IMG/VR virus record: IMGVR_UViG_3300037244_000020
Location: 1 to 64,000 of that record
From: a virus
Direction: 5' to 3' (one strand)
DNA: 64,000 nucleotides
Shown here: piece by piece, positions 1 through 64,000 of the stretch
How positions within the stretch are numbered: position 1 is the first letter of the stretch
Layout: each line of letters starts with the position of its first letter
Position numbers and translations under genes: made by a program
The notes under the pieces: model-generated
The model's database searches: none
Seen by the model: only the letters and a program-made list of their open reading frames with translations
What the model was told of the DNA's origin: nothing

Positions 1-1364
1 GCCAATATTGCTCCTGCTTTGGCGGTATCCATCCGAGGGGCAGTGGCGCCCTTGGCTGCCAGAAATCCTTTGAACCGATCCCCGGATGTAAAGATACCGT
101 GGTCTACGTTAATCTCCTGCGTGACGCGCCCGGAGTCCATCGCCTGCAAGATGAAGCCTCGCGACTGGTTCGTCTCGGCGTCCACGATCTCGACGACCGT
201 CTCCGCCTCAAAGTGCCAGTTGGTTTCGCGGGAGAGCAAGTCTTCCCGCGTCGAGTAGATCCCGTTGCTCCCCAACATAATGCCCTTCGCCAGATCGCTC
301 ATGTCGTCTAGGTTGGTGCCCGCCGTGGGAGCAGCCTTTCCCCGCAAGTCTTTGGCGAGCGCAGGCACGTCCATAACCGCCGCCATCGCTGCAGGGGAGT
401 AGGAGTAGGCGTTGTTGCCCTGCGCGTAACCGTACATTCTGCGCAGCTCCTCCTTAACAGCCCTGCGCGTCGAATGCCCGTCGCCCTTGTACGAGTTGAT
501 GAGGCCGCAGCAGGCGTCAAGATGCTCGTCCAGTGTCTTCCCTAGGGCGTTCGACAGGATGCCAAGCTGCAAAGCGACCTTGTTCAGCCCCGTGTCGCTT
601 ACGTTCTCCCCGTTCATCAGCGCTTTCACGCTCTCCGGCCAGTCGCCGCCCATGCGCTTGATAAGGGTGTCGTCCGTCTTTTTCTTCGAGCGCTCGCGGT
701 AACGCTGCGCTATCTTGGTCTGGATGTCGCCATAGAGTGCCGCGAGTTGCGGAGATAAGACCGGCTCGGCGAGTTCGGGGAACGGCTGCGGCTCGCTGCA
801 CAGCGTTTCGTACAGGTCAGGCGTCATCTCGCGCATTTGAGTCAACGAGATGGGGACTTTAAACCGCCCTGCCTTCTCGCGCTCGACGTTTGGCGTGCGC
901 CACATGCGACCGCGCTTCGCGCTGTACACAGCCAAGTCGAGAAACTCTACATACGTTTCGTTAGCAATTTCCTTGTAGATCGCGGGCAAATACTGCACAC
1001 CGCCCTTCGCGCTGGAAAAGCACTCATGCGGAACTTCTGCATGAAACCCGCGCCCGCCAGTGGCATACAGGGAAACGCAATTCAGGTCAAGGCCATATGA
1101 TTCGGCCATAAGGTCGAGCCAGCGATTGACGGCTTCGATGCCTTCAGATATCTCAGGGCAATCCCAGTCGGCGTAAAAAGGTCCACTGTAGCGCGTCTTG
1201 AGCGTCTCTTCTAGCGGGGCGTCGTCCGCGACGAGATTACTGAGGTCCAAAACTGTGACGTACTTCGGCTTGCGGGTTTCGATAACGCTCGCCCGCTGCG
1301 ATGAGGGGGCGGAAAGCCAACCCCCGGTTTTTTCTAGTGAAAAATAAAAATAGGTGTCAGCCAT
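1..1364 (-). CDS. AEP-family primase-polymerase (3' part outside window; probably fused to a helicase)
   Basis: Not in the ORF track; manually translated open frame from ATG 1364 to the window edge (MADTYFYFSLEK...). Contains FYADWD (motif I DxD) and ATGGRGFH (motif II) of AEP prim-pols. Confidence 0.8.
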   Translation of the reverse strand, partial: MADTYFYFSLEKTGGWLSAPSSQRASVIETRKPKYVTVLDLSNLVADDAPLEETLKTRYSGPFYADWDCPEISEGIEAVNRWLDLMAESYGLDLNCVSLYATGGRGFHAEVPHECFSSAKGGVQYLPAIYKEIANETYVEFLDLAVYSAKRGRMWRTPNVEREKAGRFKVPISLTQMREMTPDLYETLCSEPQPFPELAEPVLSPQLAALYGDIQTKIAQRYRERSKKKTDDTLIKRMGGDWPESVKALMNGENVSDTGLNKVALQLGILSNALGKTLDEHLDACCGLINSYKGDGHSTRRAVKEELRRMYGYAQGNNAYSYSPAAMAAVMDVPALAKDLRGKAAPTAGTNLDDMSDLAKGIMLGSNGIYSTREDLLSRETNWHFEAETVVEIVDAETNQSRGFILQAMDSGRVTQEINVDHGIFTSGDRFKGFLAAKGATAPRMDTAKAGAIL

Positions 1365-1453
1365 GTGGGCAACGGCCTGTGGTGTGGGTGTTGGGAAGGT
1401 GAAGCGGCATTGTACTACCGAGGGGCGTCAATGACGAAATCGATGGGAGCCAG

Positions 1454-1588
1454 TCATACGCCACCTTCCTTCAGCGCGACTTCCAACGCCCGGCGAAGAA
1501 TCTCAGCGGCAGGCATACCAGACTTGAGGGAGAGCGCGCGCAGCCTCTCAAGCATCTGTGGGGGAAAAAAGAAATTCACTCGTTTCAC
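1454..1588 (-). CDS. CopG/Arc-like ribbon-helix-helix protein (44 aa)
   Basis: Manual translation MKRVNFFFPPQMLERLRALSLKSGMPAAEILRRALEVALKEGGV; RHH pattern; GAGG upstream of GTG. Confidence 0.75.
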   Translation of the reverse strand: MKRVNFFFPPQMLERLRALSLKSGMPAAEILRRALEVALKEGGV

Positions 1589-1602
1589 TGCGGACCTCTG
1601 TG

Positions 1603-1650
1603 GGGTGTAGGACTGGCGGCAATCCTACACCCGGTGGTCCGAAGTGTCAA
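1603..1650 (-). promoter_or_regulatory. sigma70 promoter TTGACA-N17-TAGGAT overlapped by a 10-bp inverted repeat (candidate RHH operator)
   Basis: TTGACA 1650-1645, TAGGAT 1627-1622; arms GGGTGTAGGA 1603-1612 and TCCTACACCC 1623-1632. Confidence 0.6.
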
Positions 1651-3050
1651 CCCCCGTAGAGCGCTGCGCGCAGATCATTCAGCGATGGCACGACTTGATT
1701 CACCAGCCCGTCGTTTTCAACCAAATTTTTCCGCAGCCGTACTTGGATCGTCCCCCCTGCCGTCGCAATACGCACACTCACGACCTTTTTTTGGCCTGGT
1801 CTTTCCAAGCGTTTCGTGGCTTGCCAGAACCCTTTCGCGTTAGTGGGAATCTCTAGGAAAAGCATATGCCACGCAACCTCCTGCAGCCCATCGACACCGA
1901 CGCCCCCGCTCAGAGGGTTTAGAACGATCACGCGACACGCCGGGTCCCCCCGGAACCTGTCCAACGCTGCGTCCTTGTCCTTCGCCGACACATCCCCGTT
2001 CACTTGCACGACATCCACACCTCGCTTTTGCAGATGCTCTACCGTGATGCGCACAGAATTCTTGTAGTTGGCGAAGACGACCAGCTTGGCGTCGCCGATC
2101 TCGGCCAGCGTCTGGTCCAACACTTCGAAGCCTGCGGGCACAAGCTTCTCGTCCTGAGCAAACTTGGCATACCCTAAAATCACCTGTTGAAGTGATGCGT
2201 ATAATTTTTGAGGGGTGCTTGCATCGATCGCTCCGCCGTCCTCCAGCAAGACCAGTTGCTGCTCGGCGATCTGCTTGTAGAGTTTGTGGTGGTGTGAGGA
2301 CAGGTCGTACTCAATCTCGCTGATCGTCGCCCTCGGCATATCCGGTCGCGCCTCAGGCGTCGAGACATACGAAGCGCGCTTTGCCATGTTGGACTTCAAC
2401 AGCGGTAGATTTTTCCATTCGATAACTTTCCCAAAGAAGTCTCTTTGGCCTACGTGGACGTTCTCGAACTGCGTTGCCGAGCGGTAGAGTTCTGGTGAAG
2501 TGAGCCTGCAGTACGCGTATCCATCTATAGGCGTGGATATGGGCGTGCCAGTGAGCAGGAGCAGCCCTTGGCCTGCTGCGATCTGAAGAATGGCGCGGAA
2601 GTTGCCTGAGGCGTAGTTTTTGATTGACGTCGCCTCGTCTACAACAATCATCCACTTCCGGCCTACGAACTCCGCGCTGAAACGGTCGAAGTCTTTCTTC
2701 AGAATCTCGATATTGGTCACAAACGCGACCGTTTCGTGGTCGATCTCAATCGCTGCGCGCTGCTTCGGCGTACCTGCGTAGAGTTTGTTGGAAATACCGC
2801 AAGAGTTAAGCCAGCGGACCCACTGCTTCAAAAGCACCGGAGGGCAGACGAACAGGATCTGCGCGCCGGTTTGTTCCCGGTAAATCATGGCATGCAGCGT
2901 GCTGGCTAACGTCTTTCCCGCTCCCATGTCCCAAAAATAGCTAGCTCTGCTAACAGACTCTGAAACCAGCCGGTCGATCTCGTCGCGCTGGTAGGCAAAC
3001 GGTTCGAATGGCAGCGTGACTTTGCCCAGAATCTTATCCACTTCACTCAT
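1647..3050 (-). CDS. SNF2-family (SF2) helicase
   Basis: WDMGAGKT Walker A, VVDEAT motif II, LLTGTP motif III, C-terminal helicase motifs (GGVGVDGLQ, QATKRLERPGQ); start trimmed to MSEVDK. Confidence 0.9.
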   Translation of the reverse strand: MSEVDKILGKVTLPFEPFAYQRDEIDRLVSESVSRASYFWDMGAGKTLASTLHAMIYREQTGAQILFVCPPVLLKQWVRWLNSCGISNKLYAGTPKQRAAIEIDHETVAFVTNIEILKKDFDRFSAEFVGRKWMIVVDEATSIKNYASGNFRAILQIAAGQGLLLLTGTPISTPIDGYAYCRLTSPELYRSATQFENVHVGQRDFFGKVIEWKNLPLLKSNMAKRASYVSTPEARPDMPRATISEIEYDLSSHHHKLYKQIAEQQLVLLEDGGAIDASTPQKLYASLQQVILGYAKFAQDEKLVPAGFEVLDQTLAEIGDAKLVVFANYKNSVRITVEHLQKRGVDVVQVNGDVSAKDKDAALDRFRGDPACRVIVLNPLSGGVGVDGLQEVAWHMLFLEIPTNAKGFWQATKRLERPGQKKVVSVRIATAGGTIQVRLRKNLVENDGLVNQVVPSLNDLRAALYGG

Positions 3051-3355
3051 ACAAACTCCCCGGGTGCTTCTTCTATAAAATAATCGGCGTCGCCGTATTC
3101 CCGGCGCTCTCCATTCCCTCTGAACCAGCAGCGCTTCGACCCGCGCCGGTGCATGGCGCCCGTCATCATGCCCGCCCACGCGTAACCGCTGCACATACAC
3201 CCCATCGCTCGGGTGTTGCGCCGGTTCATCCACGGGTCAGGCCGCCAGTCTCGCGCGCCGCACCAGCACATCGGCGGGCGTATGTAATCCTCAGGCGACT
3301 TTTTAAGCACTCGGCGCGCTTGGCACTTTCTGCAGCGACAATGAACACGGCTCAC
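3047..3355 (-). CDS. Cys-rich putative zinc-binding protein
   Basis: CRCRKC, CWC, CMC and H/C motifs; ATGA overlap with the helicase. Confidence 0.65.
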   Translation of the reverse strand: MSRVHCRCRKCQARRVLKKSPEDYIRPPMCWCGARDWRPDPWMNRRNTRAMGCMCSGYAWAGMMTGAMHRRGSKRCWFRGNGERREYGDADYFIEEAPGEFV

Positions 3356-3430
3356 ACATTTCCCCGAAAGTGTGCTATGGTGTAACTACTCTCTGAGAAC
3401 ATGTGGGTTCCGTGGGTGGGGCGTGGGTGG

Positions 3431-3462
3431 AAAGGCCGGGGTCGTTCCCGGCCTTTTCTTTT
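3431..3462. terminator. GC hairpin with T-tract (intrinsic terminator-like)
   Basis: AAAGGCCGGG-GTCGTT-CCCGGCCTTTTCTTT. Confidence 0.55.
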
Positions 3463-3862
3463 ATGCAACGCTCATCGCTGTCAGCTTTACGTTCGCCAGA
3501 TGCAACTTGACCACGTCCAGCCTCGGCAGCATCGCGTCAGCCGTGCGGACAGCATTCAGGATTGGGGCCAGTTCAAGCTTCGTGGCGGTCAATTCCCCTG
3601 TCTTCGCGCCGATCTGCTCCAACGCGCGCATGCCCGAATCGATCTGGCGCAGTCCATTTGCGAATCTCTCCTCCCCCTCCACAGCCAGCCCGATCATCCC
3701 CAAGATCTGTGCGAGCATCTCTATAGCGTTCCGATCGGGCGCGCACGCCAGCGTGCCGTAAGCCGTGTGCAGGCCCATCGCTATCTCGTCGTGCAGTTCC
3801 CGCATTACTGGCGCGCGGATCAGGCGCGGCCGGTAGGGCTTGTTGCGTTTCTTGGCGGTCAC
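3461..3862 (-). CDS. hypothetical phage protein
   Basis: 133-aa ORF in a tightly packed operon. Confidence 0.7.
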   Translation of the reverse strand: MTAKKRNKPYRPRLIRAPVMRELHDEIAMGLHTAYGTLACAPDRNAIEMLAQILGMIGLAVEGEERFANGLRQIDSGMRALEQIGAKTGELTATKLELAPILNAVRTADAMLPRLDVVKLHLANVKLTAMSVA

Positions 3863-4155
3863 GCGTAGGCTCCCAGCGCGTTCGGTTTTGCTACAAACAC
3901 ATGCCAGACGAAGCCGCCCTCCGTCTGGAACGTGCCGATGTAGTCGCTAAAACCGATGCCGTCTGGAACTTCCCAGCCGGTGCCGATGACCGCCACGAGA
4001 CGCGCCTCTTGGGCGTTCTCGTCGTCAACGAGCGCCCAGAGTACCGGCGCTCCTCGCTGCGTATGGACGCACAGGATGTCTGCGTTTCGGGGCATCATGA
4101 CGGTGAATTCCGCAGCGCCGCTAGGGTCTAATGAATACTTGTGGATGGTGCGCAT
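3859..4155 (-). CDS. conserved phage protein (DUF7352-like)
   Basis: MRTIHKY...LWALVD...YIGTFQ...FVWHVF pattern; 4-nt overlap with next gene. Confidence 0.65.
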   Translation of the reverse strand: MRTIHKYSLDPSGAAEFTVMMPRNADILCVHTQRGAPVLWALVDDENAQEARLVAVIGTGWEVPDGIGFSDYIGTFQTEGGFVWHVFVAKPNALGAYA

Positions 4156-4167
4156 GGTGTGGGTAGT

Positions 4168-4566
4168 TTAAAGGTCGACAAAATCCGGTTCGATCAGGTC
4201 TTCATTCCCGATCGTCACCAGAAACTCAATGAATTGTTCGCGGTCCATCACGCGGGCCGACTTCTCCAAGCCGCCCGTCGAAAACGTGCCCGCCTCAAGG
4301 ATGTAAGCGCGCGCCTTATCCGTCAGCCGCATCGGTACTGCGTAAGGCTTGAGCTTAGGCAGCGTCTCGATTGGGTCGTAAAGCGCTTCGACGCCTTCCG
4401 CCGTGATCAGCGTCACGCGCGCTGGGCGCCCCGTCGCACCCCCCATAATGTCAAGGTGGCGGGCGTACTTCGCATGCGAGCGCGCGATACGCCCCCGGTA
4501 GCTCGAATACACGTCGCGCATGTGCTTGTCGCGATGGATGTCCTGCAGATTGAACCATTTCGTCAT
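4168..4566 (-). CDS. hypothetical phage protein
   Basis: 132-aa ORF, GGAG RBS, abuts neighbours. Confidence 0.7.
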   Translation of the reverse strand: MTKWFNLQDIHRDKHMRDVYSSYRGRIARSHAKYARHLDIMGGATGRPARVTLITAEGVEALYDPIETLPKLKPYAVPMRLTDKARAYILEAGTFSTGGLEKSARVMDREQFIEFLVTIGNEDLIEPDFVDL

Positions 4567-4931
4567 TAGTTATTTTCTCCTTGAGTCTCTTCTTCAATCC
4601 AGCGGTCGATTTTGCGCAGCAGCGCTGCACAGCGCGCCTCAACCTTGTAGCGCAAGGCGCGTAATGCCCGCAGGCGGGTGCTGTACAGCGCCTTGGGGTT
4701 TTGGGTGGTTGTGCGATCCGTGTAGCCTACAGCGTGGCTTACGCTGCTGGAACACGCCACTTCAACTCGGGCGCTGTCGGACAGTTCGCCAACAATCGCA
4801 AACCCCGTGGATAACTCTCGGGATAGCGCCTGCGGGTGTGGCGGTATTACGTCAGGCTCAACCGGCGACGTGCGACGCAGGGCTGCTTCCGTCAGCAGCG
4901 CTTCCATCCGCGCCTTCTCGACCTTGGTCAT
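4566..4931 (-). CDS. hypothetical phage protein
   Basis: Start trimmed to MTKVEK (ATGA overlap). Confidence 0.65.
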   Translation of the reverse strand: MTKVEKARMEALLTEAALRRTSPVEPDVIPPHPQALSRELSTGFAIVGELSDSARVEVACSSSVSHAVGYTDRTTTQNPKALYSTRLRALRALRYKVEARCAALLRKIDRWIEEETQGENN

Positions 4932-5449
4932 AGCGCCCCCTGCTCCACGGGGCCTCCGTCTCGGTTGCCGTACGCCCGCGCGCGATCGATCACAGCCTCC
5001 AAATTTGGCTTCTTCCACCTTGCAGGCTTCTGAATCTTGCCGCCCGCATCCAATTTACACTTTCCCGTCACCGGGCTGATCTTCGCGAGGTTGCTGCGGT
5101 TGACCTCGTCCATCCCTTCATTTAGAGGCAGACCGGCCATCGCCGCCATGCCCATCGAGACGACCAGCGTGTCGCACAAGCCGTCAAGCAGCGCTACATC
5201 GTCCTGCTGCAAATCCCCTGCGGTCGCCTCGTTGGCGAGCGTGTACTGGATGCCGTCTTTAAATTGACGCATACGCAGCAACGCCGCGCTGTCGGACTTG
5301 AAGCACGCCTCGACGGTCTCAAACGACTCCTCGATGATCAGACGAAGACACAGCTTCGTCTGATCCAATGTCAGCGCTGTCGGATGAATCGGAAGAGTGC
5401 CTCGCGCAGCCTCGTTAAAGCGTACGACTTTCAGAAAATGGTCAGACAT
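4928..5449 (-). CDS. MazG/PRA-PH-like nucleoside-triphosphate pyrophosphohydrolase
   Basis: LIIEESFE, LLDGLCDTLVV, EVNRSNLAK and GGKIQKP motifs. Confidence 0.8.
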   Translation of the reverse strand: MSDHFLKVVRFNEAARGTLPIHPTALTLDQTKLCLRLIIEESFETVEACFKSDSAALLRMRQFKDGIQYTLANEATAGDLQQDDVALLDGLCDTLVVSMGMAAMAGLPLNEGMDEVNRSNLAKISPVTGKCKLDAGGKIQKPARWKKPNLEAVIDRARAYGNRDGGPVEQGAL

Positions 5450-5504
5450 GGTAATTCCATTTGGGTGGGGTTTATAGTTTAACTCAAAACGCTCAATAGA
5501 GCGG

Positions 5505-5957
5505 TTACATCGACAAATAATCAACCATCACATACCCGCCCCACTCGTAAAGAATCTCAGCGGCCAACTCGCGTAGGTCCTTCCGGTTCTCGTGCGTAGC
5601 ACGGGCAACAATAAAAGCGTCCTCGCCCTTGGCGACAATGAACGGGATCAAGTTCTCAAACGCGTAGCGCATCGCGAACCAACCATGCCCGTTGACTTTG
5701 GCTGCGAAGCACGCGCCGTTCTCGGTGAACTCGATGACGACCGCGCGCTGCACCGTCTTCCCGACGTTGCTTTTCGGCTTGAACTGCTTCAGCGCGTCAG
5801 GCAGCGGTGCCGGGACGTTTAGCATCCCGCTCACGACCTGCGCGTAACCCATCCGCGTCTTGCCCGCGAGCGCGTCCCGCTTCCACTGCGATACCGGGTA
5901 TTCCGGGTGTTCGTAGTCGGGCCGCGACTCGATGATGGCCTGCCACTTCTCTTTCAT
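5505..5957 (-). CDS. hypothetical phage protein
   Basis: GGAG RBS before MKEKWQ. Confidence 0.65.
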   Translation of the reverse strand: MKEKWQAIIESRPDYEHPEYPVSQWKRDALAGKTRMGYAQVVSGMLNVPAPLPDALKQFKPKSNVGKTVQRAVVIEFTENGACFAAKVNGHGWFAMRYAFENLIPFIVAKGEDAFIVARATHENRKDLRELAAEILYEWGGYVMVDYLSM

Positions 5958-6163
5958 GCCGACTGCTCCGGCGCGTCGAAAGTCACAGTGATGCTGTACT
6001 TTCGGCAAAGCTCCTCGGCCTTCTCCCGGCTTGAGAAAATGTGCAAACCTTTAAACAAGCCTGCTGTGATCTCCCCTCCAACTGCGTCGAGCATCAGCAC
6101 ACCATCAGCGTAAAGTCTGTCGGCGTCGTTTCTCAGGGGACTGAGTTTGATCTCGGTTTTCAT
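5954..6163 (-). CDS. hypothetical phage protein
   Basis: 69-aa ORF, ATGA overlap. Confidence 0.55.
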   Translation of the reverse strand: MKTEIKLSPLRNDADRLYADGVLMLDAVGGEITAGLFKGLHIFSSREKAEELCRKYSITVTFDAPEQSA

Positions 6164-6216
6164 CCTAGTCTTCTCTGTAGTAAATGTGGGTCCGAAGGGG
6201 GTCTATACGCTCGTCT

Positions 6217-6315
6217 TCAATCTTCTTTTCGCGAATCCCGCTTGTCTTGCCCCGCGATGTAGCCTATGCCGAACGCGCAAACAAAGACAACTATCCAGAT
6301 GATGCCGTCCATCAT
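6217..6315 (-). CDS. small single-TM membrane peptide (32 aa)
   Basis: MMDGIIWIVVFVCAFGIGYIAGQDKRDSRKED; AGGAGG RBS. Confidence 0.55.
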   Translation of the reverse strand: MMDGIIWIVVFVCAFGIGYIAGQDKRDSRKED

Positions 6316-6584
6316 CGTGCGGCACCTCCTAATGGGTACAACGCTTCGTTGACCAGCCTGCGCACGTCTCTATCTGCCAGATCCCGCCGCAGCGTCTTGA
6401 TCGTTGCTTTGATCGTTTCCAGCGCTGCGTCGAGCTTGGCTTTATTCTTGTCGGCATCAACTAGCGCTTGCGCCAGTGACCTCGCGCGCTTTCTGCTCAC
6501 TTCTGTGCTCATGATCGCGACGACACGCCCGCGATCATCCTTAACCAAAACGCCGTGTTCGGGTGAAACAACTACCTTAAGCAT
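6312..6584 (-). CDS. hypothetical coiled-coil protein
   Basis: GGAGG RBS; first gene after an early promoter. Confidence 0.65.
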   Translation of the reverse strand: MLKVVVSPEHGVLVKDDRGRVVAIMSTEVSRKRARSLAQALVDADKNKAKLDAALETIKATIKTLRRDLADRDVRRLVNEALYPLGGAAR

Positions 6585-6609
6585 AAACCTCCCCCGGTTG
6601 GTTTAGCTA

Positions 6610-6637
6610 ATTATACTCACTTTATCGTTCCCGTCAA
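6610..6637 (-). promoter_or_regulatory. early sigma70 promoter TTGACG-N16-TATAAT
   Basis: Followed by TAGCT like the other copies of the family. Confidence 0.65.
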
Positions 6638-6669
6638 GAATTAAAAACGCTCCGTAGAGCGCTTCTAAC

Positions 6670-7041
6670 CTACCTAGCCTTAAAGTCCGGCCTGATGTAG
6701 ATGTTCTCACCACGCTGCAGCACGCCGTCAATGTGGTACCCCTGGCAGTACCACGCGCCCATCGACGGCACGCAAGCAACGTCCACGACGCGGGGCGCGA
6801 TGTTCGCAGCGCTCGCCCCGCCTGGTAGATACCCAGGGACCGTATACAGGCCATCGCCGACCGAGACCGCTGCGGAAAAGCCGGTGGACCTCCCCGGCGA
6901 AGGCACACCCGAACCGAGCGGCACGCGGGCGACTTGGATCGTCGCCGGAAAGTTGGCGGGCATGCCGCCGTTGCTCAACGTTTCCTGAGCCTGCGCGGCG
7001 GCGCTCGCAGCCAAGAAGACCCCCAGTAGAATGCCTCTCAT
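6670..7041 (-). CDS. secreted protein (signal peptide, Cys pair)
   Basis: MRGILLGVFLAASAAAQA signal; AGGAG RBS. Confidence 0.75.
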   Translation of the reverse strand: MRGILLGVFLAASAAAQAQETLSNGGMPANFPATIQVARVPLGSGVPSPGRSTGFSAAVSVGDGLYTVPGYLPGGASAANIAPRVVDVACVPSMGAWYCQGYHIDGVLQRGENIYIRPDFKAR

Positions 7042-7051
7042 GGCGCTCTCC

Positions 7052-7735
7052 TCACTTCAGGGATACGACTGCAGGCGCATCCGAAGAAACCGCATGAGCG
7101 TCCGCCTCAGGCTTATAGATGGGCGTAATCTTGGTCACAACGCCCTTCGCATCCACTGATGCGGTGGTCACAGGCTTGGGCAGGGGTGCGGCCTGCACAA
7201 CGGTGCCCGTTGGGATTTCCTCGCCTGTGGCCGGGTCTAGCAGCGGGCGCCCCTTAGCGACCCACTCGTCACGCGACATCGGGCAGCCGCGACGGATGAT
7301 TGACGCGTCGCTGCGCCGGTCCATCACGCCCCCGCTCACTGAGATCGAGTAGCGTATGTCTTCGTCCGTACACAGGAGCGCCAAGGACGCAGCGTGCTCG
7401 CCTTGGTTCCACAACTCCCGGGCGTTCTTCAGCATCCGGCAGTTGTTGTCCGTCCAGGTCGTGCCGATGCCGAACCCAAACGACATGCCGGAGGCGCCCA
7501 TCGAAGACGACCCCATGCAGGTGTCGTTGCTCGATGTGAGGGCGGGCGCGAAAGCGGAGTTCGCAGCATACCGCGTGCCGCCCACGACTTCGTGGCTGTC
7601 GATCGACAGCGACTGACCTTGGTTTCCGCCCGCTGACTGCGACGAAGCTGCGTTAGTCGACGTGGTGGCGACGCTGGAGTTGGCGAAAGCAGCAACCGGC
7701 AGCAGGAGTGCTGCGGCAATGATCAGATTTTTCAT
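7052..7735 (-). CDS. secreted Cys-containing protein
   Basis: MKNLIIAAALLLPVAAFA signal; DTCMGSSS..GFGIGTTWTDNNC..LLC motif. Confidence 0.8.
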   Translation of the reverse strand: MKNLIIAAALLLPVAAFANSSVATTSTNAASSQSAGGNQGQSLSIDSHEVVGGTRYAANSAFAPALTSSNDTCMGSSSMGASGMSFGFGIGTTWTDNNCRMLKNARELWNQGEHAASLALLCTDEDIRYSISVSGGVMDRRSDASIIRRGCPMSRDEWVAKGRPLLDPATGEEIPTGTVVQAAPLPKPVTTASVDAKGVVTKITPIYKPEADAHAVSSDAPAVVSLK

Positions 7736-7756
7736 AGCGGGTTCCAGAAGGGCGTG

Positions 7757-7776
7757 AGGGAGGGGTGCCCCTCCCT
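7757..7776 (-). terminator. intergenic hairpin inside the secreted-protein operon
   Basis: AGGGAGGG-GTGC-CCCTCCCT; no clear U-tract. Confidence 0.4.
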
Positions 7777-7782
7777 TGTGGC

Positions 7783-8529
7783 TTAGTTCGCTGCAGCCTT
7801 GGCCGAACCGCCGTCAATCACCCAGTTGCTGCCGCCGCCCACATTCTTTACGGCGCTTCCGTCGCTATACGTCGTGTTGGTCAGGCGCGAGCTGTCACTT
7901 TGTGCCGTTGCCGACGTTTCGGTCTGAACCGTATTGACTGGCACGCTAACGCCGTTCACCGACACAAAGCCCGGCGTCAAGATGCCCGAGTCCGTCGCGC
8001 CGTAGAGGCTGGTGTTCACAGCCGAGTTCCCTTGGATCTGCGTCACGCCTTTGTTCGCGTCTCCTGCGGAAAACGACGACGAGCCGCCCGAGACGTACGA
8101 ATTGGCAATACCAGTCGCTGCGCCTGCGTAGCCTGGCAGAGCGGTACCTTCGATCGACTGCGCACCAGCGTTAGCTGAGTTCCACGAACTGGCTGCAGCG
8201 CGGCCTGTGCCAGTCGTCAGGCTCTGCGAGGACGTGTAGTCGTGCGTCTGAGCGAAGCCCGTAACAGATGCTGTGCCGCCTTGCGCGCCTTCGGGAGCGT
8301 TGACGAAGCTGCCAGTCTGGCCGTAGGTGGCGAAGGCGCCGCTTTGGGTGGACGAGTAAGCAGTGCCGACCCCTCTGGAACTGGCGAACGCTGCAGACTG
8401 CGAATTCACCACGCCAGACGCTGCGGGGGAGTTCGCCAAGTTAGCAGGCGGATTGCTCGGGCCGACCGGATTAGCCATTGCCGTTGCCGAAGCTGCCAGA
8501 ACCGCCACTGCCAGAAGTGCTTTTTTCAC
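7783..8529 (-). CDS. secreted Ser/Ala/Gly/Thr-rich low-complexity protein
   Basis: MKKALLAVAVLAASATAMA signal; no Cys; GGAG RBS. Confidence 0.8.
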   Translation of the reverse strand: MKKALLAVAVLAASATAMANPVGPSNPPANLANSPAASGVVNSQSAAFASSRGVGTAYSSTQSGAFATYGQTGSFVNAPEGAQGGTASVTGFAQTHDYTSSQSLTTGTGRAAASSWNSANAGAQSIEGTALPGYAGAATGIANSYVSGGSSSFSAGDANKGVTQIQGNSAVNTSLYGATDSGILTPGFVSVNGVSVPVNTVQTETSATAQSDSSRLTNTTYSDGSAVKNVGGGSNWVIDGGSAKAAAN

Positions 8530-8580
8530 GTGAATCTCCAGATGGGTGTGGCGCGGAGCCGCCGCGCCTGCGGTAGGTCG

Positions 8581-8811
8581 TTACGCGGGTTGCCGATCGA
8601 ACATCTGTGAATACGCTTGCGCGCCTACAGTGGTCAGCCGCCAAAACCCGAGGACGTTATTGACCAGACCCATCTGACGCAAATCCGGCAGCGTGGTGTA
8701 ACGGCCTTCCCAGTCCGTAAATGTCCCACGCTCCTTCCCCACTGCCCTGAACGCTTCCACCTGTTGCTCAACCAAGTGAATCGTCGTGGTGAAGGTTGCC
8801 GTATTGCTCAT
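8581..8811 (-). CDS. hypothetical phage protein
   Basis: 76-aa ORF. Confidence 0.6.
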   Translation of the reverse strand: MSNTATFTTTIHLVEQQVEAFRAVGKERGTFTDWEGRYTTLPDLRQMGLVNNVLGFWRLTTVGAQAYSQMFDRQPA

Positions 8812-8920
8812 GATTTCGTCTGACGCTTTATTAACAGTCCGCGCACAGTGTAAGGGCGGCTGCAGAGCGTCAGCACTTTCTGCGGAGAGTGTTACTCCAA
8901 TTACATCTGGTAACGAGGCG

Positions 8921-9124
8921 TCAAGCGGTGCTGGACTGTGGCGTCTCCGAGTACGTCTGGACCGTCGACTGTAGACGCTTCACGCGCTCTTGCAGCACGC
9001 TTACATGGCCTTTCGCAGCCTCTAGCGCCCCGCACGCGTCGAGGAGTTGAATCTGGGCGAAGCGCAACTGCTTGGTCGCGATATCGAGCGGGCTGGGCTG
9101 CACAAACGGGTTCGGGATTTTCAT
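8921..9124 (-). CDS. hypothetical coiled-coil protein
   Basis: AAGGA RBS, 67 aa. Confidence 0.6.
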   Translation of the reverse strand: MKIPNPFVQPSPLDIATKQLRFAQIQLLDACGALEAAKGHVSVLQERVKRLQSTVQTYSETPQSSTA

Positions 9125-9148
9125 GGTGGGTTCCTTGTGGGTGGTGGG

Positions 9149-10168
9149 TTACTGCCAGGGGGCGCGCCCTTGGCACATACTGATAAACATCTCGGTCTGG
9201 TTTCTTTCGCACGCAGCGGTAGCGGCGCTCCGCGCTGCTGCCTTAGCATGCCAATCCCTCCCCGATTTCAGGCTATTAACCGCGCGTATGGCGCAGTCCA
9301 GAATCACGTGGTGTAGCTTCCAGTAACTAGGGTTTTTGGACTGTAACTCGGCAGTTGCGTTGTACGCAGCAACCGCAGCGTCCGCGTCCCCAGACACTGC
9401 CCAAGCGTCCGCCGCAGCTTTGGCAGGTGCGTCGTCCCTTTGTAGGTCTCCCGCTGTCACCCCCAAGACAGCGTCCATAGCTGCTTTGTAGGTCCTCCCA
9501 TAACGAGGGTGCATGGGGACGCAACCTGTAACTGGCGTGGTTGCCTCGCTCCAATTTAACCCTTCGGAGGCTTCCCATTCCGCCGACGCTGCTGCTTCGA
9601 CCGCGCCCCTAGCACCCCAAACTGCAGACTGCACGGCCCCCCATCCAGGACCGAACTCGTCCCACCTTGTGAATTCAGAAAACCCTGAAGCGCTAACTGC
9701 GGCCTCCGCAGCCATTGCTGCGAGTTGCCTTGCTATCGCCGACTCCCGTTGCTCTTCACTCTCGTCTCCTCGGCACCCCTCAGATTCCGCAGATTTGCGC
9801 GCGTCTGCTGCAGATGTCGCCACTTCTTCTTTCGTAGCGTTCCCCATGGCGTAACGTTCCGCCAAGACCACCGCCCGCTTGCTGCGAGGGTCTGCCATCA
9901 GGTGCTGTACTTGCCGCGCCGCCCACGCAGCGAACATCCTGGCGTCCCTTCCGCAGTCTGGGACGAACCGAAGAGCGTAAACTGCGTCATCGACGCCGTT
10001 CTTGACAGCTAGGTCGGCCAGGCGGATAGGCGCGCCGTTCAGGTACTTGGTTACATAGCATCCGCGTTCCTCGACTCCCTCATCAAGTAGGGGGTTCCAC
10101 AGCATTTCTACGACTCTGTCGCGATCTGCGCCGTAGAGTTTGGAGAGGGAGAACTCGTAGCAGGCCAT
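9149..10168 (-). CDS. Ala-rich helical phage protein (Imm5-like RxFAxWxARQV domain)
   Basis: ARMFAAWAARQVQHLMADPRSKRAVVLAERYA motif; AAGGAG RBS. Confidence 0.65.
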   Translation of the reverse strand: MACYEFSLSKLYGADRDRVVEMLWNPLLDEGVEERGCYVTKYLNGAPIRLADLAVKNGVDDAVYALRFVPDCGRDARMFAAWAARQVQHLMADPRSKRAVVLAERYAMGNATKEEVATSAADARKSAESEGCRGDESEEQRESAIARQLAAMAAEAAVSASGFSEFTRWDEFGPGWGAVQSAVWGARGAVEAAASAEWEASEGLNWSEATTPVTGCVPMHPRYGRTYKAAMDAVLGVTAGDLQRDDAPAKAAADAWAVSGDADAAVAAYNATAELQSKNPSYWKLHHVILDCAIRAVNSLKSGRDWHAKAAARSAATAACERNQTEMFISMCQGRAPWQ

Positions 10169-10197
10169 CTTGGCTCCTTGTGGGTGGGGGTTACTGC

Positions 10198-10482
10198 TCA
10201 ACGTCTCGCTGCATACTCGTGCGTAATGCCTGCGAACATGTCGTCTTCGTCAAAGCGCAGGGCGATGTGGTAGCCCGGCACCTGCCACTGCATCAGCTTC
10301 GCGCGACCGATAAAGCTCACGCTCGTTGGCTCTCCAACAGCCTCAACGATCTGGTCCTTCGACTTGCCGTACATATTGCCCAGCGCTTGGAAGCGCCGCG
10401 ACAGGCCACGTGCATTTCCGCGCCCCTTACCTGAGTTCGCCAGCAGCACGAAGATGAGCAGCGTTACGATCAGTAGTGTCAT
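10198..10482 (-). CDS. membrane-anchored protein
   Basis: N-terminal hydrophobic helix; first gene after an early promoter. Confidence 0.7.
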   Translation of the reverse strand: MTLLIVTLLIFVLLANSGKGRGNARGLSRRFQALGNMYGKSKDQIVEAVGEPTSVSFIGRAKLMQWQVPGYHIALRFDEDDMFAGITHEYAARR

Positions 10483-10512
10483 TTCTCTCTCCCTGTTAAG
10501 TTGATAAAGCTA

Positions 10513-10540
10513 ATTATACCTTCTTTTTAGTTTTGTGCAA
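10513..10540 (-). promoter_or_regulatory. early sigma70 promoter TTGCAC-N16-TATAAT
   Basis: Member of the TTGCACAAAACTA... family. Confidence 0.75.
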
Positions 10541-10570
10541 TGTTTTTAACGCAGCCCTCCCGCAGTGGTC

Positions 10571-10828
10571 TTAAACGCGTAGGAAGACTCTTAACGTTTC
10601 CCAAATGCTTGCCTTCTTCGGCTTGTCCGTCTCCAGCCTCAGGTCCCCGATGTTCACCATAAACTCGACCGGCGCCCCGTCAACCACGCACTCCACTTTC
10701 GCCAACTCTCCGATCACGCTGCGCACAACGCCCGGCTGATCAGTCCAGATTATGCGGCGCATGTCGCTATCTAGCCCGTATGCACGCCCGATGTAGATCA
10801 CCTTGTCGCCGATGTTTACCTTTTTCAT
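10571..10828 (-). CDS. small SH3/KOW-like beta protein
   Basis: VNIGDKVIY...GVVRSV; AGGAG RBS. Confidence 0.6.
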   Translation of the reverse strand: MKKVNIGDKVIYIGRAYGLDSDMRRIIWTDQPGVVRSVIGELAKVECVVDGAPVEFMVNIGDLRLETDKPKKASIWETLRVFLRV

Positions 10829-10983
10829 CGCCTGCTCCTGGTTGGTTGCTTCGGGTGTTGCTGGTTAGGGAAAAGCCCGGGCATGCAGCGCTGCGCCAGT
10901 CGCGCGAGCAGCGCTTCGACCAGGATCGCAGCAGCAATGCCGCCAATCCACACGCCGATGTTTTTGAACTTGTCGTCGTCCAT
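10825..10983 (-). CDS. small membrane protein (52 aa)
   Basis: Manual: MDDDKFKNIGVWIGGIAAAILVEALLARLAQR...; ATGA overlap. Confidence 0.55.
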   Translation of the reverse strand: MDDDKFKNIGVWIGGIAAAILVEALLARLAQRCMPGLFPNQQHPKQPTRSRR

Positions 10984-10986
10984 AGC

Positions 10987-11250
10987 TCAATCTCCACTCT
11001 CCGTCAACTCATACGTCCAGGCATGGCCGTCGAAATTGTCCGGGTGCAGGCTGATGACCATACCACACTGCCGCGCCATGCCATTGATGACGGCCCAATC
11101 AGCGATCTCGTCGTCATCATCGAGCAGGCTGAATACCAACTCCGCCGTCACCATCTGAAATGCCTTCTCGACGTAGGGCGAGCGCTTGCACGCGTCGTCC
11201 ATCATCGCTTCGAATTTGCTGAAAGGGCCGTGAATCATGGTTGTCTCCAT
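10987..11250 (-). CDS. acidic hypothetical protein
   Basis: 87-aa ORF in operon. Confidence 0.6.
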   Translation of the reverse strand: METTMIHGPFSKFEAMMDDACKRSPYVEKAFQMVTAELVFSLLDDDDEIADWAVINGMARQCGMVISLHPDNFDGHAWTYELTESGD

Positions 11251-11438
11251 TCCTGGCTATCGTTACGGAACTCCGTGACGATAGCACCTTCGTAGACTAT
11301 CTGGCCCCAGTTAGGGCCTCTGCCGACCGGAGGGACTGCCGCCTTTGCCTCATCCAGCGTGTCAAAGCTGCCCCGGAAGTCGTCCCAGCCACCTAAGGGG
11401 TAATAGTCATCGCCGCAAAACAGGAGGTAGGGCTTCAT
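11235..11438 (-). CDS. conserved small phage protein
   Basis: YLLFxGDDYYPxGGWxDF motif; GGAGG RBS. Confidence 0.7.
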   Translation of the reverse strand: MKPYLLFCGDDYYPLGGWDDFRGSFDTLDEAKAAVPPVGRGPNWGQIVYEGAIVTEFRNDSQEWRQP

Positions 11439-11782
11439 TCCAGAACCTCCTCGCGCACGTCTATATCGTACTCGTCGAATTCGAAGTCATGGAACTCTAC
11501 GATCGTGATGCCTTCGCTGCCGTCCATCCTCGGGAAGCCTTCCTCATCGCCTTTGAGCAACGACGCTATGCCACTGAACGAGGTAACGCTTTCGCGCAGT
11601 GCAATCATCAACGTCATCTCCAACAGCCCGGGTAAAGCGCCTCCTGTTCTCCTCGCGCGGTCCTCAGCATCGCCCCAGAAGTCGTTCCATTCTTTGATCT
11701 TCGCGTCCGTCAGGACATCGTGGTCGATGTCGACCGTCATGTGATGCGTACCCGAGTAGTCTAGGTAATAGCGTTTTTTCAT
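11435..11782 (-). CDS. DUF2528-like protein
   Basis: MTVDIDHD...NDFW...EEGFPRMDGSEGI pattern. Confidence 0.6.
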   Translation of the reverse strand: MKKRYYLDYSGTHHMTVDIDHDVLTDAKIKEWNDFWGDAEDRARRTGGALPGLLEMTLMIALRESVTSFSGIASLLKGDEEGFPRMDGSEGITIVEFHDFEFDEYDIDVREEVLE

Positions 11783-11844
11783 CTCGTTTCTCTCTGTGGT
11801 GGGTTTTGGTGGGGCTAACAAGGTATATTAGCCCCACGCAAGGG

Positions 11845-13278
11845 TTATTTACCTAACTTGTCGAGCCAGTTGAGCAGTGTGAGCCACTCGCCGAAAGCGT
11901 CGGTCACTCCCTCAGATGACTCGAACCGAAACTCTAGGGACCGCGCAGTCTGGTTTTCCGCGAGCACTGCCCCGCTCATGCCTACCGGGTAGGGAAGGGT
12001 CTTTTCCAGGTGCGCCATAACTTCTTTCTTGCCCGCTGAAAACCCCTTCCAGTATTGGTCAGCCGAATCGCATTGCACAGGTGGCTCCCCTACCACGATG
12101 AACGCGATGCCCGCAGCGGCCGCAACTTCCTCGCAGTCTGCAGGATGGCTCTCGACGTACATCACGCCGCCGCGAGCCGTTGGGCCTGCTTTCCTGAGCG
12201 CCCATTCCGCAGCAGTCTTGACGAGTCGACTGCGATCGCCTCCGGTCCCGCCTGCCGTGCCGACGAAATGGATGCCTGAGGGCGTCACGACCGTGACTTT
12301 GACGGTTTCTGAAACGAATTTTTGCGTTGCACAGTCCTCAGCTTCTTCGGAGGGAGTCGCCTCAGTCCTTTCCTGGTCTTCCGCCTCCTTCAGAATCCAC
12401 GCCCCAAGTCTGCGCGCTTGCGCCTTAGATGGGCACCCGTAGGCCAAAATGTTCAGAGGCGGCAGGCGCCGCTGCGAGGTGCGGACGTACTCGGTAACTG
12501 CCGCGTAGCCCTGCTCCGGGTCGAAGAAAGTCACTGCGGCGCAGTTGCTACGGGTTTCAAGGGTTGCCCGGGGAACCAGCAACTGCAAGCGCATCCACTT
12601 CGCGCATTCCTCGGCCCAAATCTTAGCCGGCGCTTGGTCGTGAAGGAATTGGCCGCCCTCGACAAACGCTGCGCACTCCTCGATCGTCTTGTTGCGCGAC
12701 TCCGTTTCCGCTTTGGTGACTTCCTTACTGAGAACTACGCAACTGTTCATCGCCCGGCTGTAATTCTCCTGCGCCCACTTGAGACGCTTCTCCAAGTCTT
12801 CGACACGGCTGGCCATCTCTGCGCGGGTCTCTATATGCAGCTCATCCGCTGCTCGGAGGAGTTCATGTGCCCACTTCAGATTCGCCTCGGTCTTTCCTAT
12901 CAGGCTTCCGTTGTACAGGACCATCTCTGCCTCACCGCAGGTCGTCGCACCTGACACCTCATCCCGAACAGTGCCGATCTCCGCAGGTGCTGCTGCGGCC
13001 GCCATCTTCATCACCTCGTCCGGCGTCGGCGCGGTGTAGGTGACCTGCGCCCCTCCTGCGCGGTAAGTCACGCTGTAACTGTCAGACTTGAACTCCGCAG
13101 CGTGCCCTTCCGTCGGTGCAGTCGCTTTGTTCAAGATGTCGGCTATCTCTTGGGCTTGTTCGGTGGTGGCGTCGTGGACGAACATAAATACGCCTGCAGG
13201 TCCTAAAATTTCTAGGGTCGCGTCTTTGTCGGTGTCCCGATTTACGATCCAAGGCTTGCTTGTGTCGATAGTTTTCAT
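11845..13278 (-). CDS. mosaic 477-aa protein with coiled coil and a degenerate cytidine/dCMP-deaminase-like domain
   Basis: TAAEWALRKAG..ARGGVMYVE.H..DCEEVAAAAGI..IVVG follows the deaminase pattern without the Zn ligands. Confidence 0.6.
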   Translation of the reverse strand: MKTIDTSKPWIVNRDTDKDATLEILGPAGVFMFVHDATTEQAQEIADILNKATAPTEGHAAEFKSDSYSVTYRAGGAQVTYTAPTPDEVMKMAAAAAPAEIGTVRDEVSGATTCGEAEMVLYNGSLIGKTEANLKWAHELLRAADELHIETRAEMASRVEDLEKRLKWAQENYSRAMNSCVVLSKEVTKAETESRNKTIEECAAFVEGGQFLHDQAPAKIWAEECAKWMRLQLLVPRATLETRSNCAAVTFFDPEQGYAAVTEYVRTSQRRLPPLNILAYGCPSKAQARRLGAWILKEAEDQERTEATPSEEAEDCATQKFVSETVKVTVVTPSGIHFVGTAGGTGGDRSRLVKTAAEWALRKAGPTARGGVMYVESHPADCEEVAAAAGIAFIVVGEPPVQCDSADQYWKGFSAGKKEVMAHLEKTLPYPVGMSGAVLAENQTARSLEFRFESSEGVTDAFGEWLTLLNWLDKLGK

Positions 13279-13320
13279 ACGTTCCTTTGGTGGGTGGGTC
13301 GCACGCGGCGGCCCGGTGGG

Positions 13321-13500
13321 TTATTTTCTGCTTATTAACTTAAGCACTAGACGGACAGCGTGGAGAATCGCCCAGGTAGTGCCTGTTCCAAAGACAAGCC
13401 CGATCGTCAAAGTGATCGGGCTATCGATCCCTGCGGAATACGCCATAAAGTCTAGCAACGCCCCTATAACTAAAGCGCTGAGGATTGTCTGGTGTTTCAC
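13321..13500 (-). CDS. two-TM membrane protein (59 aa)
   Basis: Manual: MKHQTILSALVIGALLDFMAYSAGIDSPITLTIGLVFGTGTTWAILHAVRLVLKLISRK. Confidence 0.55.
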   Translation of the reverse strand: MKHQTILSALVIGALLDFMAYSAGIDSPITLTIGLVFGTGTTWAILHAVRLVLKLISRK

Positions 13501-13528
13501 AATCGCCTCTAAGATTTGAGTTACCCGA

Positions 13529-13556
13529 ATTATAAGGTATTTATAGTTTTCGTAAG
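13529..13556 (-). promoter_or_regulatory. early-type promoter CTTACG-N16-TATAAT
   Basis: Shares the AAAACTATAAA spacer with the family. Confidence 0.55.
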
Positions 13557-13677
13557 CTTTTTCTTTCTTAAAGTTGTAACGGAGTGTTTCTACAGAGCCT
13601 TTTCGCAGCTTGAACGTAACGCGCCGCCTTCCGCAGTGGTCGCATGAGCCCGGTAATGTAACCCATACGGAACACGG

Positions 13678-14478
13678 ATGTCAGCATTAGGCGGCTTCAA
13701 AGATCTCACAGGCTCCCGGTTCGGGATGCTCACAGTAGCAGCACAGGCCGAACGGGGCAAGGACGGTAGAATTCGCTGGACCTGCAGGTGTGACTGCGGC
13801 GGCGAAACTACCACTAGCACTTCAAACCTCAAGTCTGTCAAAAATCCTACACTGGACTGCGGTTGCAGAGGGCGTGCGGCAGCCAAGTCCGATCACGCTG
13901 GAAAGCGCTATGGGAGGCTTGTGGCCCAGATTCCTGTAGGATCCGGATGGGGCCGCAACATCAAGTGGGAGTGCCTTTGTGACTGCGGAAAAACCTGCGA
14001 GATAGTTGGAGTCTCACTGTCTAACGGCACAACTAAATCCTGCGGCTGTCTTTCTCTTGACTTGACAGCCGCACAGGGACGCCGTAATGCTACACATGGG
14101 CACACTAAGGGGTACGGGACCACTCCGGTCTATTCGTCTTGGAACAACATGTTCGCACGTTGCTACAACCCTAAAAACAAAGACTACTATCTATATGGCG
14201 GTCGCGGCATACGAGTCTGCGATCGTTGGAACAGGTTCGAAAACTTCTTGGAGGACATGGGGCCTACGTGGGAGAAGGGCCTGACAATTGATCGCTATCC
14301 CAACAATGACGGAAACTACGAACCCGGCAACTGCCGATGGGCTACCCGCCTCCAACAAGTTCAAAACCGAAGGAAATACGGACATGGCAGAATTGACTAC
14401 GCGGCGGCGCAAAGCGCTGCCAACAGAGAAGTTTGCGCTACCAGCAACCCGACAATACCCAGTCGACACGAGAGCTAG
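13678..14478 (+). CDS. free-standing HNH homing endonuclease
   Basis: Two WxCxCDCG..SCGC-type repeats, YGGRGIRVC, TIDRYPNNDGNYEPGNCRWAT. Confidence 0.9.
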   Translation: MSALGGFKDLTGSRFGMLTVAAQAERGKDGRIRWTCRCDCGGETTTSTSNLKSVKNPTLDCGCRGRAAAKSDHAGKRYGRLVAQIPVGSGWGRNIKWECLCDCGKTCEIVGVSLSNGTTKSCGCLSLDLTAAQGRRNATHGHTKGYGTTPVYSSWNNMFARCYNPKNKDYYLYGGRGIRVCDRWNRFENFLEDMGPTWEKGLTIDRYPNNDGNYEPGNCRWATRLQQVQNRRKYGHGRIDYAAAQSAANREVCATSNPTIPSRHES

Positions 14479-14626
14479 GGCGGCTAACGCAAAGGCTCGC
14501 GCAACGCAGCAGCTTGCTAAGGGCAATCTTACGCCTGCGCAAAACGCAAAGGTCCAGGCAGCTGCTAACAAAGTGCTCGCCCAAACCGCTCCCAAAAAGA
14601 CAGCAGCAAAGAAAACCACGAAGTAA
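14384..14626 (+). CDS. small basic protein (DUF6582-like)
   Basis: MAELTTRRRKALPTEKFALPATRQYPVDTRARAANAKARA; Lys-rich tail; overlaps the HNH 3' end. Confidence 0.65.
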   Translation: MAELTTRRRKALPTEKFALPATRQYPVDTRARAANAKARATQQLAKGNLTPAQNAKVQAAANKVLAQTAPKKTAAKKTTK

Positions 14627-14661
14627 CCCACCGGGCGGCTCGCCGCCTTGGAGAAACACCC

Positions 14662-14937
14662 ATGAAACTCTTAGCCGCCCTCCTGCTCGCCCTGCCGATC
14701 GCCGCGCACGCTTACACCCTTTCTGACGATCCGTGGTCAGGCCACACGAGCCACAGCGGTCCTTACACGACCGGACAGTATTCAGACCAAAGCGGCGCTG
14801 CTTTGTCGACGTATTCCTACCGTTCCGGCTCGTCCGACTACTCGCAGAGCACTTACACGGGGTCGGACGGTGTGAGTCACACGCAACACTGTACGACTCA
14901 CATCATCAGCGGCTTTGTCGAGCACACTTGCTACTGA
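14662..14937 (+). CDS. secreted protein with C-terminal Cys pair
   Basis: MKLLAALLLALPIAAHA signal; GGAG RBS. Confidence 0.75.
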   Translation: MKLLAALLLALPIAAHAYTLSDDPWSGHTSHSGPYTTGQYSDQSGAALSTYSYRSGSSDYSQSTYTGSDGVSHTQHCTTHIISGFVEHTCY

Positions 14938-14938
14938 A

Positions 14939-15217
14939 TCACAGGCCCAGCAGCGTGCCCAGTTGCGAGAAAAGTCCTTGCGCTTGCGTGTGCGTATCGA
15001 GCGGAATCAGAATCGAAGGGCCGCTCATGCCTTGGTTCTGAGCGCCGACCACGGGCGTCACCACAACCGGCACCAAGCCTTGTTGCTGTTGTTGTTGCTG
15101 GGTATTGGCCTGGGCTTGCGCCTGGTTGACGGTCTGATTAACCTTGATGCCCGAACCGTCCACGCCGTCCGGGAAGTCAGAGGTGGTGGTGCCGTCGCCT
15201 ACGTCTACGTCTGCCAT
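14939..15217 (-). CDS. Q/N-rich small protein
   Basis: AAGGA RBS; poly-Gln tract. Confidence 0.6.
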   Translation of the reverse strand: MADVDVGDGTTTSDFPDGVDGSGIKVNQTVNQAQAQANTQQQQQQQGLVPVVVTPVVGAQNQGMSGPSILIPLDTHTQAQGLFSQLGTLLGL

Positions 15218-15285
15218 GATAAGTTCCTTGAAAGTTGGGTAAATGCAAAGTGCCGCCTGCGTGATTCAGGGCTGCGGCTCGCCCG

Positions 15286-16878
15286 TTACTTCAACAAAGC
15301 CTGTAGGCGCTTCCCGTCTGGTCGCCCCACCCCCGTACTTGCCGACCAGCCCGCTGCCGCTGCGAAATACCCGTTGTTGCCTTCCGTAATCGGCACAAAG
15401 TGCGCAGCGCCTTTGTAAATCGCCGGGTGCATAAACCCTGCTGGCTTCCGGTTTAGCGCGTTTATCCGGGCAACGAGCGCAGCCATCAACGGGGCGACCG
15501 CGCTCGTTCCGCCGATCACGTCCATCACGCCATTGACCATCACCAGATAGCCGGTGTTCGGGTCAGCGTTGCCCGTCAAGTCCGGCGCGCCGCGCATCGT
15601 GAGAGGCTCGGTGCCCCCGGCCGTAAGCGCGACTTTCAGGCCGTGCTGGTAAGTCGGCAGAGGGAAGACCGTGCTGATACCTCCGCCTGTTGCGCCGCCT
15701 TGGCCGGTCTCTTGATTGTTCCAGACCGTCTCTTTCGCGACCTGCTCGCCCATCGCGTGAACGGTTGTGCCGCCGCAGCCAACGACCCAGGGGCTGCTCG
15801 ACGGAAAGTCAGCGTGCTGGCGCCCGTCTGTCAGGCCGTCTGTCGACCCGTTGTCGCCTGCCGCCGCGAAGACCGTCACGCCCATGGCGGCGGCCGCCTG
15901 CAGTGCGCGATTCATCGCGGTCATCGCTTCTTTCGTCCACAAGACCTCAGGCGCTCCCCAGCTAATCGAGATGACGGACGGCTTATTGATCGTGTCATAG
16001 ACGGCCGCATTGATCGCGTCGAGAAACCCCTGATCCGTGTTCGGCGCGAAATAGACCGCGATACGCGCTCCTTGCGCGAGCGCGCCGATGACTTGAATGT
16101 CGAGCGCCACCTCCCCGTCGGCGCCACTATCCGCACCGCCTGGGCTGTTGCTCGCGTGGTCGATCGACACCGGGACGATATCCGGCACATCCAGCCCCAA
16201 CTCAGCGAAGTAGGCCCGGTTGTCTGCTGGCATATACCCGCCGCCCAACTCGATGATGCCCACACACTCTCCGGCGCCGATGCTGTCCGGGAAGTTGTAG
16301 AGCGCTGCGAACTCATTGGGCGCGAAGTAGGCTGTCTGCGCCTTCACCGCCTTCGGGCCGATGCGCTGCGCCAAGCTGGGCGACTGTACTGTTCGGTTGA
16401 CTATATGGTGGGTCTCGCTGGCGGGTCGCGTGTCCAAACCCACGACCGCCTCCACAATGCCGTGCAGGCTCTCGGGCACCGTCGCGGCTTCCGTGACGCC
16501 TCGATATGTGCCCTGCGGATAGGCAAAGCGGTGCATCTTCACGTCAAACGCGTTCTCGAATTGCGCAGCGGTGCCTGTCAAATGGATCGTCGCCCGCGCG
16601 ACATTCTCATCAATCACGTTCAAGCCGTATTCGCTCGCGAACTGCTTGACCTTTGCGCGGTCTTCGTTGGTCGCGCCGAACACGCGCGTGAATTCAGCGC
16701 GGGAGAGCGTCGGCTGCGATCGATCGCCCTCCGCCATTTTTTCCGTGATCTGGTCCAGCAGCGCCTGATTGTTTCGGCGCAGTACCAGCGACACTTCCAT
16801 ACGCTCGGCGGGGTCTACCGGACCTGTCGCCTCAGCGCCCCGGAAGGAAGGGCGCGCGTCGCCCAGTTTGATCCTCAT
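15286..16878 (-). CDS. kumamolisin/sedolisin (S53) serine-carboxyl peptidase with prodomain
   Basis: Activation prodomain; GIIELGGG; GEVALDIQV (Glu/Asp); SISWG; AAAGDNG (oxyanion Asp); GGTSAVAP (Ser). Confidence 0.95.
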   Translation of the reverse strand: MRIKLGDARPSFRGAEATGPVDPAERMEVSLVLRRNNQALLDQITEKMAEGDRSQPTLSRAEFTRVFGATNEDRAKVKQFASEYGLNVIDENVARATIHLTGTAAQFENAFDVKMHRFAYPQGTYRGVTEAATVPESLHGIVEAVVGLDTRPASETHHIVNRTVQSPSLAQRIGPKAVKAQTAYFAPNEFAALYNFPDSIGAGECVGIIELGGGYMPADNRAYFAELGLDVPDIVPVSIDHASNSPGGADSGADGEVALDIQVIGALAQGARIAVYFAPNTDQGFLDAINAAVYDTINKPSVISISWGAPEVLWTKEAMTAMNRALQAAAAMGVTVFAAAGDNGSTDGLTDGRQHADFPSSSPWVVGCGGTTVHAMGEQVAKETVWNNQETGQGGATGGGISTVFPLPTYQHGLKVALTAGGTEPLTMRGAPDLTGNADPNTGYLVMVNGVMDVIGGTSAVAPLMAALVARINALNRKPAGFMHPAIYKGAAHFVPITEGNNGYFAAAAGWSASTGVGRPDGKRLQALLK

Positions 16879-16895
16879 TTCTATCCCCTGGGTAG

Positions 16896-17192
16896 TCAGA
16901 CGGTGCCGTTCATGCCTAGGAAGACGCGTAGTTCCTTGACGTCGTTTGCGAGCAGGTTGCGCGCGTTGTCCAGGCTCGTCTGAAAATCCAACAGCAGGTT
17001 CTTTTCCAGCGTCTCTAGCCGACCTTCCATCACGTTGAGCAGCGCCTTAACAGCCTGCGCGCTGGCGGCTGAGATTGTTACGACAGGCTCCTCAGCGACG
17101 GCGACAGGCTCCGTGCGGTCTGTGCCGGGGTTCACGCCTAGCGGTGCTGCGGGTAATGCGACAGGGGAAGCGTTCGGGGCGAAATCGGGCAT
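16896..17192 (-). CDS. hypothetical protein (Pro/Ala N-term, helical C-term)
   Basis: ORF directly upstream of the protease. Confidence 0.65.
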   Translation of the reverse strand: MPDFAPNASPVALPAAPLGVNPGTDRTEPVAVAEEPVVTISAASAQAVKALLNVMEGRLETLEKNLLLDFQTSLDNARNLLANDVKELRVFLGMNGTV

Positions 17193-17404
17193 GGCGGGTT
17201 CCAATGAGAAAGACCGGGCTATGCGCCCGGTCCATTATCATAACCCGCCGTCAGACGAATCCGACGCTTACGCCGTATGACGAAATGTAGCTTACCTCGT
17301 CTCCTGTATCGGGTATCCTGCCCTGCTTTATAGCAAACTCGTGCTATATTTCACGCGTGCGCTGGAACGCACGGTATTAATTCAACTTTCAGGGGAATCT
17401 TATC

Positions 17405-18304
17405 ATGGCAACTAAGTCCGAAGCTGGCAGGTTGGGAGGTTTGAGGAAGGGTGTCAATGCGCGCACACCTAAGGCCACCCACCAGGGAACGCTAAAAATA
17501 GGCGGTGCTGAAATTCCGTGCTTTGTTCTAACGGACGGTACAAGGGTAATGACCCAACGGGGGTTGGGCAGTGCCGTATCCCTGTCCTCCGAGCGGGGGG
17601 ACTCAATTCCCCGTTTTCTAGGCTCAAAGTCTATGGAACCCTTTTCCAGCAAGGCTTTGACGGTGGGACTGGAAAGCCCTATAGAGTTCACAATGCCGCA
17701 AGGGGGCACGGCGAAAGGGTATCGAGGGGACTTGCTCCCTGAGCTTGTTGAGGCGGTGCTTTCGGCGGCGGACGCGGGTGCCTTGGGGAAACCTCAGGCG
17801 CACGTCGTCGCTCAATGTCAGGCCCTCGTCAGGGCACTTGCGCGGGTAGGTATCACAGCGTTGATTGATGAAGCCACGGGGTATCAGAGGGCGCGCACAG
17901 CGGATGCCCTTGCGACGCTGATGGAGGAATACCTGGCGAAAGACGTCCGCCCCTGGGCCAGAGCGTTCCCGCCTGATTACTACAAAGCGCTCTGTGACGC
18001 CTACGGCCTGCCGTTCTCTGTTGTATCAGGCGAGTATCCCGGTTACTTCGGCCACGCCACGAATAACCTGATCTATGACCGGATGCTGCCGGGCATGCGC
18101 GCCGAACTCAAAGGGCTGAAGGCTGCGCGCCGTACAGGAACGATGCATCAAGGGCTTTCTGAAAAAGTAGGAACCAAAGCTTTAAGCCACATGATCGGCT
18201 TGGCTACGGCGGCTCTGCGGTTGGGAAAATCCCGGCCCGCAGCGGAGAAGCTAATGGACGAGCTAGGGTACCCTGTTCAGCCCCGAGAATCGGATAACGA
18301 CTAA
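17405..18304 (+). CDS. P63C-domain protein
   Basis: GTLKIGGAEIPCFVLTDGTRV and VGITALIDEATGYQ motifs. Confidence 0.85.
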   Translation: MATKSEAGRLGGLRKGVNARTPKATHQGTLKIGGAEIPCFVLTDGTRVMTQRGLGSAVSLSSERGDSIPRFLGSKSMEPFSSKALTVGLESPIEFTMPQGGTAKGYRGDLLPELVEAVLSAADAGALGKPQAHVVAQCQALVRALARVGITALIDEATGYQRARTADALATLMEEYLAKDVRPWARAFPPDYYKALCDAYGLPFSVVSGEYPGYFGHATNNLIYDRMLPGMRAELKGLKAARRTGTMHQGLSEKVGTKALSHMIGLATAALRLGKSRPAAEKLMDELGYPVQPRESDND

Positions 18305-18342
18305 AAGGAAAGCCGGGTAGTTTTCCCGGCTTTCCTTGTTTT
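18303..18342. terminator. bidirectional intrinsic terminator
   Basis: AAGGAAAGCCGGG-TAGTTTT-CCCGGCTTTCCTT between convergent genes. Confidence 0.75.
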
Positions 18343-18358
18343 CCTGACGAAATGTGGC

Positions 18359-18625
18359 TTACAGGCGCAGCAGCCCCTTCAGCTTCGCCAGACCTTCTTT
18401 CACATCGGCGGCCAGCGCGTGCTCGAACTTTTCGAACGCGTCTTCCAAGCGCGCGACGACGCCCTTAGCGGCTTCATGGCTTTCAGCAGCGATCGGGACG
18501 ATATTGGTGACCTCGGCGGGTTGGGCATTGTCGGGCACCGGGGCTGGCTCGGTGCTCGACGGCGTGCCGTCTTCCAGTACAGGCGCGGCGGCCAGGTCTA
18601 CAGCGTCGTTCGTGGTATCGGTCAC
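18359..18625 (-). CDS. acidic hypothetical protein
   Basis: AAAGGAG RBS, 88 aa. Confidence 0.7.
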   Translation of the reverse strand: MTDTTNDAVDLAAAPVLEDGTPSSTEPAPVPDNAQPAEVTNIVPIAAESHEAAKGVVARLEDAFEKFEHALAADVKEGLAKLKGLLRL

Positions 18626-18686
18626 AGAAGAGGCTCCTTTTCAGGTTGGGATAAGAGCCGCCAGTATACACCACGGAAACGCTCTG

Positions 18687-18860
18687 TCAGGGAGTTACGC
18701 CTACCCCGGCCAACTGCAAGGCTCGGGCTTGCGTGCCTGCGCTGTAGCCCGCCATGAACTCTTTGAACTCGGCAGAGCCTGGATCGTACGGGTTACGGTT
18801 CCACCCGGCGCCGCGCATGGCGGTGTCGTAACCTTGGCTGTAGTGGGGGCTGGGCGTCAT
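18687..18860 (-). CDS. RMF/CrpP-fold-like peptide (57 aa)
   Basis: Manual: MTPSPHYSQGYDTAMRGAGWNRNPYDPGSAEFKEFMAGYSAG... Confidence 0.55.
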   Translation of the reverse strand: MTPSPHYSQGYDTAMRGAGWNRNPYDPGSAEFKEFMAGYSAGTQARALQLAGVGVTP

Positions 18861-18863
18861 GGG

Positions 18864-19079
18864 CTAGTAGGCGTGGTGGCCGTGCGCGTGGTGGGCGCCC
18901 CTGTGCGTATAATGCCCGCGCTTTTGCAGGATGTGCGCTTTCAGTCCGTCGGCCCGACCTTCTAACCATTGGTGAAATGCCCGCGTGCCCGGAGGAAACG
19001 GGACCGAATCCCATCTCTTTCCATGCATTCCTGCGCCGAATCCCATCCAGTAGAAACCTGATTCCACGTTGCTTGCCAT
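18864..19079 (-). CDS. RMF-like peptide with His-rich tail
   Basis: GFGAGMHGK..SVPF...HQWLEGRADG resembles RMF GYQAGIAGR..CPY..QWLGGW; AAGGAG RBS. Confidence 0.6.
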   Translation of the reverse strand: MASNVESGFYWMGFGAGMHGKRWDSVPFPPGTRAFHQWLEGRADGLKAHILQKRGHYTHRGAHHAHGHHAY

Positions 19080-19131
19080 GACCGCGCTCCTTGAGAAATG
19101 CTTCAGGGTAGCGCGCGGGGCGTACGACGAA

Positions 19132-19791
19132 TTAGGGGGCGCGGCGCTTTCTGAGAAGCCTCTCCAGCTTCAACTGGGTCCGCGCTATTTGCTCCTCAAG
19201 GCCGTGTTTAGCTGCGCTCTTTGCCCTCGCACATTCTACGCAGTTTCCGCTTGCTGCGTACCTCAAGCCCTTATGCCCGTGCGCGCACACAGTCTCGGAC
19301 TCGTAAAACCGCAGCCCTCCGGCCTTAGCCTCGCATCGGGCGTGTCTTTCTTGCGCGTGGTGCGATCTTTCCACCTTCGGCGCGTAATTCGCGAGACTCT
19401 GGGCTTTCACGCACTCTACGCAGATGTTGCGATTCGCGTACCTCAGTCCTTTATGCCCGTTCCGACACGCGACTTCGGACTCGTAGTGTAAATCCCCCTT
19501 CTGCACCGCCTCCCGTCGGGCCTGCTTATCCCGCTCGATGGCGGCTGATCTCTCTTTTACCTTTGCTATCCTCTCTTTCTTCGCGGACACCTGCGCTTCT
19601 CTGTACTTCGCCCCCGGATGTGCTTCTCGGTAGTTCTTCTGTGCAGAGACTCGTCTGCACTCGATACACCGACCACTTACGAGATTGTGTACGACAAGCC
19701 TGTGTGCGACGTGACCGTGTTTGCAAGGCTCGCCTGTGAAATACTGCTTGAGTCCGAGCGCGATCGCCTCGGCGCGACTGATGATTTTCAT
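19132..19791 (-). CDS. protein with three CxxGH..R....CxxC zinc repeats (HNH-associated modules, no nuclease domain seen)
   Basis: MKIISRAEAIALGLKQYFTGEPCKHGH N-terminus; repeats CRNGHKGLRY and CAHGHKGLRY. Confidence 0.75.
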   Translation of the reverse strand: MKIISRAEAIALGLKQYFTGEPCKHGHVAHRLVVHNLVSGRCIECRRVSAQKNYREAHPGAKYREAQVSAKKERIAKVKERSAAIERDKQARREAVQKGDLHYESEVACRNGHKGLRYANRNICVECVKAQSLANYAPKVERSHHAQERHARCEAKAGGLRFYESETVCAHGHKGLRYAASGNCVECARAKSAAKHGLEEQIARTQLKLERLLRKRRAP

Positions 19792-19824
19792 ATTGGACCT
19801 GACTAGGATCTGACCGTTAGATGA

Positions 19825-19877
19825 GCACGGAAAGCGGGCGGTCAAACCAGCTTTGTCGGGAGCAAGCCTATCCGTGC
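19825..19877 (-). ncRNA. cloverleaf leader RNA (C4-antisense-like), copy 1
   Basis: Closing stem GCACGGA/TCCGTGC; shares TAGG-N6-CCCGA(C)AAAGCTGG with 38974-39022; loop TGACCG complementary to downstream CGGTCA. Confidence 0.55.
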
Positions 19878-19893
19878 GGGTGAAACTATATCA

Positions 19894-21192
19894 TTAAACC
19901 GCTTCGAACATTTCCGGCACGATCGTATTCCGGGCGACTTCCCCGAACTCCGTGTGGTAAGTGATCGCCTGCGCGCTGCGCTCCGATACGTAGCCGCCCC
20001 GCGCTGAGTGGGCATCCCGCGCAGCTAGTGTGCGGTGCTGCACAACCGTGACGCCGTTGTGCTCTTTTTCGTCCTTATGATGCCGATGTCCCGTGTGGAT
20101 TGCGCGCTTGGTCGTCTTGCCCCACATCTCGGGAAACTGCGCCGCGAAGAGCAGCGGCAGTTGCTCGTTTTTCTTCAAATGCCCGTGGTGGAAACCCAGC
20201 ATGCTCGTACCGTGTTGATACGCGTAGTAAGGCAATTCCGAGTCTACGACGGTAATCCTCGGCTCGTTCTCGTACAGCGCTCGGAAAAGCGCCCTCAGCC
20301 ACAGCGACGACGCGAGATCATGATTTCCCTCCGCAAGGAGAACGACAACTTTGTCGTGTCTGGCGAGCGCGAAGTCCACAAGGCGGCGCAGCACCCGAAT
20401 GGCGACGCCTACAATCTTCGAATACCGCCCGTCTGCGTCCAAAACGAAACCGTGCGTCGGCGTTACGGGCAGCAGTCCATCGAAGTGTAGGAAGTCGCCG
20501 AGTTGCGCAATAAACGCGGTGCTGGCGGCGGGCGCCGCGTCAATCATGTACGAAAAAGCATTGACGAGCGTTCTTTCCGCAATTTCCAGGCTCCAGTCTG
20601 CGCCTGTTTCGGCTTTATCCGCGAGCGCGCCGAGGTGGTAGTCCGTGAACGTGTACAGGTTGCACAGCGTCTCGCTCGTATGCTCGGGAGCCTTTGTCGG
20701 TTTTAGCTTCGGTAGTGTCTGCGCCATCGCGTCGAACGCCTCGCGCATGATGGCTTCCTGCGCTGCCTGGTCGGCCGTCGTCTTCACCCACTGCGCTGTC
20801 GGCTTGCCGTCTTCGTTGTAATAGGTCGACACGCCCTTAACGACAAACCCATCGGGAACGGTATGCACCATATCGTGACTCGGCGCGTGCCCCATCCTAG
20901 CAGCGCGCTTTTTCAACGAATCCAGCGAGTTGCAGATCGTCCCTACACTGATCTTGAGCGCGCCCGCTGCAGCCCTCATGCCTCCGTGCTTCTCGACCGC
21001 CTCGATGATTTCGATTTGGCGCACAGTCGCAAATTGGATAAGCTCGGAGAGACCCTCTGGCGCATCCGAGCGAGTCGCGTCGCCCTTCATGTGGCGGCGT
21101 ACCGTCGCCTCGTCAACGCCCAATGCTTTGGCTGCTGCGCGGAAACTGCCGTGCTCGGCTACGGCATCTTGAAACTTCTTGAGTTTTGTCAC
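19894..21192 (-). CDS. tandem-HTH + calcineurin-like metallophosphoesterase
   Basis: Two HGxxRAAAxAL HTHs; TDYHLG, LGDFLH, EGNHD, HHGH and GHRHH motifs. Confidence 0.8.
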   Translation of the reverse strand: MTKLKKFQDAVAEHGSFRAAAKALGVDEATVRRHMKGDATRSDAPEGLSELIQFATVRQIEIIEAVEKHGGMRAAAGALKISVGTICNSLDSLKKRAARMGHAPSHDMVHTVPDGFVVKGVSTYYNEDGKPTAQWVKTTADQAAQEAIMREAFDAMAQTLPKLKPTKAPEHTSETLCNLYTFTDYHLGALADKAETGADWSLEIAERTLVNAFSYMIDAAPAASTAFIAQLGDFLHFDGLLPVTPTHGFVLDADGRYSKIVGVAIRVLRRLVDFALARHDKVVVLLAEGNHDLASSLWLRALFRALYENEPRITVVDSELPYYAYQHGTSMLGFHHGHLKKNEQLPLLFAAQFPEMWGKTTKRAIHTGHRHHKDEKEHNGVTVVQHRTLAARDAHSARGGYVSERSAQAITYHTEFGEVARNTIVPEMFEAV

Positions 21193-21270
21193 GCGAATTC
21201 CCCCGGCAGAACCGCTTGAATAACGGCTTTGCGCGGAGTATGCCGGAGTTTACAACTCGTTACAAGTTTG

Positions 21271-21495
21271 CTAGGCGAAGAAACCGCCCCAGCAGGTGAG
21301 GCACAGGACGACGACCGGCACGATTAGCGCGCCGAGGGTCGACATGGTTTGTACGATGGCGGGGTACTCCACCGCCTCCCGTTTCATCATCCCGCTCACG
21401 CGCTGATGCAGCGCTTTCTGATCCAGGCCCGTCCAGATGAACAGAAACAGGACCAGCAGAAACTGAGGAGCGCTCCAATGAGAGACATTAATCAT
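21271..21495 (-). CDS. two-TM membrane protein
   Basis: Two hydrophobic segments. Confidence 0.6.
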   Translation of the reverse strand: MINVSHWSAPQFLLVLFLFIWTGLDQKALHQRVSGMMKREAVEYPAIVQTMSTLGALIVPVVVLCLTCWGGFFA

Positions 21496-21962
21496 GGCTC
21501 ATATCTCGCTTTACTCGAAAATCCGCACAGCCAGTCAAGCGACACGTTCAAACGCTTGGCGACTTCCAGCAGTTGTTCGTACCTGGGGGATTCCTTGCGC
21601 TCCCAACTGCTTACCCTTTCGCGCCTCACGCCTAATAACTCAGCCATTTGCGGCTGCGTCATCCCGCGAACCTCGCGCTCTACCTGCATGCGATCGCTGA
21701 ACAGACTGGTGCGGTATCCGGCGCTCTTCTCTAGCTGGCGCGGCTCGTCGTTCACGCCCGCCAGATAGTCGACTGATATATCCAGCGCCTGCGCAATCGC
21801 GGTAAGCGTTTTATGGCTCGGCAGGTTGATGCCCGTCTCATAGGCTAATAGGCGCTCTACGCTGATGCCTGTTAAGTGGCTGATAAAGGCGATATCCATT
21901 ACGCGCAGCCTCCGCGCTTTTGTGAAGCGATGCCCGAAGGTTTCTATTTTGGGTGTGGTCAT
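21492..21962 (-). CDS. tandem XRE-family HTH regulator
   Basis: Two HTH_3 domains (..ISVDYLAG; MTQPQMAELLGV..VSLDWLCG). Confidence 0.85.
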   Translation of the reverse strand: MTTPKIETFGHRFTKARRLRVMDIAFISHLTGISVERLLAYETGINLPSHKTLTAIAQALDISVDYLAGVNDEPRQLEKSAGYRTSLFSDRMQVEREVRGMTQPQMAELLGVRRERVSSWERKESPRYEQLLEVAKRLNVSLDWLCGFSSKARYEP

Positions 21963-21973
21963 GCTGATGCTCC

Positions 21974-22288
21974 TTAATGCCTACAATCTGGGCAGTCGTC
22001 GGACCAGTCTCCGGTATAGCCATGAGGGCACCGGGCGCTTGCCCTTGCGGCAGCTTCGCGGATCGCTGTCATACTGCCCCCGTCCGGCTTTACCGGCGCC
22101 GGTCGCGCATCAGCTATCACGACGCGCGCCGTAGGCCGTACTCGGCCTGCCCATCCACACCAGGCGTGCTCGGTGTTACCCGCGAAGTATGCTCGATTCG
22201 GCTGCGACGCCAGTGCTGGAGTTAAGTCGTAGCCTCGCTCTCTGGCCCATACTTCGAAGCCTTTCCAATCGGTCGGATCGTGAATCAT
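21974..22288 (-). CDS. hypothetical protein with C-terminal CPHG..CPDC
   Basis: AAGGAG RBS. Confidence 0.65.
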   Translation of the reverse strand: MIHDPTDWKGFEVWARERGYDLTPALASQPNRAYFAGNTEHAWCGWAGRVRPTARVVIADARPAPVKPDGGSMTAIREAAARASARCPHGYTGDWSDDCPDCRH

Positions 22289-22524
22289 TCAGGTTTCTCC
22301 TTTTCGATCGCCGCATTCGCTTGCGCGGCTAGCAGCATATCTCGTTCCATCTCCGCCCGGCCGCAGGCACGCGAGACTCTCTCAAGCTGTGCGGCTGCAA
22401 AGTTCAGGCGGTCTTGCATTTCGTCGTATGCGTCTAACAAGTGGTGAACCTTTAGGCCCCAACCGCTGCACCCGCCAGTCTTGAGCGTTTCGCGGATTTC
22501 GGCAATGGCTTCGGCGTCAATCAT
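22285..22524 (-). CDS. hypothetical coiled-coil protein
   Basis: ATGA overlaps. Confidence 0.6.
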   Translation of the reverse strand: MIDAEAIAEIRETLKTGGCSGWGLKVHHLLDAYDEMQDRLNFAAAQLERVSRACGRAEMERDMLLAAQANAAIEKEKPE

Positions 22525-22679
22525 GGCTTCACCTTCAAGCATGTCCCGCTCGCGGCGTCGGTCGGGTCTTGTGCAGTTGCGAGTAATGCGCGCGCAAACC
22601 TAAGTACCGTCGGCTGGTTAAATACATAGCAGAACGGCACGACATCATCAAATAACTTCAAGATCTGTTCGTCGGTCAT
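22521..22679 (-). CDS. hypothetical protein (52 aa)
   Basis: Manual: MTDEQILKLFDD...FARALLA; ATGA overlaps on both sides. Confidence 0.55.
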   Translation of the reverse strand: MTDEQILKLFDDVVPFCYVFNQPTVLRFARALLATAQDPTDAASGTCLKVKP

Positions 22680-22900
22680 TTCACTTTCCCTTTCAGTGCG
22701 GCGCGCGCCAATCGTTCAGTCATCACGTCACGAAACACGCCCATTACTTGGCCTTGCTGCTGATTCAACAGGTACGGGGCGATGCGCCGGTGGAACTCGG
22801 CTTGCAAGTCATCCAGCCCTGGCGGGAGCGTCTGCGGCTGGCGCTTAGGCTGAGTCAGCCGTTGCGGGAGGTTGTCGCGAAATTCAAGGGCAGCGTTCAC
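22676..22900 (-). CDS. hypothetical protein
   Basis: AGGAG RBS. Confidence 0.6.
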   Translation of the reverse strand: MNAALEFRDNLPQRLTQPKRQPQTLPPGLDDLQAEFHRRIAPYLLNQQQGQVMGVFRDVMTERLARAALKGKVK

Positions 22901-23235
22901 TTTCTTTCTCCTGTAGGTGCGGCGAGAAGCACGCGCGCAAAGTTTATCCAGTCTTCCGCTTCGGTGTGGATCGGGAAGTCGCCCTTCAAATCCTCGTACA
23001 ACATGGGGTTTCCCATCGCTTTGGCCGCCAAGCGCAGGATGGCATCATCCGACGGCGATACCTCCGCGAGCAAGCTACTTGAGCGATAAGCTTCCTGCAA
23101 AGTCTGATGTGCAGCTTCTATCGCGGAGATCTTTGCTTCTATTGTCTTAAGCACGTTATATTGCTCTTCCTGCTTACCGTGCTCGGCTATAAACTGCTCA
23201 TCGGTGAGTTTTACGCTCTCTGAAAACGATTTCAT
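22897..23235 (-). CDS. hypothetical protein
   Basis: 112-aa ORF in operon. Confidence 0.6.
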   Translation of the reverse strand: MKSFSESVKLTDEQFIAEHGKQEEQYNVLKTIEAKISAIEAAHQTLQEAYRSSSLLAEVSPSDDAILRLAAKAMGNPMLYEDLKGDFPIHTEAEDWINFARVLLAAPTGERK

Positions 23236-23471
23236 GATCCTTCCTTAGCAGCGCCATAAACCAATTCGTCTAGGCTGACTGAAAAAATCTTGCTGATTTC
23301 CAGCAAATCCCAATATCGCGGCCAGCCTTCGCCAGCCTCAATTCTGGATGCCGTCATGGGCGATATGCGCAATTTCTGCGTCAATTCTTCCTGCGTCATC
23401 CCGCGATCTTTGCGCATCTGGCGCAAGCGCGCGCCGAATCCCATCGGTCCAGGGCGTAGAGTGGTTTGCAT
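23232..23471 (-). CDS. XRE-family HTH protein
   Basis: FGARLRQMRKDRGMTQEEL...SRIEAG...FSVSLDELV. Confidence 0.85.
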   Translation of the reverse strand: MQTTLRPGPMGFGARLRQMRKDRGMTQEELTQKLRISPMTASRIEAGEGWPRYWDLLEISKIFSVSLDELVYGAAKEGS

Positions 23472-23481
23472 GGCGTGGGTG

Positions 23482-23907
23482 TCAAGTGGGCTTGATTGAA
23501 TTAAGCGGCCGGTTTGCGCTGCCTTCCGGGTCTGCAAGTGCGGCGCGCGCCGTTTCGATTACTTCCGGCCATTTGAATGGCGGCTTTCCGCCTTCATCAT
23601 CCGCCCATTTAGCGCCGCAATCTCCGCAAATCTCCCACATAGCGCCGCTACGGTAAGTATTTTCATGCGTGCACATTTGACGCTCTGCGTAACACAGCAG
23701 ATCCTTTAAAGCTTGTTTTAGCCCTCTTGCGGGCTTGTCGGTGGCGTTCAAATTCGCTTCAGCAAATTCCACGCCTTCCATAAACGACCGTCGCGCTGCC
23801 TGATCGGCCGCCATTTTGACTGCTATCGACTGCAGCGCTTCAAATTGATCTTGCTGCTTGCGCCGCTCTTCTTTGGCGTCTTCAAGCGTGAATTGAAGTT
23901 TGTTCAT
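23482..23907 (-). CDS. hypothetical protein (coiled coil + C..H..CxxC)
   Basis: AGGAG RBS; CTHENT..WEICGDCGAKW. Confidence 0.7.
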   Translation of the reverse strand: MNKLQFTLEDAKEERRKQQDQFEALQSIAVKMAADQAARRSFMEGVEFAEANLNATDKPARGLKQALKDLLCYAERQMCTHENTYRSGAMWEICGDCGAKWADDEGGKPPFKWPEVIETARAALADPEGSANRPLNSIKPT

Positions 23908-23942
23908 CGTGACTCCCTGTCAGGCTCACAGCCAGTTAAAGG

Positions 23943-24203
23943 TTAGCTAATGCCCCGCGCGCCGTGCACGTATTCAACGATCGTCTTGCCTGTCGTGAAC
24001 TTGCGCATGTCGTCGTCCGGCACCTCGATACCAAAGTCGTCTTCAATCGTCAACGCCATCTCGACCATATCGAGCGAGTCTGCGTTATACGGCGCGCGTT
24101 CGAGGTTGTCGGCCATGTCGACTCGCTCCACAGCTACGCCAAACTGGTCAGAAATGACATCTTTTACGCGGTTCTCGATGAATTTCAGACTGTGTGTGGT
24201 CAT
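23943..24203 (-). CDS. acpP: acyl carrier protein
   Basis: RVKDVISDQFGV...ADSLDMVEMALTIEDDFGIEVPDDD; phosphopantetheine Ser intact. Confidence 0.9.
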   Translation of the reverse strand: MTTHSLKFIENRVKDVISDQFGVAVERVDMADNLERAPYNADSLDMVEMALTIEDDFGIEVPDDDMRKFTTGKTIVEYVHGARGIS

Positions 24204-24446
24204 TTCGTAAGGAGTCCGTAAAAGTAATGGAAGTCGTAAATCGTGGCTGAGATACAAAGCGTCAAGATAGCCACGAAACAGGCTGCGAAAAAGTATTTCA
24301 TATTCGGTCCTTCCTTGCGCGGCGCCACAGGGAGCGGATACCCGCAGAGGCCGCCTCCAGCGCGCACAGCCAGCCTAAAAAGAAAACCGACAGCGGGATA
24401 ATCGTTGATGCGTTAAGCATACGTGTCTCCGTGTTTCAGTTATCTA

Positions 24447-24474
24447 ACTATAGCATATTTATTGTTTTGTGCAA
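24447..24474 (-). promoter_or_regulatory. early promoter TTGCAC-N16-TATAGT (extended -10)
   Basis: Family member. Confidence 0.7.
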
Positions 24475-24507
24475 GTGCCGAATGCGCTTTGTGGAGGGGT
24501 TAGGCGG

Positions 24508-24786
24508 CTACACTATGAGAAGATAACTCAGCGCCCTCTCGATGATGCGCGCCTCTGATGACCTCCCCTCGTCTCCGTCCCTTGCGACGCGCTTGATGCG
24601 GCCGCTCTCTACGCGGTGATTGGTGCCGATGTTGTACCACTCCTTAACGGCATTCGGGTACAGCAGCTTCGCAGGGTCGTCTACTATGCGCGTGTCGACC
24701 CTAACGCGCTGTGAAGGCGTTGCACCCTCACAGGGAGGTGTGTCTGTGCTGCAGTAAAAGCTGGTTCGGCTAATTTCGAAAATCAT
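24508..24786 (-). CDS. hypothetical protein
   Basis: AAGGA RBS. Confidence 0.55.
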   Translation of the reverse strand: MIFEISRTSFYCSTDTPPCEGATPSQRVRVDTRIVDDPAKLLYPNAVKEWYNIGTNHRVESGRIKRVARDGDEGRSSEARIIERALSYLLIV

Positions 24787-24797
24787 GGTTTATTCCT

Positions 24798-25217
24798 TTA
24801 GAGCCTGCGCTCAATGTCGAAAAACGCGCTATGCGGGTCGCATTCGAAAGCTTCCGGCGTAGGCATAGATGCCAAGATACGCGATTCAATCTGCGCAAAG
24901 TCAATCGACGTCACCGCAGCAACTTGCACGCCATCTACGTACAGCACACCGTTGACCGCTTCTCTAACGCGCTGGCCTTCCTCGGTGCGCGGGTGGTTGC
25001 TCTGCAGATTCGGCCCGCTTGCCCAGCGATCGGCCATCGCCACAGACGGCCCTTTATGAGACCTTTGTTCCTTCCTCCAAGCCTTCTCCCGTCGCTTGTG
25101 CTTGCCGTGATGGTCTGGCGTCATCGGCTGCAGCGAGCGGCTGCGACGGTGTTTCAGCGCGCGGACCTTGCGTGTTGGGCCAGTGCGTTCGTGCCAGGTT
25201 TTGGTGAGGGGTTTCAT
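24798..25217 (-). CDS. basic hypothetical protein
   Basis: 139-aa ORF. Confidence 0.6.
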   Translation of the reverse strand: MKPLTKTWHERTGPTRKVRALKHRRSRSLQPMTPDHHGKHKRREKAWRKEQRSHKGPSVAMADRWASGPNLQSNHPRTEEGQRVREAVNGVLYVDGVQVAAVTSIDFAQIESRILASMPTPEAFECDPHSAFFDIERRL

Positions 25218-25220
25218 GGC

Positions 25221-25499
25221 TTACTCGAACTCTTCTTTCAAGAGCGCGTACAGACGGCGGCGGTCTTTCTTGGCTCGGTCATCTCCGGCGTCTCTTTTCT
25301 CGTACCAGTCGTCAAGCTGCACAGCCTCCGATTTAACACATTCGTAAATCGTGACGTATCTTTGCTCGTCGTCAGGTATGTAATCCTCCAGCACTTCGTC
25401 AAACACCTCGGCGCGCGCCTCTTCCCAGGTTTCGGCTCGCAGCTCTACTACGTTGGTCACGCTGTCCGGGTCGTACTCGGTCAGTATCGCAATGAACAT
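25221..25499 (-). CDS. acidic early protein
   Basis: First gene after promoter; GGAG RBS. Confidence 0.7.
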   Translation of the reverse strand: MFIAILTEYDPDSVTNVVELRAETWEEARAEVFDEVLEDYIPDDEQRYVTIYECVKSEAVQLDDWYEKRDAGDDRAKKDRRRLYALLKEEFE

Positions 25500-25532
25500 T
25501 TCTGTTACTCCGTGTCGGTTTCAATAGAGCTA

Positions 25533-25560
25533 ATTATACAGACTTTATTGTTTTGTACAA
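25533..25560 (-). promoter_or_regulatory. early promoter TTGTAC-N16-TATAAT
   Basis: Family member. Confidence 0.7.
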
Positions 25561-25586
25561 GTGCTGAATTGCCTTTATGCAGCGGG

Positions 25587-25841
25587 TTACGCTTCACTGC
25601 CTCCTTTATCGATATACCTCACGTCGTGATGGCTGCACCACGGGTCAGGATTCACACGGTAGTAAAACCCGTTGCGGTCTTGGACCAGCAACCTTAACTC
25701 TACAAGCTTGCTCACTACCGCGCCAGCGGATCGGCCCAACAGGTCTTGCAGCGCTTCTAACGAGTCGCCGTCTCCAAACGCTTCGCGCAGATCTTTGTAA
25801 TGCTCCGGCGTCCAGTTCTTTCCAGCGTTGTCAAGGTTCAT
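25587..25841 (-). CDS. Myb/HTH-like small protein
   Basis: NAGKNWTPE...LGRSAGAVVSKLVEL pattern. Confidence 0.6.
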   Translation of the reverse strand: MNLDNAGKNWTPEHYKDLREAFGDGDSLEALQDLLGRSAGAVVSKLVELRLLVQDRNGFYYRVNPDPWCSHHDVRYIDKGGSEA

Positions 25842-25842
25842 C

Positions 25843-26004
25843 TCACACCCCTAAAAGATCGATCTTGGCTTGCTGGCGCGACACCTCCCAGAGGTCTGTG
25901 AGCAAGCGGTCTACTTCATCGGCGCTGTGTGCCTGGCGCAACTCAGATTGAATCTCTTGCTCCCGCTCTCGTAGCGCTGCGCTTACGCGTTCTTCAATGG
26001 TCAT
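25843..26004 (-). CDS. hypothetical protein, paralogue of 27765-27926
   Basis: MTIEERVSAALR...DLLGV. Confidence 0.7.
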   Translation of the reverse strand: MTIEERVSAALREREQEIQSELRQAHSADEVDRLLTDLWEVSRQQAKIDLLGV

Positions 26005-26444
26005 GGCTGGGACTCCTGCGTTCGGATGAGGGTAGCCAGCCAGTAAGGTACTTTGAAGCAGTGCGCGGTACTCCATTGCTCGGCGGCTCCGCCCCCATTA
26101 AACGGTCCGAAATACTCGAAACCGCTGATCGGGTCCCCAGCAATGACGATGGTTTGAGGCAGCGCTTCGCGCGCGAGTGCTTTCTTCGCGCAGCCTAGGG
26201 CACGCGCGGCCCCTGCTTGACCTTGGGTGCTCAGAATCACGACAACGTCACCCAGCGCTAGGTACAGCCGCTCTGCTTCGCTCGCAGGTTGCTCCGCCGC
26301 GTCTGACACGGGCTGCAAGTCCACAATCATCCGTATCTCATTGCCTAGGGCGGCCTGTCCGTATTTAACCGTCGCGTGAGAGTCCGCGAACGGGCCGTAG
26401 TATTTGTAACCGTTCGCGGGGTTGCCTGCTATGATGATTTTCAT
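26001..26444 (-). CDS. hypothetical protein, paralogue of 28174-28602
   Basis: Internal repeat GNPANGYKYYGPF / GDPISGFEYFGPF. Confidence 0.75.
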   Translation of the reverse strand: MKIIIAGNPANGYKYYGPFADSHATVKYGQAALGNEIRMIVDLQPVSDAAEQPASEAERLYLALGDVVVILSTQGQAGAARALGCAKKALAREALPQTIVIAGDPISGFEYFGPFNGGGAAEQWSTAHCFKVPYWLATLIRTQESQP

Positions 26445-26467
26445 TTCGTGGTTCCTAGGTGGATGGG

Positions 26468-26659
26468 TTACTTCGCAGCGTTCAGCGCGTTGCAGACTAG
26501 CTCTGCATCCACTTCACTGAACGTCTCGCATACCGTGTCGAATTGGTTTTCGAATGGGTCGCCGTCGATCATGAGCGGCCTCATTGTATCCACGATCGTA
26601 AATTCGAAACAGCAGTGCGCAGACTCCGAGCCGGGTACGACTTTGTAGCGCTGACTCAT
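26468..26659 (-). CDS. conserved small phage protein
   Basis: SxSAHCCFExTIVD..CE motif. Confidence 0.65.
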   Translation of the reverse strand: MSQRYKVVPGSESAHCCFEFTIVDTMRPLMIDGDPFENQFDTVCETFSEVDAELVCNALNAAK

Positions 26660-26895
26660 TTCGTGGTTTCCTCTTTTGGCTCATACCAACGACCCTCTCG
26701 GCCGCACAAACTGTAAACGCGACACCAGAAGAAGCTGGTATTCGCCCCGTATCTGTGATGCTCCGCCCAGGAAAGATCTCGATATTCTTCCTGCCCCGTC
26801 ACCCGGCTGATTGCTCGGTTTTGCGGCGCGTTGCAGTAGACGACGTAACCCTCAGCGGCGTGCTTGCACGTGGCGCAAGTTTTACCAGTCTTCAT
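26656..26895 (-). CDS. Cys-rich protein
   Basis: CATCKH...CGREGRWYEPK. Confidence 0.65.
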   Translation of the reverse strand: MKTGKTCATCKHAAEGYVVYCNAPQNRAISRVTGQEEYRDLSWAEHHRYGANTSFFWCRVYSLCGREGRWYEPKEETTK

Positions 26896-27154
26896 TATCT
26901 TCCTCTGTTTGCATGTCGGCGCTCGGCTTGCCGTCTTCCCAATTAATCTCGATCAACAACACATCGCTACCGGGGATGAGTATGTCGTTTCCGTTCTGGT
27001 GGAGCAGCCACAGCACATCAGCGTCGTGCGAGAAGCCTTTAACCGTGCCGTACCCCTCGTTCTGCTTTGTGCAGACGCGAGCGGTATACTTGCGCCCGCT
27101 GTTTTGCTCGTCGGTCAGGATGCGGATTGCGTAATCTACTAGGGATGTGGTCAT
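26882..27154 (-). CDS. hypothetical protein, paralogue of 28669-28938
   Basis: MTTSLVDYAIRILTDEQN. Confidence 0.7.
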   Translation of the reverse strand: MTTSLVDYAIRILTDEQNSGRKYTARVCTKQNEGYGTVKGFSHDADVLWLLHQNGNDILIPGSDVLLIEINWEDGKPSADMQTEEDNEDW

Positions 27155-27585
27155 TTCGCGGCTTCCAAGACTTTCATATCAAACCCCTTGGCGACCAGCG
27201 CGTCGACTAAGGGCACGATCTCGGATTCGACGGCGACCGTCCAGCGCTGGCCGTCCCAAGTGTAGTTGTATTCCTCAGTGTCTCTACGCGCCTCAGCTTC
27301 CGTGGCGTCGGTCCAGCCGTTCTCACACAGATCCCCTCGATCGCGACCGTAGTAGACAGTGCAGCCGTCGGCAGGTTTGGCGTAAGTGTGGCCCTCGGGC
27401 TTGTCGCAGCGACGCCCGAGTTGGCTCATGTTGCCATGCTCAAGTAGTGCGTCGACGCGCTCTTGCGTGTTGTAGCAGGCGAACAGGATCAGGCCGTTGC
27501 GGTTTATGTGGCCGTCGAAATGGCAGTACACCGATTTCCAAGTGCCGTTGCTGAGTTTTGCGGTGATCGTGCTGCGTGTTGCCAT
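27151..27585 (-). CDS. conserved phage early protein
   Basis: MATRSTI...SVYCHFDG...YYGRDRGD...EEYNY pattern. Confidence 0.75.
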   Translation of the reverse strand: MATRSTITAKLSNGTWKSVYCHFDGHINRNGLILFACYNTQERVDALLEHGNMSQLGRRCDKPEGHTYAKPADGCTVYYGRDRGDLCENGWTDATEAEARRDTEEYNYTWDGQRWTVAVESEIVPLVDALVAKGFDMKVLEAAK

Positions 27586-27705
27586 GATGTGTTCTCTGGG
27601 GTGTGCAACTACTAGATTAGGACGAGATGATGAGTACAAGGAGTGCAAGGGCGAAAGCGACAGCAACAAGCATCTTGTACCTCCGTGTTGTGTTTCGATG
27701 TAGCT

Positions 27706-27734
27706 ATTATGCAGAGGTTTTTAGTTCTGTGCAA
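27706..27734 (-). promoter_or_regulatory. early promoter TTGCAC-N17-CATAAT
   Basis: Family member. Confidence 0.75.
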
Positions 27735-27764
27735 CTGTTAAAACGCTTTGCGCAGCGACTTTCG

Positions 27765-27926
27765 TCACACTCCCAAAATATCCACTTTCGTCTGCTGGCG
27801 CGACAATTCCCACAGTTCCGCGAGCAACTCGTCTGCTACGCTGGCGCGTGGCTGTTCGCGCAATGCTGCTTGAATCTCCTGCTCGCGCATCCGCAGCGCT
27901 GCACTCACGCGTTCTTCAATGGTCAT
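27765..27926 (-). CDS. hypothetical protein, paralogue of 25843-26004
   Basis: MTIEERVSAALR...DILGV. Confidence 0.7.
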   Translation of the reverse strand: MTIEERVSAALRMREQEIQAALREQPRASVADELLAELWELSRQQTKVDILGV

Positions 27927-28171
27927 GCTCGCTTCTCCTTTCCCACCAGCGCCAGGCGCTGGCGCTTTGACTGAAGGCTTTCGATCCATTCTACAGCCGG
28001 GCGCGTGCCTTGGAAGAACACCTTTTGATCGTCGCTCTCCTTCGGGATGCGGTGCACGCCTGCAGCGCGGTTATCGACATAGAGGACATCGTAATGGGTC
28101 GGACTCTCCCCGATAACCTCTACCAGGACCAGCCAGCCGTCACGCTTGGCGAGGATTGTGCCGTGGGTCAC
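27923..28171 (-). CDS. hypothetical protein (present only in the second duplicated block)
   Basis: GTG start, ATGA overlap. Confidence 0.5.
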   Translation of the reverse strand: MTHGTILAKRDGWLVLVEVIGESPTHYDVLYVDNRAAGVHRIPKESDDQKVFFQGTRPAVEWIESLQSKRQRLALVGKEKRA

Positions 28172-28173
28172 GA

Positions 28174-28602
28174 TTACGCTTGCTCCGAAGGGCTGATGAG
28201 GGGAGCGAGCCAGTGCGACCCTTTGGGGCACTTCTCGTTACCCCATTTCTCCGCCGCGCTGGCGCCATTAAACGGTCCGAAATACTCGAAACCGCTGATC
28301 GGATTTCCGACGATAACGATAACTGGCGGCAGCTTCTCGGGGTGGCGCGCCTTTTTCGCAGTGTCCCGTGCGAGGTCCGTGTTGATGGGATAAGTGCTCA
28401 GAATCTCAACAACATCACCTAGCGCGATGCGCAGCCGCTCTGCTTCGATGAGGCTCTGTGGTATGCCGGACACGGGTTGAAGGGTCACAAGCATCCGATG
28501 ATTTGTATTCTCTTTGCAATACTTACGGGCAGCCTCTGCACCCGCAAACGGTCCGTAATACTGATAGCCATTTGCGGGGGTACCGTCTATGATGATTTTC
28601 AT
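28174..28602 (-). CDS. hypothetical protein, paralogue of 26001-26444
   Basis: MKIIIDGTPANGYQYYGPF. Confidence 0.75.
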   Translation of the reverse strand: MKIIIDGTPANGYQYYGPFAGAEAARKYCKENTNHRMLVTLQPVSGIPQSLIEAERLRIALGDVVEILSTYPINTDLARDTAKKARHPEKLPPVIVIVGNPISGFEYFGPFNGASAAEKWGNEKCPKGSHWLAPLISPSEQA

Positions 28603-28668
28603 TTGTGATTCCTTGTCAGTGGGGCTATTTCGCAGCGTTTAGCGGCATGTTTGCACGTATTGCAAGTC

Positions 28669-28938
28669 TTAGTCGTCTTCATCGACTTCTCCTGTCGGAT
28701 GCTTGCTCGGCTCGCCATCTTTCCACTGGATCTCGATCATCTCGACTGCGCTGCCCGGAGTGATCAAGTCATTTCCGTTCGCGGTGCGCAGCCAAAGCAC
28801 GTCGGCATCCCGTGAGAATCCCTCGACCGTGCCGTCTACCGTGCACAATTTCGTGGCGACGCGAACGGTATATTCGCGGCCGCAGTTTTGCTCGTCGGTC
28901 AGGATGCGGATGGCGTACTCTACTAGGGAGGTGGTCAT
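28669..28938 (-). CDS. hypothetical protein, paralogue of 26882-27154
   Basis: MTTSLVEYAIRILTDEQN. Confidence 0.7.
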   Translation of the reverse strand: MTTSLVEYAIRILTDEQNCGREYTVRVATKLCTVDGTVEGFSRDADVLWLRTANGNDLITPGSAVEMIEIQWKDGEPSKHPTGEVDEDD

Positions 28939-28996
28939 GGTGTTTTGTTCCGTGTTCGGTTTCGATAAGGCGTTATCGAAATGTCAAAATATACGT

Positions 28997-29626
28997 CTAA
29001 ACTAGGCCAGCTCCTCTCAGGTCCGCGCTGCTCAGGTCCGCGTAGCGCAGGTCCGCGCTGCTCAGGTTTGCGCCTTCCAGGTCCGCGTAGCTCAGGTCCG
29101 CGTAGCTCAGGTCCGCGCTGCTCAGGTTTGCGCCTTCCAGGTCCGCGTAGCTCAGGTCCGCGTAGCTCAGGTCCGCGTAGCGCAGGTCCGCGCCTCTCAG
29201 GTTTGCGCTGCTCAGGTCCGCGTAGCGCAGGTTTGCGCTGCTCAGGTCCGCGTAGCGCAGGTCCGCGCCTCTCAGGTTTGCGCCTTCCAGGTCCGCGTAG
29301 CGCAGGTCCGCGTAGCTCAGGTTTGCGTAGCGCAGGTTTGCGTAGCGCAGGTTTGCGTAGCTCAGGTTTGCGTAGCTCAGGTTTGCGTAGCTCAGGTTTG
29401 CGTAGCTCAGGTCCGCGTAGCTCAGGTTTGCGTAGCGCAGGTTTGCGTAGCGCAGGTTTGCGTAGCTCAGGTTTGCGTAGCTCAGGCCAGCTCCTCTCAG
29501 GTTTGCTCCTTCCAGGTCCGCGCCTTTTGCCACCGCAGCACCCGCTGTTACCGCTTCGGTATTGTTCGGGGCCTCGTGGCTGAACAAAACTTCTTGCGTC
29601 GTTCTATGTTTAATTTCGATTTTCAT
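28997..29626 (-). CDS. pentapeptide-repeat protein
   Basis: Over 30 A[DN]Lxx repeats. Confidence 0.9.
29005..29522. repeat. 15-bp coding tandem repeat
   Basis: Units such as CGTAGCTCAGGTTTG / CGTAGCGCAGGTCCG. Confidence 0.95.
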
Positions 29627-29703
29627 AGTTATCTCAGTACTGTTCTTTCAACGCATCGCGATAAGACGTTACCGCAATGACAAAGTTCGGTTTCGATGTA
29701 GCT

Positions 29704-29732
29704 ATTATTCCGTACTTTTTAGTTTTGTGCAA
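29704..29732 (-). promoter_or_regulatory. early promoter TTGCAC-N17-AATAAT
   Basis: Family member. Confidence 0.7.
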
Positions 29733-29768
29733 TCTTTAAATCGCTTTGTAGAGAGGATTGGCGCAGCG

Positions 29769-30383
29769 TTAGATGTCCACCATTTCCGGGGAAAACTCCA
29801 GGGGCGTGGCTTGAACGCCTCGAATCGGTTCTGCGCCCAGGGCTACCATGCTCTGCCCCTTTGGAAGCGCAGCCTTCGGTTTCTGTGCCGTATCGGCAGG
29901 TTCTGGTGCGGTGCCGCCTAGAGCCTTGATCGCAGCATCAATCCTCTCGCGCTCGGTCGTCAGCCAGCCAATCTGCAGCGTTCTAATCATCGTCTCTGAC
30001 GGCGGCCACTCTTCCGACTCGATCGCGGGAAGCATCACGGCGCGCAGCCACCTATGGAAGTGGATAGCAGGGCCGTAGGCGGCTTCGGACCAGTCGTCGG
30101 TACGTGAGGCAGGGGTAGCGGCGAAGAGGCCCTCACGGGTCACGCATTTGCGCGGGTAACGCTTCCCGGCGAAGGGGAGAGTGCGAATCTCTACTTCGTC
30201 GCATGTGGGGCGCATGCGATCAGGGCATTCATACAGCAGCGCTTGCGCCAGTTCGGTGAACGGGAAGAAGAATTCGCCATCACAGCGTACGGCGGTCACG
30301 GGGTGAGTGTGCCCGTCATGGGCGGGGTAAGTGAGTGTGAGGGTGTCGGAGGGGGTGATCATGGTTTCTTGGGTGGGCCTCAT
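29769..30383 (-). CDS. BRO-N-like protein
   Basis: GEFFFPFTELAQAL..VTREGLF..FHRWLRAVMLPAI. Confidence 0.6.
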   Translation of the reverse strand: MRPTQETMITPSDTLTLTYPAHDGHTHPVTAVRCDGEFFFPFTELAQALLYECPDRMRPTCDEVEIRTLPFAGKRYPRKCVTREGLFAATPASRTDDWSEAAYGPAIHFHRWLRAVMLPAIESEEWPPSETMIRTLQIGWLTTERERIDAAIKALGGTAPEPADTAQKPKAALPKGQSMVALGAEPIRGVQATPLEFSPEMVDI

Positions 30384-30733
30384 TCCGGGGTACCTACGAG
30401 GATCATGGATTTGCAGCCAAGGGCGACTACTTCGAATTCCGAGAGTTTGCGCGCCTTTTGATCAGGCTTGAGCTTGGCGCCGTACGTGATCAGGATGCGG
30501 ACACCTTCCTCAGTGACGACACCCCAGGCGGTCGCGCCTCGCACACCTCGGACATAGGTTAGACAGGGCCACTTCCCAGAGACGCCACTAGCGCTACTCT
30601 GAGAGTAGCCTAGCCAGCGCGCGATATCAGAGGCGACAAAAATCAACTGCCCGCCTGCCAGCGCGCATCGTATCTGTCCAGGGCCGTCCTTAAAGACGTA
30701 GGGCACGCTCATGAACTCGGGGATGTCACGCAT
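30380..30733 (-). CDS. BRO-N-like protein
   Basis: IRC..GQLIFVASDIARWLGY..VVTEEGV. Confidence 0.6.
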   Translation of the reverse strand: MRDIPEFMSVPYVFKDGPGQIRCALAGGQLIFVASDIARWLGYSQSSASGVSGKWPCLTYVRGVRGATAWGVVTEEGVRILITYGAKLKPDQKARKLSEFEVVALGCKSMILVGTPE

Positions 30734-31370
30734 GAGCGGTCTCCACTCGGCTCGTCTTGGCTTTCTGGTCAGCGCGCCACTTACGGGCGCGTTCTATAGC
30801 TTTGAGGCGGCGGTCTTCGGCGCGTGCCGGGGCCGTCTTCGCACTTCTGATCTTGCGCAGTTCCCCCTTTATGGCGAGGATTTCGGCTCTCTTCTCTCGC
30901 TCGATAGCCCGTGCCTGCTCATCGGCTTTGACATCTTCAGCGATCAGTAACCAGGTGGGCGGCTTTTTCGGCGCGTTTAGGCGGTCAAGCCTCGCTTGCA
31001 TGCGTCTGGACCGGGGGATCTGGTCAACAGGCACCTCAAGACTCCAGTACTTGTGGCGCGACTGCCCCCGGCGATCCCGCTCGCGGGCTAGCTGAAGTAC
31101 GCAGTCCTCGGGGGACTGTGCGTCAGGGTCGTTCAGCGCTTTGCCACTTTCCCAGTAGATACGCAGTGTCAGGTACGCGATGCGTTCGTCCATCTGCAGG
31201 AAGTTTTCCGCAGCTTCTTCGGCGTGGCGTTGTAGGTGTTCGTATTGGTCAGTATCGTACGCCGCGTTTGCCAGTTTCTGGCGCTGCAGCGCATGACCCC
31301 AAGACACGTCCTTCTTTACCCTGGCCTTCGCACGGCGTACGTAGAGGGAGGGGCTTACTTTGCTGGACAT
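30726..31370 (-). CDS. basic hypothetical protein
   Basis: AAGGA RBS before MSSKVSP. Confidence 0.6.
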   Translation of the reverse strand: MSSKVSPSLYVRRAKARVKKDVSWGHALQRQKLANAAYDTDQYEHLQRHAEEAAENFLQMDERIAYLTLRIYWESGKALNDPDAQSPEDCVLQLARERDRRGQSRHKYWSLEVPVDQIPRSRRMQARLDRLNAPKKPPTWLLIAEDVKADEQARAIEREKRAEILAIKGELRKIRSAKTAPARAEDRRLKAIERARKWRADQKAKTSRVETAHA

Positions 31371-31383
31371 GCGCGTTCCTTGC

Positions 31384-31454
31384 CCTGTGACGATGGGCCT
31401 TGGCAGGCCCTGCATAAGGTCAGGGGGCCTTTGCAGGCCGCCCATCGTCACAGG
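31384..31454. repeat. 15-bp perfect inverted repeat / leader hairpin
   Basis: CCTGTGACGATGGGC...GCCCATCGTCACAGG. Confidence 0.8.
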
Positions 31455-31592
31455 ACCCTTATGTTTAGCTTGTTCCCTGTGTATCTGCCAAGATTTGCAG
31501 GGGGCTTTAAGGTTCGCAGCGCTTTGCACGCCGCGTTCGGAAAGGTAGGCCAATCTCAGCGATTTGTCAATACCTCCCGCAGCGACTGACCG

Positions 31593-31739
31593 ACCGTACG
31601 CAGAGCTACCCCCCCCGGCGGAAACCCCCAGGTTGGGACTTTGTTAGTCACTTTTGTACAGAGAGATATCTTATACAAAAGTAACTAACATTCTTCTTCC
31701 CTGCGAGTTTCCTTCTGGGGGGGTGCCTTTGCGTACGGT
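31593..31739. repeat. ~147-bp nested imperfect inverted repeat
   Basis: Outer ACCGTACGCA..C-run / G-run..TGCGTACGGT; inner TGTTAGTCACTTTTGTA / TACAAAAGTAACTAACA. Confidence 0.8.
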
Positions 31740-31805
31740 AAATAACTCCAATAAATTCAACTACTTATAAGTGCACTTTTTTGGTGCACTAGCAATGACA
31801 AGTAG

Positions 31806-32247
31806 TTAGCTGCATTCAATGTAGGCTAATGCCTATTTTTTAAGCACCGCTGCCTAATTTTTAAGCATTAGCCTACATTGAACGTAGCTAGGTTTTGCCT
31901 ATTTTTTAAGCATTAGCCTACATCAATGTAGGCTAATTCGGGTTTAGCCTACATTGATGTAGGCTAATTTAGGGTTAGCTGCATTCAATGTAGGCTAGTT
32001 TCCTTACAAAGCTGAGAGAGGCTCCCGAACGCCGTTGTAAGGAAACTCATGAGTGGCGTGAAAACAACGGGTTTTTAGCTGCACTCAATGTAGGCTAATG
32101 CCCGATTAGCCTACGTCAATGTAGGCTAATGCCTATTTTTTAAGCAAAAGCTAGCCTACGTCAATGTAGGCTAATGCCTATTTTTTAAGCAGGTGAGCGG
32201 AAAGCGTGCCTATTTTTTAGGCATTAGCCTACATTGAATGCAGCTAA
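31806..32247. repeat. nine 24-bp quasi-palindromes interleaved with six Fis-consensus 17-mers
   Basis: TTAGCCTACATCAATGTAGGCTAA variants at 31806, 31868, 31913, 31944, 31975, 32075, 32106, 32151, 32224; TGCCTAWTTTTTARGCA at 31830, 31851, 31896, 32130, 32175, 32207. Confidence 0.9.
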
Positions 32248-32435
32248 AAACTCCGAGTTGCGTCAGACGAACGCTGAAAAAATATGAAAAATATTTGGGC
32301 AACCTGCGAACAACCAGCCGAAAAAGAGGCCAGTGAAGAAAACCCCGCCCGTTGTCAAGAGACTTTCTTTGGTTGTCTCTGCGTCTTTCGGGAAGAGGAA
32401 GAGCGGTTTGTGGTGTTTGTGTTTGTGGTGCATGG

Positions 32436-32624
32436 TTAGACCTCCGCCAATTTCTTGCTGTATGTGAAGAGGCGGTAGCTGCCGGATAGCTCGACAAACA
32501 CAGGGAACTCTCCGACACGCGCGGGACGATGAACGTCTCGGCTGTATCTCGGCTTATCTACGCTGCCTACCAATTTGTTTTCTGCGGGGTTCCACTCTTT
32601 GCTGTCCACTGTCTTGACTGTCAT
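32436..32624 (-). CDS. small early protein
   Basis: GGAG RBS within the 29-bp repeat. Confidence 0.7.
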   Translation of the reverse strand: MTVKTVDSKEWNPAENKLVGSVDKPRYSRDVHRPARVGEFPVFVELSGSYRLFTYSKKLAEV

Positions 32625-32647
32625 CTCGTTTTCTCCAGTTGGTTCGG

Positions 32648-33175
32648 TTAGATGGCTGCAGACTTGCGCTTGCCTTTCTCAAAGGCGCGCTCTAACGCAC
32701 GTTGCACGCTCAAGGCGTTGACCGTGAAAATTACGACGTGAGCGCCGCGCTTGCCTTTAATTTCCACGACGCTGTTTTCGACGGACTCCACGACGCATTT
32801 CGTGTTGAGTTTGTAATCGCTGAAGACGAGAGATCCTAAGACCGTACCCGGCTTCAGGTTCAACGCTGCTTCAGCGTCAGCCAGTCGTTTCGCAGCGGCG
32901 CGAGCGTCGATCACTTGGCGTGCGTAATAGACCTCATAGCCGAAGTCGCCACCCTCTACGTTGGAGCGGTTCCGTGCTGCGTCTTCCGGCCGCAAGTAGT
33001 CGCCGAAGTCTGCCTTGACGAAAGCCTTAACTTCGCTGCTGTAGAACAGGCCGGAGTCAAGCGCCTGCTGCGTGGCGTCGATTAAGCGCTGTTCGTGGGC
33101 GACTGGCTCACGGTGTCCGGCTGCGATCGGGACCCAAGTCGTGTATGCGTCGTCTGATAGTGGGTAATGGGTCAT
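32648..33175 (-). CDS. early hypothetical protein
   Basis: 175 aa, repeat-borne RBS. Confidence 0.75.
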   Translation of the reverse strand: MTHYPLSDDAYTTWVPIAAGHREPVAHEQRLIDATQQALDSGLFYSSEVKAFVKADFGDYLRPEDAARNRSNVEGGDFGYEVYYARQVIDARAAAKRLADAEAALNLKPGTVLGSLVFSDYKLNTKCVVESVENSVVEIKGKRGAHVVIFTVNALSVQRALERAFEKGKRKSAAI

Positions 33176-33198
33176 CTCGTTTTCTCCAGTTGGTTCGG

Positions 33199-33390
33199 TT
33201 ATTCGGTCGCTGCGATCGCGTCCCGCATTTCGTTGTAATCCATCGCGCGTACCTCGATCATTACCGCGATACGTTCCTCAAGACCGGCGACACCTTGCAA
33301 GCGGCGTTGCATCAATTCCGCGCGCATCGCTGCAGCTTGCGGAACTATCCAGTTACAGTCTTGGCGGGTACGTTCGTTAATCCGGGTCAT
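33199..33390 (-). CDS. early hypothetical protein
   Basis: Start MTRINER after repeat RBS. Confidence 0.7.
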   Translation of the reverse strand: MTRINERTRQDCNWIVPQAAAMRAELMQRRLQGVAGLEERIAVMIEVRAMDYNEMRDAIAATE

Positions 33391-33415
33391 CTCGTTTTCT
33401 CCAGTTGATGAAGCT

Positions 33416-33444
33416 ATTATATACGGCTTCCTAGTTTTGTGCAA
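33416..33444 (-). promoter_or_regulatory. early promoter TTGCAC-N17-TATAAT
   Basis: Family member. Confidence 0.8.
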
Positions 33445-33513
33445 CAACTAGTTACCTTAAATATGGGCGGCTCCCTTGACTCCCGCCTAGCACAAAACGA
33501 CACTCTCCGCATT

Positions 33514-33696
33514 ATGGACATTTTCGCGAACGTTCCCCCTTTGTTTGACGACGGTCAAGACCTGTATAGGGTCCTGACGCCGTCCGACGCTATGAACTGG
33601 CACAGTGAAGCGTTTCCGGTCTACAATCCGGGCATATCGCGCGCTGTACGTCTGCTGCATCGCGCCCTAGCCATTCTAAGGAGCGCTCCTCAATGA
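33514..33696 (+). CDS. hypothetical protein
   Basis: ATGA overlap with HU; start uncertain. Confidence 0.4.
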   Translation: MDIFANVPPLFDDGQDLYRVLTPSDAMNWHSEAFPVYNPGISRAVRLLHRALAILRSAPQ

Positions 33697-33974
33697 TTAC
33701 TGCGCCGCCGCGCAAGCTGGTTTCCCGTGTCGCGAAGAAGACAGGTTTGAAGATGGAATACGTGCGGGACGTGCTCGTCGCAGCCTTTGAACAGATCAAG
33801 GATGAAGCTGCAACAGGGTCTATCATGATTCGCGGCTTCGGCACGTTTCATACAGCGACGCGCGCTGGATGTGTTCGCCCGTCGCCGTCTGACACGTCGA
33901 AAATTATCGAGGTGCCGTCGACCAGGCGGCTTACGCTGAGGTCGCCTTCGGATCGGATTGAAGAGGATGAGTGA
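33693..33974 (+). CDS. HU/IHF-family DNA-binding protein
   Basis: LVSRVAKKTGL...IRGFGTF...R..P...IEVP..RRLT; AAGGAG RBS. Confidence 0.85.
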   Translation: MITAPPRKLVSRVAKKTGLKMEYVRDVLVAAFEQIKDEAATGSIMIRGFGTFHTATRAGCVRPSPSDTSKIIEVPSTRRLTLRSPSDRIEEDE

Positions 33975-33977
33975 GGG

Positions 33978-34559
33978 TTAGCCGTAAGCGCAGGGTGTGA
34001 ACGCGTCGGCAACCTTTTCAGAGCGCCGTGGCATGATGACGCAGAACGCCGTGCAATCCGGGCCGTGCATGACGCCGCTGCCGTCATACGTGCGTAACTC
34101 GGTGTTGGGTTTGCTGTCATGCCACGTCTGTATGGCCTTTTCGGCGTCCGCAATGTAGCTCCAATTGAATTGGAGCGCGTCTTGCTGTATGCGTTTCGTG
34201 GGGATAACACGGCGCCAGTCAGGAAATTTGCCGTCGATCGGTGTGAAAATTGGGTCGCCTAAGCTGTAACGCCCGTCGGGCATTGCTGATAGCGTGATGT
34301 CTCCCTTACCTTTGACAGCTGTCTTTACCGTGTCAGACGGCACGATAATAGAGAACGGGCCTTTCTGCGGGGTGTCAGTCCAGCGCGCAATCGCCGCCGG
34401 AATCAAGCCGCAAAACATACGATGTCCATCCGTCGCGACGATGTGGATATCCCCGGATGCCGTGAATTCAAGAAGAACGCCGTTAAGGTAATAGCGAATG
34501 TCTTTTACTGCTGCATGAGAGAGTGCCGCGCGAAGTTGGGATTTAGTGAATGTGATCAT
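33978..34559 (-). CDS. partial beta sliding clamp (DnaN-like) protein
   Basis: KDIRYYLNGV, IVATDGHRM, IDGKFPDWRRVIP and VIMP motifs. Confidence 0.8.
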   Translation of the reverse strand: MITFTKSQLRAALSHAAVKDIRYYLNGVLLEFTASGDIHIVATDGHRMFCGLIPAAIARWTDTPQKGPFSIIVPSDTVKTAVKGKGDITLSAMPDGRYSLGDPIFTPIDGKFPDWRRVIPTKRIQQDALQFNWSYIADAEKAIQTWHDSKPNTELRTYDGSGVMHGPDCTAFCVIMPRRSEKVADAFTPCAYG

Positions 34560-34709
34560 TTGGTTACTCTGCGTCACAAGCAGCAAGAAACCGCTGCAGG
34601 GTGTAATGGTCGGAAAAGCCGCGAATCTTGCTCACGTTGATCGCGGCTTGTTTTCTTTCGGATCGCGTCTCGATAGACAGGATCTCGCGAGCGATGAGGG
34701 TGAATCGGT

Positions 34710-34976
34710 TCATTCGGCGAAGCTAGCGCGGTACTGGTCGCGCGGTTCGTCATACACAAAGACATAACCGTCTTTCGTGCCCCCAGCAATCCAGGACTTG
34801 CCGTAATCGTCCCATCCGAGCTCGCGAACAAGCGCCATCGCTGCGGCTGCATGGACATCCTGCCCGCTTAATTCGTGCGGGTAGGAAATGGTGATCGAGC
34901 CAGCTTCGCACGTCGCTTTGATGCGCGAACCCTTCGTGTTGGTTGCTGAGATGTACTTGGTGGTGATTGCTTGCAT
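34710..34976 (-). CDS. conserved early phage protein
   Basis: MQAITTKY..TNTKGSRIKAT...GYVFV. Confidence 0.75.
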   Translation of the reverse strand: MQAITTKYISATNTKGSRIKATCEAGSITISYPHELSGQDVHAAAAMALVRELGWDDYGKSWIAGGTKDGYVFVYDEPRDQYRASFAE

Positions 34977-35011
34977 GATGTTTGTTCCTTGTTTCTGGAT
35001 TCGATGTAGCT

Positions 35012-35040
35012 ATTATGCCTGGGTTTATAGTTTTGTGCAA
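35012..35040 (-). promoter_or_regulatory. early promoter TTGCAC-N17-CATAAT
   Basis: Family member. Confidence 0.8.
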
Positions 35041-35174
35041 GAACTATTTGCAGCTTGCCGTGTGATCGTAAAAGCCTGTCACGCTGGGGAAGTCTTGGTA
35101 AAAATCCCAGGCAGCGTGGATTGTGACGATAACGGCGATGTAGATGATGAGTGCGCGCATTTTAAATCTCGGGT

Positions 35175-35226
35175 TAAACAACAAACCCGGGCGCCCTGGT
35201 GTCAAGGCGCAATCGTTTGATGTTTA
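35175..35226 (-). repeat. intergenic ~52-nt hairpin, copy 1
   Basis: TAAACAACAAAC..GGCGCCCT..AAGGCGCAATCGTTTGATGTTTA. Confidence 0.75.
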
Positions 35227-35517
35227 CTTCACGTCAACTGATACTTTTGCCAAGAAGCCCGTGGTGTCTATCTCTACATTGGGGGGCAGACGGTCCAGCC
35301 GGAGCCAAGCATCCCCGCCTAAAATGTCTCGGCGAATGCGCGCCAGCATCCCCGGAAACATATCACTGTTTGCGTAGCCGCCGAATTTCGGGTGCTGGCG
35401 TGCAGCAGCCATATCGACGTGTGTCCGCTTGATCTCAGGGACGACCACGTATTGATATAGTGGCGTGTCGTCGACACTGAACATTGTTTGCAGTTTGGCT
35501 TTAAATTCGATTTTCAT
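35224..35517 (-). CDS. early hypothetical protein
   Basis: 97 aa, flanked by the two hairpins. Confidence 0.7.
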   Translation of the reverse strand: MKIEFKAKLQTMFSVDDTPLYQYVVVPEIKRTHVDMAAARQHPKFGGYANSDMFPGMLARIRRDILGGDAWLRLDRLPPNVEIDTTGFLAKVSVDVK

Positions 35518-35537
35518 TTCGTTCTTCCCGTGTTTCG

Positions 35538-35591
35538 TTAAACATCAAACCGGGGCGCCCTATCGCTAAGGCGCAATCGTTTGATGTTTAA
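35538..35591 (-). repeat. intergenic ~54-nt hairpin, copy 2
   Basis: TTAAACATCAAAC..GGCGCCCT..AAGGCGCAATCGTTTGATGTTTAA. Confidence 0.8.
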
Positions 35592-35848
35592 GGCAACATC
35601 GCGATACATTCCCCAGTCTGCAAAGTGTGCGCACGCTGCAGAAACGTAAAAGTATGGTCGTGCTTGCCCGCCAAAGCCTCAGCATGTTGCTCGTTTCGCC
35701 ACGCTATGTAGCTGGGCAGGTCATTAACGCGCACGTCGCCTGAAACGGCCTCTGCAATGCAGGCTAGCGAATTGTCCGCGAACCATTGGCGGGTTTGCTG
35801 GATTGTTTCTTGTGTGAGGGCAACGCCTGCGAACATCATCATCATCAT
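35588..35848 (-). CDS. early hypothetical protein
   Basis: First gene after promoter 35881-35909. Confidence 0.7.
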   Translation of the reverse strand: MMMMMFAGVALTQETIQQTRQWFADNSLACIAEAVSGDVRVNDLPSYIAWRNEQHAEALAGKHDHTFTFLQRAHTLQTGECIAMLP

Positions 35849-35880
35849 TTTGTTTCCCTGCGTTTCGTTTCAGTAAAGCT

Positions 35881-35909
35881 ATTATGCCGTAGTTTTTAGT
35901 GAGGAGCAA
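35881..35909 (-). promoter_or_regulatory. early promoter TTGCTC-N17-CATAAT
   Basis: Family member. Confidence 0.7.
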
Positions 35910-35917
35910 GCGGAATT

Positions 35918-36322
35918 TTAGTCAGTATCTATGACACCCTCTAAGTACCTCAAGAATGACCCGCAGTGTTTGCAGCGCTTGCTCTCAGTACGCTTGAGGC
36001 GCTTGCGCGCTGCATATATCGCGTTAGACCCTATGCGCAGCGACCTAGCGACGTTTTCAATGCCCATTTCCGGGTCTTTAGACAGCAAGTCTAGTGCTAT
36101 CCTGGTTCGGCTTACCGCGGGCGCCCTGTTAGTTACCCGTGGTTCGAAATAGCCTGTGTAGCGGTTAGCTGGCTTGGCAGGATGACCTCTCATCCGCTCG
36201 GCAGAAAGCGCGCGGGAGATTAGCGATTGGGATACTCCGAGAAGCTGGCAGACCCTGTACTGCGTCATACCGGGGTTGTTCCGCAATATTTCTAAGGCTT
36301 GCTGAGTCTTACTTTTTTCCAT
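35918..36322 (-). CDS. double-HTH protein with C-terminal CxxC
   Basis: SKTQQALEIL..MTQYRVCQLLGVSQSLISRA; second repeat SRTRIALDLL; CKHCG. Confidence 0.7.
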   Translation of the reverse strand: MEKSKTQQALEILRNNPGMTQYRVCQLLGVSQSLISRALSAERMRGHPAKPANRYTGYFEPRVTNRAPAVSRTRIALDLLSKDPEMGIENVARSLRIGSNAIYAARKRLKRTESKRCKHCGSFLRYLEGVIDTD

Positions 36323-36509
36323 TTGTTGCGTATCCGAGACAGCGAAAAATTCCTAATTTTTATCTCTTGACACCGACGAAATTTTCTGGTTTGTCGGCGT
36401 TACGAAAAATTAGCCTAAGCACAAGTGTATAGCAAGTGCGGTCTAGTTGGCGCGCAAACCGCCAGTGCGCAAGGCTTTCGCTCGCCAACTACTTAACACG
36501 GGTAAACCC

Positions 36510-37028
36510 TTAGACGTGTTTCCAAGTCTTGCGCGTGCGGATCGCGTGGACAGTCACATTCGACACACTGTAGCGCGCGCCCAACACTCTGTTCGTGTCC
36601 CTTGACAAACGAATATCCCTCACATCCTGATCTGTCAGCGACGATTTGCCGGACCGTTCGCCTCGTAGCGCCTGGCGGCACGTTGCAGCAGTCTGTATAG
36701 CGTCTGCGTGCGTTCCCCAGCGAAGGTTGCTGATGCGATTGTCCGCGTAATCACCATTGGCGTGCAAGCCTGATAAGCCATCAGGACACGCGCCTGAAAA
36801 CGCTTCCAACACTAAGCGATGAACCAGAAACCGCTGAGTCACGCTGTCTTTGCACAGTGTTACCTGCCAACGACCTTGATTGTTCTTGCCAGGTTTCAGC
36901 AGTTGCTTCGGTTTGCGTGTGCCAGATGCTGTCGCTTCGGCGGTCAGTCTAACCAAGCTGCGAACACGACCATCGTCGCTGACCTGGTACAGACCGATGT
37001 AGCTGATAACGTCTCGCCATTGTTCCAT
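36510..37028 (-). CDS. NUMOD4-HNH homing endonuclease (possibly degenerate)
   Basis: EQWRDV..GLYQVSDDGRVRS; VHRLVLEAF..H.NG..DNRISNLRWGT; usual terminal Asn apparently replaced (HADA). Confidence 0.85.
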   Translation of the reverse strand: MEQWRDVISYIGLYQVSDDGRVRSLVRLTAEATASGTRKPKQLLKPGKNNQGRWQVTLCKDSVTQRFLVHRLVLEAFSGACPDGLSGLHANGDYADNRISNLRWGTHADAIQTAATCRQALRGERSGKSSLTDQDVRDIRLSRDTNRVLGARYSVSNVTVHAIRTRKTWKHV

Positions 37029-37096
37029 GATTGATAACCTCTGTTGTGGGTGTTGGCGAGTATAATCGTTGTTAAGTATGACTGCAAGCTGCGATG

Positions 37097-37109
37097 TAAG
37101 TCATTGATT
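37097..37109 (-). promoter_or_regulatory. IHF consensus site
   Basis: AATCAATGACTTA = WATCAANNNNTTR, in the early/late divergence region. Confidence 0.6.
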
Positions 37110-37474
37110 CATATGTGTTTGTCTGTGTTAAACCTATGTCAAACGCATTTGTCATAAACAAGTTTATCGCTCAATCGTTCTGTGCAGCGCATTTCGCGCT
37201 TGCACACGTCTATAAACGGTGTATACTTAGTTCATTGACAACGGACTGACCTAAGCAATGACATGAATAGATTGATCATGACCTCGATCGATGCTGACCT
37301 GACCAAACGATAGCTTTGGCAGTCACGATGACCGTGTTGCGGTCATCGATGCGCTCGGCCTACCCCCACCCCCCTTTTTTGCTCGGCGCGGCGCGTGGTA
37401 TCCTCGCGTCTGTGGTATGTCAAGTTTTTCGAGTTTGTCACATTACAATAAGCTTACAGCGGGGTAACGAGAGC

Positions 37475-38203
37475 ATGACCTACGATTGCAAAGATCTGAC
37501 CGAGCGGCAGCGCAAGTTCTGCGAAGAGTACATCGTAGACCTGAACGGACGCGCCGCTGCCGAGCGCGCTGGCTATGCCCCGAACGGCGGCCAGGTCACG
37601 AACCTTCTCAAGCTCCCGCACGTCAAGGCATACGTCGACTATCTCAGCGACGAGCGCGCCAAGCGTGTCGGCGTGACTTCCGACTTCATCCTAGAGCGCC
37701 TGCTCGCCATGGCGACGGTCGACGTCAACGACCTCGTCCAGTACCGACGCCACTGTTGTCGACACTGCTACGGCGAGGACTTCCGATATCAGTGGACCGA
37801 CGCTGAGTACGAGCGCGCCGTCAAAGAGGCCACGGACCGTCACCTCCCCATCCCCGAGGCACCTGGCGGAAACGGCTACGACCGCACCAAAGACGCCAAC
37901 CCCGACTGCCCAGAGTGCCGTGGACAGGGTAAAGGCGAGGTGTTCGCTGCCGACACGCGCAAGATGTCACCTGAAGCGAAGATGTTGTACGATGGCGCCA
38001 AAGTGGGCCGCGACGGCTTGGAGATCAAGACGCTCGATCGGCTGCGCATTTACGAACTGATCGGTAAGCACATCGGCATGTTCAAGGACAAGGTCGAGCA
38101 CAGTGGCAAGATCGAGAATACCGGCCCGGTGCTGAACTTGACACTCGCTGCGCCGCCGGGGACGAAGATCGCGGAAAATTCCCAAGAACCCACCAAGGAG
38201 TGA
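37475..38203 (+). CDS. terS: terminase small subunit with Zn-finger insertion
   Basis: LTERQRKFCEEYIVDLNGRAAAERAGY; CCRHCYG..CPECRGQG; ELIGKHIGMF. Confidence 0.9.
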   Translation: MTYDCKDLTERQRKFCEEYIVDLNGRAAAERAGYAPNGGQVTNLLKLPHVKAYVDYLSDERAKRVGVTSDFILERLLAMATVDVNDLVQYRRHCCRHCYGEDFRYQWTDAEYERAVKEATDRHLPIPEAPGGNGYDRTKDANPDCPECRGQGKGEVFAADTRKMSPEAKMLYDGAKVGRDGLEIKTLDRLRIYELIGKHIGMFKDKVEHSGKIENTGPVLNLTLAAPPGTKIAENSQEPTKE

Positions 38204-38211
38204 CGTTACAA

Positions 38212-38439
38212 ATGGCTGACAAGCATGCAAACAAAACCCCGGCAATGCTGCGCGATCTCGCGGACGATATTGAGAAGGGCGTGCACGGGAAGGTCCACGC
38301 AGCAGCCGTCGTTCTGGAGTCTGAAGGCTTTCCCGTTTTCGGGTTTGGCGAAACCGGAGAGGGCATGAGCAATGTCAGCGAGTTGTTCAGCCTTGCGCAC
38401 CACAAGATGGTGATGCTGAGGTTGGAGTCGAGGGAGTAG
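38212..38439 (+). CDS. hypothetical protein
   Basis: LRDLADDIEKG..FGFG. Confidence 0.6.
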   Translation: MADKHANKTPAMLRDLADDIEKGVHGKVHAAAVVLESEGFPVFGFGETGEGMSNVSELFSLAHHKMVMLRLESRE

Positions 38440-38472
38440 CCCCTTAACCTTACAATTATTACAGAGACTCCC

Positions 38473-38910
38473 ATGTCCCGCGTCCCTCCCAGAAGCTGGA
38501 ACGAAACGTTCGGCACAGCCTACGAGCACCTCAAAGCTGGCCGACGTGCAGCGCGCCTTGGCTGGAACAGCAACCGGGTGTGGCTCGAAGCCCTAAGCGA
38601 TACCGCGACCGTCATCCTGCATAAGGACGGCGTGCGCACCGACTGGGTGCCGGATGCGGGCGATCTCATCAGCAACGATTGGCATGTCTTCCCACCCCTT
38701 GAAAGGAGCTTAACCATGACCACCACGCCTAGCAGAGAAGCCCGCGAAGTAGCAGCAAGCCGCCTTAGTCCCGCCAGCTACGCGAACGTCGACGACTATA
38801 TCGCGGCCGTCGACAAGCTCGCTCGGTATATCGAGCATGGCAACTTTAAGGACACCGACAACCAGCCACACGTCACCGCAGCAGTCACGAATGTGATGAA
38901 TGTTCGGTAA
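38473..38910 (+). CDS. DUF2829 / Tad2-like protein with C-terminal extension
   Basis: TFGTAYEHLKAGRRAARLGWN...WVPDAGDLISNDW. Confidence 0.75.
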   Translation: MSRVPPRSWNETFGTAYEHLKAGRRAARLGWNSNRVWLEALSDTATVILHKDGVRTDWVPDAGDLISNDWHVFPPLERSLTMTTTPSREAREVAASRLSPASYANVDDYIAAVDKLARYIEHGNFKDTDNQPHVTAAVTNVMNVR

Positions 38911-38933
38911 ATAACCCCGATTTAACCTCAACG

Positions 38934-38957
38934 AAACCGCCCACTGAGGCGGTTTCA
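38934..38957 (+). terminator. hairpin after the Tad2-like gene
   Basis: GAAACCGCC-CACTGA-GGCGGTTTC. Confidence 0.55.
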
Positions 38958-38973
38958 TGCTATTATAGCAACG

Positions 38974-39022
38974 CACGTCTAGGGTCATTCCCGAAAAGCT
39001 GGCTATCCACCGGCCTGACGTG
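38974..39022 (+). ncRNA. cloverleaf leader RNA (C4-antisense-like), copy 2
   Basis: CACGTC/GACGTG closing stem; GTCATTCCCGA complementary to TCGGGAATGAC over the ATG; TATCCAC complementary to GTGGATA. Confidence 0.6.
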
Positions 39023-39055
39023 TCTCCTCAGTGGATATCGATTGGGAAATCGGGA

Positions 39056-39907
39056 ATGACAGACCAGACAAACTGGCCCAAACGCGGTGACGGCATTTGT
39101 GGCATCTACGCGATTGAAAATCTCATCGACGGGAAGTTCTACGTCGGGCAGTCTGCGGACATGAGATCAAGGTGGGACGTTCACCTTTATATGCTCAGAA
39201 AAGGAACGGCGAGCACGAAATTGTTGCGCGCATGGCGAAAGCACGGTGCGGAGAATTTCAGGTTCTTTGCCGTGGAAGAATGCTCAGTCGAAGATCTTAC
39301 AGCGCGAGAGCAAGCGTGGATCGACACGTTCGACGCTGTGAAGAAGGGCTACAATATCAGTCCCTTGGCGAATTGCACGCGCGGGGTGAAGCACACGGCC
39401 GAGGCCCGCGCTAACATGTCAAAGGCGCAACTTGAGATAAACTCACGCCCCGGCGCAAAGGAGCGACGAGTAGCTGTGGCAACGAAGGCTTGGGAAGACC
39501 CGGATGCTTTAGCCCGAAAGAGCGCGGCCAGCAAGAAATCAAGGAACAAGCCAGAGGCAAAGGCCAGGCAATCCAAGGTATCAAAGGACCAGTGGGCAGA
39601 CCCGGAAGGCAGGGAGCGTCGTCTGGATGCCTTAGTAAAGTGGTGGGCAGACCCTGACGCGAAAGCTAGTAGGCTAATGCTCCTGCAGAGTGGACGCACC
39701 CCAGAGGTAGAGGCGCAAAGGAAGGAGGCCGCAAAGGCAGCGAGGAGAGCCAGTGCGATCCTCGCTGTGGAAGACGTCTTGGAGATCCGCGCCAGATACG
39801 TATTCCGATGTCCGGCAAATGGAGGGAAAGCACTCGCAAAGGAGTTCGGAGTGTCCAACACGTACATCAGCAACATTATCGTGCGAAAGGTTTGGAAGGA
39901 CATCTAA
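39056..39907 (+). CDS. free-standing GIY-YIG homing endonuclease
   Basis: GIYAIENLIDGKFYVGQS..RW..H..REQAWID..GYN; NUMOD3-like KHTAEARANMSKA; C-terminal HTH. Confidence 0.9.
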   Translation: MTDQTNWPKRGDGICGIYAIENLIDGKFYVGQSADMRSRWDVHLYMLRKGTASTKLLRAWRKHGAENFRFFAVEECSVEDLTAREQAWIDTFDAVKKGYNISPLANCTRGVKHTAEARANMSKAQLEINSRPGAKERRVAVATKAWEDPDALARKSAASKKSRNKPEAKARQSKVSKDQWADPEGRERRLDALVKWWADPDAKASRLMLLQSGRTPEVEAQRKEAAKAARRASAILAVEDVLEIRARYVFRCPANGGKALAKEFGVSNTYISNIIVRKVWKDI

Positions 39908-39947
39908 TGCTACAATGCGGGAAATTAAGCTACAAAGGCTCCCCGCA

Positions 39948-41420
39948 ATGAATTTGAGTCTTCATCAACGCCAATCAGAAGCTTTCACTTCGAAAGCGAC
40001 GGAGATTTTGTATGGGGGCGGGTGGTGCCTCTGCTAGAAGGTTTGGCAGAGGCACCACCCGCCTTCTTCAATGAGCGCCGCAGGCGGAGGCAAGTCCCAT
40101 TTGCTTCGCGTAGCGTCGATCGCATGGTGTGCCGACATTCCGGGCATCCAAATAGCCCTGTTCCGCAGGCTCAGTGACGACATCACGAAGAACCATTTAA
40201 CTGGGGTTTCCGGGTATCCCGAGCTTCTGGCCGACTGGGTGAAGGCAGGGCATGTGAAAATCAATTTTTCGGCCCGTACAATAACTTTTTGGAACGGGTC
40301 GAAGATCCATCTTTGTCACTGCCAGTACGAGTCCGACGTATCGAAGTATCAGGGAGCAGAGTTCCAAGTTGAAATGTTTGACGAGGGAACCCACTTCTCC
40401 GAGACCATCTACAGGTACCTGCGAGGGCGGCTGCGCATGGGCGCACTGAAACTCCCGGAAAAGTATGTTGGGATGTTTCCCCGGATTTTGATAGGGTCGA
40501 ATCCTGGATCGGTCGGGCATGCCTGGGTCAAAGCGTCTTTCGTTGACATGGCGCCCCCGATGGAACTGGTGCAAATGCCGAAAAACGAAGGGGGTCTCAT
40601 TCGGCAGTTCATACCCGCGAAACTGGAAGACAACCCGACGTTGATGGAAAGCGATCCGATGTATGCGGATCGCTTGGAGGGTCTCGGTCGACCTGAACTC
40701 GTCAAAGCCCTTCGTGACGGGGACTGGAACATAGTTGCAGGGGGTATGTTCGACGACGTGTTCTCTACTAAGCACCAAGTTCTTGCCCCCTTCGAGATTC
40801 CTCGCACCTGGAGGATCGACAGGTCATTTGATTGGGGTTCAGGAAAACCCTTCGCGGTGTTGTGGTTCGCCGAGTCAGACGGGTCGTCCGTTCGCCTTGC
40901 AGACGGCTCCGAGCGTAACTTCCCACGAGGGTCGATCTTCCAGATCTCTGAGTGGTATGGCAGTAACGGCAAACCCAATGAGGGTCTGCGCATGATGAAT
41001 GCGGAAATTGCACGCGGCGTGAAGGAGCGCGATTTAGCTATGAAGCGCATCGTCCATGCTGGCCCCGGCGACAACTCGATAAATGACGTAATCAACGGCA
41101 CGAGCATTGCAGACGAGATGGCGCGTGCGCCGAATTACATCCGCTGGACGCCATCTGACAAGAACCCAGGCAGCCGGAAGCACGGGTGGGACATCCTGCG
41201 AAAGCTGCTGAAGAACGCAATTGATAGGCCGCTGGAAGAGCCGGGTTTCTACATTTTCGACACCTGTCGAAACACGATCCGTACGCTTCCGGTCTTACCT
41301 CGCCACGCCACCAAAGACGGGGATCTTGACTCCGACGCGGAAGACCATATTGCAGATGCAATTCGCTACCGTGTCTCCGCCAAAAAACGCACGATGACCG
41401 TCAGCGGCCTCGCTATATAA
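39948..41420 (+). CDS. terL: terminase large subunit, interrupted at Walker A by a 57-nt in-frame insert containing TAG (40035-40037)
   Basis: 39948 frame gives ..EAFTSKATEILYGG; same frame resumes AAGGGKS; FDEGTHF Walker B, GSNPG, DWG and EDHIADAIRY nuclease motifs. Confidence 0.88.
40020..40076 (+). other. 57-nt intervening sequence (candidate ribosomal bypass element)
   Basis: 18-bp perfect stem 40017-40034/40046-40063, TAG in loop, GCG at both junctions. Confidence 0.75.
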
Positions 41421-41444
41421 TCGCGGAAAATCACAGGACGAAAC

Positions 41445-42998
41445 ATGACCGTCAACTTCACTGCGACGACCCCTGAGGGGTTTCCGCCACCAGTCCAACA
41501 ACTGATTCAAGGCAATGCTAACGACGTGCGCGAACCAAGCCGCGTCGTGCAGAACATGATGGTCAACTGGCTCAAGGTCACGACGTTGCTCGGCGGCACC
41601 AAGGCGATGCGGGAGGCTGCGACCATCTTCCTCCCCAAGTGGCGCCGGGAAGAGCCGAATGACTACGCGCTGCGCCTGAAGACGACGGTGTTGTTCAACT
41701 GCTTCGGCCATACGGTAGACGGCCTAGGCGGCAAGCCTTTCGTGCGGCCGCTGGGCTGGTCGACGGATATGTCTCCAGAGGTTGAGGCGTGGTTCCCCAA
41801 CATCGACCTGACGGGTCGCAGCTTTCACGTCTTCGCGCAGGAAGTCTTCAAGTTCTCACTTGCCTACGGCCTGTCGCATGTGCTGATTGACTATCCGGTG
41901 ACTGCGGGGAAGGTGCGTACCGTCGCTGATGAAAAAGCGATCGGCGCCCGCCCCTACCTAGTCCACGTCAAGGCCAACCAGATTCTCGGCTGGCGCTCGA
42001 CGATGAAAAATGGCGGCGAAGTGCTGACGCAAGTTCGCATCCTTGAGACCTGCGAAGTGGAAGATGGCCCGTTTGCCACGCGAACCGTCGAGCAGGTCCG
42101 CGTGTTGGAGCCGGGAACGTGGACGACCTACCGGCTAAAGCCCAAGCAGGCGCTTGTCACTCAGATCAGCCCGTCATCCAATGATCCGCAAGAGTGGGCG
42201 GTGTTCGATAGCGGCACCACGTCGCTCGACTACATCCCGCTCATCACTTTTTACGCACGCCGTACAGGTTTCATGACGGCGGACTCGCCGCTAATCGACA
42301 TCGCGGACCTGAATATCCTGCACTGGCAGGTCGGGTCAGACATGTATTCGGTGCTGCACACCGCGAGCGTGCCGATTTTGACGATCACCGGCGTCGAAGG
42401 CAATGACGATGGCGAAGCGACTCTGGAAATCGGCACGGCGTCGGCGCTGAAGTTACCACAGGGCGCAACGGCACGCTTTACAGAGCACAGCGGGAAGGCT
42501 GTCGGGTCGGCGCTGACCGCACTCGGCACGATGGAAGAGCAGATGCGTCTGCTCGGTGCCGAGTTGCTTGTGAAGAAGCCGGGGCAGGCGACCGCGACGC
42601 AGGCTACGCTCGACACGAGCCAGCAGCGGTCGGAACTCCAGGCTATCACTAGCGTATTCGAGGATACGTTGGATCAGATCGTCGGGGTCATGGCGGCATG
42701 GGGCAATATCCAGAACTTCACGGGCAACATGCAGGTCTATGACGACTTCCTGCTCGCGGCCGACGACGCGGTGCAAGAAGCGCTGCTATTCTCGATCGTG
42801 ACGGCAGGTCTGCTCTCGCCGCAGTCGTTCTTTGAAGCCATGCAGCGGCGTAACGTGTATGACACTGACATGACTTGGGAGCAAGAGCAGGAGCGTATCA
42901 AGGCGCAGCCGCTGCCAGCGCCGTCCCTGCTGCAACCGAAGGTGGCAGGCATTCCGAAGGTGGCGTCAAGTTCTACTTTGGCGCAGTTGAGTGATTGA
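41445..42998 (+). CDS. portal protein (DUF4055-like)
   Basis: LLGGTKAMREAA..LPKW..E..Y..RL; IPLITFY; PLIDIADLNILHWQ; follows terL. Confidence 0.88.
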   Translation: MTVNFTATTPEGFPPPVQQLIQGNANDVREPSRVVQNMMVNWLKVTTLLGGTKAMREAATIFLPKWRREEPNDYALRLKTTVLFNCFGHTVDGLGGKPFVRPLGWSTDMSPEVEAWFPNIDLTGRSFHVFAQEVFKFSLAYGLSHVLIDYPVTAGKVRTVADEKAIGARPYLVHVKANQILGWRSTMKNGGEVLTQVRILETCEVEDGPFATRTVEQVRVLEPGTWTTYRLKPKQALVTQISPSSNDPQEWAVFDSGTTSLDYIPLITFYARRTGFMTADSPLIDIADLNILHWQVGSDMYSVLHTASVPILTITGVEGNDDGEATLEIGTASALKLPQGATARFTEHSGKAVGSALTALGTMEEQMRLLGAELLVKKPGQATATQATLDTSQQRSELQAITSVFEDTLDQIVGVMAAWGNIQNFTGNMQVYDDFLLAADDAVQEALLFSIVTAGLLSPQSFFEAMQRRNVYDTDMTWEQEQERIKAQPLPAPSLLQPKVAGIPKVASSSTLAQLSD

Positions 42999-43965
42999 TA
43001 TGAGACCCGCCTTCGCCACCGCTGTAGCTGCTTTGTTCATCGACCACGGAGTGCGTTTGGTCCAGACGGCGGATGGTCTGACGCAAGACGCCAACGACCG
43101 TTTAAGAGAAGCCGCTGATGTGATTGGGGCGCTTCTGCTCGCCACCGACTTCTCGAACTCGACGGACGTGACCAGCACGCTTGTGATCATCAAGTCGACC
43201 ATCGAGGATGCCTATCAGCAGATCGCTGCGGAATCTTCAAAAAGTCTTTCGGGCCTGCCCGCCATAGAATCACAGTTCGTCGTCTCGGCGATCAACAAGG
43301 AAGCCGAGCAGGTTTTGATGCGGTCTCCTCGCCTGACCGTGACCGAGCCACACCTCGATGGCGTTCCGGTCTCGGCCTGGTGGGATGCGCAACAGAAAGA
43401 CACGGTCGCAAAACTCGTAGCGACCGTGCGCGTCGGCATCACGGCAGGGCGGGTAGCCCAGGAGATTGCGAACATGATGGTCGCGGCGAACGGGCCAATG
43501 GCAGGAGCGATGAGGAACGCTGAGACGCTCACGCACACCGCCGTGCAGCGCGTCGCGATGGATACGCGCAACGCGGTGCTGACTGCCAATAAGAGTGTCG
43601 TAGAAGGGCTGCAGGTCGTCGCCGTGCTCGACTCACGGACTTGCGCGCAGTGTCTGGCCTACGACGGGGCGACTTACGATCGCAGCGGCGAGCCAGTTGG
43701 CGACACGACGCTGCCGTTTAACGGAGGGCCAGCCTTTCACTTTCATTGCCGATGCGGTACGGTGCCGATCTTCCTCGACCAGCCGCCTCCCGAGAAGCTA
43801 ACCGCCGAAGCGTGGCTCGACAGTCGTACCGAAGCGCAGCAAGACGACATGCTCGGGGAAGGGCGCGCTGCACTCTACCGGAAGGGAAGTTTGACGCTCA
43901 GAGATTTGGTTTCTGGGACAGGAACTCAACTTTCTCTAGCGCAACTTAGAGAAAAGTACAACTGA
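42991..43965 (+). CDS. minor head morphogenesis protein (SPP1 gp7 / Mu F-like)
   Basis: VLDSRTCAQC..HFHCRCG. Confidence 0.85.
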   Translation: MIDMRPAFATAVAALFIDHGVRLVQTADGLTQDANDRLREAADVIGALLLATDFSNSTDVTSTLVIIKSTIEDAYQQIAAESSKSLSGLPAIESQFVVSAINKEAEQVLMRSPRLTVTEPHLDGVPVSAWWDAQQKDTVAKLVATVRVGITAGRVAQEIANMMVAANGPMAGAMRNAETLTHTAVQRVAMDTRNAVLTANKSVVEGLQVVAVLDSRTCAQCLAYDGATYDRSGEPVGDTTLPFNGGPAFHFHCRCGTVPIFLDQPPPEKLTAEAWLDSRTEAQQDDMLGEGRAALYRKGSLTLRDLVSGTGTQLSLAQLREKYN

Positions 43966-43996
43966 TTCTGTAAAATTTGGTATGATGCGGGCATTT

Positions 43997-44078
43997 GCTA
44001 GCGTGTGGACACAGGCTAGCGCAACGGGCGGGATCGCCTTTTATTTAAAGCCGGATGGCTGAAGGAAAGCTGGACATG
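43997..44078 (+). promoter_or_regulatory. scaffold 5' leader with three GGAY-loop hairpins
   Basis: TGT-GGAC-ACA, GGCG-GGAT-CGCC, AGCC-GGAT-GGCT. Confidence 0.55.
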
Positions 44079-44891
44079 AAGCTCAAGCTCGACGAAGAAG
44101 GTCACGCAGTACTGGTGGACGGTAAGCCGGTTTATGTGCATGACGACGGTAAAGAAATTCCGTTCGATGCAGCGCGTACGGTGGAAACGATCAGCCGCCT
44201 GAATGGCGAAGCGAAGAACCACCGGGAAGCGAAGGAAGCGGCAGAGACTCAATTGGGCGCGATGAAGGATCAGGTCAAGGTGTTTGAAGGTCTGGACCCG
44301 AAGTCGGCGCGCGAGGCACTGCAAAAGCTCAAAGACATCGGCGACGGCAAGCTCATCGAAAGCGGCAAGTTGGACGAAGTGCGCTCGGCAGCAACGAAAG
44401 AATACGAAGTGCGGCTCGCAGCGCTGCAAGCTGAGTATGGCGAGAAGGAAGGCAAGCTGGTAGCAGACCGCGAGGCGCTGCAAGGCCATCTGAATAACGA
44501 GATCATTGGCGGTAGCTTCGCGCGTTCGAAGTTTATCCAAGAGAAGATCGCGGTACCGGTGGACATGATTCAGGCGACGTTTGGCAAGAATTTCAAGGTA
44601 GAAGACGGTAAACTGGTGGCGGTGGATGCGCAGGGCAACAAGATTTTCTCGCGCGCCCGGCCAGGTGAGTTGGCAGATTTCGACGAAGCGATGGGTTCGC
44701 TCGTCGAGCAGTACTCCAGTCGAGACCATATTCTGAAGGCTTCGGGAGCAAGCGGCTCGGGGGCGGCCGCTTCGGCAGGGGGTAGTGGCAGTAAGGACGG
44801 CAAGAGCATGACGCGAACGGCGTTTAATCAGCTTCATCCAATGGACCAGATGAAGACGATCAAATCCGGGGTCAAGATTGCGGACGAATAA
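44076..44891 (+). CDS. capsid scaffolding protein (DUF6651-like)
   Basis: MKLKLDEEGHAVLVDGKPVYVHDDGKE..; coiled coil; upstream of MCP. Confidence 0.82.
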   Translation: MKLKLDEEGHAVLVDGKPVYVHDDGKEIPFDAARTVETISRLNGEAKNHREAKEAAETQLGAMKDQVKVFEGLDPKSAREALQKLKDIGDGKLIESGKLDEVRSAATKEYEVRLAALQAEYGEKEGKLVADREALQGHLNNEIIGGSFARSKFIQEKIAVPVDMIQATFGKNFKVEDGKLVAVDAQGNKIFSRARPGELADFDEAMGSLVEQYSSRDHILKASGASGSGAAASAGGSGSKDGKSMTRTAFNQLHPMDQMKTIKSGVKIADE

Positions 44892-44906
44892 TTTTTCAAA
44901 AGAGGA

Positions 44907-46058
44907 TTGACCACTGTGGCAAATACACTGACCGGGCTTCTCCCGACTCTTTATGAATCGCTGGATATCGTTTCGCGAGAGCAGGTCGGGTTCATCCCGT
45001 CTGTCGCGATGGACGCGAGCGCCGAACGTGCAGCGGTGGGTCAACAGATCCTCGTTCCGATCACGCCGGCGTCGCAGTCCTACGCCGTCACGCCGGGTGT
45101 GACCGCACCGAACACGGGGGATCAGATCATCGGTAACACGCCGATCACGATCTCGGCGTCCAACGCAGTGGCGATTCGCTGGAACGGTGAAGAACAGCGC
45201 GGCATCAACACTGGCCCAGGCTACACGAACATCAAGAACAACCAGATCGTGCAGGCGATGCGCACGCTGTGCAATGGCATCGAACTGCTGGTTGCGCAGA
45301 CGGCCTACCTCGGTGCGTCGCGGGCAAGCGGCACTGCAGGCGCTACGCCGTTCGCGTCGGATCTGTCGGCAACCGCCAATTCGCGCAAGATTCTGGCGGA
45401 TAACGGCGCACCGCTGTCGGACATCCATCTGACGATGAACACGACCGCTGGCGCGAAAATGCGCACGCTGACGCAATTGACGAAGGCGAATGAAGCAGCC
45501 GACGACACGATGCTGCGTCAAGGTGTACTGCTCGACGTCCATGGCTTCGAGATCCGTGAATCGGCACAGATCCAGTCGACGACCAAGGGCACGGGTGCTA
45601 GTTACGTGACCAACGGTGCGGCGGTAGTCGGCCAGACTGTGATCCCTCTGATTACGGGTACGGGCACGATTGTTGCTGGTGATGTCGTAACTTTCGCAGG
45701 GGATCCGAACCTCTACGTGGTGGCGGCGGGCGGCGGCATTGCTGCTCCGGGGTCTATCACGATCAACAAGCCGGGTCTTCTGACGAATGTTTCCGGCAGT
45801 ACCGCCGTTACGGTTGGAGGCTCGTATACGCCGAACTTGGCCTATCACCGAAATTCAATCGCGTTGGTCACGCGCAGCCCCGCGCTCCCCATCGAAGGGG
45901 ATATGGCGGTGGACCGGGTGACGATCATCGACCCGCGCAGCGGCTTGGCATTCGATGTTGCGCAATATTTACAATATCGTCAGGTGTTGACGGAAATCTC
46001 GATTGCGTACGGCGTGGCTGTCATAAAGCCAGAACATGTGACGACGCTTTTGGGCTAG
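44907..46058 (+). CDS. major capsid protein (P22 coat-like)
   Basis: ANTLTGLLPTLYESLDIVSREQVGFIP..AYGVAVIKPEH; TTG start with AGAGGA. Confidence 0.9.
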   Translation: MTTVANTLTGLLPTLYESLDIVSREQVGFIPSVAMDASAERAAVGQQILVPITPASQSYAVTPGVTAPNTGDQIIGNTPITISASNAVAIRWNGEEQRGINTGPGYTNIKNNQIVQAMRTLCNGIELLVAQTAYLGASRASGTAGATPFASDLSATANSRKILADNGAPLSDIHLTMNTTAGAKMRTLTQLTKANEAADDTMLRQGVLLDVHGFEIRESAQIQSTTKGTGASYVTNGAAVVGQTVIPLITGTGTIVAGDVVTFAGDPNLYVVAAGGGIAAPGSITINKPGLLTNVSGSTAVTVGGSYTPNLAYHRNSIALVTRSPALPIEGDMAVDRVTIIDPRSGLAFDVAQYLQYRQVLTEISIAYGVAVIKPEHVTTLLG

Positions 46059-46074
46059 TAGCCTAGTCTCACTG

Positions 46075-46114
46075 AAAACCCTCCGCAGTGGAAGTTGCGG
46101 AGGGTTTTGTTTTT
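46075..46114 (+). terminator. intrinsic terminator after MCP
   Basis: AAAACCCTCCGCA..TGCGGAGGGTTTTGTTTTT. Confidence 0.85.
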
Positions 46115-46130
46115 CTGTAGTATTGCAGTC

Positions 46131-46184
46131 GGAGGTGAACGGGCCGGCCAGCCCTTTCGGTGCTCATTCCACTGAATAGCCTCC
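46131..46184 (+). ncRNA. cloverleaf leader RNA, copy 3
   Basis: GGAGG/CCTCC closing stem; loop CTCATTC complementary to GAATGAG overlapping the RBS (46200-46206). Confidence 0.55.
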
Positions 46185-46214
46185 AAATTTCAAATAATCG
46201 AATGAGGATTTCAA

Positions 46215-47051
46215 GTGAACTACCAGAAGCATTACGATACGCTGATCGATCGCGCCCGAAACCGTAAGCTTTCAGGGTATAAGGAACGCCATCACGTCAT
46301 CCCTCGCTGTATGGGCGGGAGCGATGACAAGTCAAATCTTGTGGAGTTGCTGGCGGAAGAGCATTTCGTGGGCCATCTTCTGTTGGCGCGCATCCACCCG
46401 GAAAACAGAAAGTTGGTGTTCGCTGCGAACATGATGCTGATGAACAGCCCGATGCATCATGGCGCTCGATCCAGGAACAAGAGGCATGCGTGGCTTAGAA
46501 AGGCACACGCCGAGGCAGCAAGAGCTACGCATCTAGGAGTTCCAAAGTCCCCTGAACACGTCGCCAAGGTAAGCCGGGCATTGACGGGTAAGCCAGGAAC
46601 GCGGCGAGGGGCGGTCACTGCGGAGGAAACCAAGGCGAAGCAGTCCGCAGCAGCCTTCGCTAGACCTGACAAGGCTGAAAATGACGAGAAGATGCGGGAA
46701 GGCTACGCAAGGATGACGCCACAGGAGCGTACGGCGCAGGCGGGTAAGGCATGGGATACAAAGCGCGCCAACGGGAAAGATAGGGACACGCCAGAGACGA
46801 GGGCCAAGAAAAGCACGGCGGGCAGGGAGCGCTCTCAGAGAGAAACCTCAGAGGAGAAAACCGCCCGAGCTTTGAAGGCTGCAGAGTCACGCCGCCGTAA
46901 CGGAAGTGACAAAGCTACGCCTGAATCCCGAGAGCGTATGCGCCAAGCCCATCTCGGGAAGAAACAATCCTTGGAAACCGTCGCCAAACGTAAAGCCACT
47001 ATAGCACGCAATAAAGCGCTCAAGGCTGTTACAATGCCGGAAAACACCTGA
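46215..47051 (+). CDS. HNH homing endonuclease with NUMOD3-like repeats
   Basis: ERHHVIPRCMGGSDDKSNLVELLAEEHFVGHLLL. Confidence 0.9.
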   Translation: MNYQKHYDTLIDRARNRKLSGYKERHHVIPRCMGGSDDKSNLVELLAEEHFVGHLLLARIHPENRKLVFAANMMLMNSPMHHGARSRNKRHAWLRKAHAEAARATHLGVPKSPEHVAKVSRALTGKPGTRRGAVTAEETKAKQSAAAFARPDKAENDEKMREGYARMTPQERTAQAGKAWDTKRANGKDRDTPETRAKKSTAGRERSQRETSEEKTARALKAAESRRRNGSDKATPESRERMRQAHLGKKQSLETVAKRKATIARNKALKAVTMPENT

Positions 47052-47064
47052 TTGGAGCCGATCC

Positions 47065-47250
47065 GTGGCAACCGCACCAATGAAAGCTGCAGCAAAGACC
47101 GTTCCGGCGAAAACTGCTCCAAAGACGCCGAACGGAAAGATCACGCTGGACCAAGCGTTGAAGATGTATGACAACTCCCCGGCCGACAAGGCTGCTGACC
47201 TCGCTGCGGCAAAGAAGTTGATGGCTGCGCACAATAAGAAGGTGAAGTGA
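47065..47250 (+). CDS. small basic protein
   Basis: GGAG RBS. Confidence 0.6.
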   Translation: MATAPMKAAAKTVPAKTAPKTPNGKITLDQALKMYDNSPADKAADLAAAKKLMAAHNKKVK

Positions 47251-47251
47251 C

Positions 47252-47515
47252 ATGTCCGAAGTCATCCCGACCGTACGCGTATTGCACCCGGACCACCCGG
47301 ACGGCATTCTAATGAATGAAGCTGATCTGACCGATGAGCATGTGCTTGTCGATCCGAAGGCTGAGAAAGCGCGGCGCAAGAGTCTGAAAGAGACGTTGGC
47401 TGCGGAGATTGCCGCAGAGGACGCAGCAGAAAAAGAAGCTGCTGCGCGCGCCGCGCATGTCGCCAGTACGCTTGCTTCGCTCAGTGAAGCGATTGACCAA
47501 GGCGCGAAAGCCTGA
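47252..47515 (+). CDS. hypothetical head-region protein
   Basis: 87 aa in late operon. Confidence 0.65.
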   Translation: MSEVIPTVRVLHPDHPDGILMNEADLTDEHVLVDPKAEKARRKSLKETLAAEIAAEDAAEKEAAARAAHVASTLASLSEAIDQGAKA

Positions 47516-48081
47516 TGGCGCTCATCGTCGAAGACGGCACAGTTGTTGCGGGGGCGAATTCTTACTGCACGAAAGCTTACGCTGACAACTACCATGCGAA
47601 CGTCGGTAACGTCGCGTGGGCTGCTTTGCCGAGCGTCAATGACGTACCTGCGCCTGCGGAAAGCGTCGTCACCAAGGAAGCGCTGCTGCAGCGAGCGACG
47701 CAGTACATGCTTGGCGTCTATCGGCTGCGCTGGCTAGGGCTTCGGATAAGCCCGACGCAATCGTTGGACTGGCCGCGCTTAGGCGTGATCCTAAAAGATA
47801 CGGCGTCGTTCTTCGTCGACCAGCGCTTGGCCTACACAGTGCCCGCCAATATCGTACCTGACGTTGTCCAGCAGGCGTGTTCGGAATTGGCGCTGCGCGC
47901 TTCGACGCAGGATTTGTGGCCGGATCTGGACCAGCGCACGCTGCTGGAAAAGGTCGGCCCGATCCAGGTGAACTACGATCGCTTCTCCCCGCAATACCGG
48001 CGCTTCCGGCAAGTGGACCTGCTGCTCAATCCGTATCTGGACGGTACGAACGGGTTGACAACGCGGGTGGTGCGTCGGTAA
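47515..48081 (+). CDS. head-tail adaptor (DnaT-like domain)
   Basis: MALIVEDGT..GANSY..QSLDWPR..EKVGPI. Confidence 0.82.
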   Translation: MALIVEDGTVVAGANSYCTKAYADNYHANVGNVAWAALPSVNDVPAPAESVVTKEALLQRATQYMLGVYRLRWLGLRISPTQSLDWPRLGVILKDTASFFVDQRLAYTVPANIVPDVVQQACSELALRASTQDLWPDLDQRTLLEKVGPIQVNYDRFSPQYRRFRQVDLLLNPYLDGTNGLTTRVVRR

Positions 48082-48106
48082 GCCCTACTAAACCCAGAGA
48101 ACCCAC

Positions 48107-48313
48107 ATGAAACCCATTCAACACTCCACCAACACGCACATGCAAGGCTCGCTTCCCATAACGAAGACGGAAGCCGAGGGCAAATCCGCGATCATCTCGT
48201 TCTGGAAGCCAACGCAAGAGGAACTGATGAGCCTCAACATGGGGGGCTTGATCTCGCTGCTGGTGATAGGGGATGCCATGCCTACCGTGGCCGTGACGGC
48301 GATCAAGGCATGA
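48107..48313 (+). CDS. hypothetical protein
   Basis: SFWKPTQEELxxLNxGG pattern. Confidence 0.65.
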   Translation: MKPIQHSTNTHMQGSLPITKTEAEGKSAIISFWKPTQEELMSLNMGGLISLLVIGDAMPTVAVTAIKA

Positions 48314-48525
48314 GTGCGAACGTCATTAAGCTTCAGCACACAGGTACGCCGCGCACTCTGATGGAGAACGCGGCTGAAATCGCCCACGACATGAAGTATG
48401 CGTTGATGGTGTTCGTTCGGAAGGACGGCACTATCGGGACGGAATGGTCACATATACCCGATAACCTAGCGGCACTAGGAGCGATTGAAGTCCTGCGATC
48501 CGAGTTTCTTTCAAACGCGCTATGA
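48310..48525 (+). CDS. hypothetical protein
   Basis: ATGA overlaps. Confidence 0.6.
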   Translation: MSANVIKLQHTGTPRTLMENAAEIAHDMKYALMVFVRKDGTIGTEWSHIPDNLAALGAIEVLRSEFLSNAL

Positions 48526-48938
48526 GCATCTACGACAGCCTCCAAGCCACGGCGATGTCGCTGCTGACCCGGTATGGCAGACCGAAAGGCGTCACACTGC
48601 TGCAAGCCGGGCCTGCGTCTTACGACCCTGCGACGGGTAAGAATTCGCCAACGACGACCACGTACATCGGTACCGGGGTGTTGATCGACTACTCGCTCAC
48701 GCAGCCCTCTGTGTCGACGGTACGCGGCACAGAGATCCAGCAAGGCGACAAACTGCTGTATCTCGGTATGCAGGGCACGTTGAACGGTGTTCCGGTCCAG
48801 ATGCCACAGCCGAACACGGATGATACGATCGTAGTCGCGGGCACGTCGTATAACGTCGAGGCGACGACTACGATTGACCCTGCTGGCACGCCAGTAATAC
48901 ATACGATGCACCTCAGAGGCGTTCCAGGGGTACCTTAA
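48522..48938 (+). CDS. head closure/stopper protein
   Basis: YDPATG..GTEIQQGDK; synteny. Confidence 0.75.
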   Translation: MSIYDSLQATAMSLLTRYGRPKGVTLLQAGPASYDPATGKNSPTTTTYIGTGVLIDYSLTQPSVSTVRGTEIQQGDKLLYLGMQGTLNGVPVQMPQPNTDDTIVVAGTSYNVEATTTIDPAGTPVIHTMHLRGVPGVP

Positions 48939-49402
48939 TGGCAGATTTCGCTGCTCAGATTCGAGCGTTCCAAGACAAAGTGCGACGCAACATTGACATC
49001 GTCGTTCAGGAGTCGACGGCTGAGATCGCGGCCGAGCTTGTAAGCCGCACGCCGATAGACATCACGACACTGCGCGCGAATTGGCAGTTCACGATCGGGG
49101 CGCCGTCTGGGGAAGACTTCCCGGGAGCGGCAGACGAGTCGCCGGAGGGGTCTACTACAGCAGCGAAGCTGGGGAGCGAGATCAGGGAAGTGCCTGCGGG
49201 TTCCGTGACCTACGTAGTGAACAACAGGCCGTATATGCCGATGATTGAATATGGCCTGTACACCGGCGGAACTAGCGGCAAACGCCGCAGCAGCAAGACT
49301 ATCAACGGCTTCTCCACGCAAGCACCAGCAGGCGTGCGCGACGTGACCGCCATCGGATGGCAAACCTTTGTTAAAAACGCTATCGCCAAAATAATTACAT
49401 GA
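48938..49402 (+). CDS. neck protein (HK97 gp10-like)
   Basis: RTPID...RANW..NNRPY..IEYG..STQAPAG. Confidence 0.8.
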   Translation: MADFAAQIRAFQDKVRRNIDIVVQESTAEIAAELVSRTPIDITTLRANWQFTIGAPSGEDFPGAADESPEGSTTAAKLGSEIREVPAGSVTYVVNNRPYMPMIEYGLYTGGTSGKRRSSKTINGFSTQAPAGVRDVTAIGWQTFVKNAIAKIIT

Positions 49403-49815
49403 ATTCAGACATCCGGGAAGCCTTCGAGACGCGCATCGCAGCATTTGCCGCCGCGCAGAAACCGCCGCTGCCGATCGCGTGGGAGAACACGTCCTACACA
49501 CCTTCGCCGAGCGTCGCGTACTTACGATGCGCCATGCTTCCGGCCGTGACGCAGAATCCGTCGATGGGCGCTCCGCACGTGCGGCTGGTGGGTCTGTACC
49601 AGGTGAATGTGTACGGAATTCAAGATGAGGGACCGGCCGGTGCGGAAGCCATTGCAGATGCCATAATCGCGTTGTTTCCGCGCGGCGGCATGGTGCAGAA
49701 CGGCGTGATTGTCAATATCGACACAACGGGGTCGCGAGCACAAGGCTTGAACGACATCAACGGGTTCTTCTTTATCCCGGTACGAGTCAAGTATCGCGAA
49801 GATGTTTTGAGTTGA
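49399..49815 (+). CDS. tail terminator (DUF4128-like)
   Basis: IAWEN..GLYQVNV..IPVRVKY; synteny. Confidence 0.78.
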   Translation: MNSDIREAFETRIAAFAAAQKPPLPIAWENTSYTPSPSVAYLRCAMLPAVTQNPSMGAPHVRLVGLYQVNVYGIQDEGPAGAEAIADAIIALFPRGGMVQNGVIVNIDTTGSRAQGLNDINGFFFIPVRVKYREDVLS

Positions 49816-49891
49816 CGCGGAAAGGTTGCGTACAGCGCTTTAACGTTGTACAGTAGATTCTCGAACCCACCCTTAGACGAAGCCCGCGCCC

Positions 49892-50356
49892 ATGAAAGAT
49901 ACCCTTGAAAGTTTTCTTCCCAAGATCCAAGAGTCACTAGATATCGCGTCACGTGATTTGAACTGGCTCTCAGACATTACTCTCGACGCCAGCGACGAGA
50001 AGGTAGCGAAAGGCAGCAAAACTGCGGGAGAGTGCGGGAGCGTAACTATCTCTCAAGCTATGTATGTTGCGCTTCCAGTTACTCCCCCGCTCTATAAGGC
50101 TAGTGAAGATCCACGGTATCTGGAACGACACCACGTGACGCACGCCTTCAAGACACTCTTCGAAGCCGTCGAGGCAGAGATTGCTGAAGGGTCAACAGTG
50201 CTCGCTACCCGCCTTCCTGACGTTCCTGACATTGTAATAAATTCAGCCGTGGTTACTGATAAGCGCAGCGGTATCTCATTTTGTATTTGGGACTACGGCC
50301 ACCCACCTCTGGGGCGTGTGCGCTACACGGTCAATATCGCTTACGGCGTAGCCTGA
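49892..50356 (+). CDS. internally deleted paralogue of the major capsid protein
   Basis: TLESFLPKIQESLDIASRD vs TLTGLLPTLYESLDIVSRE; DKRSGISF..NIAYGVA vs DPRSGLAF..SIAYGVA. Confidence 0.75.
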   Translation: MKDTLESFLPKIQESLDIASRDLNWLSDITLDASDEKVAKGSKTAGECGSVTISQAMYVALPVTPPLYKASEDPRYLERHHVTHAFKTLFEAVEAEIAEGSTVLATRLPDVPDIVINSAVVTDKRSGISFCIWDYGHPPLGRVRYTVNIAYGVA

Positions 50357-50372
50357 CTAGACAAGCAGGTAA

Positions 50373-50432
50373 TTCCCCTGTGAAGCGCGTTTTGAGCTAA
50401 AATCGCGCGAAAGTCTATACTTCACAGGGGAA
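50373..50432 (+). promoter_or_regulatory. 13-bp inverted repeat covering the tail-tube RBS, with a -10 box between the arms
   Basis: TTCCCCTGTGAAG / CTTCACAGGGGAA; TAAAAT at 50398-50403. Confidence 0.6.
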
Positions 50433-50437
50433 GATTC

Positions 50438-51658
50438 ATGGGTTTGATCGCCGTTGGCGTATCCAAGCAGCTAATTTTCGCGAAGGAGACCACTTTCGCT
50501 GTGGAGGCTCCTGCGGCATCAGGCCAGCTTTTGCGCCGCACCACCAGTAACTTGGACTTGGCGAAGAAGACTTACAAGTCGACGGAAATTCGCCCGGACT
50601 ATCAGCGTTCTGACTTCCGCCATGGCACGCGCTCTGTGACCGGCACGATCTCCGATGAATTGTCGGTTGGCACGTTCGAAGCGTTCATGGCCTCCGCAAT
50701 GCGCCAAGCGTGGCAGACGCCAGCTACGAGTGGTCCGATCACGGTCATCACGGCGCAAGCAACCGCCCCGCAATTCGCGCGTTCGGCAGGATCATTTCTG
50801 ACGGATGGGTTTAAGATCGGTGACGTGGTGCGCTGGTCGGGATTCTCTACGGGCGGCGCGACGGCGAACAACGCCAAGAACTTCCTGATCACGGCGCTCG
50901 ATGCGACCGACATGACGGGCGTATTCCTGAATAACGATCCAGTTGCGCCGGACGTCGCAGGAGACTCGGTCACCTGTTCCGTGGTGGGCAAGAAGACGTG
51001 GATTCCGACGACCGGCCACACGCGGGATTCGTACACGATCGAGCACAGCTACACGGACATCAGCCAGAGCCAAGTGTTCACGGGCTGCCGCATCAGCCAG
51101 ATGACGGTCAAGCTGCCGTCAACGGGCTTGGCTACCGTGGACTTCCCGGTCCTCGGCATTAACGGCACCGAGACGGCCGGGGCGTATTTCACCACCCCGG
51201 CTGCGCCTTCTACCGGCAAGATTCTTGCAGCGGTCAACGGGGCGATGTACGTGGGCGGGGTGCAGGTCGCTGTGGTGACATCGATTGACTTCACGGTCAA
51301 CGGCAATATGACGACTGGCGACGTGGTCGGCTCCAATGTGGCGCCGGACATCTTCCCAGGTTCCATCGACGTGACCGGCACGATCTCTGCGTACTTCGAG
51401 GATGAGACGTTCCAATCCGCGTTCTATAACGAAACGGAAGTGGCAGTAGTCGTGGCGCTGACGGCTGACAATACGCCGACTGCGGACTTCCAAGTCTACA
51501 GCTTCCCACGCTGCAAGTTCAACGGCGCGACGAAGAACGACGGTGAAGTGGGGCTGGTGCAGTCGGTACCGTTCGTGGCGCTGCTCAACAACGCAGGGGG
51601 CGCTGCTGCTCCTACGCTGCTCACCACGATGTCGATTCAAGACTCGGCGGCTGTCTAA
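50438..51658 (+). CDS. major tail tube protein
   Basis: KETTF..LRR..STEIRPD..SYTIEH..YFED; synteny. Confidence 0.88.
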   Translation: MGLIAVGVSKQLIFAKETTFAVEAPAASGQLLRRTTSNLDLAKKTYKSTEIRPDYQRSDFRHGTRSVTGTISDELSVGTFEAFMASAMRQAWQTPATSGPITVITAQATAPQFARSAGSFLTDGFKIGDVVRWSGFSTGGATANNAKNFLITALDATDMTGVFLNNDPVAPDVAGDSVTCSVVGKKTWIPTTGHTRDSYTIEHSYTDISQSQVFTGCRISQMTVKLPSTGLATVDFPVLGINGTETAGAYFTTPAAPSTGKILAAVNGAMYVGGVQVAVVTSIDFTVNGNMTTGDVVGSNVAPDIFPGSIDVTGTISAYFEDETFQSAFYNETEVAVVVALTADNTPTADFQVYSFPRCKFNGATKNDGEVGLVQSVPFVALLNNAGGAAAPTLLTTMSIQDSAAV

Positions 51659-51781
51659 AATAACGAAAGCCCTCTATAATGGGGGCTTCAACCTTCTGCA
51701 CGCAAAGACCGGCCGTTCGGCGCTAGGCTCATAGCTTAGAGTGCCAGCGATCTTTGCGTGCACTAACCCACGGGGAATTGC

Positions 51782-52246
51782 ATGAGCGACAATCAAGACA
51801 ACAGCGGCGAAGCCCAAGCATCGGCTCCGGTCATCGGCTTCGACATCGGCCTGTCGGACACCAGCGAGTTGACCTACGACATCCCGTTCAGCTTCGATGC
51901 GGACGGTAAGGCCAGCGCAGGCATTACGGTTGTCGGCAAGAACTCCCAGCAGTACAAGGACGCCGACCGCGCTCTTTCGCGCGTGGCGCTGAAGAAGTCG
52001 GCTGTGCGCGGCCGCCCGCTGGATCTGAAGAAGGACTCCGACTCGGACGAATTCCTCGATCAGCGCGAATCCACGAACGTCGCGCTCGCGGTCGCCATTA
52101 CGGTCGGCTGGTTTGGCCTGACGGACAAAGGCGCTGAGTTCCCGTTCAGCAAGGCTGCGGCTCAGATGCTCTACTCGAAGAATAGCGTAGTGCGTGACAA
52201 AGTGCTTGTTGCTGTCGAGGACGCCTCAAATTTTTTGAAACGCTGA
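51782..52246 (+). CDS. tail assembly chaperone (gpG analogue)
   Basis: Between tube and TMP; ends on a slippery site. Confidence 0.8.
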   Translation: MSDNQDNSGEAQASAPVIGFDIGLSDTSELTYDIPFSFDADGKASAGITVVGKNSQQYKDADRALSRVALKKSAVRGRPLDLKKDSDSDEFLDQRESTNVALAVAITVGWFGLTDKGAEFPFSKAAAQMLYSKNSVVRDKVLVAVEDASNFLKR

Positions 52247-52590
52247 TCAAAGCCACCGTTCAGCATTGCGAGGCTGAATTCAGGCTCGCAAAACTGGGGC
52301 CGGACGGGGTACCGAAGCGTACGCATCTTGAAGCGGTCATGAGCCAGACAGGGAAGTTGCCCAAAGAACTGGCTAGTATCCCGAAGATGCCGAACGAGAT
52401 GGTGTACCTGTTCGAATGGTTTTGCGAGCTTGACATGGCGAGGGGCGGCAACGGGTTCGGCATCAACCCGCTGGGCTTCACAGAGATCAGCGCGTGGGCG
52501 CAACTCACACGCAATTGCCCTCAGCCGTGGGAGATCGAGGTTCTGAGACGGCTCGACGCTGTTAGAATCCGGGTAGCGAACGAAAAATAG
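52231..52590 (+). CDS. tail assembly chaperone -1 frameshift extension (gpGT analogue)
   Basis: T TTT TTG heptamer 52231-52237; -1 frame open into the 52339-52590 ORF. Confidence 0.78.
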   Translation, partial: FFETLIKATVQHCEAEFRLAKLGPDGVPKRTHLEAVMSQTGKLPKELASIPKMPNEMVYLFEWFCELDMARGGNGFGINPLGFTEISAWAQLTRNCPQPWEIEVLRRLDAVRIRVANEK

Positions 52591-52598
52591 GGAAAGCA

Positions 52599-55500
52599 GT
52601 GGACATTGCCCAACTCGGCCTTTCAGTCGACTCAACGTTGGCGGTCAAGGGCGCTGGCGAGGTCAGAAGCGCCCTCGACGGGGTTACGGCCAGCGCGGAT
52701 AACGCGACCGCCTCCGTCGGGAGGCTGGCAGGTGCCACGTCTTCAGCCAGCGCTGCACAGAGCGCCGCCGCCACGGCGACCGAGAGCGCTGCGACGTCCA
52801 CATCGTCAGCGGCGACCGCTGCGGAGCGCCTGCTTGCCTCTCTCCAAAGGCAGATCGATCTGTACGCAGCCACGGACGCAGCCATTGCATCCTACAACGC
52901 GTCAGCAGCCAAGGCGACAGAGTCGCAGACAGCACAGATCGAAGCGTCAGCCGCGATGATCAGCCAGTTGCAGGCCGAAGGTGCGCAGCGCGCACAGTAC
53001 TATGCGCAAGTGGAGGCGTCAGCCGCCGCTGGCGATAAATTCATTGCGAGCCTGAAGACGCAGGTAGCCACGATGAATCTGACGAGGGCGGAACTCCTTG
53101 CCTACAAGGCGGATCAGCTAGGCGTGGCGGAAGCCGCCGCGCCGCTGATTGCCGCACTCACTGCGTCAGGAGCTGCCGCCGCTACCGCTGGGGAAAGCGC
53201 GGCGGCGGCGAGCGCGCGGTTTCAGGCTATTGCTGCAGCGGGCGTGGAATGGGCCGCTGCTAATTCTACGGTAACCGGGTCTATAGAGGGGCTGGCGGCA
53301 GCCAACGGCGTCGCTGAAAAGTCCGTCGCAAACCTAACCGCTACGATCGAGGCTCAGAACGTATGGTTTAAGGAGACAACTGCCGAGGTGAACGCGTCGT
53401 CTGCGGCGTCTAAGGGAGCAGCGGCAGCGGCCGAGGCGCGCGCCGCTGCGGTGGACAAGGTGACCACCAGTCTTGAGCGGCAGCTTGTCGCCGCTACCGC
53501 GTCAAAATCGCAACTCGTTGAGTATGACGCGCTCGTTCTGGGGGCTACAGAGCAGGAGACAGCCTACGCTGTTGAGCTTGCCAAGGAAGTTGAGGTACGC
53601 GCTGCACAAGCTGCGCAGGGAGCTAAGATGGCGGCAGCCCTCGAAGCAGAAACTGCGGCGACCAACGGCGCAAGGGGGGCCACGGCGGCATTTACCAGTG
53701 AGATTCTCGTTCTGTTCCGTGAATTGGCACGCGGCAATTTGACACAGTTCGCTGGCTCGCTCACGAGGTTGATCTCACTTGGTGGCGCGACTGCTCTTCT
53801 GTTCAACCCCCTGACGTTAAGCGCGCTTGCGCTCGGCGCCGCATTCGTGAAGGTCGAAAACGAAAACGCTGCGCTTGATCGGGCGCTGGCTCTGACCAAC
53901 GGCTATGTGGGCGAGACCGCAGACAGCATGAATAAGATGGCGGACGCCATATCGCAGAGTGGGGTGACTATCGGCGTGGCGAGGGACGCACTGACAGAAC
54001 TCGCCGCGACGGGACGCGTGACAGGGGCCAATATTCAGCTTCTGGGGACGGCATCGGCGGAAGCGGCAACCTACTTAGGCGTCTCGACCAAGCAGATGGC
54101 AGCCGACTTCACGAAACTCGGCGACGAGCCGGTAAAGGCTGCGGTAAAGCTGAATGAGCAGTACCATTTTCTGACACAGGCCACGTTCGATGCAGCCGAG
54201 GCGCAGCATAAGCAAGGGAATGAGACCGAGGCGGCACGAATTCTGCAAGAGGCGCTCGCCAGCTCCTTCATAAAGGCTGCGGACGACATGAAGACAAAGC
54301 AGGGACCGCTTCTAAAGTTCTGGCAGGACTTGAAGGAAACGATCAGCGGCACGGTAGAAGCGATCGGATCGATTGGCGCGACAGCGGGGCCAGCCGAGAT
54401 TCTCGCGCGGGATCAGGCGAACAAGGCTGCACAGACTGCTAGAGGGCCTTTCAGTTCGTGGACTTCTGAAGATGACGCCAGACTGCAGAAAGAAGCCATG
54501 GCGGCCGTAGCAGCGATCGCAGTAGCGCGCAATAAGTCCGCAGCGGACACGGTGGAACAGCAGCGGGAAACCGCGACGCTCACCTATGACACGTGGCATA
54601 AGAATTACTGGACCAAGCAGCAAAAGGAAGCGCAGGATCTCAAGGACTATGAAGACAAAATAGCGGGGCCACTCGGGTTAAGCGCAGCGCAGCGCGCAGC
54701 GGACGAGGCGCAGATACGAGCCAAAGATAGGCCCAAGGGCGCTGGTGCCGTCAACACCGCCGAAGCGCAAGCCGCACAGCAATCCCTAAAGGATCAGTTC
54801 ACCGAAGAGCAGAAGCTGACGGCAGACAACCAGAAGATCTTAGACGCGGACCATAAGGCGAAGCTCGTCTCGGACACCGACTTTTATACGCAGGAGAGGA
54901 CGCTCGTCGCGCAGGACTTATCGCAAAAACTCGACTACTACAGTAAGTTAGAAGCGCTGCTGAAGTCAGAATCTGAGAGTTCGAAGACGTCTAATTCGCA
55001 GAAGATCAGGGACGCGAAGCAGGTAGCCAGCTTGGAGTCAGATGCCCGCGTGGCGCAGGCCGACGCGGCGGCTAAGACGAAAGTAATTAACGACGCGGAA
55101 CTAAAGGCGACGGACGATAAAACCAACGCGGTCGCGAAATATCAAGCGGTGCTGGACGCGCAGTACATAGCTGCGCAGAAGACGGCGGAAGCGCCGTTGA
55201 CGACCTTTGGGCTGGGTTCGCGGCAGGCCGCGCTGGCATCGGCCGATGCGGCGGCACAGGCAAAGGCTGCGGAGGAGATTACGAAGCTCCAGGCTGCGGC
55301 ACAAGCAGCCGCACTTGCGAATCCTCAATCAGTCACGGATGCCAGCAAAAAAGCGTATGCAGACCAAGTCGCGGCGGCACAGGCGCAAGGGGACAGGCTT
55401 GTCGCGATGAACCATAAAGTCTACGACGAGGTCACTGCGCAGCAGCAAGACTGGCTCGGAGGCGCGAAAACAGCTTGGGCGAACTGGGCGGATAGCGCAA

Positions 55501-56234
55501 ACAATACGGCGTCCCAGGCAGGCAGCACGGTCACCACGGCGCTCAACGGGATGACCGATTCGCTGACCACGTTCGCGACGACTGGCAAGTTGTCGTTCAC
55601 GAGCCTCGCTGACAGCATCATCAAGGACATGATTCGTATCGCGATCCAGGCGGCTGCGACTCAAGCGCTTTCGGCGCTCTTTGGGGCGGTAGGGGGTGGA
55701 GCGAGCAGCGCGATAGGGAGCATCACAGGCGGACTCAGTACGGCTACGGCGGCTCCGATCGCAAGCGCGCTACCGGGTGATAGCATCACCAACTTCCTGA
55801 ACCTGACAGGTAACGTCGTTGGGAAAGCTGATGGCGGCTACATCAGCGGCCCAGGCAGCGGCACGAGCGACAGCATCAACGCGAAGTTGTCGAACGGCGA
55901 GTTCGTCGTGAACGCTGCGGCCACGGCTGCTAACCGACCGATGCTCGAAGCGATGAACGGCGGCGCACAGAGTTCGTCGAGCAAGACGCACTTTGCAACG
56001 GGAGGCTTCGTTGGAAGTTCTCCTAGCACCGTAAGTGGCGGCACGTCGATTGTGTTTAACATCTCGCAAGGTGGAACGTCTCAGGGCGCGGCTCCAGCAG
56101 GAGGCGCAACAGGCGACAAGCAGAAGACTGCCGCGATGCAGAAAGAGCTTGAGTCGGCCGTGCTAGCGGTGGTTCAGAAGCACTCAGAGCCGGGCGGTCA
56201 GATTAACAAAATCATTAAACAGGTGAGTCGTTGA
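52599..56234 (+). CDS. tape measure protein
   Basis: 1211 aa, Ala-rich; LNEQYHFLT; ADGGYISGPGSGTSDSI..LSNGEFV. Confidence 0.92.
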   Translation: MDIAQLGLSVDSTLAVKGAGEVRSALDGVTASADNATASVGRLAGATSSASAAQSAAATATESAATSTSSAATAAERLLASLQRQIDLYAATDAAIASYNASAAKATESQTAQIEASAAMISQLQAEGAQRAQYYAQVEASAAAGDKFIASLKTQVATMNLTRAELLAYKADQLGVAEAAAPLIAALTASGAAAATAGESAAAASARFQAIAAAGVEWAAANSTVTGSIEGLAAANGVAEKSVANLTATIEAQNVWFKETTAEVNASSAASKGAAAAAEARAAAVDKVTTSLERQLVAATASKSQLVEYDALVLGATEQETAYAVELAKEVEVRAAQAAQGAKMAAALEAETAATNGARGATAAFTSEILVLFRELARGNLTQFAGSLTRLISLGGATALLFNPLTLSALALGAAFVKVENENAALDRALALTNGYVGETADSMNKMADAISQSGVTIGVARDALTELAATGRVTGANIQLLGTASAEAATYLGVSTKQMAADFTKLGDEPVKAAVKLNEQYHFLTQATFDAAEAQHKQGNETEAARILQEALASSFIKAADDMKTKQGPLLKFWQDLKETISGTVEAIGSIGATAGPAEILARDQANKAAQTARGPFSSWTSEDDARLQKEAMAAVAAIAVARNKSAADTVEQQRETATLTYDTWHKNYWTKQQKEAQDLKDYEDKIAGPLGLSAAQRAADEAQIRAKDRPKGAGAVNTAEAQAAQQSLKDQFTEEQKLTADNQKILDADHKAKLVSDTDFYTQERTLVAQDLSQKLDYYSKLEALLKSESESSKTSNSQKIRDAKQVASLESDARVAQADAAAKTKVINDAELKATDDKTNAVAKYQAVLDAQYIAAQKTAEAPLTTFGLGSRQAALASADAAAQAKAAEEITKLQAAAQAAALANPQSVTDASKKAYADQVAAAQAQGDRLVAMNHKVYDEVTAQQQDWLGGAKTAWANWADSANNTASQAGSTVTTALNGMTDSLTTFATTGKLSFTSLADSIIKDMIRIAIQAAATQALSALFGAVGGGASSAIGSITGGLSTATAAPIASALPGDSITNFLNLTGNVVGKADGGYISGPGSGTSDSINAKLSNGEFVVNAAATAANRPMLEAMNGGAQSSSSKTHFATGGFVGSSPSTVSGGTSIVFNISQGGTSQGAAPAGGATGDKQKTAAMQKELESAVLAVVQKHSEPGGQINKIIKQVSR

Positions 56235-56584
56235 GCGTCGATCTCGATATTTTTACGTGGCTGCCGCAGTACGGCGCGCAAGGGTCGGTTACGCCTAGCG
56301 TGCTGACTGCGCAGTATGGGGACGGCTATTCTCAAGATGTGCCGATCGGTGTTAACTCGACGCCGCAGGTATGGACCCTGACTTTCAACAACGACCCTGA
56401 TACAGGCGACGCGATCTTTCAATTTATCCAGAACAAAGGAGGCGTTCAGCGGTTCTGGTGGACGCCCCCTCGTCAGAGCCTGGCGGTCAAAGTAAAAACG
56501 ACGGGGGCGTACACGAAAACCGAAACGGACTCAGGACAGGTTACAATCGGGGTTACCTTTACACAGGTCTTTGATCCAGATTAA
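56231..56584 (+). CDS. distal tail protein (lambda gpM-like)
   Basis: QYGDGYSQ..GVN..FWWTPP..FTQVF. Confidence 0.85.
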   Translation: MSVDLDIFTWLPQYGAQGSVTPSVLTAQYGDGYSQDVPIGVNSTPQVWTLTFNNDPDTGDAIFQFIQNKGGVQRFWWTPPRQSLAVKVKTTGAYTKTETDSGQVTIGVTFTQVFDPD

Positions 56585-56586
56585 TC

Positions 56587-57273
56587 ATGACGAATCTCAT
56601 CAACGCGGAAGTCTTAAAGCTCGCCCCGGACCACCTAATAGAACTGTACATTCTGGACACCAACGTAATCGGCGGCGGATCGATCGATTACTTCCACGCG
56701 GGGACGGCCACCAACCGCTGGCCCATCGTTTTCCAGGGCATCACGTACCAGCCATTCCCGATCGAGATCACCGGGTTCGATCGTACAGGACAAGGCACGA
56801 TCCCGAAGCCCAAGGCGTCAGTATCGAACGTGCAAGGCGTCATCTCAGCAACCGCGCTGCAATTCAATGACTTGGTGGGCGCGAAGTTCACACGCAAACG
56901 TACGTTCGCGAAGTTCCTTGACGGCAGCCCGACCGCCGATCCTACGCAAGAGTTTCCGCTCGACATTTATTACGTCAACCAGAAGCTCAACGAGAACGCG
57001 CAGCTTGTAGAGTTCGAACTGACAACGTCGTTCGACATGATCGGCTTATCGCTGCCTAGTCGCCAGATCCTCCAAAACAGTTGCCCGTGGGTCTATAAAA
57101 GCGCTGAGTGTAGCTGGGTGCCTGTGGCGGGGGAGTACTTCGATGTGAACGATGTTTCGCAGGCGCTGATCGGTGGGGATGTGTGTGGCAAACGTCTGAC
57201 ATCGTGTGAGGCTAGGTTCGGAGCGGTTACATTGCCTTTTGGCGGTTTCCCGGGCGCGCGGGCGTATATATGA
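56587..57273 (+). CDS. minor tail protein L
   Basis: CPWVYKSAEC..DVCGKRLTSC..FGGFPG. Confidence 0.92.
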   Translation: MTNLINAEVLKLAPDHLIELYILDTNVIGGGSIDYFHAGTATNRWPIVFQGITYQPFPIEITGFDRTGQGTIPKPKASVSNVQGVISATALQFNDLVGAKFTRKRTFAKFLDGSPTADPTQEFPLDIYYVNQKLNENAQLVEFELTTSFDMIGLSLPSRQILQNSCPWVYKSAECSWVPVAGEYFDVNDVSQALIGGDVCGKRLTSCEARFGAVTLPFGGFPGARAYI

Positions 57274-57351
57274 ATAAGGCTTGCGCTGAGTGCTGCTTTA
57301 ATGGTGCGCGCAAGAGCAGCGGAGACTGGCCTAGCCTACCTTGGAGCAATC

Positions 57352-58080
57352 ATGTCTGACATCGTGCGCCAGATGATCGAGGTCGCCCAGCAGGAGGCGC
57401 ACGACAACGAGCGGCCTCGGGAACGCTGCGGGGTTGTCGTAAAGGAAGGCAACAAGCCACGCTTGATAGAGTGCAGCAACGTACACGACAACCCGCACGA
57501 GTTCTTCAGAATCTCTGCGCAAGAGTGGGCCTACCTGGACATCGATCACGAGGTGCTGTCGGTGTGGCACACGCACCCCAACGGCACGGCTGCTCCCAGC
57601 CAAGCCGATCGCGTGATGATTGAGGCGACGGGTCTGCCGTGGCACATCGTCAGTTGGCCTGAGGGCGGACATAGTTACACGGAGCCGACCGGCTACGAGG
57701 CACCGTATGAGGGCCGAGTATTCGTACACGGCATTCTGGATTGCTACGCGCTTGTGCGGGACTGGTACAGGCGCGAGATGAGCGTAAGCCTGCCCAACGA
57801 TGACCGGGAGGATGAGTGGTGGAATAAGGGGAAGAACACCTACCTCGACGGCTTCGAGAAGAATGGATTCGTGTCGATGGGTGCCGACGTGCGCAACCTG
57901 CGCAGAGGTGACGGAATCCTTATGCAAGTCGTTTCCAAGGTGCCTAACCACGCTGCGGTTTACCTCGGAGATGGTAAAATCCTGCATCATGTGCACGGCA
58001 AGCTGTCGAATATCACCACGTACGGCGGCTACTGGCTGAAGCACACCACGCACATTCTCAGACACCGGGAGCACCTATGA
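57352..58080 (+). CDS. tail tip assembly protein K (JAB + NlpC/P60)
   Basis: ERCG..HTHP..PSQAD; GILDCYALVRDWY..NHAAVYLG..ILHH. Confidence 0.92.
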   Translation: MSDIVRQMIEVAQQEAHDNERPRERCGVVVKEGNKPRLIECSNVHDNPHEFFRISAQEWAYLDIDHEVLSVWHTHPNGTAAPSQADRVMIEATGLPWHIVSWPEGGHSYTEPTGYEAPYEGRVFVHGILDCYALVRDWYRREMSVSLPNDDREDEWWNKGKNTYLDGFEKNGFVSMGADVRNLRRGDGILMQVVSKVPNHAAVYLGDGKILHHVHGKLSNITTYGGYWLKHTTHILRHREHL

Positions 58081-58706
58081 CTACAGTCGTTAACGAGTAC
58101 ACCGAGGTAATCCTCGCAGGCGAGCTTGGAAAGAAATTCGGGCGCGTGTGGAATCTCGTGGTGAAGAACCCGATCCACGCGCTGCGCCTGATTGGGCTGA
58201 ATCGGCCAGACTTCAGGAAGCACCTACGAGAAAGCGCTGAGAAAGGCTTGTTCTATCACGTCATCGTAGATAAGCGCCACCGCAGCGAAGCTGAACTGCG
58301 TCTGCCCGCAGGCAAGCGCTTAATCATCGCGCCTGCTGTGCAGGGGGCAGGAGGGAAGACGTTCGCGATATTTGAGCTTGTGGCTTCGGCGGTCCTCGCT
58401 ATAGTAACCTTCGGGACTAGCCTGATTCCAGAATCGGCTGCCCTCGCCGCAGCGTCGATGGCGGCAGGTCTGGCGCTTTCAGGCATTACAGGACTCTTGA
58501 CCACTGTCCCCAAAGTAGGGACCGGGCAGTCCAGCGCGGCGCTGCAATCCTCGTTCTTTAACGGGGCGACTAATACGCAGCTACAAGGTACGCAGGTTCC
58601 CGTTGTCTACGGTGAAATGCTGATCGGGTCGCAGGTGGTGAGCGCGGCGTTGAGCGCCGTTGATGCCAGTTCGGCTGGGCAGGTTTCAGGGCTGGTCAAA
58701 GAATGA
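58077..58706 (+). CDS. tail assembly protein I
   Basis: LAGELGKKFG..QGTQVPVVYGEMLIGSQVVS. Confidence 0.88.
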   Translation: MTTVVNEYTEVILAGELGKKFGRVWNLVVKNPIHALRLIGLNRPDFRKHLRESAEKGLFYHVIVDKRHRSEAELRLPAGKRLIIAPAVQGAGGKTFAIFELVASAVLAIVTFGTSLIPESAALAAASMAAGLALSGITGLLTTVPKVGTGQSSAALQSSFFNGATNTQLQGTQVPVVYGEMLIGSQVVSAALSAVDASSAGQVSGLVKE

Positions 58707-61700
58707 CGGATGTCGTGAAGTTGAGCAATAGACCCGCTCCGCAGGGCGCAGGCGGGGGCAAGGGCGCAGGCGGGGGTGGGCAGACTCCTACAGAAGACCC
58801 GGACTCGCTCCAGTCGATTGCCTCGGTTGCTCTGCTCGACCTGCTCTGCGAGGGGGAGGTCCAAGGGCTGGTCAACGGCATGCAGTCGATCTTCCTGAAT
58901 GGCGTACCGTTGCTGCAGAATGATGGCGTTACCGCGAACTTCTCAGGCGCGACAGTCGGGTGGACGAACGGCACACAGACACAAAGCTACCTCCCAGGCT
59001 TCGGGGGCGTTGAGGCTACGGTAACACTCAACACGCAGGTAAGAAACAGCCTGCCGATTACGTTGGCGGTAGACAATCCGGCTGCGAATGCTGCAGTCAT
59101 TACGTTGTCGGTTGGAGGGCTGTCCTCAACCAGCAATTCCACGGGCGATGTAACAGGGTCGTCCGTGGAGATGGTCGTCGACTACCAGCCGCAAAACAGC
59201 GGCTGGATTCGCGCGATTGACGCGGTGATCACAGGAAAGACGCGCAGCCCTTATGAGCGCAGTTACCGCTTCCCGTTGACAGGCACCGGCCCGTGGAATG
59301 TGCGGGTGACGCGCGTGACCCCGGACTCCGAGACGCAGTTGCTCGTGAACGATACTTACGTCGACGCGCTGTCGTCCATTGTCGACCAAAAGTTGAGCTA
59401 CCCGAACTCGGCGCTCGTAGGTATGCAGATTGATGCCCGCCAGTTCAGTAGTATCCCGACGCGCACCTATCTTGTGCAGGGCATGAAGATACGGGTGCCG
59501 AGCAACTACGACCCAGTGTCCAGGCTCTATTCGGGTATATGGGATGGCAGCTTCCAAGTCGCGTACTCTAACAACCCGGCGTGGTGCCTGTATGACCTGA
59601 TGACGTCGACTCGGTACGGGCTTGGCAACTATATCGAAGCATCTCAGATCGATACGATTGGCTTGTACGAGATTGGGCAGTATTGCGACGAGATGGTGCC
59701 GGACGGGTTCGGCGGCCAGGAGCCTCGCTTTCAGTTGAACACCGTGCTCAACACGGCCAAAGCCGCGTATGACATGATTCAGGATATCTGCAGCGTCTTC
59801 CGAGGCATGACCTACTGGTCGGCGGGGGCAGTGGTCGTGACGCAGGACGCGCCGACGACGCAGCCGATGCCGCTGTTCTCGCCCGCCAACGTAGTCAATG
59901 GTTCGTTCAACTATGTCGGCAGCGCGCGCAAGGACCGGCATACGGTCGCTTACGTCCAGTGGAATGATCCGGCGCAGCAATACCAGCAGGCGACGGAGTA
60001 TGTTGAAGATCCTGACGGCATCACGCGCTACGGCATCAGGTCTATGCAGATCATGGCGGTCGGGACGACGACGCGGGGGCAGGCGTACAGGCTGGGCAAG
60101 TGGATGCTGCTGTCTGAGCGCGTCGACACGGACCAGTTGACGTTTCAGACGGGTCTTGACGGCGCGCAGTTGTTCCCCGGCCAGATTATTCAGGTCGCAG
60201 ACCCAGTGCGCGCGGCACGTCGTATGGGTGGACGCACGCTTGCAGGTACGACGGTTAGCATTCAACTGGACGCGCCCATCACGTTCGACGGAGGGCAGTC
60301 CTATACGCTGTACTTTATGGATGCGAACGGGGATCAGCAGTCGATAGGCGTTGAGAACACGCTGAACACGACGGACCAGTTGCAATTCGTCACTGCCACT
60401 CCTACCGCGCCGAATCCAGGGTTCATGTGGATGCTTTCATCCACCGACCTGAATACGCAGTTGTTCCGAGTCATTAACGTAACAGAGTCGGCCAAAAACA
60501 CTTTCGACGTACTGGCCGTGACGTACAACGAGTCGAAGTTCAACGACGTTGACTTCAATACGAAGCTGCTGTTACCGCCGATCGGCCTCGGCAGCGGATT
60601 GGGTGCCGCGCTCCCGACGAACTGGTCCGTCACGCCTGCGACGTATCTGAGTGCGCCGGGCGTGCTTGGGCAGAAGCTGATTTTGTCGTGGAGCGGCAAT
60701 ACCACGCAGTTTCAGTTGCAGTACCAAGTCAACAGCGGCGTCTGGGTTACGGCCACGATGCACACGCCTGGGTACGAGATTCTTGGCGTGACGGCAGGTG
60801 ATGTTTACGACTTCCGCGTGTTCGGAGTGTCATCGGACGGCACGCTGTCTTCGTCGCTCGATGAGACCTACACGGTGCTTGCCAAGTCGGTTGCGCCCGG
60901 CGCGCCGTCGAGCCTGACGGCTGCGGGCAATATCCGTTCGGTGGTGTTGAACTGGGGTGCGCCGTCCGATCTGGATCTGGATCATTTCCAAGTGTTCTAT
61001 GCCTCCACTAACATCATCGGCAATGCTGTGCTGGTGGCGGATAAAGTAGGATCGACGACGTGGACGGTAGGGGGTTTGACACCCGGGTCGACGTACTACT
61101 TCTGGGTCCGGGCGGTCAATACAAGCGCGCTGAACGGCCCGTACAACAGCAACATAGGCACGGCCGCGACGGTGCTGTACACGCAGCCGGGCGACTTCTC
61201 CATCGGTAGCATTCTCAACGCAATATCGACCGCAAACGAGATTAATGGCGCGCTGATCGCTAACCAGACGATCACGCAGGCCAACATCGCTGCGCAGGCG
61301 GTAGGCACGGCGCAGATTCAGAGTGCGGCAGTCGGCACGGCGCAGATTGCAAGCGGTGCCGTGACGGCCACGCAGATCGCGAACGCTGCGATCGGCACAG
61401 CACAGATCCAGAACGCAGCGATTACGACGGCGCTGATTCAGACGGCGGCAGTCGGCACTGCACAGATCCAGAATGCGGCGATCTCGTCGGCTTTGATAGC
61501 GAACGCTGCGATTGGCACTGCGCAGATTCAGGATGCGGGGATCACGACGGCCAAGATCGGAACTGCGCAGATCGACACGCTGCGTATCGGGGCGAACGCT
61601 GTTACGACGCTAGCGTCCTGGTCAGGGTTGGGCAGCGGTTGGTATACGTCCACTAACCAGCAGGTTGGGTACACAGCTTCTGGCGGGGATATCCTAGTTT

Positions 61701-61930
61701 TTGTTGTCGGCACGTGCGGCATCCCCGCATCAGGGGAGACTATCCAGAACACACCTGGCGGGGTGACTGTCTCCCTCAACGGAACCGCTGTTGCTTCTGT
61801 TTCCGACAGCTTAGGCACGCAAGTAACAGGGTTCGGGCGGATTACTGGGGTAAATGGCAGCGTTACTGTGAACGTGGCTTCAAACAACGCTCTTTACGTT
61901 AGCGTCGCTATTTTTGAGGCAAAACGATGA
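58703..61930 (+). CDS. central tail fibre / tip protein J
   Basis: LCEGEVQGL, YPNSAL, SNNPAW..YD; FN3 domains; TAQIQNAAI repeats. Confidence 0.92.
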   Translation: MTDVVKLSNRPAPQGAGGGKGAGGGGQTPTEDPDSLQSIASVALLDLLCEGEVQGLVNGMQSIFLNGVPLLQNDGVTANFSGATVGWTNGTQTQSYLPGFGGVEATVTLNTQVRNSLPITLAVDNPAANAAVITLSVGGLSSTSNSTGDVTGSSVEMVVDYQPQNSGWIRAIDAVITGKTRSPYERSYRFPLTGTGPWNVRVTRVTPDSETQLLVNDTYVDALSSIVDQKLSYPNSALVGMQIDARQFSSIPTRTYLVQGMKIRVPSNYDPVSRLYSGIWDGSFQVAYSNNPAWCLYDLMTSTRYGLGNYIEASQIDTIGLYEIGQYCDEMVPDGFGGQEPRFQLNTVLNTAKAAYDMIQDICSVFRGMTYWSAGAVVVTQDAPTTQPMPLFSPANVVNGSFNYVGSARKDRHTVAYVQWNDPAQQYQQATEYVEDPDGITRYGIRSMQIMAVGTTTRGQAYRLGKWMLLSERVDTDQLTFQTGLDGAQLFPGQIIQVADPVRAARRMGGRTLAGTTVSIQLDAPITFDGGQSYTLYFMDANGDQQSIGVENTLNTTDQLQFVTATPTAPNPGFMWMLSSTDLNTQLFRVINVTESAKNTFDVLAVTYNESKFNDVDFNTKLLLPPIGLGSGLGAALPTNWSVTPATYLSAPGVLGQKLILSWSGNTTQFQLQYQVNSGVWVTATMHTPGYEILGVTAGDVYDFRVFGVSSDGTLSSSLDETYTVLAKSVAPGAPSSLTAAGNIRSVVLNWGAPSDLDLDHFQVFYASTNIIGNAVLVADKVGSTTWTVGGLTPGSTYYFWVRAVNTSALNGPYNSNIGTAATVLYTQPGDFSIGSILNAISTANEINGALIANQTITQANIAAQAVGTAQIQSAAVGTAQIASGAVTATQIANAAIGTAQIQNAAITTALIQTAAVGTAQIQNAAISSALIANAAIGTAQIQDAGITTAKIGTAQIDTLRIGANAVTTLASWSGLGSGWYTSTNQQVGYTASGGDILVFVVGTCGIPASGETIQNTPGGVTVSLNGTAVASVSDSLGTQVTGFGRITGVNGSVTVNVASNNALYVSVAIFEAKR

Positions 61931-62313
61931 CCATAACCGACACCAACACGCCGGTCGACTACGTCGTAGCCGACGCGACCGGGAAGATCATAATCAAAGG
62001 GCGCGTCCCGTTCTTTATGCTCGAAGCCCAGCCGCTGCAAACTGGGCAGTCTATCGTGCAGGGCGACGCCGACCCTGCGACCGACTACGTCCTCAAAGGC
62101 GTCATCACGCCCCGCCCCGCCAACCCCACCACGCTGACCGGCATGAAATTGCTGAACGTGCCAAACCCCTCTACTGTTACAATAGACGGCGTAAACCCGC
62201 AGCAAGTGACGGACGGAGAAGTGGATTTGAGTTTTACACAGCCGGGTACATATACCATAACAGTTTCTTCGTGGCCGATGCTTGACGCCTCGTTCCGGGT
62301 GACGCAGCCGTGA
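61927..62313 (+). CDS. tail tip accessory protein
   Basis: ATGA overlap with J. Confidence 0.65.
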   Translation: MTITDTNTPVDYVVADATGKIIIKGRVPFFMLEAQPLQTGQSIVQGDADPATDYVLKGVITPRPANPTTLTGMKLLNVPNPSTVTIDGVNPQQVTDGEVDLSFTQPGTYTITVSSWPMLDASFRVTQP

Positions 62314-62498
62314 AGATAGTCCACAACCCCGACCCGAGGCCGCTGAGGCAGAAAGCATACCCGTCGACCGGGGATCAACTCGACGCGATCTGGAAGATTG
62401 TGAACGCTCTGCTCGCGGGCGGTATTCCGCCTGACGACGCGCTGAAAGTGCGTGACGAGATAGCAGCGGTAAAAGCTAAATACCAAAAGGGGAAATAA
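62310..62498 (+). CDS. small tail-associated protein
   Basis: RQKAYPSTGDQLDAIWK..VKAKY. Confidence 0.65.
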   Translation: MKIVHNPDPRPLRQKAYPSTGDQLDAIWKIVNALLAGGIPPDDALKVRDEIAAVKAKYQKGK

Positions 62499-62903
62499 GT
62501 GGCTGCTGCGGCTTATGATATTCAGCTTGAGCAGGGCGAGACCTTCAGCCCCGTCTGGACATGGAACTGGCCGGGCGCTGGCCCGTTCAACTTCACGGGC
62601 TATTCTGCGCACATGCAGATCAGGTCCACGTTCTATGCAGGGGCGACGCTCGTGGACCTGCACAGCAATACGGGCGGCATCATCTTAGGTGGCGTATTGG
62701 GCACGATGCAGCCGATCATCACGGCATCCGCGTCCGCTGCTCTCCTGTCTGGACAGGTGCCATTGTCCCAAATTCTGAACGGCCGTTCAGTTTATCAGCT
62801 TGGCGTATACGACGTGAAAATTACAGACCCTAGCGGTAGCGTCCTCACCCTCATGGGCGGCAATGTATGGATCGCCCCGCAAGTAACCGTAGGCGGGGCC
62901 TAA
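62499..62903 (+). CDS. tail-fibre adaptor-like protein
   Basis: IQLEQGETF..NFTGYSAHMQIR..GVYDV. Confidence 0.7.
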   Translation: MAAAAYDIQLEQGETFSPVWTWNWPGAGPFNFTGYSAHMQIRSTFYAGATLVDLHSNTGGIILGGVLGTMQPIITASASAALLSGQVPLSQILNGRSVYQLGVYDVKITDPSGSVLTLMGGNVWIAPQVTVGGA

Positions 62904-62906
62904 GAC

Positions 62907-64000
62907 ATGGCGGTAAATCCAGTACTCACGAACAATGCGTTTTCGCTCACAGTAGATGTTAGCGGCGCACAGGCTGCAGGAACTTTTGCAGCGGAGGCGC
63001 AGGTTTCGGCGCTGGCGGCTTCAGTAAGCGCTGCTACAGCCACGACTGAGGCGGCCATTGCGACCAGCGCCGCGACGAGCGCAACAGCCAGCGCTACCAG
63101 TGCGACAGCCAGTGCAACGAGCGCAACAGCCAGCGCGGCTAGTGCGTCCGCCAGCTCTGTTGCACTTACGGCGGGCCTCGCCTCGTTTAACAAGACATGG
63201 CTCGGCCCGCATACGAGCGACCCGACGCTGGATAACCAAGGCAATGCGCTCGTGATCGGCGCAGATTATCTGAATACCAGCGTCACGCCGAACACCATCC
63301 GAGTTTATACGTCGACGGGGTGGCAGGACCAAGACGCCACGGCGGAAGCTGCAAGCGCTAACGCATCACTGTCCGCCACTCAGGCTGCGACCAGCGCGGG
63401 AAACGCGGCGTCCAGTGCGACGGCGGCGGGTACGAGCGAAACGAACTCAGCCGCTAGCGCCACGTCAGCATCTGCGTCGGCTTCCACCGCGACGGCGCAA
63501 GCTACCAACGCGTCTAACAGCGCCACGGCGGCCGCCACGAACGAAACGAACGCTGCGGCGAGCGCGACGTCCGCCTCGGGCAGCGCCACGGCAGCGAGCA
63601 CAAGTGAGACCAACGCATCCGCCAGCGCGACGTCCGCCTCGGGCAGCGCGTCTACTGCGACGACGCAGGCCGGAAACGCGTCAACCAGCGCAACTAACGC
63701 AGCTACTTCGGCGAGCACTGCGACGACGCAGGCCGGAAACGCGTCAACCAGCGCAACTAACGCAGCGAACAGCGCTACTTCAGCTTCGAATAGTGCGTCC
63801 GCAGCGGCGACCAGCGAGACGAACGCCTCGAACAGCGCCTCGGCTGCCGCAACGAGTGCATCTAACGCGGCGGCTGCTGCCGCAGGACTGTCGGTCGTGA
63901 ACGGCGTGTTGAGCGTAGCAGTGAACGGCGGGGTGACGCTGACTGCTGACCAAGCCGCCAACGGCATCCACGTCTACACAGGCACGCTGGCGGCGGCCAC
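62907..64000 (+). CDS. side tail fibre, Ala/Ser/Thr-rich N-terminal part (truncated by window)
   Basis: Manual open frame MAVNPVLTNNAF..ATSETNA repeats to the edge. Confidence 0.82.
   Translation, partial: MAVNPVLTNNAFSLTVDVSGAQAAGTFAAEAQVSALAASVSAATATTEAAIATSAATSATASATSATASATSATASAASASASSVALTAGLASFNKTWLGPHTSDPTLDNQGNALVIGADYLNTSVTPNTIRVYTSTGWQDQDATAEAASANASLSATQAATSAGNAASSATAAGTSETNSAASATSASASASTATAQATNASNSATAAATNETNAAASATSASGSATAASTSETNASASATSASGSASTATTQAGNASTSATNAATSASTATTQAGNASTSATNAANSATSASNSASAAATSETNASNSASAAATSASNAAAAAAGLSVVNGVLSVAVNGGVTLTADQAANGIHVYTGTLAAA

Follow-up and report, generated by a model that had tools for sequence, protein, structure and literature searches.

Three-armed RNA leaders with loops complementary to ribosome-binding regions precede three genes of an uncultured peat phage

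Three genes of an uncultured peat phage (90.8 kb) are each preceded by a three-armed RNA leader, and in all three copies a hairpin loop of the leader is complementary to the ribosome-binding region of its own gene. Examination of the 64000-nucleotide stretch of this phage in which they lie (the window), and of homologues elsewhere, identifies copies 1 and 2 as relatives of the Rfam family int-alpA (RF02996) and copy 3 as an uncatalogued look-alike, and these leaders most likely set the output of the proteins encoded behind them, which are mostly selfish nucleases. The original prediction had placed the three elements correctly, every complementarity that it claimed (11, 7, 7 and 6 nt) was verified, and its closing stem around two hairpins is real and covaries among homologues. 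What this analysis adds is the copy-1 sub-family, the copy-3 family and the finding that ORFs are swapped exactly behind one orthologous leader.

RESULTS

Identification of the leaders

Folds of the single leader sequences were no better than those of shuffled sequences (z -0.1 to -1.85), so the significance of the leaders comes from their homologues and not from thermodynamics. An Rfam run on the window at the gathering threshold gave no matches. The C4, c4-2 and c4-a1b1 models, with which the original prediction had proposed to check the elements, matched nothing at E<=10 around any of the three copies, the kinship of copies 1 and 2 being with int-alpA; C4-type models likewise gave no match at E<=1 in eight int-alpA loci, and the positive control, P1 c4, scored 68.8 bits (51 bits with c4-a1b1). 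We used two covariance models of our own, R1, built from 49 phage int-alpA members, and R2, used for copy 3. The proposed check by covariance model was borne out by R1, with E values of 2.4e-12 (50.4 bits) for copy 2 and 2.7e-5 (26.5 bits) for copy 1, the latter being the second-best match in the phage. In addition, the string TAGG-N6-CCCGA(C)AAAGCTGG, predicted to be common to copies 1 and 2, occurs at these two places only within the whole 90.8-kb phage.

The int-alpA family in phages

Family statistics were derived from 49 non-redundant phage int-alpA members from IMG/VR. The Rfam int-alpA model scores 36-48 bits in phage loci, and six of eight family test loci lay above its gathering score. 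Across the 49 members 94.4% of cells are paired, and a P2 pair that the search pattern had left free is paired in 49/49, with six pair types; because G-U pairs are many, the RNA strand is fixed. Two sites further downstream, T1 and T2, covary with the P2 loop. The longest complementary run averages 5.53 (3.82 +/- 0.27 for permuted loops), that at a second, separate site 4.39 (2.19 +/- 0.29), and mean duplex energies are -6.1 kcal/mol for T1 and -7.4 kcal/mol for T2 (-3.1 and -5.05 for permuted loops), although these permutation tests overstate independence, since related sequences inherit loops and targets by descent. On both measures, the prediction that loop and target vary together holds family-wide.

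The geometry of the sites is regular. T1 starts 5-8 nt past P1' in 29 of 34 members; T2 occupies the Shine-Dalgarno position, ending a median of 6 nt ahead of the start codon, which itself falls 27-38 nt past the element in 40 of 47. One P2 loop serves T1 and T2 alike across the family, and some T2 sites (UGGAC, UGAAC, GAGCA) are not Shine-Dalgarno sequences. The 3' tail of the Rfam consensus, AgGG, is complementary to the loop CCuU and is T1; this tail-loop complementarity is present in copies 1 and 2 and in the family at large, and absent in copy 3. A TAnnnT box stands within 8 nt upstream of the element in 22 of the 49 members, as against 7.0 +/- 2.3 in shuffles.

Copy 2 and the GIY-YIG gene

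Copy 2 (38972-39024, plus strand) aligns with Rfam RF02996 over its full length (1-71), through P1, CUAG, P1a, CGAAAAGC, P2 and CCUG, and so carries all three int-alpA junction strings; at 31.9 bits (E 3.4e-5) it scores under the gathering threshold of 35.8 bits and, with the R1 match, it is identified as a divergent int-alpA member. P1 (38974-38979 with 39017-39022) is followed by CUAG, P1a (GGG/CCC), CGAAAAG, P2 (GCUGG/CCGGC) with its loop at 39003-39010, and CCUG. Two orthologues, L195 and L196, score 29.1 and 27.1 bits. Upstream, after a Tad2-like gene, both orthologues keep a hairpin with a 9-bp stem (38933-38956, plus strand) that is probably a terminator, although the terminator scan, for want of a T-run, does not call it; it marks the beginning of a conserved island. 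An extended -10-like box, TGC-TATTAT (38958-38966, plus strand), lies 6-8 nt before P1 as a promoter candidate, and orthologues have TGCTATTGT at its position.

Downstream on the same strand, T1 (GUGGAUA, 39031-39037) begins 7 nt past P1', is complementary over 7 nt to loop positions 39004-39010 (-6.1 kcal/mol) and is kept in L195 and L196. T2 (39040-39046) is degenerate: the orthologues have GAUAGGG, complementary to the 5' part of the loop, whereas the window has GAUUGGG, which is mismatched. The 11 nt at 39050-39060, which span the ribosome site and ATG 39056, are the perfect complement of 38984-38994, which comprises P1a and junction, with a duplex energy of -20.1 kcal/mol. This 11-bp helix is part of the minimum-energy fold of the whole copy 2 5' UTR, at -36.2 kcal/mol compared with -26.1 kcal/mol when the leader fold is enforced. 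The 11-nt match is thus present as predicted, but it is absent in both orthologous leaders and specific to this phage. The gene behind it (39056-39907, plus strand) encodes a GIY-YIG homing endonuclease of 283 aa (PF01541 at 1.6e-11; phrog_314); homology to related phages ends at its ATG and is back from 39910.

Copy 1 and the 219-aa gene

Copy 1 (19824-19878, minus strand) was assigned to an int-alpA sub-family by R1 and by its relatives; the Rfam int-alpA model gave no match there at E<=10. P1 (19877-19871 with 19831-19825) is followed by UAG, a short P1a, CGAcAAAG and a P2 of 8 bp, including one U-C mismatch, with the loop UUUGACCG at 19846-19839. The junctions read AUAG, CGAcAAAGC and CUUU, the last replacing CCUG, and the 5' half and overall fold of int-alpA are kept. 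Five relatives were found, and L203/L278/L286, L281, L282 and L285 display compensatory changes in P1 and P2. Read from the sequence, an extended -10-like box, TGA-TATAGT (19885-19893, minus strand), reaches back into the end of the exonuclease gene upstream and stops 7 nt before P1; the relatives have TATAAT at an equal distance.

T1 (CGGUCA, 19811-19816, minus strand) is complementary over 6 nt to the 3' half of the loop and begins 8 nt past P1'; the duplex of the loop with the T1 zone has -10.8 kcal/mol, and the site is kept as (C)GGUC across the sub-family. T2 (GUCAGGUCC, 19795-19803, minus strand), complementary to the 5' half of the loop (-6.0 kcal/mol), occupies the ribosome-binding position 3 nt ahead of ATG 19791 and is kept as GUCA(A/G)GG. 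The gene that follows (19132-19791, minus strand) encodes 219 aa with repeated Cys/His zinc-ribbon-like modules. It has no Pfam match, matches only PHROGs of unknown function, and has three weak homologues; the Atlas leads are also weak only. One of the relatives, L285, has a homologue of this gene behind the same leader type. An endonuclease-type gene had been predicted behind each element, which stands for the GIY-YIG gene and for the HNH gene described below, but not for the 219-aa gene, given its lack of a nuclease match in Pfam and PHROGs.

Copy 3 and the HNH gene

Copy 3 (46131-46184, plus strand) matches neither Rfam (E<=10) nor R1. It consists of a P1 of 6 bp, GAAC, a P1a of 4 bp, U, a P2 of 7 bp with a 7-nt loop at 46163-46169, and UA, and thus has the int-alpA helices but not the int-alpA junction strings. 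R2 gave 83.8 bits, its sole strong match in the window. Among 3-4 homologues (L173/L185, L171/L186, L187) compensatory changes occur in all helices, 98.9% of cells being paired and nine pairs altered on both sides. Upstream, the intrinsic terminator of the capsid gene (46075-46108, plus strand; terminator scan and sequence) overlaps a -35-like TTGCGG at 46095-46100, and a candidate -10-like TAGTAT (46118-46123, plus strand), also found in L186 and L187, is separated by 17 nt from TTGCGG and by 7 nt from P1.

The target, GAAUGAG (46200-46206, plus strand), is complementary over 7 nt to the loop (-8.2 kcal/mol) and covers the Shine-Dalgarno region, ending 8 nt ahead of GTG 46215; four of its seven pairs with the loop are altered on both sides among the four homologues. 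A decoy site is absent, the duplex with the T1 zone having +1.6 kcal/mol. The gene, encoding an HNH homing endonuclease of 278 aa (46215-47051, plus strand; phrog_655 at 2.6e-51, weak NUMOD3), is missing from relatives without the copy 3 leader. As copy 3 falls into a different sequence family, the three leaders are, by this classification, not one module in three copies.

Downstream genes and flanking signals

Many unrelated phage genes are preceded by an int-alpA-type leader. Nucleases are enriched, making up 13 of 46 non-redundant downstream genes, and two of the 46 leaders precede Rha/antirepressor-type genes. The predicted portable module therefore survives in that the leader precedes many unrelated genes, but not as a description of copy 3, which is a separate family. 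Among three related phages a single leader slot is occupied by a different, unrelated nuclease ORF each time, the exchange running precisely from start codon to stop; in the window, 38929-39056/39075 forms an island in which identity is 78-81%, the sequence to either side being otherwise unrelated. None of the three leader sites gave a full promoter in a sigma-70 scan, the terminator scan called no terminator after P1' at the three window copies, and a U-run after P1' is absent in all three.

DISCUSSION

Proposed mechanism

Homology, covariation of the helices and of loop with site, geometry and gene context are read directly from the sequences; pairing in the RNA, lowered translation and the transcript start are what we infer from them. 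The reading that we favour, and consider fairly probable, is that the leader, an anti-Shine-Dalgarno element acting in cis and provided with a decoy site, limits translation. Each element would be the 5' leader of its gene's own short transcript, the RNA probably starting at P1 because a -10-like box lies approximately 7 nt upstream. The leader would fold as a three-way junction of P1, the small hairpin P1a and P2, the last displaying a loop of 7-9 nt that would act as the antisense determinant against T2, the ribosome-binding region of the gene approximately 30 nt downstream. In the int-alpA type (copies 1 and 2) T1, 5-8 nt past the element, would offer a near-isoenergetic second complement: with the loop parked on this decoy the ribosome site would be free, with the loop on T2 it would be occluded, and the balance of the two would fix a low level of translation. 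Copy 3, having the T2 site only, would be a plain anti-Shine-Dalgarno leader, and in copy 2 the extra 11-bp helix of P1a with the start codon would reinforce the off state.

Several observations weigh against this mechanism, namely the T2 mismatch and the unconserved 11-nt helix of copy 2, the lack of a full sigma-70 promoter at the three sites, the single-sequence folds that do not surpass shuffles, and the shared descent that inflates the permutation tests. A T1 that always won in cis would leave the ribosome site open, which would count against a limiting role, and a plain antisense loop does not explain the very strong conservation of CUAG, CGAAAAGC and CCUG.

Alternative explanations

The element might instead act in trans, as in P1 C4: termination or processing after P1' would release it, and its loop would then block T2 (and T1) on full-length mRNAs from the phage itself or from a co-infecting one, with delayed shut-off or a form of immunity as the outcome. 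In Rfam, int-alpA has the type 'Gene; sRNA', the annotation of C4 is that of a discrete 77-nt misc_RNA with its target sites in the c4-icd-ant mRNA, several members (L010, L028, L036, L047) have a long U-run directly after a GC-rich P1, and the two Rha/antirepressor-type genes would suit such a role. However, the window copies have neither this U-run nor a called terminator, every loop is specific to its own gene, copies per phage are few, and a cis target approximately 10 nt away should outcompete trans partners; we therefore regard action in trans as unlikely. We give still less credence, as a very unlikely reading, to a sensor in which the conserved junction binds a ligand, ion or protein that shifts the loop between T1 and T2 (a riboswitch or protein-responsive switch). 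Across phages of great diversity the junction hardly varies in its nucleotides, as the independent Rfam consensus shows, which is more than a scaffold alone would need, and the T1 and T2 states are near-isoenergetic, but no metabolic theme unites the downstream genes, there is no known candidate partner and the copy-3 family has the same architecture with entirely different junction sequences.

Copy 3 also speaks against a 5' stabiliser, in which a 5'-terminal P1 and a loop-T1 pseudoknot would protect a short nuclease mRNA from decay without control of ribosome access, since there the ribosome site is the sole target. Such a role would fit an element at the likely 5' end of the transcript with T1 near enough for a compact pseudoknot, and 5'-terminal stem-loops do stabilize mRNAs, but it leaves unexplained a second covarying site at the Shine-Dalgarno position, including those of non-Shine-Dalgarno sequence (UGGAC, UGAAC, GAGCA), and we consider it highly improbable. 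Least probable of all is conservation at the level of DNA: cassette exchange would use the leader as a landing pad, as a homology arm or as a region recognised by the nuclease, and the RNA fold would be incidental. The identity island at copy 2 and the exact swapping of three different nuclease ORFs are what such a pad would give, whereas compensatory changes, strand-specific G-U pairs and loop-site covariation are signatures of RNA; a DNA-level role may hold alongside an RNA function, not in its place.

Implications

Returning to the cis-acting leader with a decoy, int-alpA is a catalogued motif for which the covariation of loop, T1 and T2 supplies a concrete mechanism testable by mutation. 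If true, it would provide an orphan Rfam motif with a function and would show free-standing homing endonucleases beyond the T4 paradigm to be expressed under a conserved RNA device. One slot with three unrelated nuclease ORFs bears on how phages tolerate and exchange selfish genes, and the short modular design, with loop and two sites changed together, could serve as a programmable translation attenuator. The current Rfam model misses the copy-1 sub-family and the entire copy-3 family. It is possible, although we advance it only tentatively and would not yet bet on it, that int-alpA-type leaders and copy-3-like cousins make up a class, widespread in phages, of self-contained and programmable devices for setting the level of translation, in which a three-way-junction loop toggles between decoy and ribosome site, the leader is a stable 'expression slot' for nuclease ORFs exchanged at the start codon, and the invariant junction is perhaps read by a host or phage factor. 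Such a class would be a kind of riboregulator different both from C4 and from hairpins that simply sequester a site.

Comparison with known systems

The int-alpA motif was reportedly among the 224 candidates of Weinberg et al. 2017. It is not named in the main text of that paper (PMC5737381), and our literature search found no published function for it. Rfam describes an sRNA near integrase and alpA genes, whereas the elements here and in the 49 IMG/VR members appear as promoter-proximal leaders approximately 30 nt before an ORF, often that of a homing endonuclease; the Rfam model does not see copy 1 and places copy 2 below threshold.

The analogy with C4 of P1 and P7 (RF01695, in clan CL00128 with c4-a1b1), drawn in the original prediction, proved apt. 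C4 likewise has a closing stem around two adjacent hairpins, with antisense RNA and targets on one transcript, and is annotated as repressing translation, the hairpin-2 loop UCACUAAC pairing with b2 GUUAGUGA. In the annotated P1 record a2 lies 4 nt past c4, and b2 covers the ribosome site of icd, 10 nt ahead of the icd ATG, a geometry that T1 and T2 of the int-alpA members resemble. In contrast, C4 resembles our leaders neither in sequence nor by covariance model, and it addresses its two sites with two determinants, a' lying in the 3' junction and b' in the loop, whereas int-alpA has one loop with two competing sites; among our leaders copy 2 alone has, besides the P2 loop complementary to T1, a second determinant in P1a, complementary to the ATG region, and this second one is unconserved. 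The C4 targets are icd/ant and not nucleases, and its closing stem has 17 bp, the RNA being processed by RNase P.

RNA structures keep the translation of T4-type homing endonucleases low by sequestering the ribosome site (PMC2988022). In the T-even hairpins (I-TevI, I-TevII, I-TevIII, segB, Aeh1 mobE) the Shine-Dalgarno sequence of a selfish nuclease is likewise paired, and the 11-bp helix of copy 2 is of the same kind; copies 1 and 3 have no nested helix over ribosome site or start codon. The T-even hairpins are simple and local and are relieved by a late promoter starting inside them. Here, by contrast, the putative promoter lies upstream of the whole device, the -10-like box of copy 2 preceding both arms of its 11-bp helix, and the loop is carried on a conserved three-way junction with a competing decoy.

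The three leaders and their settings

The phage genome (IMG/VR) comprises 90.8 kb at 57.7% G+C with direct terminal repeats; the window covers its initial 64 kb. A sequencing-run lookup found this stretch in two peat-metagenome DNA runs, from which it may originate, and listed no RNA runs. All three leaders lie in short intergenic gaps. Copy 1 (19824-19878, minus strand) is flanked by an HTH-fused SbcD-like exonuclease gene (stop at 19894) and a gene for a 219-aa protein (ATG at 19791), and copy 2 (38972-39024, plus strand) by a Tad2-like gene with a hairpin and a GIY-YIG gene (ATG at 39056) that is followed by the large terminase. Copy 3 (46131-46184, plus strand) comes after the capsid-gene terminator (46075-46108) and precedes an HNH gene (GTG at 46215). 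Public phage records showed no similarity around copies 2 and 3 and, near copy 1, a match to the exonuclease gene only. This exonuclease (19894-21192, minus strand) matches the 'DNA repair exonuclease' family phrog_704 at 1.2e-122 and carries an N-terminal LysR-type HTH (PF00126 at 5e-11); its relatives mostly align from residue ~50 onward only. The gene directly upstream of copy 2 (38473-38910) contains a Tad2-like (Thoeris anti-defence 2) domain (PF11195 at 1.4e-11) and is not conserved at this site in the related phages L195 or L196.

All of the stems and complementarities claimed in the original prediction are present in the sequence at the three sites. Single-sequence folds of the three copies were not significant against shuffles (z −0.1 to −1.85), a tRNA or tmRNA search found none and Rfam gave 0 hits in the window at the gathering threshold. 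As single folds are no better than shuffles and no family appears at gathering thresholds, the case rests on sequence comparison, by which the three elements are real, conserved RNA leaders.

Copies 1 and 2 belong to the int-alpA type

Scanning IMG/VR with the string common to copies 1 and 2 returned 21 loci, approximately 17 of which contain the whole element, including the closing stem and a variable hairpin loop. Rfam places the scan loci in int-alpA (RF02996) with 36-48 bits, and copy 2 itself aligns with RF02996 over its full length; its 31.9 bits (E 3.4e-5) fall slightly short of the gathering score, 35.8. We found no functional studies of int-alpA in the literature. Membership of C4, c4-2 or c4-a1b1, raised in the original prediction, gave no match in an Rfam check run with a positive control.

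A second scan yielded 55 members in which the closing stem is intact (49 non-redundant), and 94.4% of cells in the alignment of these 49 are paired. The P2 pair that the search pattern had left free is paired in 49/49 members, using six pair types, and both the closing stem P1 and the small hairpin P1a display many double changes and G-U pairs, the latter fixing the transcribed strand. The helices of the int-alpA type thus covary. The covariance model built from the 49 members (R1) gave 50.4 bits for copy 2 and 26.5 for copy 1, its top two scores in the whole phage, and did not match copy 3. An isolated GAAAAGC-hairpin within a coding region (6875-6898, plus strand) resembles int-alpA in its P2 part alone (18.1 bits, E about 0.01) and is probably a chance match. 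A near-perfect inverted repeat at 40017-40063, just ahead of the large-terminase ORF start (40071), matches R1 on both strands and has an inverted blastn match to L196.

Copy 1 represents a sub-family whose junction contains CGACA and whose 8-bp P2 carries the loop UUUGACCG. We found five further members, in which both P1 and P2 show compensatory changes; P2 of the window copy contains one mismatch, U-C. Four of these members precede GIY-YIG genes (L203/L278/L286, which are one phage, L281 and L282), and in the fifth, L285, the gene behind the leader is homologous to the 219-aa gene of the window. At the orthologous position behind the exonuclease gene, 80 relatives lack the leader, and by this comparison the leader and 219-aa gene at that site are specific to this phage.

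Copy 3 is a separate family

The proposal of one module in three copies did not hold, as copy 3 has junction sequences wholly unlike those of int-alpA, and R1 and the model of its own family (R2) do not cross-match: R2 matched neither copy 1 nor copy 2 and, on 95 other loci, found its own training members only. Among capsid-gene relatives, two phages have the same leader and an HNH gene after the capsid terminator, and a metagenome scan added one more member, L187. The four sequences show compensatory changes in every helix, with 98.9% of alignment cells paired. The loop and its target also co-vary (CUCAUUC/GAAUGAG, CUCGUUC/GAACGGG, CUCACGU/ACGUGAG and UUGCAC/GUGCAA), and four of the seven loop-target pairs are altered on both sides. 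Where capsid relatives do not have the HNH gene the leader is absent too, and relatives of the HNH protein elsewhere have the copy-3 leader in no case. A pattern scan of 185,579 genomes gave no true site; other matches in these genomes and in metagenomes were rejected as chance occurrences in coding sequence (20-29 bits compared with 77-84 for true members).

Loop targets and proposed mechanism

The P2 loop of int-alpA is complementary to two separate downstream sites, T1 just after the element and T2 at the ribosome-binding position. The longest Watson-Crick run between loop and site averaged 5.53, compared with 3.82 ± 0.27 when loops were permuted among loci, and that at a second, non-overlapping site averaged 4.39 compared with 2.19 ± 0.29. 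Loop duplex energies were −6.1 kcal/mol in the proximal zone (−3.1 for permuted loops) and −7.4 kcal/mol in the distal zone (−5.05 permuted), so that the claim that loop and target vary together applies across the family. T1 starts 5-8 nt after P1', the 3' strand of the closing stem, and is separated by 6-8 nt from T2, whose end precedes the start codon by a median of 6 nt. In 40/47 members the distance from the element to the start codon is 27-38 nt. T2 thus occupies the expected Shine-Dalgarno position, and it covaries with the loop even where it is not Shine-Dalgarno-like. As T1 and T2 use overlapping parts of one loop, the sites compete. In the window, T1 and T2 are both found in copy 1, and copy 3 has T2 only. 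Copy 2 combines T1 with a degenerate form of T2; it also has an 11-bp helix joining P1a to the ATG, peculiar to this phage, and this helix is the dominant feature of the 5' UTR in its minimum-energy fold (−36.2 compared with −26.1 kcal/mol for the enforced leader fold).

A TAnnnT box lies within 8 nt upstream in 22 of the 49 members (7.0 ± 2.3 in shuffles), and the boxes upstream of the window's leaders are TGATATAGT, TGCTATTAT and TTGCGG-N17-TAGTAT. A consensus scan found no full sigma-70 promoters at the three sites; the upstream boxes indicate that the RNA probably begins at P1.

The best-supported mechanism, which we consider fairly likely from these sequence patterns, is a cis-acting anti-Shine-Dalgarno loop whose occupancy would be divided between the decoy T1 and the ribosome site, and which would keep translation low. 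Its rivals are action in trans, a role as a stabiliser or as a sensor, and a role at the level of DNA.

Downstream genes and ORF swapping

The 46 non-redundant proteins encoded downstream of int-alpA members include 13 nucleases with HNH, endonuclease VII-type or GIY-like domains, four small phrog_16513 and three phrog_7144 proteins, two Rha/antirepressor-type proteins, and one each of a helicase, an O-like replication initiator and a ParB-like protein; the other proteins have no assignment. The module is therefore portable, as had been proposed, and enriched for selfish nucleases without being restricted to them. The statement that each leader precedes an endonuclease-type gene stands for copies 2 (GIY-YIG) and 3 (HNH) and is not supported for copy 1, whose 219-aa protein has no functional assignment. 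Two int-alpA members, L080:7584-7643 and L083:3804-3861, precede Rha/antirepressor-type genes (phrog_518 and phrog_63).

In L195 and L196, which share 76 and 79% capsid-protein identity with the window, the copy-2 site is conserved over the hairpin, promoter box, leader, T1 and T2, as far as the start codon (38929-39056/39075, 78-81% identity). The stretches corresponding to window 38929-39910 are L195:1458-1603 and, on the reverse strand of L196, 1458-1585 and 2101-3029. Homology is lost exactly at the start codon, and the ORFs behind the orthologous leader are unrelated, encoding GIY-YIG (window), endonuclease VII-type (L195) and HNH_3-type (L196) proteins; in L196 homology is back at 39910, three bases past the GIY-YIG stop. 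This combination of a conserved leader with unrelated ORFs indicates that the leader acts as a stable expression slot subject to ORF-precise cassette replacement. The GIY-YIG protein has no close relatives in IMG/VR.

Other repeated features of the window

A promoter-like family of 50-65 nt is repeated at 6597-6629, 10500-10552, 24434-24466, 25520-25572, 27686-27750, 29685-29748, 33396-33453, 34992-35056 and 35862-35925; read on the minus strand it shows TTGCAC-N17-CATAAT followed by a conserved AGCTAC box, and it probably marks phage early promoters. The gene-free segment 31788-32250 is densely packed with palindromes of about 22-24 bp (TAGCCTACATCAATGTAGGCTA and variants), several of them spaced 31 bp apart; the array could be of operator, origin or iteron type. 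At 28929-29588, ~660 nt repeat strictly every 15 nt (28 registers, 60-82% identity) within overlapping ORFs (28981-29583, plus strand; 28997-29626, minus strand), and this tract would encode a pentapeptide-repeat protein. In addition, a block of small genes on the minus strand is tandemly duplicated and diverged to 73-79% identity (25843-26446 with 27765-28604, and 26921-27154 with 28705-28938).

Comparison with known systems

In the annotated P1 record, c4 occupies 48343-48419, a2 lies 4 nt downstream and b2 covers the icd ribosome site, with both a2 and b2 annotated as repressing icd/ant translation; the loop of C4 hairpin 2 pairs with b2. This a2/b2 geometry is strikingly close to that of T1/T2 in int-alpA. 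However, C4 has two determinants, whereas int-alpA uses one loop for both sites, and the families share no model or sequence match. As Rha/antirepressor genes are of the class under P1 C4 control, their presence behind int-alpA leaders could point to a deeper relationship of the two RNA families. In T-even phages, it is established that ribosome-site sequestration restrains the translation of homing endonucleases, although there it involves simple hairpins and is relieved by internal late promoters (PMC2988022). What the window adds to these systems is a copy-1 sub-family invisible to Rfam, the uncatalogued copy-3 family and the swapping of ORFs behind one leader.

Follow-up and report, generated by a model that had tools for sequence, protein, structure and literature searches.

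A hairpin-bearing gap in the Walker A codons of a phage large terminase gene beside a GIY-YIG endonuclease gene: a candidate homing module

In this study, a 64,000-nt stretch of viral DNA (positions 1 to 64,000 of IMG/VR record IMGVR_UViG_3300037244_000020, hereafter the window) was analysed, and its large terminase gene, terL, was found to carry within the Walker A codons a 57-nt hairpin gap, 113 nt downstream from the stop codon of a GIY-YIG homing endonuclease gene. As judged from sequence comparison, this arrangement is probably a homing module of the gene 60/MobA kind situated in a large terminase gene, a reading to which we give a probability of roughly 0.55. The first-pass annotation had read endonuclease and insert as one mobile cassette, an interpretation that the comparisons appear to support in part. 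The host genome is that of a complete 90.8-kb peat phage with terminal repeats, in which terL is single-copy. The features of the region are as follows.

38929..38957, + strand: left edge of the conserved block, with a terminator-like hairpin AAACCGCC / GGCGGTTT (38934-38955), 3′ of a Tad2-like gene
38958..38966, + strand: extended -10-like motif TGCTATTAT before the nuclease leader, a putative promoter
38967..39055, + strand: structured nuclease leader, one predicted fold of which sequesters the SD and AUG
39056..39907, + strand: free-standing GIY-YIG homing endonuclease, 283 aa from ATG 39056 (ORF open from GTG 39020)
39908..39947, + strand: terL-proximal extended -10-like motif TGCTACAAT (39908-39916) and 5′ UTR, with AAAGG before ATG 39948
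39948..40019, + strand: terL exon 1, 24 codons (MNLSLH...ATEILYGG), ending in the take-off codon GGC at 40017-40019
40020..40076, + strand: 57-nt coding gap in the Walker A codons, with TAG at 40035-40037 in the stem near the loop and AGC as its last triplet
40077..41420, + strand: remainder of terL, AAGGGKSH... to the stop codon (Pfam Terminase_6N)

Alignment placed the terL start at ATG 39948, the same as in the relatives. After the gap, terL resumes in the same frame with AAGGGKSH, and gap-free relatives read LYGG-AAGGGKSH at this point. Deleting 40020-40076 restores LYGGAAGGGKSH, matching the relatives, and exact removal likewise restores the P-loop in five other gap loci. The remainder of the protein is 60–71% identical to more than 100 full-length TerL proteins. 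The gap hairpin (40014-40066) has a perfect 18-bp stem, extending to 25 pairs, and a folding energy of -52.4 kcal/mol (z = -7.7), with none of 200 shuffled sequences being as stable. No second copy of the hairpin was found in the genome, and the terL 5′ end likewise occurs just once in the window. The stretch including the insert was present without variants in two peat runs, at depths of 63 and 164, these runs possibly both being the source DNA and not independent. Runs X3 and X4, from two further soil studies, contained fragments identical to parts of the nuclease gene and of the terL 5′ end, with the insert outside the covered part; no RNA runs were listed as carrying this phage.

Several explanations for the gap itself were considered and set aside. 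A group I or II intron or an intein was rejected because the gap is only 57 nt, has a stop codon inside, and contains neither a catalytic RNA core nor a Hint domain; in Rfam searches the insert gave chance miRNA-hairpin matches alone (40011-40069), far below threshold. A terminator role for the hairpin was rejected since the gaps at the second site described below have no U-run, and a restart at ATG 40071 was rejected since this codon is not conserved in relative L003. Stop-codon reassignment and plain readthrough were ruled out by the use of TAG, TGA, and TAA in different gaps and by the 41-nt length of one of them.

Comparison with approximately 150 relatives gave six non-redundant gap carriers, including the window. 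Walker A gaps occur at two sites, 15 nt apart. Site 1 (LYGG^AAGGGKS) is occupied in the window (57 nt) and in L003 (54 nt), and site 2 (GGG^KSH) in L015, L017/L018, and L072 (42 nt each) and in L025 (41 nt, frame-changing). Every gap follows a GGY codon and has a strong hairpin and an in-frame stop; the stem-loop begins at the take-off codon, with the stop 2 to 7 codons later (5 codons in the window). The L003 gap is homologous to that of the window, being 93% identical and showing a compensatory change from GGC..GCC to GGT..ACC in the stem. Site-2 carriers are scattered among gap-free relatives of a single clade, in a tree whose support is weak for some sister pairs (0.38–0.63). The take-off and landing codons are GGC/AGC in the window, GGT/AGC in L003, L017, and L072, GGT/GAC in L015, and GGT/AGT in L025. 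They are unmatched in all carriers, with no pair of the kind that one tRNA would match; choosing matched alternatives would cost P-loop residues, and site 2 offers none. This casts doubt on simple tRNA re-pairing.

Searches for additional carriers were negative. Exact-pattern scans of IMG/VR for both gap types gave no carriers beyond the loci already in the set, a metagenome scan (80 loci) added none of either type, and the sole return of a genome scan (76 loci), L166, was the same contig as L018. The metagenome scan also returned L130, which has a different gap, of 8 nt. The top 60 cultured-phage TerL matches were all uninterrupted, and no published description of a terL Walker A gap combined with this nuclease arrangement was found in the literature. 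The survey left out the contigs of approximately 15 N-terminally truncated TerL calls (P0005, P0012-14, P0031, P0033, P0035, P0043, P0080, P0084, P0087, P0090, and others). P0011 was rejected as a gap candidate, being a contig-edge fragment, and the inteins of P0020 and P0086 were rejected as Walker A inserts, being sited elsewhere in terL. Distant relatives L247, L248, and L250 have a P-loop intein at GGGK^S.

The first-pass annotation had described an intact GIY-YIG gene ending at 39907, about 110 nt before the insert, and with its own leader RNA. Both statements were borne out by the 113 nt measured and by the computed leader fold, in which GUCAUUCCCGA pairs with UCGGGAAUGAC over the AUG (z = -2.6). 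The encoded protein matched Pfam GIY-YIG PF01541 at 44.6 bits (cutoff, 22.6; E = 1.8e-11), from position 2 to position 78 of the 78-position profile, and four homing-endonuclease PHROGs, phrog_314 (E = 3.8e-27), 7168, 5123, and 19446; the GIY, YVG, Arg, Glu, and Asn motif residues are present in the translation, as picked by eye rather than by alignment. No Pfam domain was found in the C-terminal part, where residues 230-283 weakly matched the tail of HNH-type homing nucleases (phrog_59, E = 1.6e-4; tblastn, E = 0.045–0.19). The start at ATG 39056 is favoured over GTG 39020 by the conserved start context in L084. Homologues with 25–42% identity, annotated as homing, Seg, or intron endonucleases, were found in 544 phage records; identity to cultured-phage homologues was at most 42%, in the catalytic domain, and no close relative was found in IMG/VR or among approximately 260 relative loci.

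The nuclease is an optional gene between conserved genes, and the corresponding slots of L003 and L084 hold other nucleases. The block at 38929..38957 is approximately 97% identical over 36 nt in both of these phages despite differing upstream genes, TGCTATTAT has a conserved counterpart, TGCTATTGT, in both, and the leader is 75–82% identical before the three different nuclease ORFs. Positions 38972-39035 of the leader resemble Rfam int-alpA, with scores (31.9 bits here and 31.3 in L003) below the gathering score of 35.8. The pattern TGCTAYWAT has 3 matches in the window (0.67 expected), located only at 38958/38962 and 39908, on both sides of the nuclease gene; a sigma-70 consensus scan made no call at 38958 or 39908 because no -35 is present. 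The extended -10 that the first-pass annotation had placed after the nuclease gene is indeed found at 39908-39916, but it goes with terL rather than with the cassette: the 39908..39947 segment is 78–85% conserved in L003, with an HNH gene upstream, and in L084, with an EndoVII-like nuclease upstream and no gap. Conservation of TGCTACAAT before terL with other nucleases, including the gap-free case, thus marks it as native to terL and not part of a GIY-YIG cassette.

A nuclease gene directly upstream of terL was found in 4 of the 6 gap carriers versus 1 of approximately 95 gap-free relatives in the nuclease survey, namely L084 (Fisher test, p = 2e-5), the independent nuclease-gap associations numbering about three. 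When every nuclease within 1.3 kb was counted (5/95 gap-free), p was 4e-4. The slot nucleases differ. That of L003 is an HNH_3 protein (4.7e-13; phrog_99, 1.7e-63) unrelated to the window GIY-YIG, L015 and L072 share a second, unrelated GIY-YIG (Pfam just below threshold, 3e-4; phrog_314, 1e-5; GIY/YVG motifs visible), and the EndoVII-like protein of L084 is a third nuclease. No similarity was detectable among the window GIY-YIG, the L084 nuclease, and the L015 GIY-YIG, so that there is no shared DNA-binding module to argue for a shared target. L017/L018 and L025 keep the gap without a nuclease.

Among 234 ORFs within 1.3 kb in the approximately 95 gap-free relatives, no GIY-YIG gene was found upstream of terL. 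HNH_3 genes in gap-free loci were located only upstream of terS (L093) or 2.7 kb off (L006, an ORF added by hand from beyond the 1.3-kb range), and PHROG matches added two gap-free nuclease loci, L084 (in the slot) and L011 (upstream of terS). In gap-free loci with a recognised terS (about two dozen), terS abuts terL at -55 to +93 nt, except in L005 and L006, where small non-nuclease ORFs lie between the two. In L015/L072, a short piece of the terL start recurs before the nuclease gene; it was rejected as a duplication, being the 3′ end of terS, which has been kept there and which overlaps terL where relatives are gap-free. The comparison thus supports a co-occurrence of nuclease genes and Walker A gaps that is far above chance, with a link that is not absolute: the association proposed in the first-pass annotation held at the level of the slot, but not as one nuclease per insert.

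Exon 1 and the gap appear to have a history separate from that of the terL body. Between the window and L003, identity was 85% in exon 1, 93% in the gap, and 60–65% in the terL body, and identical codons at conserved residues were found at 16/22 positions in exon 1 versus 48/139 downstream (p = 9e-4). No excess in exon 1 over the terL body was found between the window and the gap-free L084. In the site-2 clade, the identical-codon share in exon 1 versus the body was 64% versus 48% when both members of a pair were gapped, 39% versus 54% when one was gapped, and 59% versus 62% when neither was. Individual pairs were L072 and L019 (exon 1 8/26, body 244/351; p = 1e-4) and L017 and L164 (exon 1 3/23, body 201/314; p = 2e-6). 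The comparison supports the view that exon 1 groups by gap status and not by terL body, a pattern as would be expected from co-conversion. Part of the similarity of exon 1 and gap could stem from selection acting on RNA structure or on signals for skipping instead of from recent transfer. The co-conversion of insert and nuclease proposed in the first-pass annotation thus seems to hold for exon 1 and the gap, which move together apart from the terL body. The GIY-YIG gene is not tied to this insert: in L003 the homologous insert follows an HNH_3 gene, and L084 has a slot nuclease and no insert.

These data also bear on an alternative that we regard as unlikely, in which two independent elements lie side by side, the slot being a landing pad for nucleases with distant targets and the gap a vertically inherited device by which terL is recoded or regulated, for instance through throttling or timing of TerL synthesis. 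Such independence would agree with the same gap lying behind a GIY-YIG gene in the window and an HNH_3 gene in L003, with the gap-free slot nuclease of L084 and the nuclease-less gaps of L017/L018 and L025, with the conservation of leader and terL promoter motif whatever the gap status, and with the presence of homing-type nucleases elsewhere in the window phage (an HNH_3+NUMOD4 gene at 36510-37028). However, it leaves unexplained the enrichment of nucleases beside the gaps, which involves three unrelated nucleases and recurs in two separate clades, and vertical inheritance does not predict the distinct history of exon 1 plus gap. The patchy distribution of site-2 gaps among close relatives also speaks against it.

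Under the homing-module reading, the cut site, the immunity, and the skipping of the gap are parts that we infer. The conserved slot upstream of terL consists of a terminator, a promoter-like motif, a structured leader, and a nuclease ORF. In a mixed infection, the slot nuclease would cut the gap-free terL of a related phage in or near the conserved Walker A DNA, and repair would copy the donor, so that the gap and exon 1 would be taken every time and the nuclease gene would be co-copied if the conversion tract extended 60–120 nt further upstream. The gap would disrupt the recognition site and thereby protect its carrier. TerL would still be produced if the gap were skipped exactly, from GGC 40017-40019 to GCC 40077, most likely by ribosomal bypass. 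The nuclease ORF is exchangeable, and the surrounding frame and the gap persist. Because the same gap lies behind two unrelated nucleases in the window and L003, the present GIY-YIG need not be the enzyme against which it protects.

A further alternative, which we consider quite improbable, is that the gap is a relic immunity allele directed against an earlier slot occupant or the nucleases of co-infecting phages, the present GIY-YIG having replaced an earlier enzyme and cutting at a different site, and that the two no longer form one cassette. The three sister phages with three unrelated nucleases in a conserved frame, and the near-identity of the window and L003 gaps despite different nucleases, are in line with this, as are gene 60 relatives in which the nuclease has been replaced and the gap retained (bioRxiv 10.1101/2022.08.31.505936). 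Against it, a nuclease homing into the slot needs a cut site within co-conversion distance; the conserved P-loop DNA, at 113 nt, is the one that suggests itself, and nothing points to another target. That terL is simply broken, as a pseudogene or assembly artefact with an irrelevant nuclease neighbour, might be suggested by the in-frame TAG within an essential motif and by gene callers truncating terL (P0002, 449 aa), but is very hard to reconcile with a complete genome having a single terL, identical contigs from the two peat runs, an exon 1 that is in frame and conserved at the protein level, the compensatory stem change in the homologous L003 gap, and the exact restoration of the P-loop in five further gap relatives.

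The proposed module shares several properties with a known system. As Bonocora et al. are said to have described in 2011, the T4 MobA element reportedly goes with the 50-nt translational bypass of gene 60. To our knowledge, take-off and landing codons are matched in every gene 60-type case, unlike the GGC and AGC of the window. In the MobA/gene 60 system, the gap blocks self-cleavage (Manning & Atkins, bioRxiv 10.1101/2022.08.31.505936), and some clades have a GIY-YIG or VSR enzyme in place of the nuclease, whereas others have kept the gap but no longer carry a nuclease (bioRxiv 10.1101/2022.08.31.505936). In both cases, a homing nuclease gene adjoins a short, untranslatable hairpin insert in a highly conserved part of an essential gene, and the copy of the coding sequence lying between the two travels as part of the element; exchange or loss of the nuclease leaves the gap in place, and the distribution among close relatives is patchy. 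The host gene differs, being terL (P-loop) here and a topoisomerase gene there, and so does the nuclease family, GIY-YIG in the window and HNH for MobA. In addition, terL is not divided into two proteins that start separately and have gained tails, the window hairpin fills most of the gap (47/57 nt), and the stop does not adjoin the take-off codon.

Other comparisons are closer for single parts of the locus. SegA-G and I-TevI of T-even phages are GIY-YIG homing endonucleases, the Seg proteins being free-standing and capable of intronless homing. The window enzyme resembles them in its N-terminal GIY-YIG domain and extended linker, possibly in a C-terminal DNA-binding tail, in the position of its gene between two conserved genes with a presumed target in the adjoining conserved gene within co-conversion distance, and in a start codon predicted to be sequestered by leader RNA structure; it differs in that immunity would stem from the 57-nt insert and not from point polymorphisms. 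P-loop inteins are known in phage TerL proteins and are likewise selfish insertions at the same Walker A codons, with GGGK^S being 3 nt from site 2, but an intein of approximately 325 aa is removed as protein, whereas a 57-nt gap with a stop codon cannot be. The terminase gene of Streptomyces phage Hau3 has candidate bypass of 10-nt UUA blocks (PMC10732093). These too are short non-coding blocks in a large terminase gene whose skipping is needed for the enzyme; unlike the window gap, they depend on a rare UUA codon as trigger, have a proposed regulatory role, and lie at other positions (PMC10732093), and they have no nuclease neighbour, homing endonucleases being unmentioned in that paper (PMC10732093).

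A wider proposition can be put forward tentatively: that terL P-loop hairpin gaps may be a portable immunity module, spread among unrelated soil phages by nuclease-triggered conversion with at least four unrelated nucleases at two sites, and skipped by a structure-guided hop without a codon match. Approximately 15 of the 120 best TerL matches start after Walker A; gene callers truncate gapped terminase genes, so that such phages are mis-annotated.

We know of one established natural family of efficient long-range bypass tied to a homing nuclease, which comprises T4 gene 60/MobA and homologous systems and is confined to topoisomerase genes. If the structure-guided hop is true, the terL gaps would form another natural family of long translational bypass, with a distinct mechanism, beside this one. 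Being in another essential gene and comprising variants at two sites, with unmatched codons and interchangeable nucleases, such a family would allow tests of which bypass signals are general and of whether immunity against homing nucleases is the origin of coding gaps. It would also allow a test of how selfish elements compete for one conserved target, the P-loop DNA, which receives inteins as well.

In the window, a complete GIY-YIG gene precedes a terL gene with interrupted Walker A (P-loop) codons. The complete IMG/VR phage record is 90,837 bp with direct terminal repeats, the window covering its first 64 kb; the two runs from which the DNA may derive are each a peat metagenome. The genes and elements of the locus were found in the following order, with the portal gene further on:

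37316-38203, terS
Between terS and the Tad2-like gene, small ORF
38473-38910, Tad2-like gene
Between the Tad2-like gene and the GIY-YIG ORF, terminator-like hairpin
39056 (ATG) to 39905-07 (stop), GIY-YIG ORF
39948 (ATG), terL

The terL start is that used in relatives. After 24 codons ending in ATEILYGG, a 57-nt stretch with an in-frame TAG (40020-40076) intervenes before AAGGGKSH resumes in unchanged frame; LYGG-AAGGGKSH is uninterrupted in more than 100 relatives. On folding, this gap gives a perfect hairpin (-52.4 kcal/mol, z -7.7), the last Gly codon being its first triplet. The genome has no second copy of the hairpin and a single terL. The region including the insert was present in two peat runs, both possibly the source of this DNA, at depths of 63 and 164 with no variants. 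Two other soil studies contained identical pieces of both the nuclease gene and the 5′ end of terL, the insert itself lying outside them. The first-pass annotation of an intact GIY-YIG gene before the gap thus stands.

The nuclease ORF matched the full Pfam GIY-YIG domain (1.8e-11) and four PHROG homing-endonuclease families, with GIY-YIG motif residues discernible by eye in the translation. Cultured phages contained 544 homologues labelled homing, Seg or intron endonucleases (≤42% identity), and a search of IMG/VR gave no relatives of the protein. In the predicted fold of the nuclease leader, an upstream strand is able to pair with the SD and AUG. The full Rfam int-alpA RNA motif aligned to this leader (38972-39035) at 31.9 bits and to the homologous leader in L003, the terL locus of a relative (4396-4459), at 31.3 bits, both below the gathering score of 35.8. 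Translation of the nuclease could be under riboregulation by the leader, the modelled alternative fold pairing the first hairpin strand with SD and AUG. Just upstream of terS, the window has a second homing-type nuclease gene (36510-37028, minus strand; NUMOD4 and HNH_3). The tail of its product is weakly similar to the GIY-YIG protein C-terminus, and a close homologue in L006 is likewise upstream of terS.

Screening of approximately 260 fetched terL loci (IMG/VR, metagenomes, genomes and further loci) yielded six non-redundant gap carriers.

Gaps in terL (caret, gap position; site 2 is 15 nt downstream of site 1)
Site 1, LYGG^AAGGGKS: window, 57 nt
Site 1, LYGG^AAGGGKS: L003, 54 nt
Site 2, GGG^KSH: L015, L017/L018 and L072, 42 nt
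Site 2, GGG^KSH: L025, 41 nt

Each gap follows a GGY codon, contains a strong hairpin and an in-frame stop (TAG, TGA and TAA all represented) and ends in AGC, AGT or GAC. The L003 gap, 93% identical to that of the window, carries a compensatory stem change (GGC..GCC to GGT..ACC). Exact skipping of the gap regains the P-loop in every carrier. Because the L025 gap shifts the reading frame, neither simple readthrough of the stop nor stop reassignment can account for the gap family. A ribosomal hop is the favoured route; RNA-level removal of the gap is a possible alternative. The take-off codon (last before the gap) and landing triplet (last of the gap) are non-cognate throughout; matched-triplet alternatives would remove P-loop residues, and site 2 offers none. 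In site-2 gaps, an outer helix (L015 5085-5147, L017 3843-3905, L072 5076-5138, L025 4948-5009) joins the first and last gap bases, placing the take-off codon beside the resume codon, and the 3′ arm carries GGAGG 7-9 nt upstream of the landing triplet.

Other interruptions were observed at Walker A in further loci. In the terL of L130 (1745-1790), an 8-nt frame-breaking insert, TAG first, separates Gly codons two and three of GGGKS (GGG TAGCTGGC GGT). It may reflect a sequencing error or constitute a very short coding gap; no upstream nuclease was found there. Distant TerL relatives (approximately 41% identity; L247 3831-5200, L248 and L250 2385-3800) have an insert of about 325 aa between GGGK and S, only 3 nt from site 2, apparently an intein (first residue Ala, ending THN). 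About 15 of the best 120 TerL database matches are gene calls starting just past Walker A, several on long contigs (P0005, P0012-14, P0031, P0033, P0035, P0043, P0080-82, P0084, P0087 and P0090); these may represent additional coding gaps.

The window, L003 and the gap-free sister L084 form one clade (trio support 0.996). A block 5′ of the nuclease ORF (terminator hairpin, TGCTATTRT and a structured leader of 75-82% identity) is common to all three, as are a CTACAAT motif and 5′ UTR on its 3′ side; the genes upstream of the block are not alike. Between these flanks lie a GIY-YIG gene in the window, HNH_3 in L003 and an EndoVII-like gene in L084, so the insert is not tied to one nuclease. BLASTP of two nuclease pairs (window and L084; window and L015) detected no similarity. 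The L084 nuclease (4154-4885, the same as L254 4145-4876; 243 aa) bears a CxxC pair at its N-terminus, repeats of a W..NP motif and DH...HEN in its tail; it matched phrog_1035 (endonuclease VII, 1.9e-11) and no Pfam family. As terL in L084 is gap-free, a nuclease can fill the slot when no gap is present. Conserved downstream of all three nucleases, the extended -10 at 39908 belongs with terL and not with the GIY-YIG gene. TGCTAYWAT has three matches in the 64 kb (0.67 expected), all flanking the GIY-YIG gene (38958-38970, 39908-39916), an arrangement that may be a duplicated -10 element that arose at slot formation.

A nuclease gene lies immediately upstream of terL in 4 of the 6 gap carriers: GIY-YIG in the window, HNH_3 in L003 (4.7e-13; phrog_99, 1.7e-63) and a second GIY-YIG in L015 and L072 (Pfam sub-threshold, approximately 3e-4; phrog_314, 1e-5 and 2e-4; IYTL...RYVGRT motifs visible). 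In the carriers L017/L018 and L025, terS abuts terL with no nuclease in between. Controls were 234 ORFs within 1.3 kb upstream of terL from about 95 gap-free non-redundant loci, plus the L006 HNH_3 ORF, added manually at 2.7 kb from terL. Pfam found no GIY-YIG among the 234, and its HNH_3 matches were confined to L006 and to L093, where the gene precedes terS; PHROGs added EndoVII-like nucleases in gap-free L084 and L011, the latter upstream of terS. In about two dozen gap-free loci with a recognised terS, this gene abuts or overlaps terL except in L005 and L006 (small non-nuclease ORFs). For a nuclease directly upstream of terL (4/6 carriers vs 1/95 gap-free loci), Fisher's test gave p = 2e-5, and counting all nucleases within 1.3 kb p = 4e-4, each reflecting approximately three independent events. 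The survey links nuclease and gap, although each also occurs alone.

Between the window and L003, identity is 85% in exon 1 (the terL codons before the gap), 93% in the gap and 60-65% in the following 1.3 kb of terL. Identical codons at conserved residues number 16/22 in exon 1 vs 48/139 downstream (p = 9e-4); the window and gap-free L084 show no such exon 1 excess (7/17 vs 46/126).

Conserved residues with identical codons, site-2 clade pairs
Both with gap: exon 1 64%, terL body 48%
One with gap: exon 1 39%, terL body 54%
Neither with gap: exon 1 59%, terL body 62%

L072 and gap-free L019 are close in the terL body (244/351) with a foreign exon 1 (8/26; p = 1e-4), and L017 and L164 share 201/314 in the body vs 3/23 in exon 1 (p = 2e-6). 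In the tree, site-2 carriers are interspersed among gap-free relatives. This pattern and the scattered carriers are what would be expected if gene conversion had started at a break close to the Walker A codons; alternatively, exon 1 may be similar because it carries skipping signals under selection. Under gene conversion, gap and exon 1 would be copied every time and the nuclease gene only when the tract reached further upstream, which would explain gaps without a nuclease.

The nearest known system is the T4 MobA/gene 60 element, in which the gap prevents self-cleavage by MobA, the element brings its own copy of the adjacent coding segment, GIY-YIG or VSR types substitute for the nuclease in some clades, and other clades keep the gap without a nuclease (Manning and Atkins, bioRxiv 10.1101/2022.08.31.505936). 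On sequence comparison all four patterns appear to recur at terL, the blocking of cleavage by the gap being a part that we infer. The terL case nevertheless lies outside that family, because gene and nuclease family differ, the protein is not split in two, the hairpin occupies most of the gap, the stop is away from the take-off codon, and the take-off and landing codons, matched in every gene 60-type case (bioRxiv 10.1101/2022.08.31.505936), are unmatched. The sole published proposal of terminase bypass found, the 10-nt UUA blocks of Streptomyces phage Hau3, differs in having no nuclease neighbour (PMC10732093).

The proposal that nuclease and insert form one mobile cassette is thus supported by linkage, the co-conversion pattern and the gene 60 parallels, and needs correction on three points: other nucleases can take the place of this one, the -10 motif belongs to terL itself, and either component can be present when the other is missing. 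On the cassette proposal, the window GIY-YIG nuclease would cut gap-free Walker A DNA, with the gap conferring immunity. Taken together, these sequence comparisons make it somewhat probable (roughly 0.55) that nuclease and gap constitute a linked module.

Follow-up and report, generated by a model that had tools for sequence, protein, structure and literature searches.

To our knowledge, efficient long-range translational bypassing has a single well-studied bacterial example, gene 60 of phage T4 together with its homologues among topoisomerase genes. The mitochondrial byps of Magnusiomyces capitatus, reportedly described by Lang in 2014, are said to be G+C-rich mobile hairpin inserts of 27-55 nt in conserved coding sequence that tolerate deviations from an exact match between take-off and landing codons, and Weiss reportedly described, in 1987, short hops of the ribosome from one codon to a matching one across a stop. 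According to the T4 literature (Huang 1988; Bonocora 2011; both as cited in PMC10732093 and 10.1101/2022.08.31.505936), gene 60 carries a 50-nt coding gap with a MobA homing-endonuclease cassette, and the mobA/gene 60 cassette moves between phages as a patch, with replacement and loss of the endonuclease (10.1101/2022.08.31.505936). The terminase of Streptomyces phage phiHau3 has 7-10-nt gaps led by UUA, with partial mass-spectrometry support in E. coli (PMC10732093), and inteins are known in the terminase P-loop (PMC5050341).

The locus described here lies in a virus record of 90,837 bp (IMGVR_UViG_3300037244_000020), whose first 64 kb (64,000 nt) were analysed and are called the window below. 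Its features are as follows.

39020 to 39907, + strand: GIY-YIG homing-endonuclease gene, 295 aa (PF01541, E 1.8e-11), directly upstream of terL
39908 to 39947, + strand: conserved leader between the stop of the endonuclease gene and the start of terL, with TACAAT in it; 84-89% identity to L183
39948 to 40019, + strand: terL exon 1, 24 codons for the predicted Q-motif helix and strand beta-1, ending LYGG; all residues invariant in 37 intact homologues are kept
40014 to 40066, + strand: hairpin, 18 perfect pairs (40017-40034 with 40046-40063), 25 pairs counting G-U
40017 to 40019, + strand: GGC (Gly24), the putative take-off codon; it forms the first pairs of the perfect stem and is the last codon common with intact homologues
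40020 to 40076, + strand: coding gap of 57 nt, with boundaries ambiguous by 2 nt to the left and 1 nt to the right; missing from 130 contiguous relatives, with a 54-nt homologue in L183
40035 to 40037, + strand: in-frame TAG, in the upper stem of the hairpin
40071 to 40073, + strand: ATG chosen by gene callers, opening a 449-aa ORF (MSAAGGGKS) that ends at 41420; not conserved
40074 to 40076, + strand: AGC, last codon of the gap and putative near-cognate landing triplet
40077 to 41420, + strand: terL exon 2, AAGGGKS to the stop TAA; 70% identity to intact 471-aa homologues over residues 24-470
44907 to 46058: P22-type coat gene, stop TAG

The resemblance to T4 gene 60 is extensive: in each case a gap roughly 50 nt long, containing an in-frame stop and with a stem-loop at a glycine take-off codon, is set into an invariant motif of an essential gene shortly downstream of a free-standing endonuclease gene, and the flanking 5' coding sequence is an imported patch. 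As among the gene-60 homologues, some carriers have lost the endonuclease or have another in its place (here GIY-YIG or HNH). Unlike T4 gene 60, however, the host gene is terL rather than a topoisomerase gene, the hairpin has 18-25 bp rather than being a small tetraloop stem, the stop falls five codons past take-off, the landing triplet AGC is non-cognate and a mini-SD 5-6 nt ahead of the landing site is missing from the window; as only 24 residues are made before take-off, a nascent-peptide signal of the gene-60 type is unlikely here. A sequence-only reading of this DNA had already pointed to a departure from the gene-60 rules, and that departure is real: the window has neither matched codons nor a stop at take-off nor an SD close by. 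Because these three defining sequence rules are lacking, we regard the element as one that would work like gene 60/MobA and do not file it as a member. Its architecture and evolutionary behaviour are nonetheless those of T4 gene 60/MobA, with bypassing as the putative mode of decoding.

The other precedents each share part of the picture. The phiHau3 case is likewise one of candidate bypassing inside a phage large-terminase gene, argued from conservation of the junction, but its gaps are only 7-10 nt, are triggered by the rare UUA and lie outside Walker A, without a long hairpin in the gap or an endonuclease link, and it has partial mass-spectrometry support whereas our argument is drawn from the DNA only. 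With the byps the window shares a short G+C-rich mobile hairpin and loose codon matching; the byps, in contrast, are mitochondrial, occur many per genome without an endonuclease partner and have an unassigned or stop codon at take-off. The Walker A codons of terL are a hot spot for P-loop inteins too; these are likewise selfish homing elements that leave the host protein intact, but they are translated and removed as protein, whereas the 57-nt insert contains a stop and encodes no domain. Two much smaller terL gaps described below (L013 and L048) fit the rules of the Weiss hops exactly, in contrast to the window gap, which is ten times longer and has unmatched codons.

A terL gene interrupted in its Walker A codons

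The record is classed in IMG/VR as having direct terminal repeats, with a CheckV completeness estimate of 100%, and the gene at 39948-41420 is the sole terL in the genome. A Tad2-like gene and the GIY-YIG endonuclease gene (ending at 39907) lie upstream, and a portal gene (DUF4055), a Mu-F-like gene and the P22-type coat gene lie downstream. The TerL product matches PF03237, its two exons keep the Q motif, Walker A and the residues invariant in the 37 intact homologues, and an AF2 model of the intact homologue P0002 (pLDDT 84.6) matches the D6E, Sf6, T4 and HK97 terminases; the gene is a large terminase, an ASCE ATPase plus nuclease. The stretch 39000-41500 is found in a single contig with zero differences in each of two peat metagenome runs (X1 and X2, depth 63 and 164), which may be the source samples themselves, in a comparison of contigs, where minority variants are hidden. 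Two soil runs (X3, X4) contain identical short pieces of the locus, outside the gap; of the runs listed for the locus, none is an RNA run.

Translation from ATG 39948 reads 24 terL codons ending in LYGG, whose residues match the N-terminus of intact large terminases one for one (M.LSLH.RQ.EAF.S.ATE.LYGG), continues into GWCLC and meets TAG at 40035-40037, so that the product up to the stop is a 29-aa peptide. Thirteen codons after the TAG the same frame gives AAGGGKSH and is open to 41420. That terL is split in Walker A by a stop-containing hairpin of 57 nt had been claimed from the sequence alone, and the coordinates 40020-40076 are borne out. Deletion of these 57 nt, with GCG at both junctions, was said to restore LYGGAAGGGKS; it does so, and the 37 intact homologues (467-500 aa; 55-82% identity) agree in all residues of this motif. 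Equally, the anatomy proposed for a hop, with take-off at GGC 40017, an unmatched AGC at 40074 and the stop five codons on, is as described. The codon after take-off is GGG (20 per 1000 in the genes of this phage), the nearest SD-like sequence in the window, GAGG, is 21 nt before the landing triplet, and the first cognate GGC past the hairpin is at 40083.

The 18-bp perfect stem, also noted earlier, was recovered and extends to 25 bp. The hairpin has an energy of -56 kcal/mol (z = -7.1; an equal or better fold in 0/200 shuffles), and its 18-bp inverted repeat has a single occurrence in the 90.8-kb genome. The hairpin was not scored as an intrinsic terminator. The earlier judgement that 57 nt is too short for a group I or II intron agrees with an Rfam search for introns and ribozymes, which gave only sub-threshold matches to miRNA hairpins. 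The insert, 19 codons with a TAG inside, had no intein signature and zero Pfam matches, and no other lesion was seen in the 449 codons of the downstream ORF.

Reassignment or suppression of TAG was considered and rejected, given that the coat gene ends in TAG, that internal TAG is absent from the long genes and that the window has zero tRNA genes; TAG is an ordinary stop. The earlier claim that TAG is not reassigned therefore stands, but not the example on which it relied, as the ORF ending at 52590 is 83 aa long and is not the major capsid gene.

Alignment of terL relatives with and without the insert, which had been proposed as a check, showed the insert to be absent from the 130 contiguous relatives and revealed a homologous element of 54 nt at the same site in L183. 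The TerL of L183 is about 60-68% identical to that of the window, and downstream of the gap the nucleotide identity is about 60%, whereas 41/43 hairpin bases are identical. The third base of the take-off codon has changed from C to T (GGC to GGT in L183) and its stem partner from G to A, i.e., GGC...GCC has become GGT...ACC, which gives one compensatory pair. Codon changes in exon 1 comprise 6 synonymous and 2 non-synonymous ones, and the two Ala codons 3' of the gap differ only synonymously (GCC GCA in the window, GCG GCC in L183), which argues that decoding has resumed by 40077 at the latest. Between hairpin and landing triplet lie 7 nt in the window and 4 nt in L183. The ATG at 40071 is ACG in L183, where no ATG, GTG or TTG lies between the stop and Walker A, and this argues against a two-piece enzyme. 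Judged by these substitutions, purifying selection acts on both exons over a nucleotide divergence of about 40%, and expression of the gene needs an exact skip of the gap.

Further interruptions of the terL P-loop

A survey of about 150 terL loci with a readable 5' end (IMG/VR and JGI) found 130 to be contiguous through the P-loop, and the exceptions all fall inside the same ten codons. Besides the type A gap of the window and L183, four loci, L005 (= L006), L055, L009 and L144, carry a hairpin gap unrelated to type A and 15 nt further downstream, between GGG and KS. This type B gap measures 42 nt, but 41 nt in L009, which places the two exons of L009 in different frames; the L009 record is 100% complete by estimate, and the sole terL in it is the interrupted one. 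A start codon for a C-terminal piece that keeps the Walker lysine is absent from type B, and this, with the 41-nt gap of L009, means that read-through or re-initiation cannot explain type B. The type B stems have 10-12 bp and are paired in 43/43 cells with a single two-sided change; a covariation test on the four sequences did not exceed shuffles. All four loci share the codon string GCT GGG GGA GGT before the gap, which does not rank among the 15 most frequent strings of 112 distinct intact P-loop sequences, and have GGAGG 7-9 nt before the last gap codon.

Several properties are common to the long gaps of types A and B. A 0-frame stop is present in 6/6, and the take-off codon is a Gly codon in every gap. 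The last gap codon is AGC in the window, L183, L005 and L055, AGT in L009 and GAC in L144, and GGY in none; each of the six is one G-to-A change from GGY, a class of about 6 in 64 per independent draw, although the landing-codon pattern, drawn from two sequences of type A and four of type B, represents few independent events.

Type C gaps are far smaller. In L013 the sequence reads GGC TAG TTA GGC GGA AAA (a 9-nt gap) and in L048 GGT TAA GGC GGG AAA (a 6-nt gap); both have matched Gly codons with a stop immediately after the first, and a hop between these codons would give AAGGGKS exactly. At K|S of the same motif, inteins are found in L051/57/58, L210, L248 and L348/349. Gap carriers in 6 lineages retain full-length downstream ORFs.

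Wider searches added little. Among 80 GTDB prophage relatives there were no such gaps, and scans of JGI metagenomes and GTDB genomes turned up inteins but not a single new mini-gap. In IMG/VR, single-protein scans using the TerL of the window or its GIY-YIG protein gave zero matches, one based on P0029 returned only intact or intein-bearing genes, and a generic hairpin pattern search found mostly unrelated terminator-like hairpins. Two hits of a junction-pattern search, L355 and L356, were discarded as chance matches that are not terL. A full-text literature search did not find a description of hairpin gaps in the terminase P-loop.

Endonuclease genes and an imported patch

Between the end of the window's GIY-YIG gene and the gap lie 112 nt. 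The place of this gene is taken in L183 by an HNH_3 gene (E 4.7e-13) unrelated to it. L055 and L144 have GIY-YIG-like genes directly upstream of terL, a pair 75% identical to each other and about 1 bit under Pfam's threshold, so that an endonuclease gene directly precedes terL in 4/6 long-gap loci (window, L183, L055 and L144); none was found upstream of terL in L005/6 and L009. A Pfam scan covered 88 upstream ORFs, 3 of them from long-gap loci (L005, L009 and L055), and its sole endonuclease domain was that of L055; the loci without a long gap gave 0/85, with a rough choice of upstream ORF.

The window and L183 share 84-89% identity from the endonuclease stop through the end of the hairpin and about 60% beyond. 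Between L055 and the intact L007 the identity is 85-95% downstream of the gap and about 70% in exon 1, a pattern repeated by L005 and L067, and in a quick TerL tree the type B carriers are interleaved with intact relatives. The identity patterns, the interleaved tree, the codon string shared by type B and the endonuclease linkage together indicate that leader, exon 1 and gap, with or without the endonuclease gene, constitute a patch moving between phages.

Proposed translational bypassing and the alternatives to it

The reading that we favour, at about even credence, is that the window carries a mobile cassette similar to gene 60/MobA, across whose gap ribosomes pass by translational bypassing, with GGC as the take-off and the near-cognate AGC as the landing codon. 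The cassette would consist of the endonuclease gene, the leader, a recoded terL 5' end and the gap, and would have invaded the most conserved terL DNA, the P-loop codons. The gap probably disrupts the endonuclease's own target, in which case the carrier genome would be immune to cleavage, by analogy with T4 mobA/gene 60. With peptidyl-tRNA-Gly bound, a ribosome would come off GGC 40017-19 when the hairpin obstructs it or refolds, pass over the 57 nt, pair again at AGC 40074-76 and continue decoding from GCC 40077, giving LYGGAAGGGKS; an exact skip would yield the junction peptide ATEILYGGAAGGGK within a single polypeptide of about 52.5 kDa, and ribosomes reading into the gap would stop at the TAG and release the 29-aa peptide. 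AGC, AGT and GAC could each pair with tRNA-Gly(GCC) by a single A-C mismatch, and the GGAGG of type B, at an initiation-like spacing, could set the last gap codon in the P site. Re-pairing in the P site is reported to tolerate mismatches, more so with SD help (10.1101/2022.08.31.505936).

The candidate bypass element proposed from the sequence alone fits the homologue in L183, the analogous gaps in 5 other lineages, the selection on both exons and the endonuclease linkage. Also in favour of bypassing are that the interrupted gene is the sole terL copy of a genome estimated to be complete and that L013 and L048 fit classic hop rules at the same loop. The glycine take-off codons, the last gap codons close to GGY, the 0-frame stops kept in the long gaps and the GGAGG of type B point in the same direction. 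Against it, the take-off GGC and landing AGC of the window are unmatched, take-off is followed by neither a stop nor an evidently rare codon, no SD lies near the landing site, the distance from hairpin to landing triplet is not constant between the window and L183, the sequences are few, an ATG does occur in the window phage, and the covariation is thin, with one compensatory pair each in type A and type B. The GGC at 40083 is moreover a competing landing site. A hop from GGC 40017 to GGC 40083 (GGT to GGT in L183) was nevertheless rejected; it would give LYGGGGKS, 3 residues short of a length-invariant loop, and would skip the Ala codons, yet those vary only synonymously. Two other routes were discarded as well: in type B, landing on GGA or GGG in the 3' arm would be out of frame in L055 and L009, and take-off at the codon preceding the stop has no matching landing triplet.

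An alternative in which the gap is removed from the RNA, as a mini-intron or as a processing-and-ligation substrate that some host or phage activity cuts at the hairpin, seems to us unlikely. It would account for the need for an exact skip, for a gap length that need not be a multiple of 3 (41 nt in L009) and for the hairpin being the best-conserved part of the gap, and it has no difficulty with an unmatched landing codon or a missing take-off stop. The gap is, however, far below the size of a group I or II intron and had no real Rfam match, RtcB or an RNA ligase was not found in the phage, and the type B stems are presumably too short for RNase III. Splicing also offers no reason for the 0-frame stops, the GGY-like last codon or the GGAGG at initiation-like spacing, and the short gaps of L048 (6 nt) and L013 (9 nt) resemble ribosomal hops, not introns. 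Another alternative is a split gene, in which ribosomes would stop at the TAG and re-initiate at ATG 40071, the 29-aa and 449-aa (MSAAGGGKS) pieces then assembling into an active ATPase or the long piece working alone. Here the ATG is 33 nt after the stop and in the same frame, the 449-aa ORF is the one annotated by gene callers, and phage genes split by endonucleases into two chains are known, such as T4 gp39/gp60 and Aeh1 NrdA (10.1101/2022.08.31.505936). We nevertheless hold this to be decidedly unlikely: no SD is found in the 20 nt upstream of ATG 40071, which in L183 is an ACG with no alternative start; the type B gaps allow no start for a piece that keeps the Walker lysine; and exon 1, to which no association tails are added beyond GWCLC, holds the invariant residues Q9, Y22, G23 and G24. 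In the P0002 model exon 1 comprises a helix (7-13, the Q motif) and a strand (19-24, beta-1) that runs directly into the P-loop, and a buried core strand of this kind would be hard to reconcile with a separate peptide. The complementation between peptides that had been suggested earlier is thus disfavoured by the ATG-to-ACG change, the type B gaps without a start keeping the GKS lysine, and the predicted place of exon 1 in the fold.

We strongly doubt that the gene is dead or dispensable, i.e., that the insert inactivated terL in a phage that is defective, recently killed by a selfish element or packaged by a helper. The sequences are all metagenomic with no isolate known, homing elements can harm their host, and the gaps are absent from the 80 GTDB prophage relatives, as this explanation would have it; but the depth is high in two samples, the record has terminal repeats and is estimated to be complete, 449 codons are without other lesions, purifying selection on both exons holds across about 40% nucleotide divergence, and full-length downstream ORFs are kept in 6 lineages. 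Highly improbable, finally, is an assembly artefact or heterogeneity of the DNA, with a fold-back palindrome or with most genomes lacking the insert. Palindromes can arise artefactually and minority variants are hidden in contigs, but the sequence is identical in two runs, L183 provides a diverged copy from an unrelated sample with its own substitutions and a 3-nt indel, and related gaps occur in five other contigs.

Going beyond the mobile cassette decoded by bypassing, we suggest more tentatively, and at somewhat less than even confidence, that the element represents an independently evolved class of long-range programmed bypass, with a hairpin at a Gly codon, a jump of 54-57 nt (41-42 nt in type B), a near-cognate landing through an A-C mismatch and no take-off stop, and that it is one of several unrelated endonuclease-borne coding-gap cassettes competing with inteins for the terL P-loop. 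If so, decoding of the gene-60 kind would be a way out that selfish DNA has found repeatedly in phage core genes, under rules looser than those of T4. What sets the case apart is that the gap interrupts the ATP-binding loop of an essential packaging motor, is kept by selection in diverged phages and is tied to homing-endonuclease genes, with natural variants of 57, 54, 42, 41, 9 and 6 nt within the same ten codons. Should hopping prove true, these would be a ready-made mutational series for asking how universal codon matching, an A-site stop, an SD and a hairpin are, and selfish elements would be seen to colonise the most conserved phage DNA without inteins or introns.

Several close database homologues (P0004, P0005, P0007, P0010, P0013, P0020, P0023 and P0029) are called from just past Walker A, at 405-451 aa, and probably hide further gaps. 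As gene callers shorten such terL genes to this length, the phages that carry them are mis-annotated and may be scored as defective.

Short stop-containing gaps in terL

Two unrelated phages carry short interruptions of the terL P-loop that include a stop codon, and both interruptions are consistent with the classic short-hop rules:

L013:865-925, 9-nt interruption, GGC TAG TTA GGC
L048:2960-3020, 6-nt interruption, GGT TAA GGC

Judging from the sequences, a hop across either gap would restore exactly AAGGGKS, the canonical P-loop string of intact homologues. Among the TerL homologues from the protein database, the gene calls for P0005 and P0013 have the N-termini VGPRGRHQTGGKSH... and MGGKSH..., which suggest further gap types that resume upstream of GGKS and may have matched Gly codons.

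Inteins in terL

In seven loci (L051, L057, L058, L210, L248, L348 and L349) the Walker A motif of terL is interrupted between its K and its S by an intein-like insert with the end ...PTHN|S, at a position upstream of the match start, and a second intein is present deeper in terL in L283 and L351. The terL P-loop is a hot spot common to different selfish elements.

Neighbouring genes and possible further endonucleases

The following features belong to the window or, in the last case, to the diverged phage L183:

38473-38910 (+), Tad2-like (anti-Thoeris) gene, PF11195, E 1.4e-11, two genes upstream of terL
44907-46058, P22-type coat gene, TAG stop
46215-47051 (+), 278-aa ORF with a NUMOD3 motif, E 0.0012 (below threshold), directly 3' of the coat gene
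52339-52590 (+), 83-aa ORF ending in TAG, just 5' of a 1211-aa gene
L183 9315-9581 (-), stretch resembling the window's GIY-YIG protein, 33% identity to its N-terminal part

The sequence-only reading had placed the TAG stop of the major capsid protein at 52590, which is instead the end of the 83-aa ORF; that the coat gene ends in TAG nevertheless holds for the true one, at 44907-46058. NUMOD3 is a DNA-binding module of homing endonucleases, and the 278-aa ORF may represent a second free-standing endonuclease gene, adjoining another core gene. The GIY-YIG-like stretch of L183 lies ~2.4 kb upstream of that phage's HNH-terL junction.
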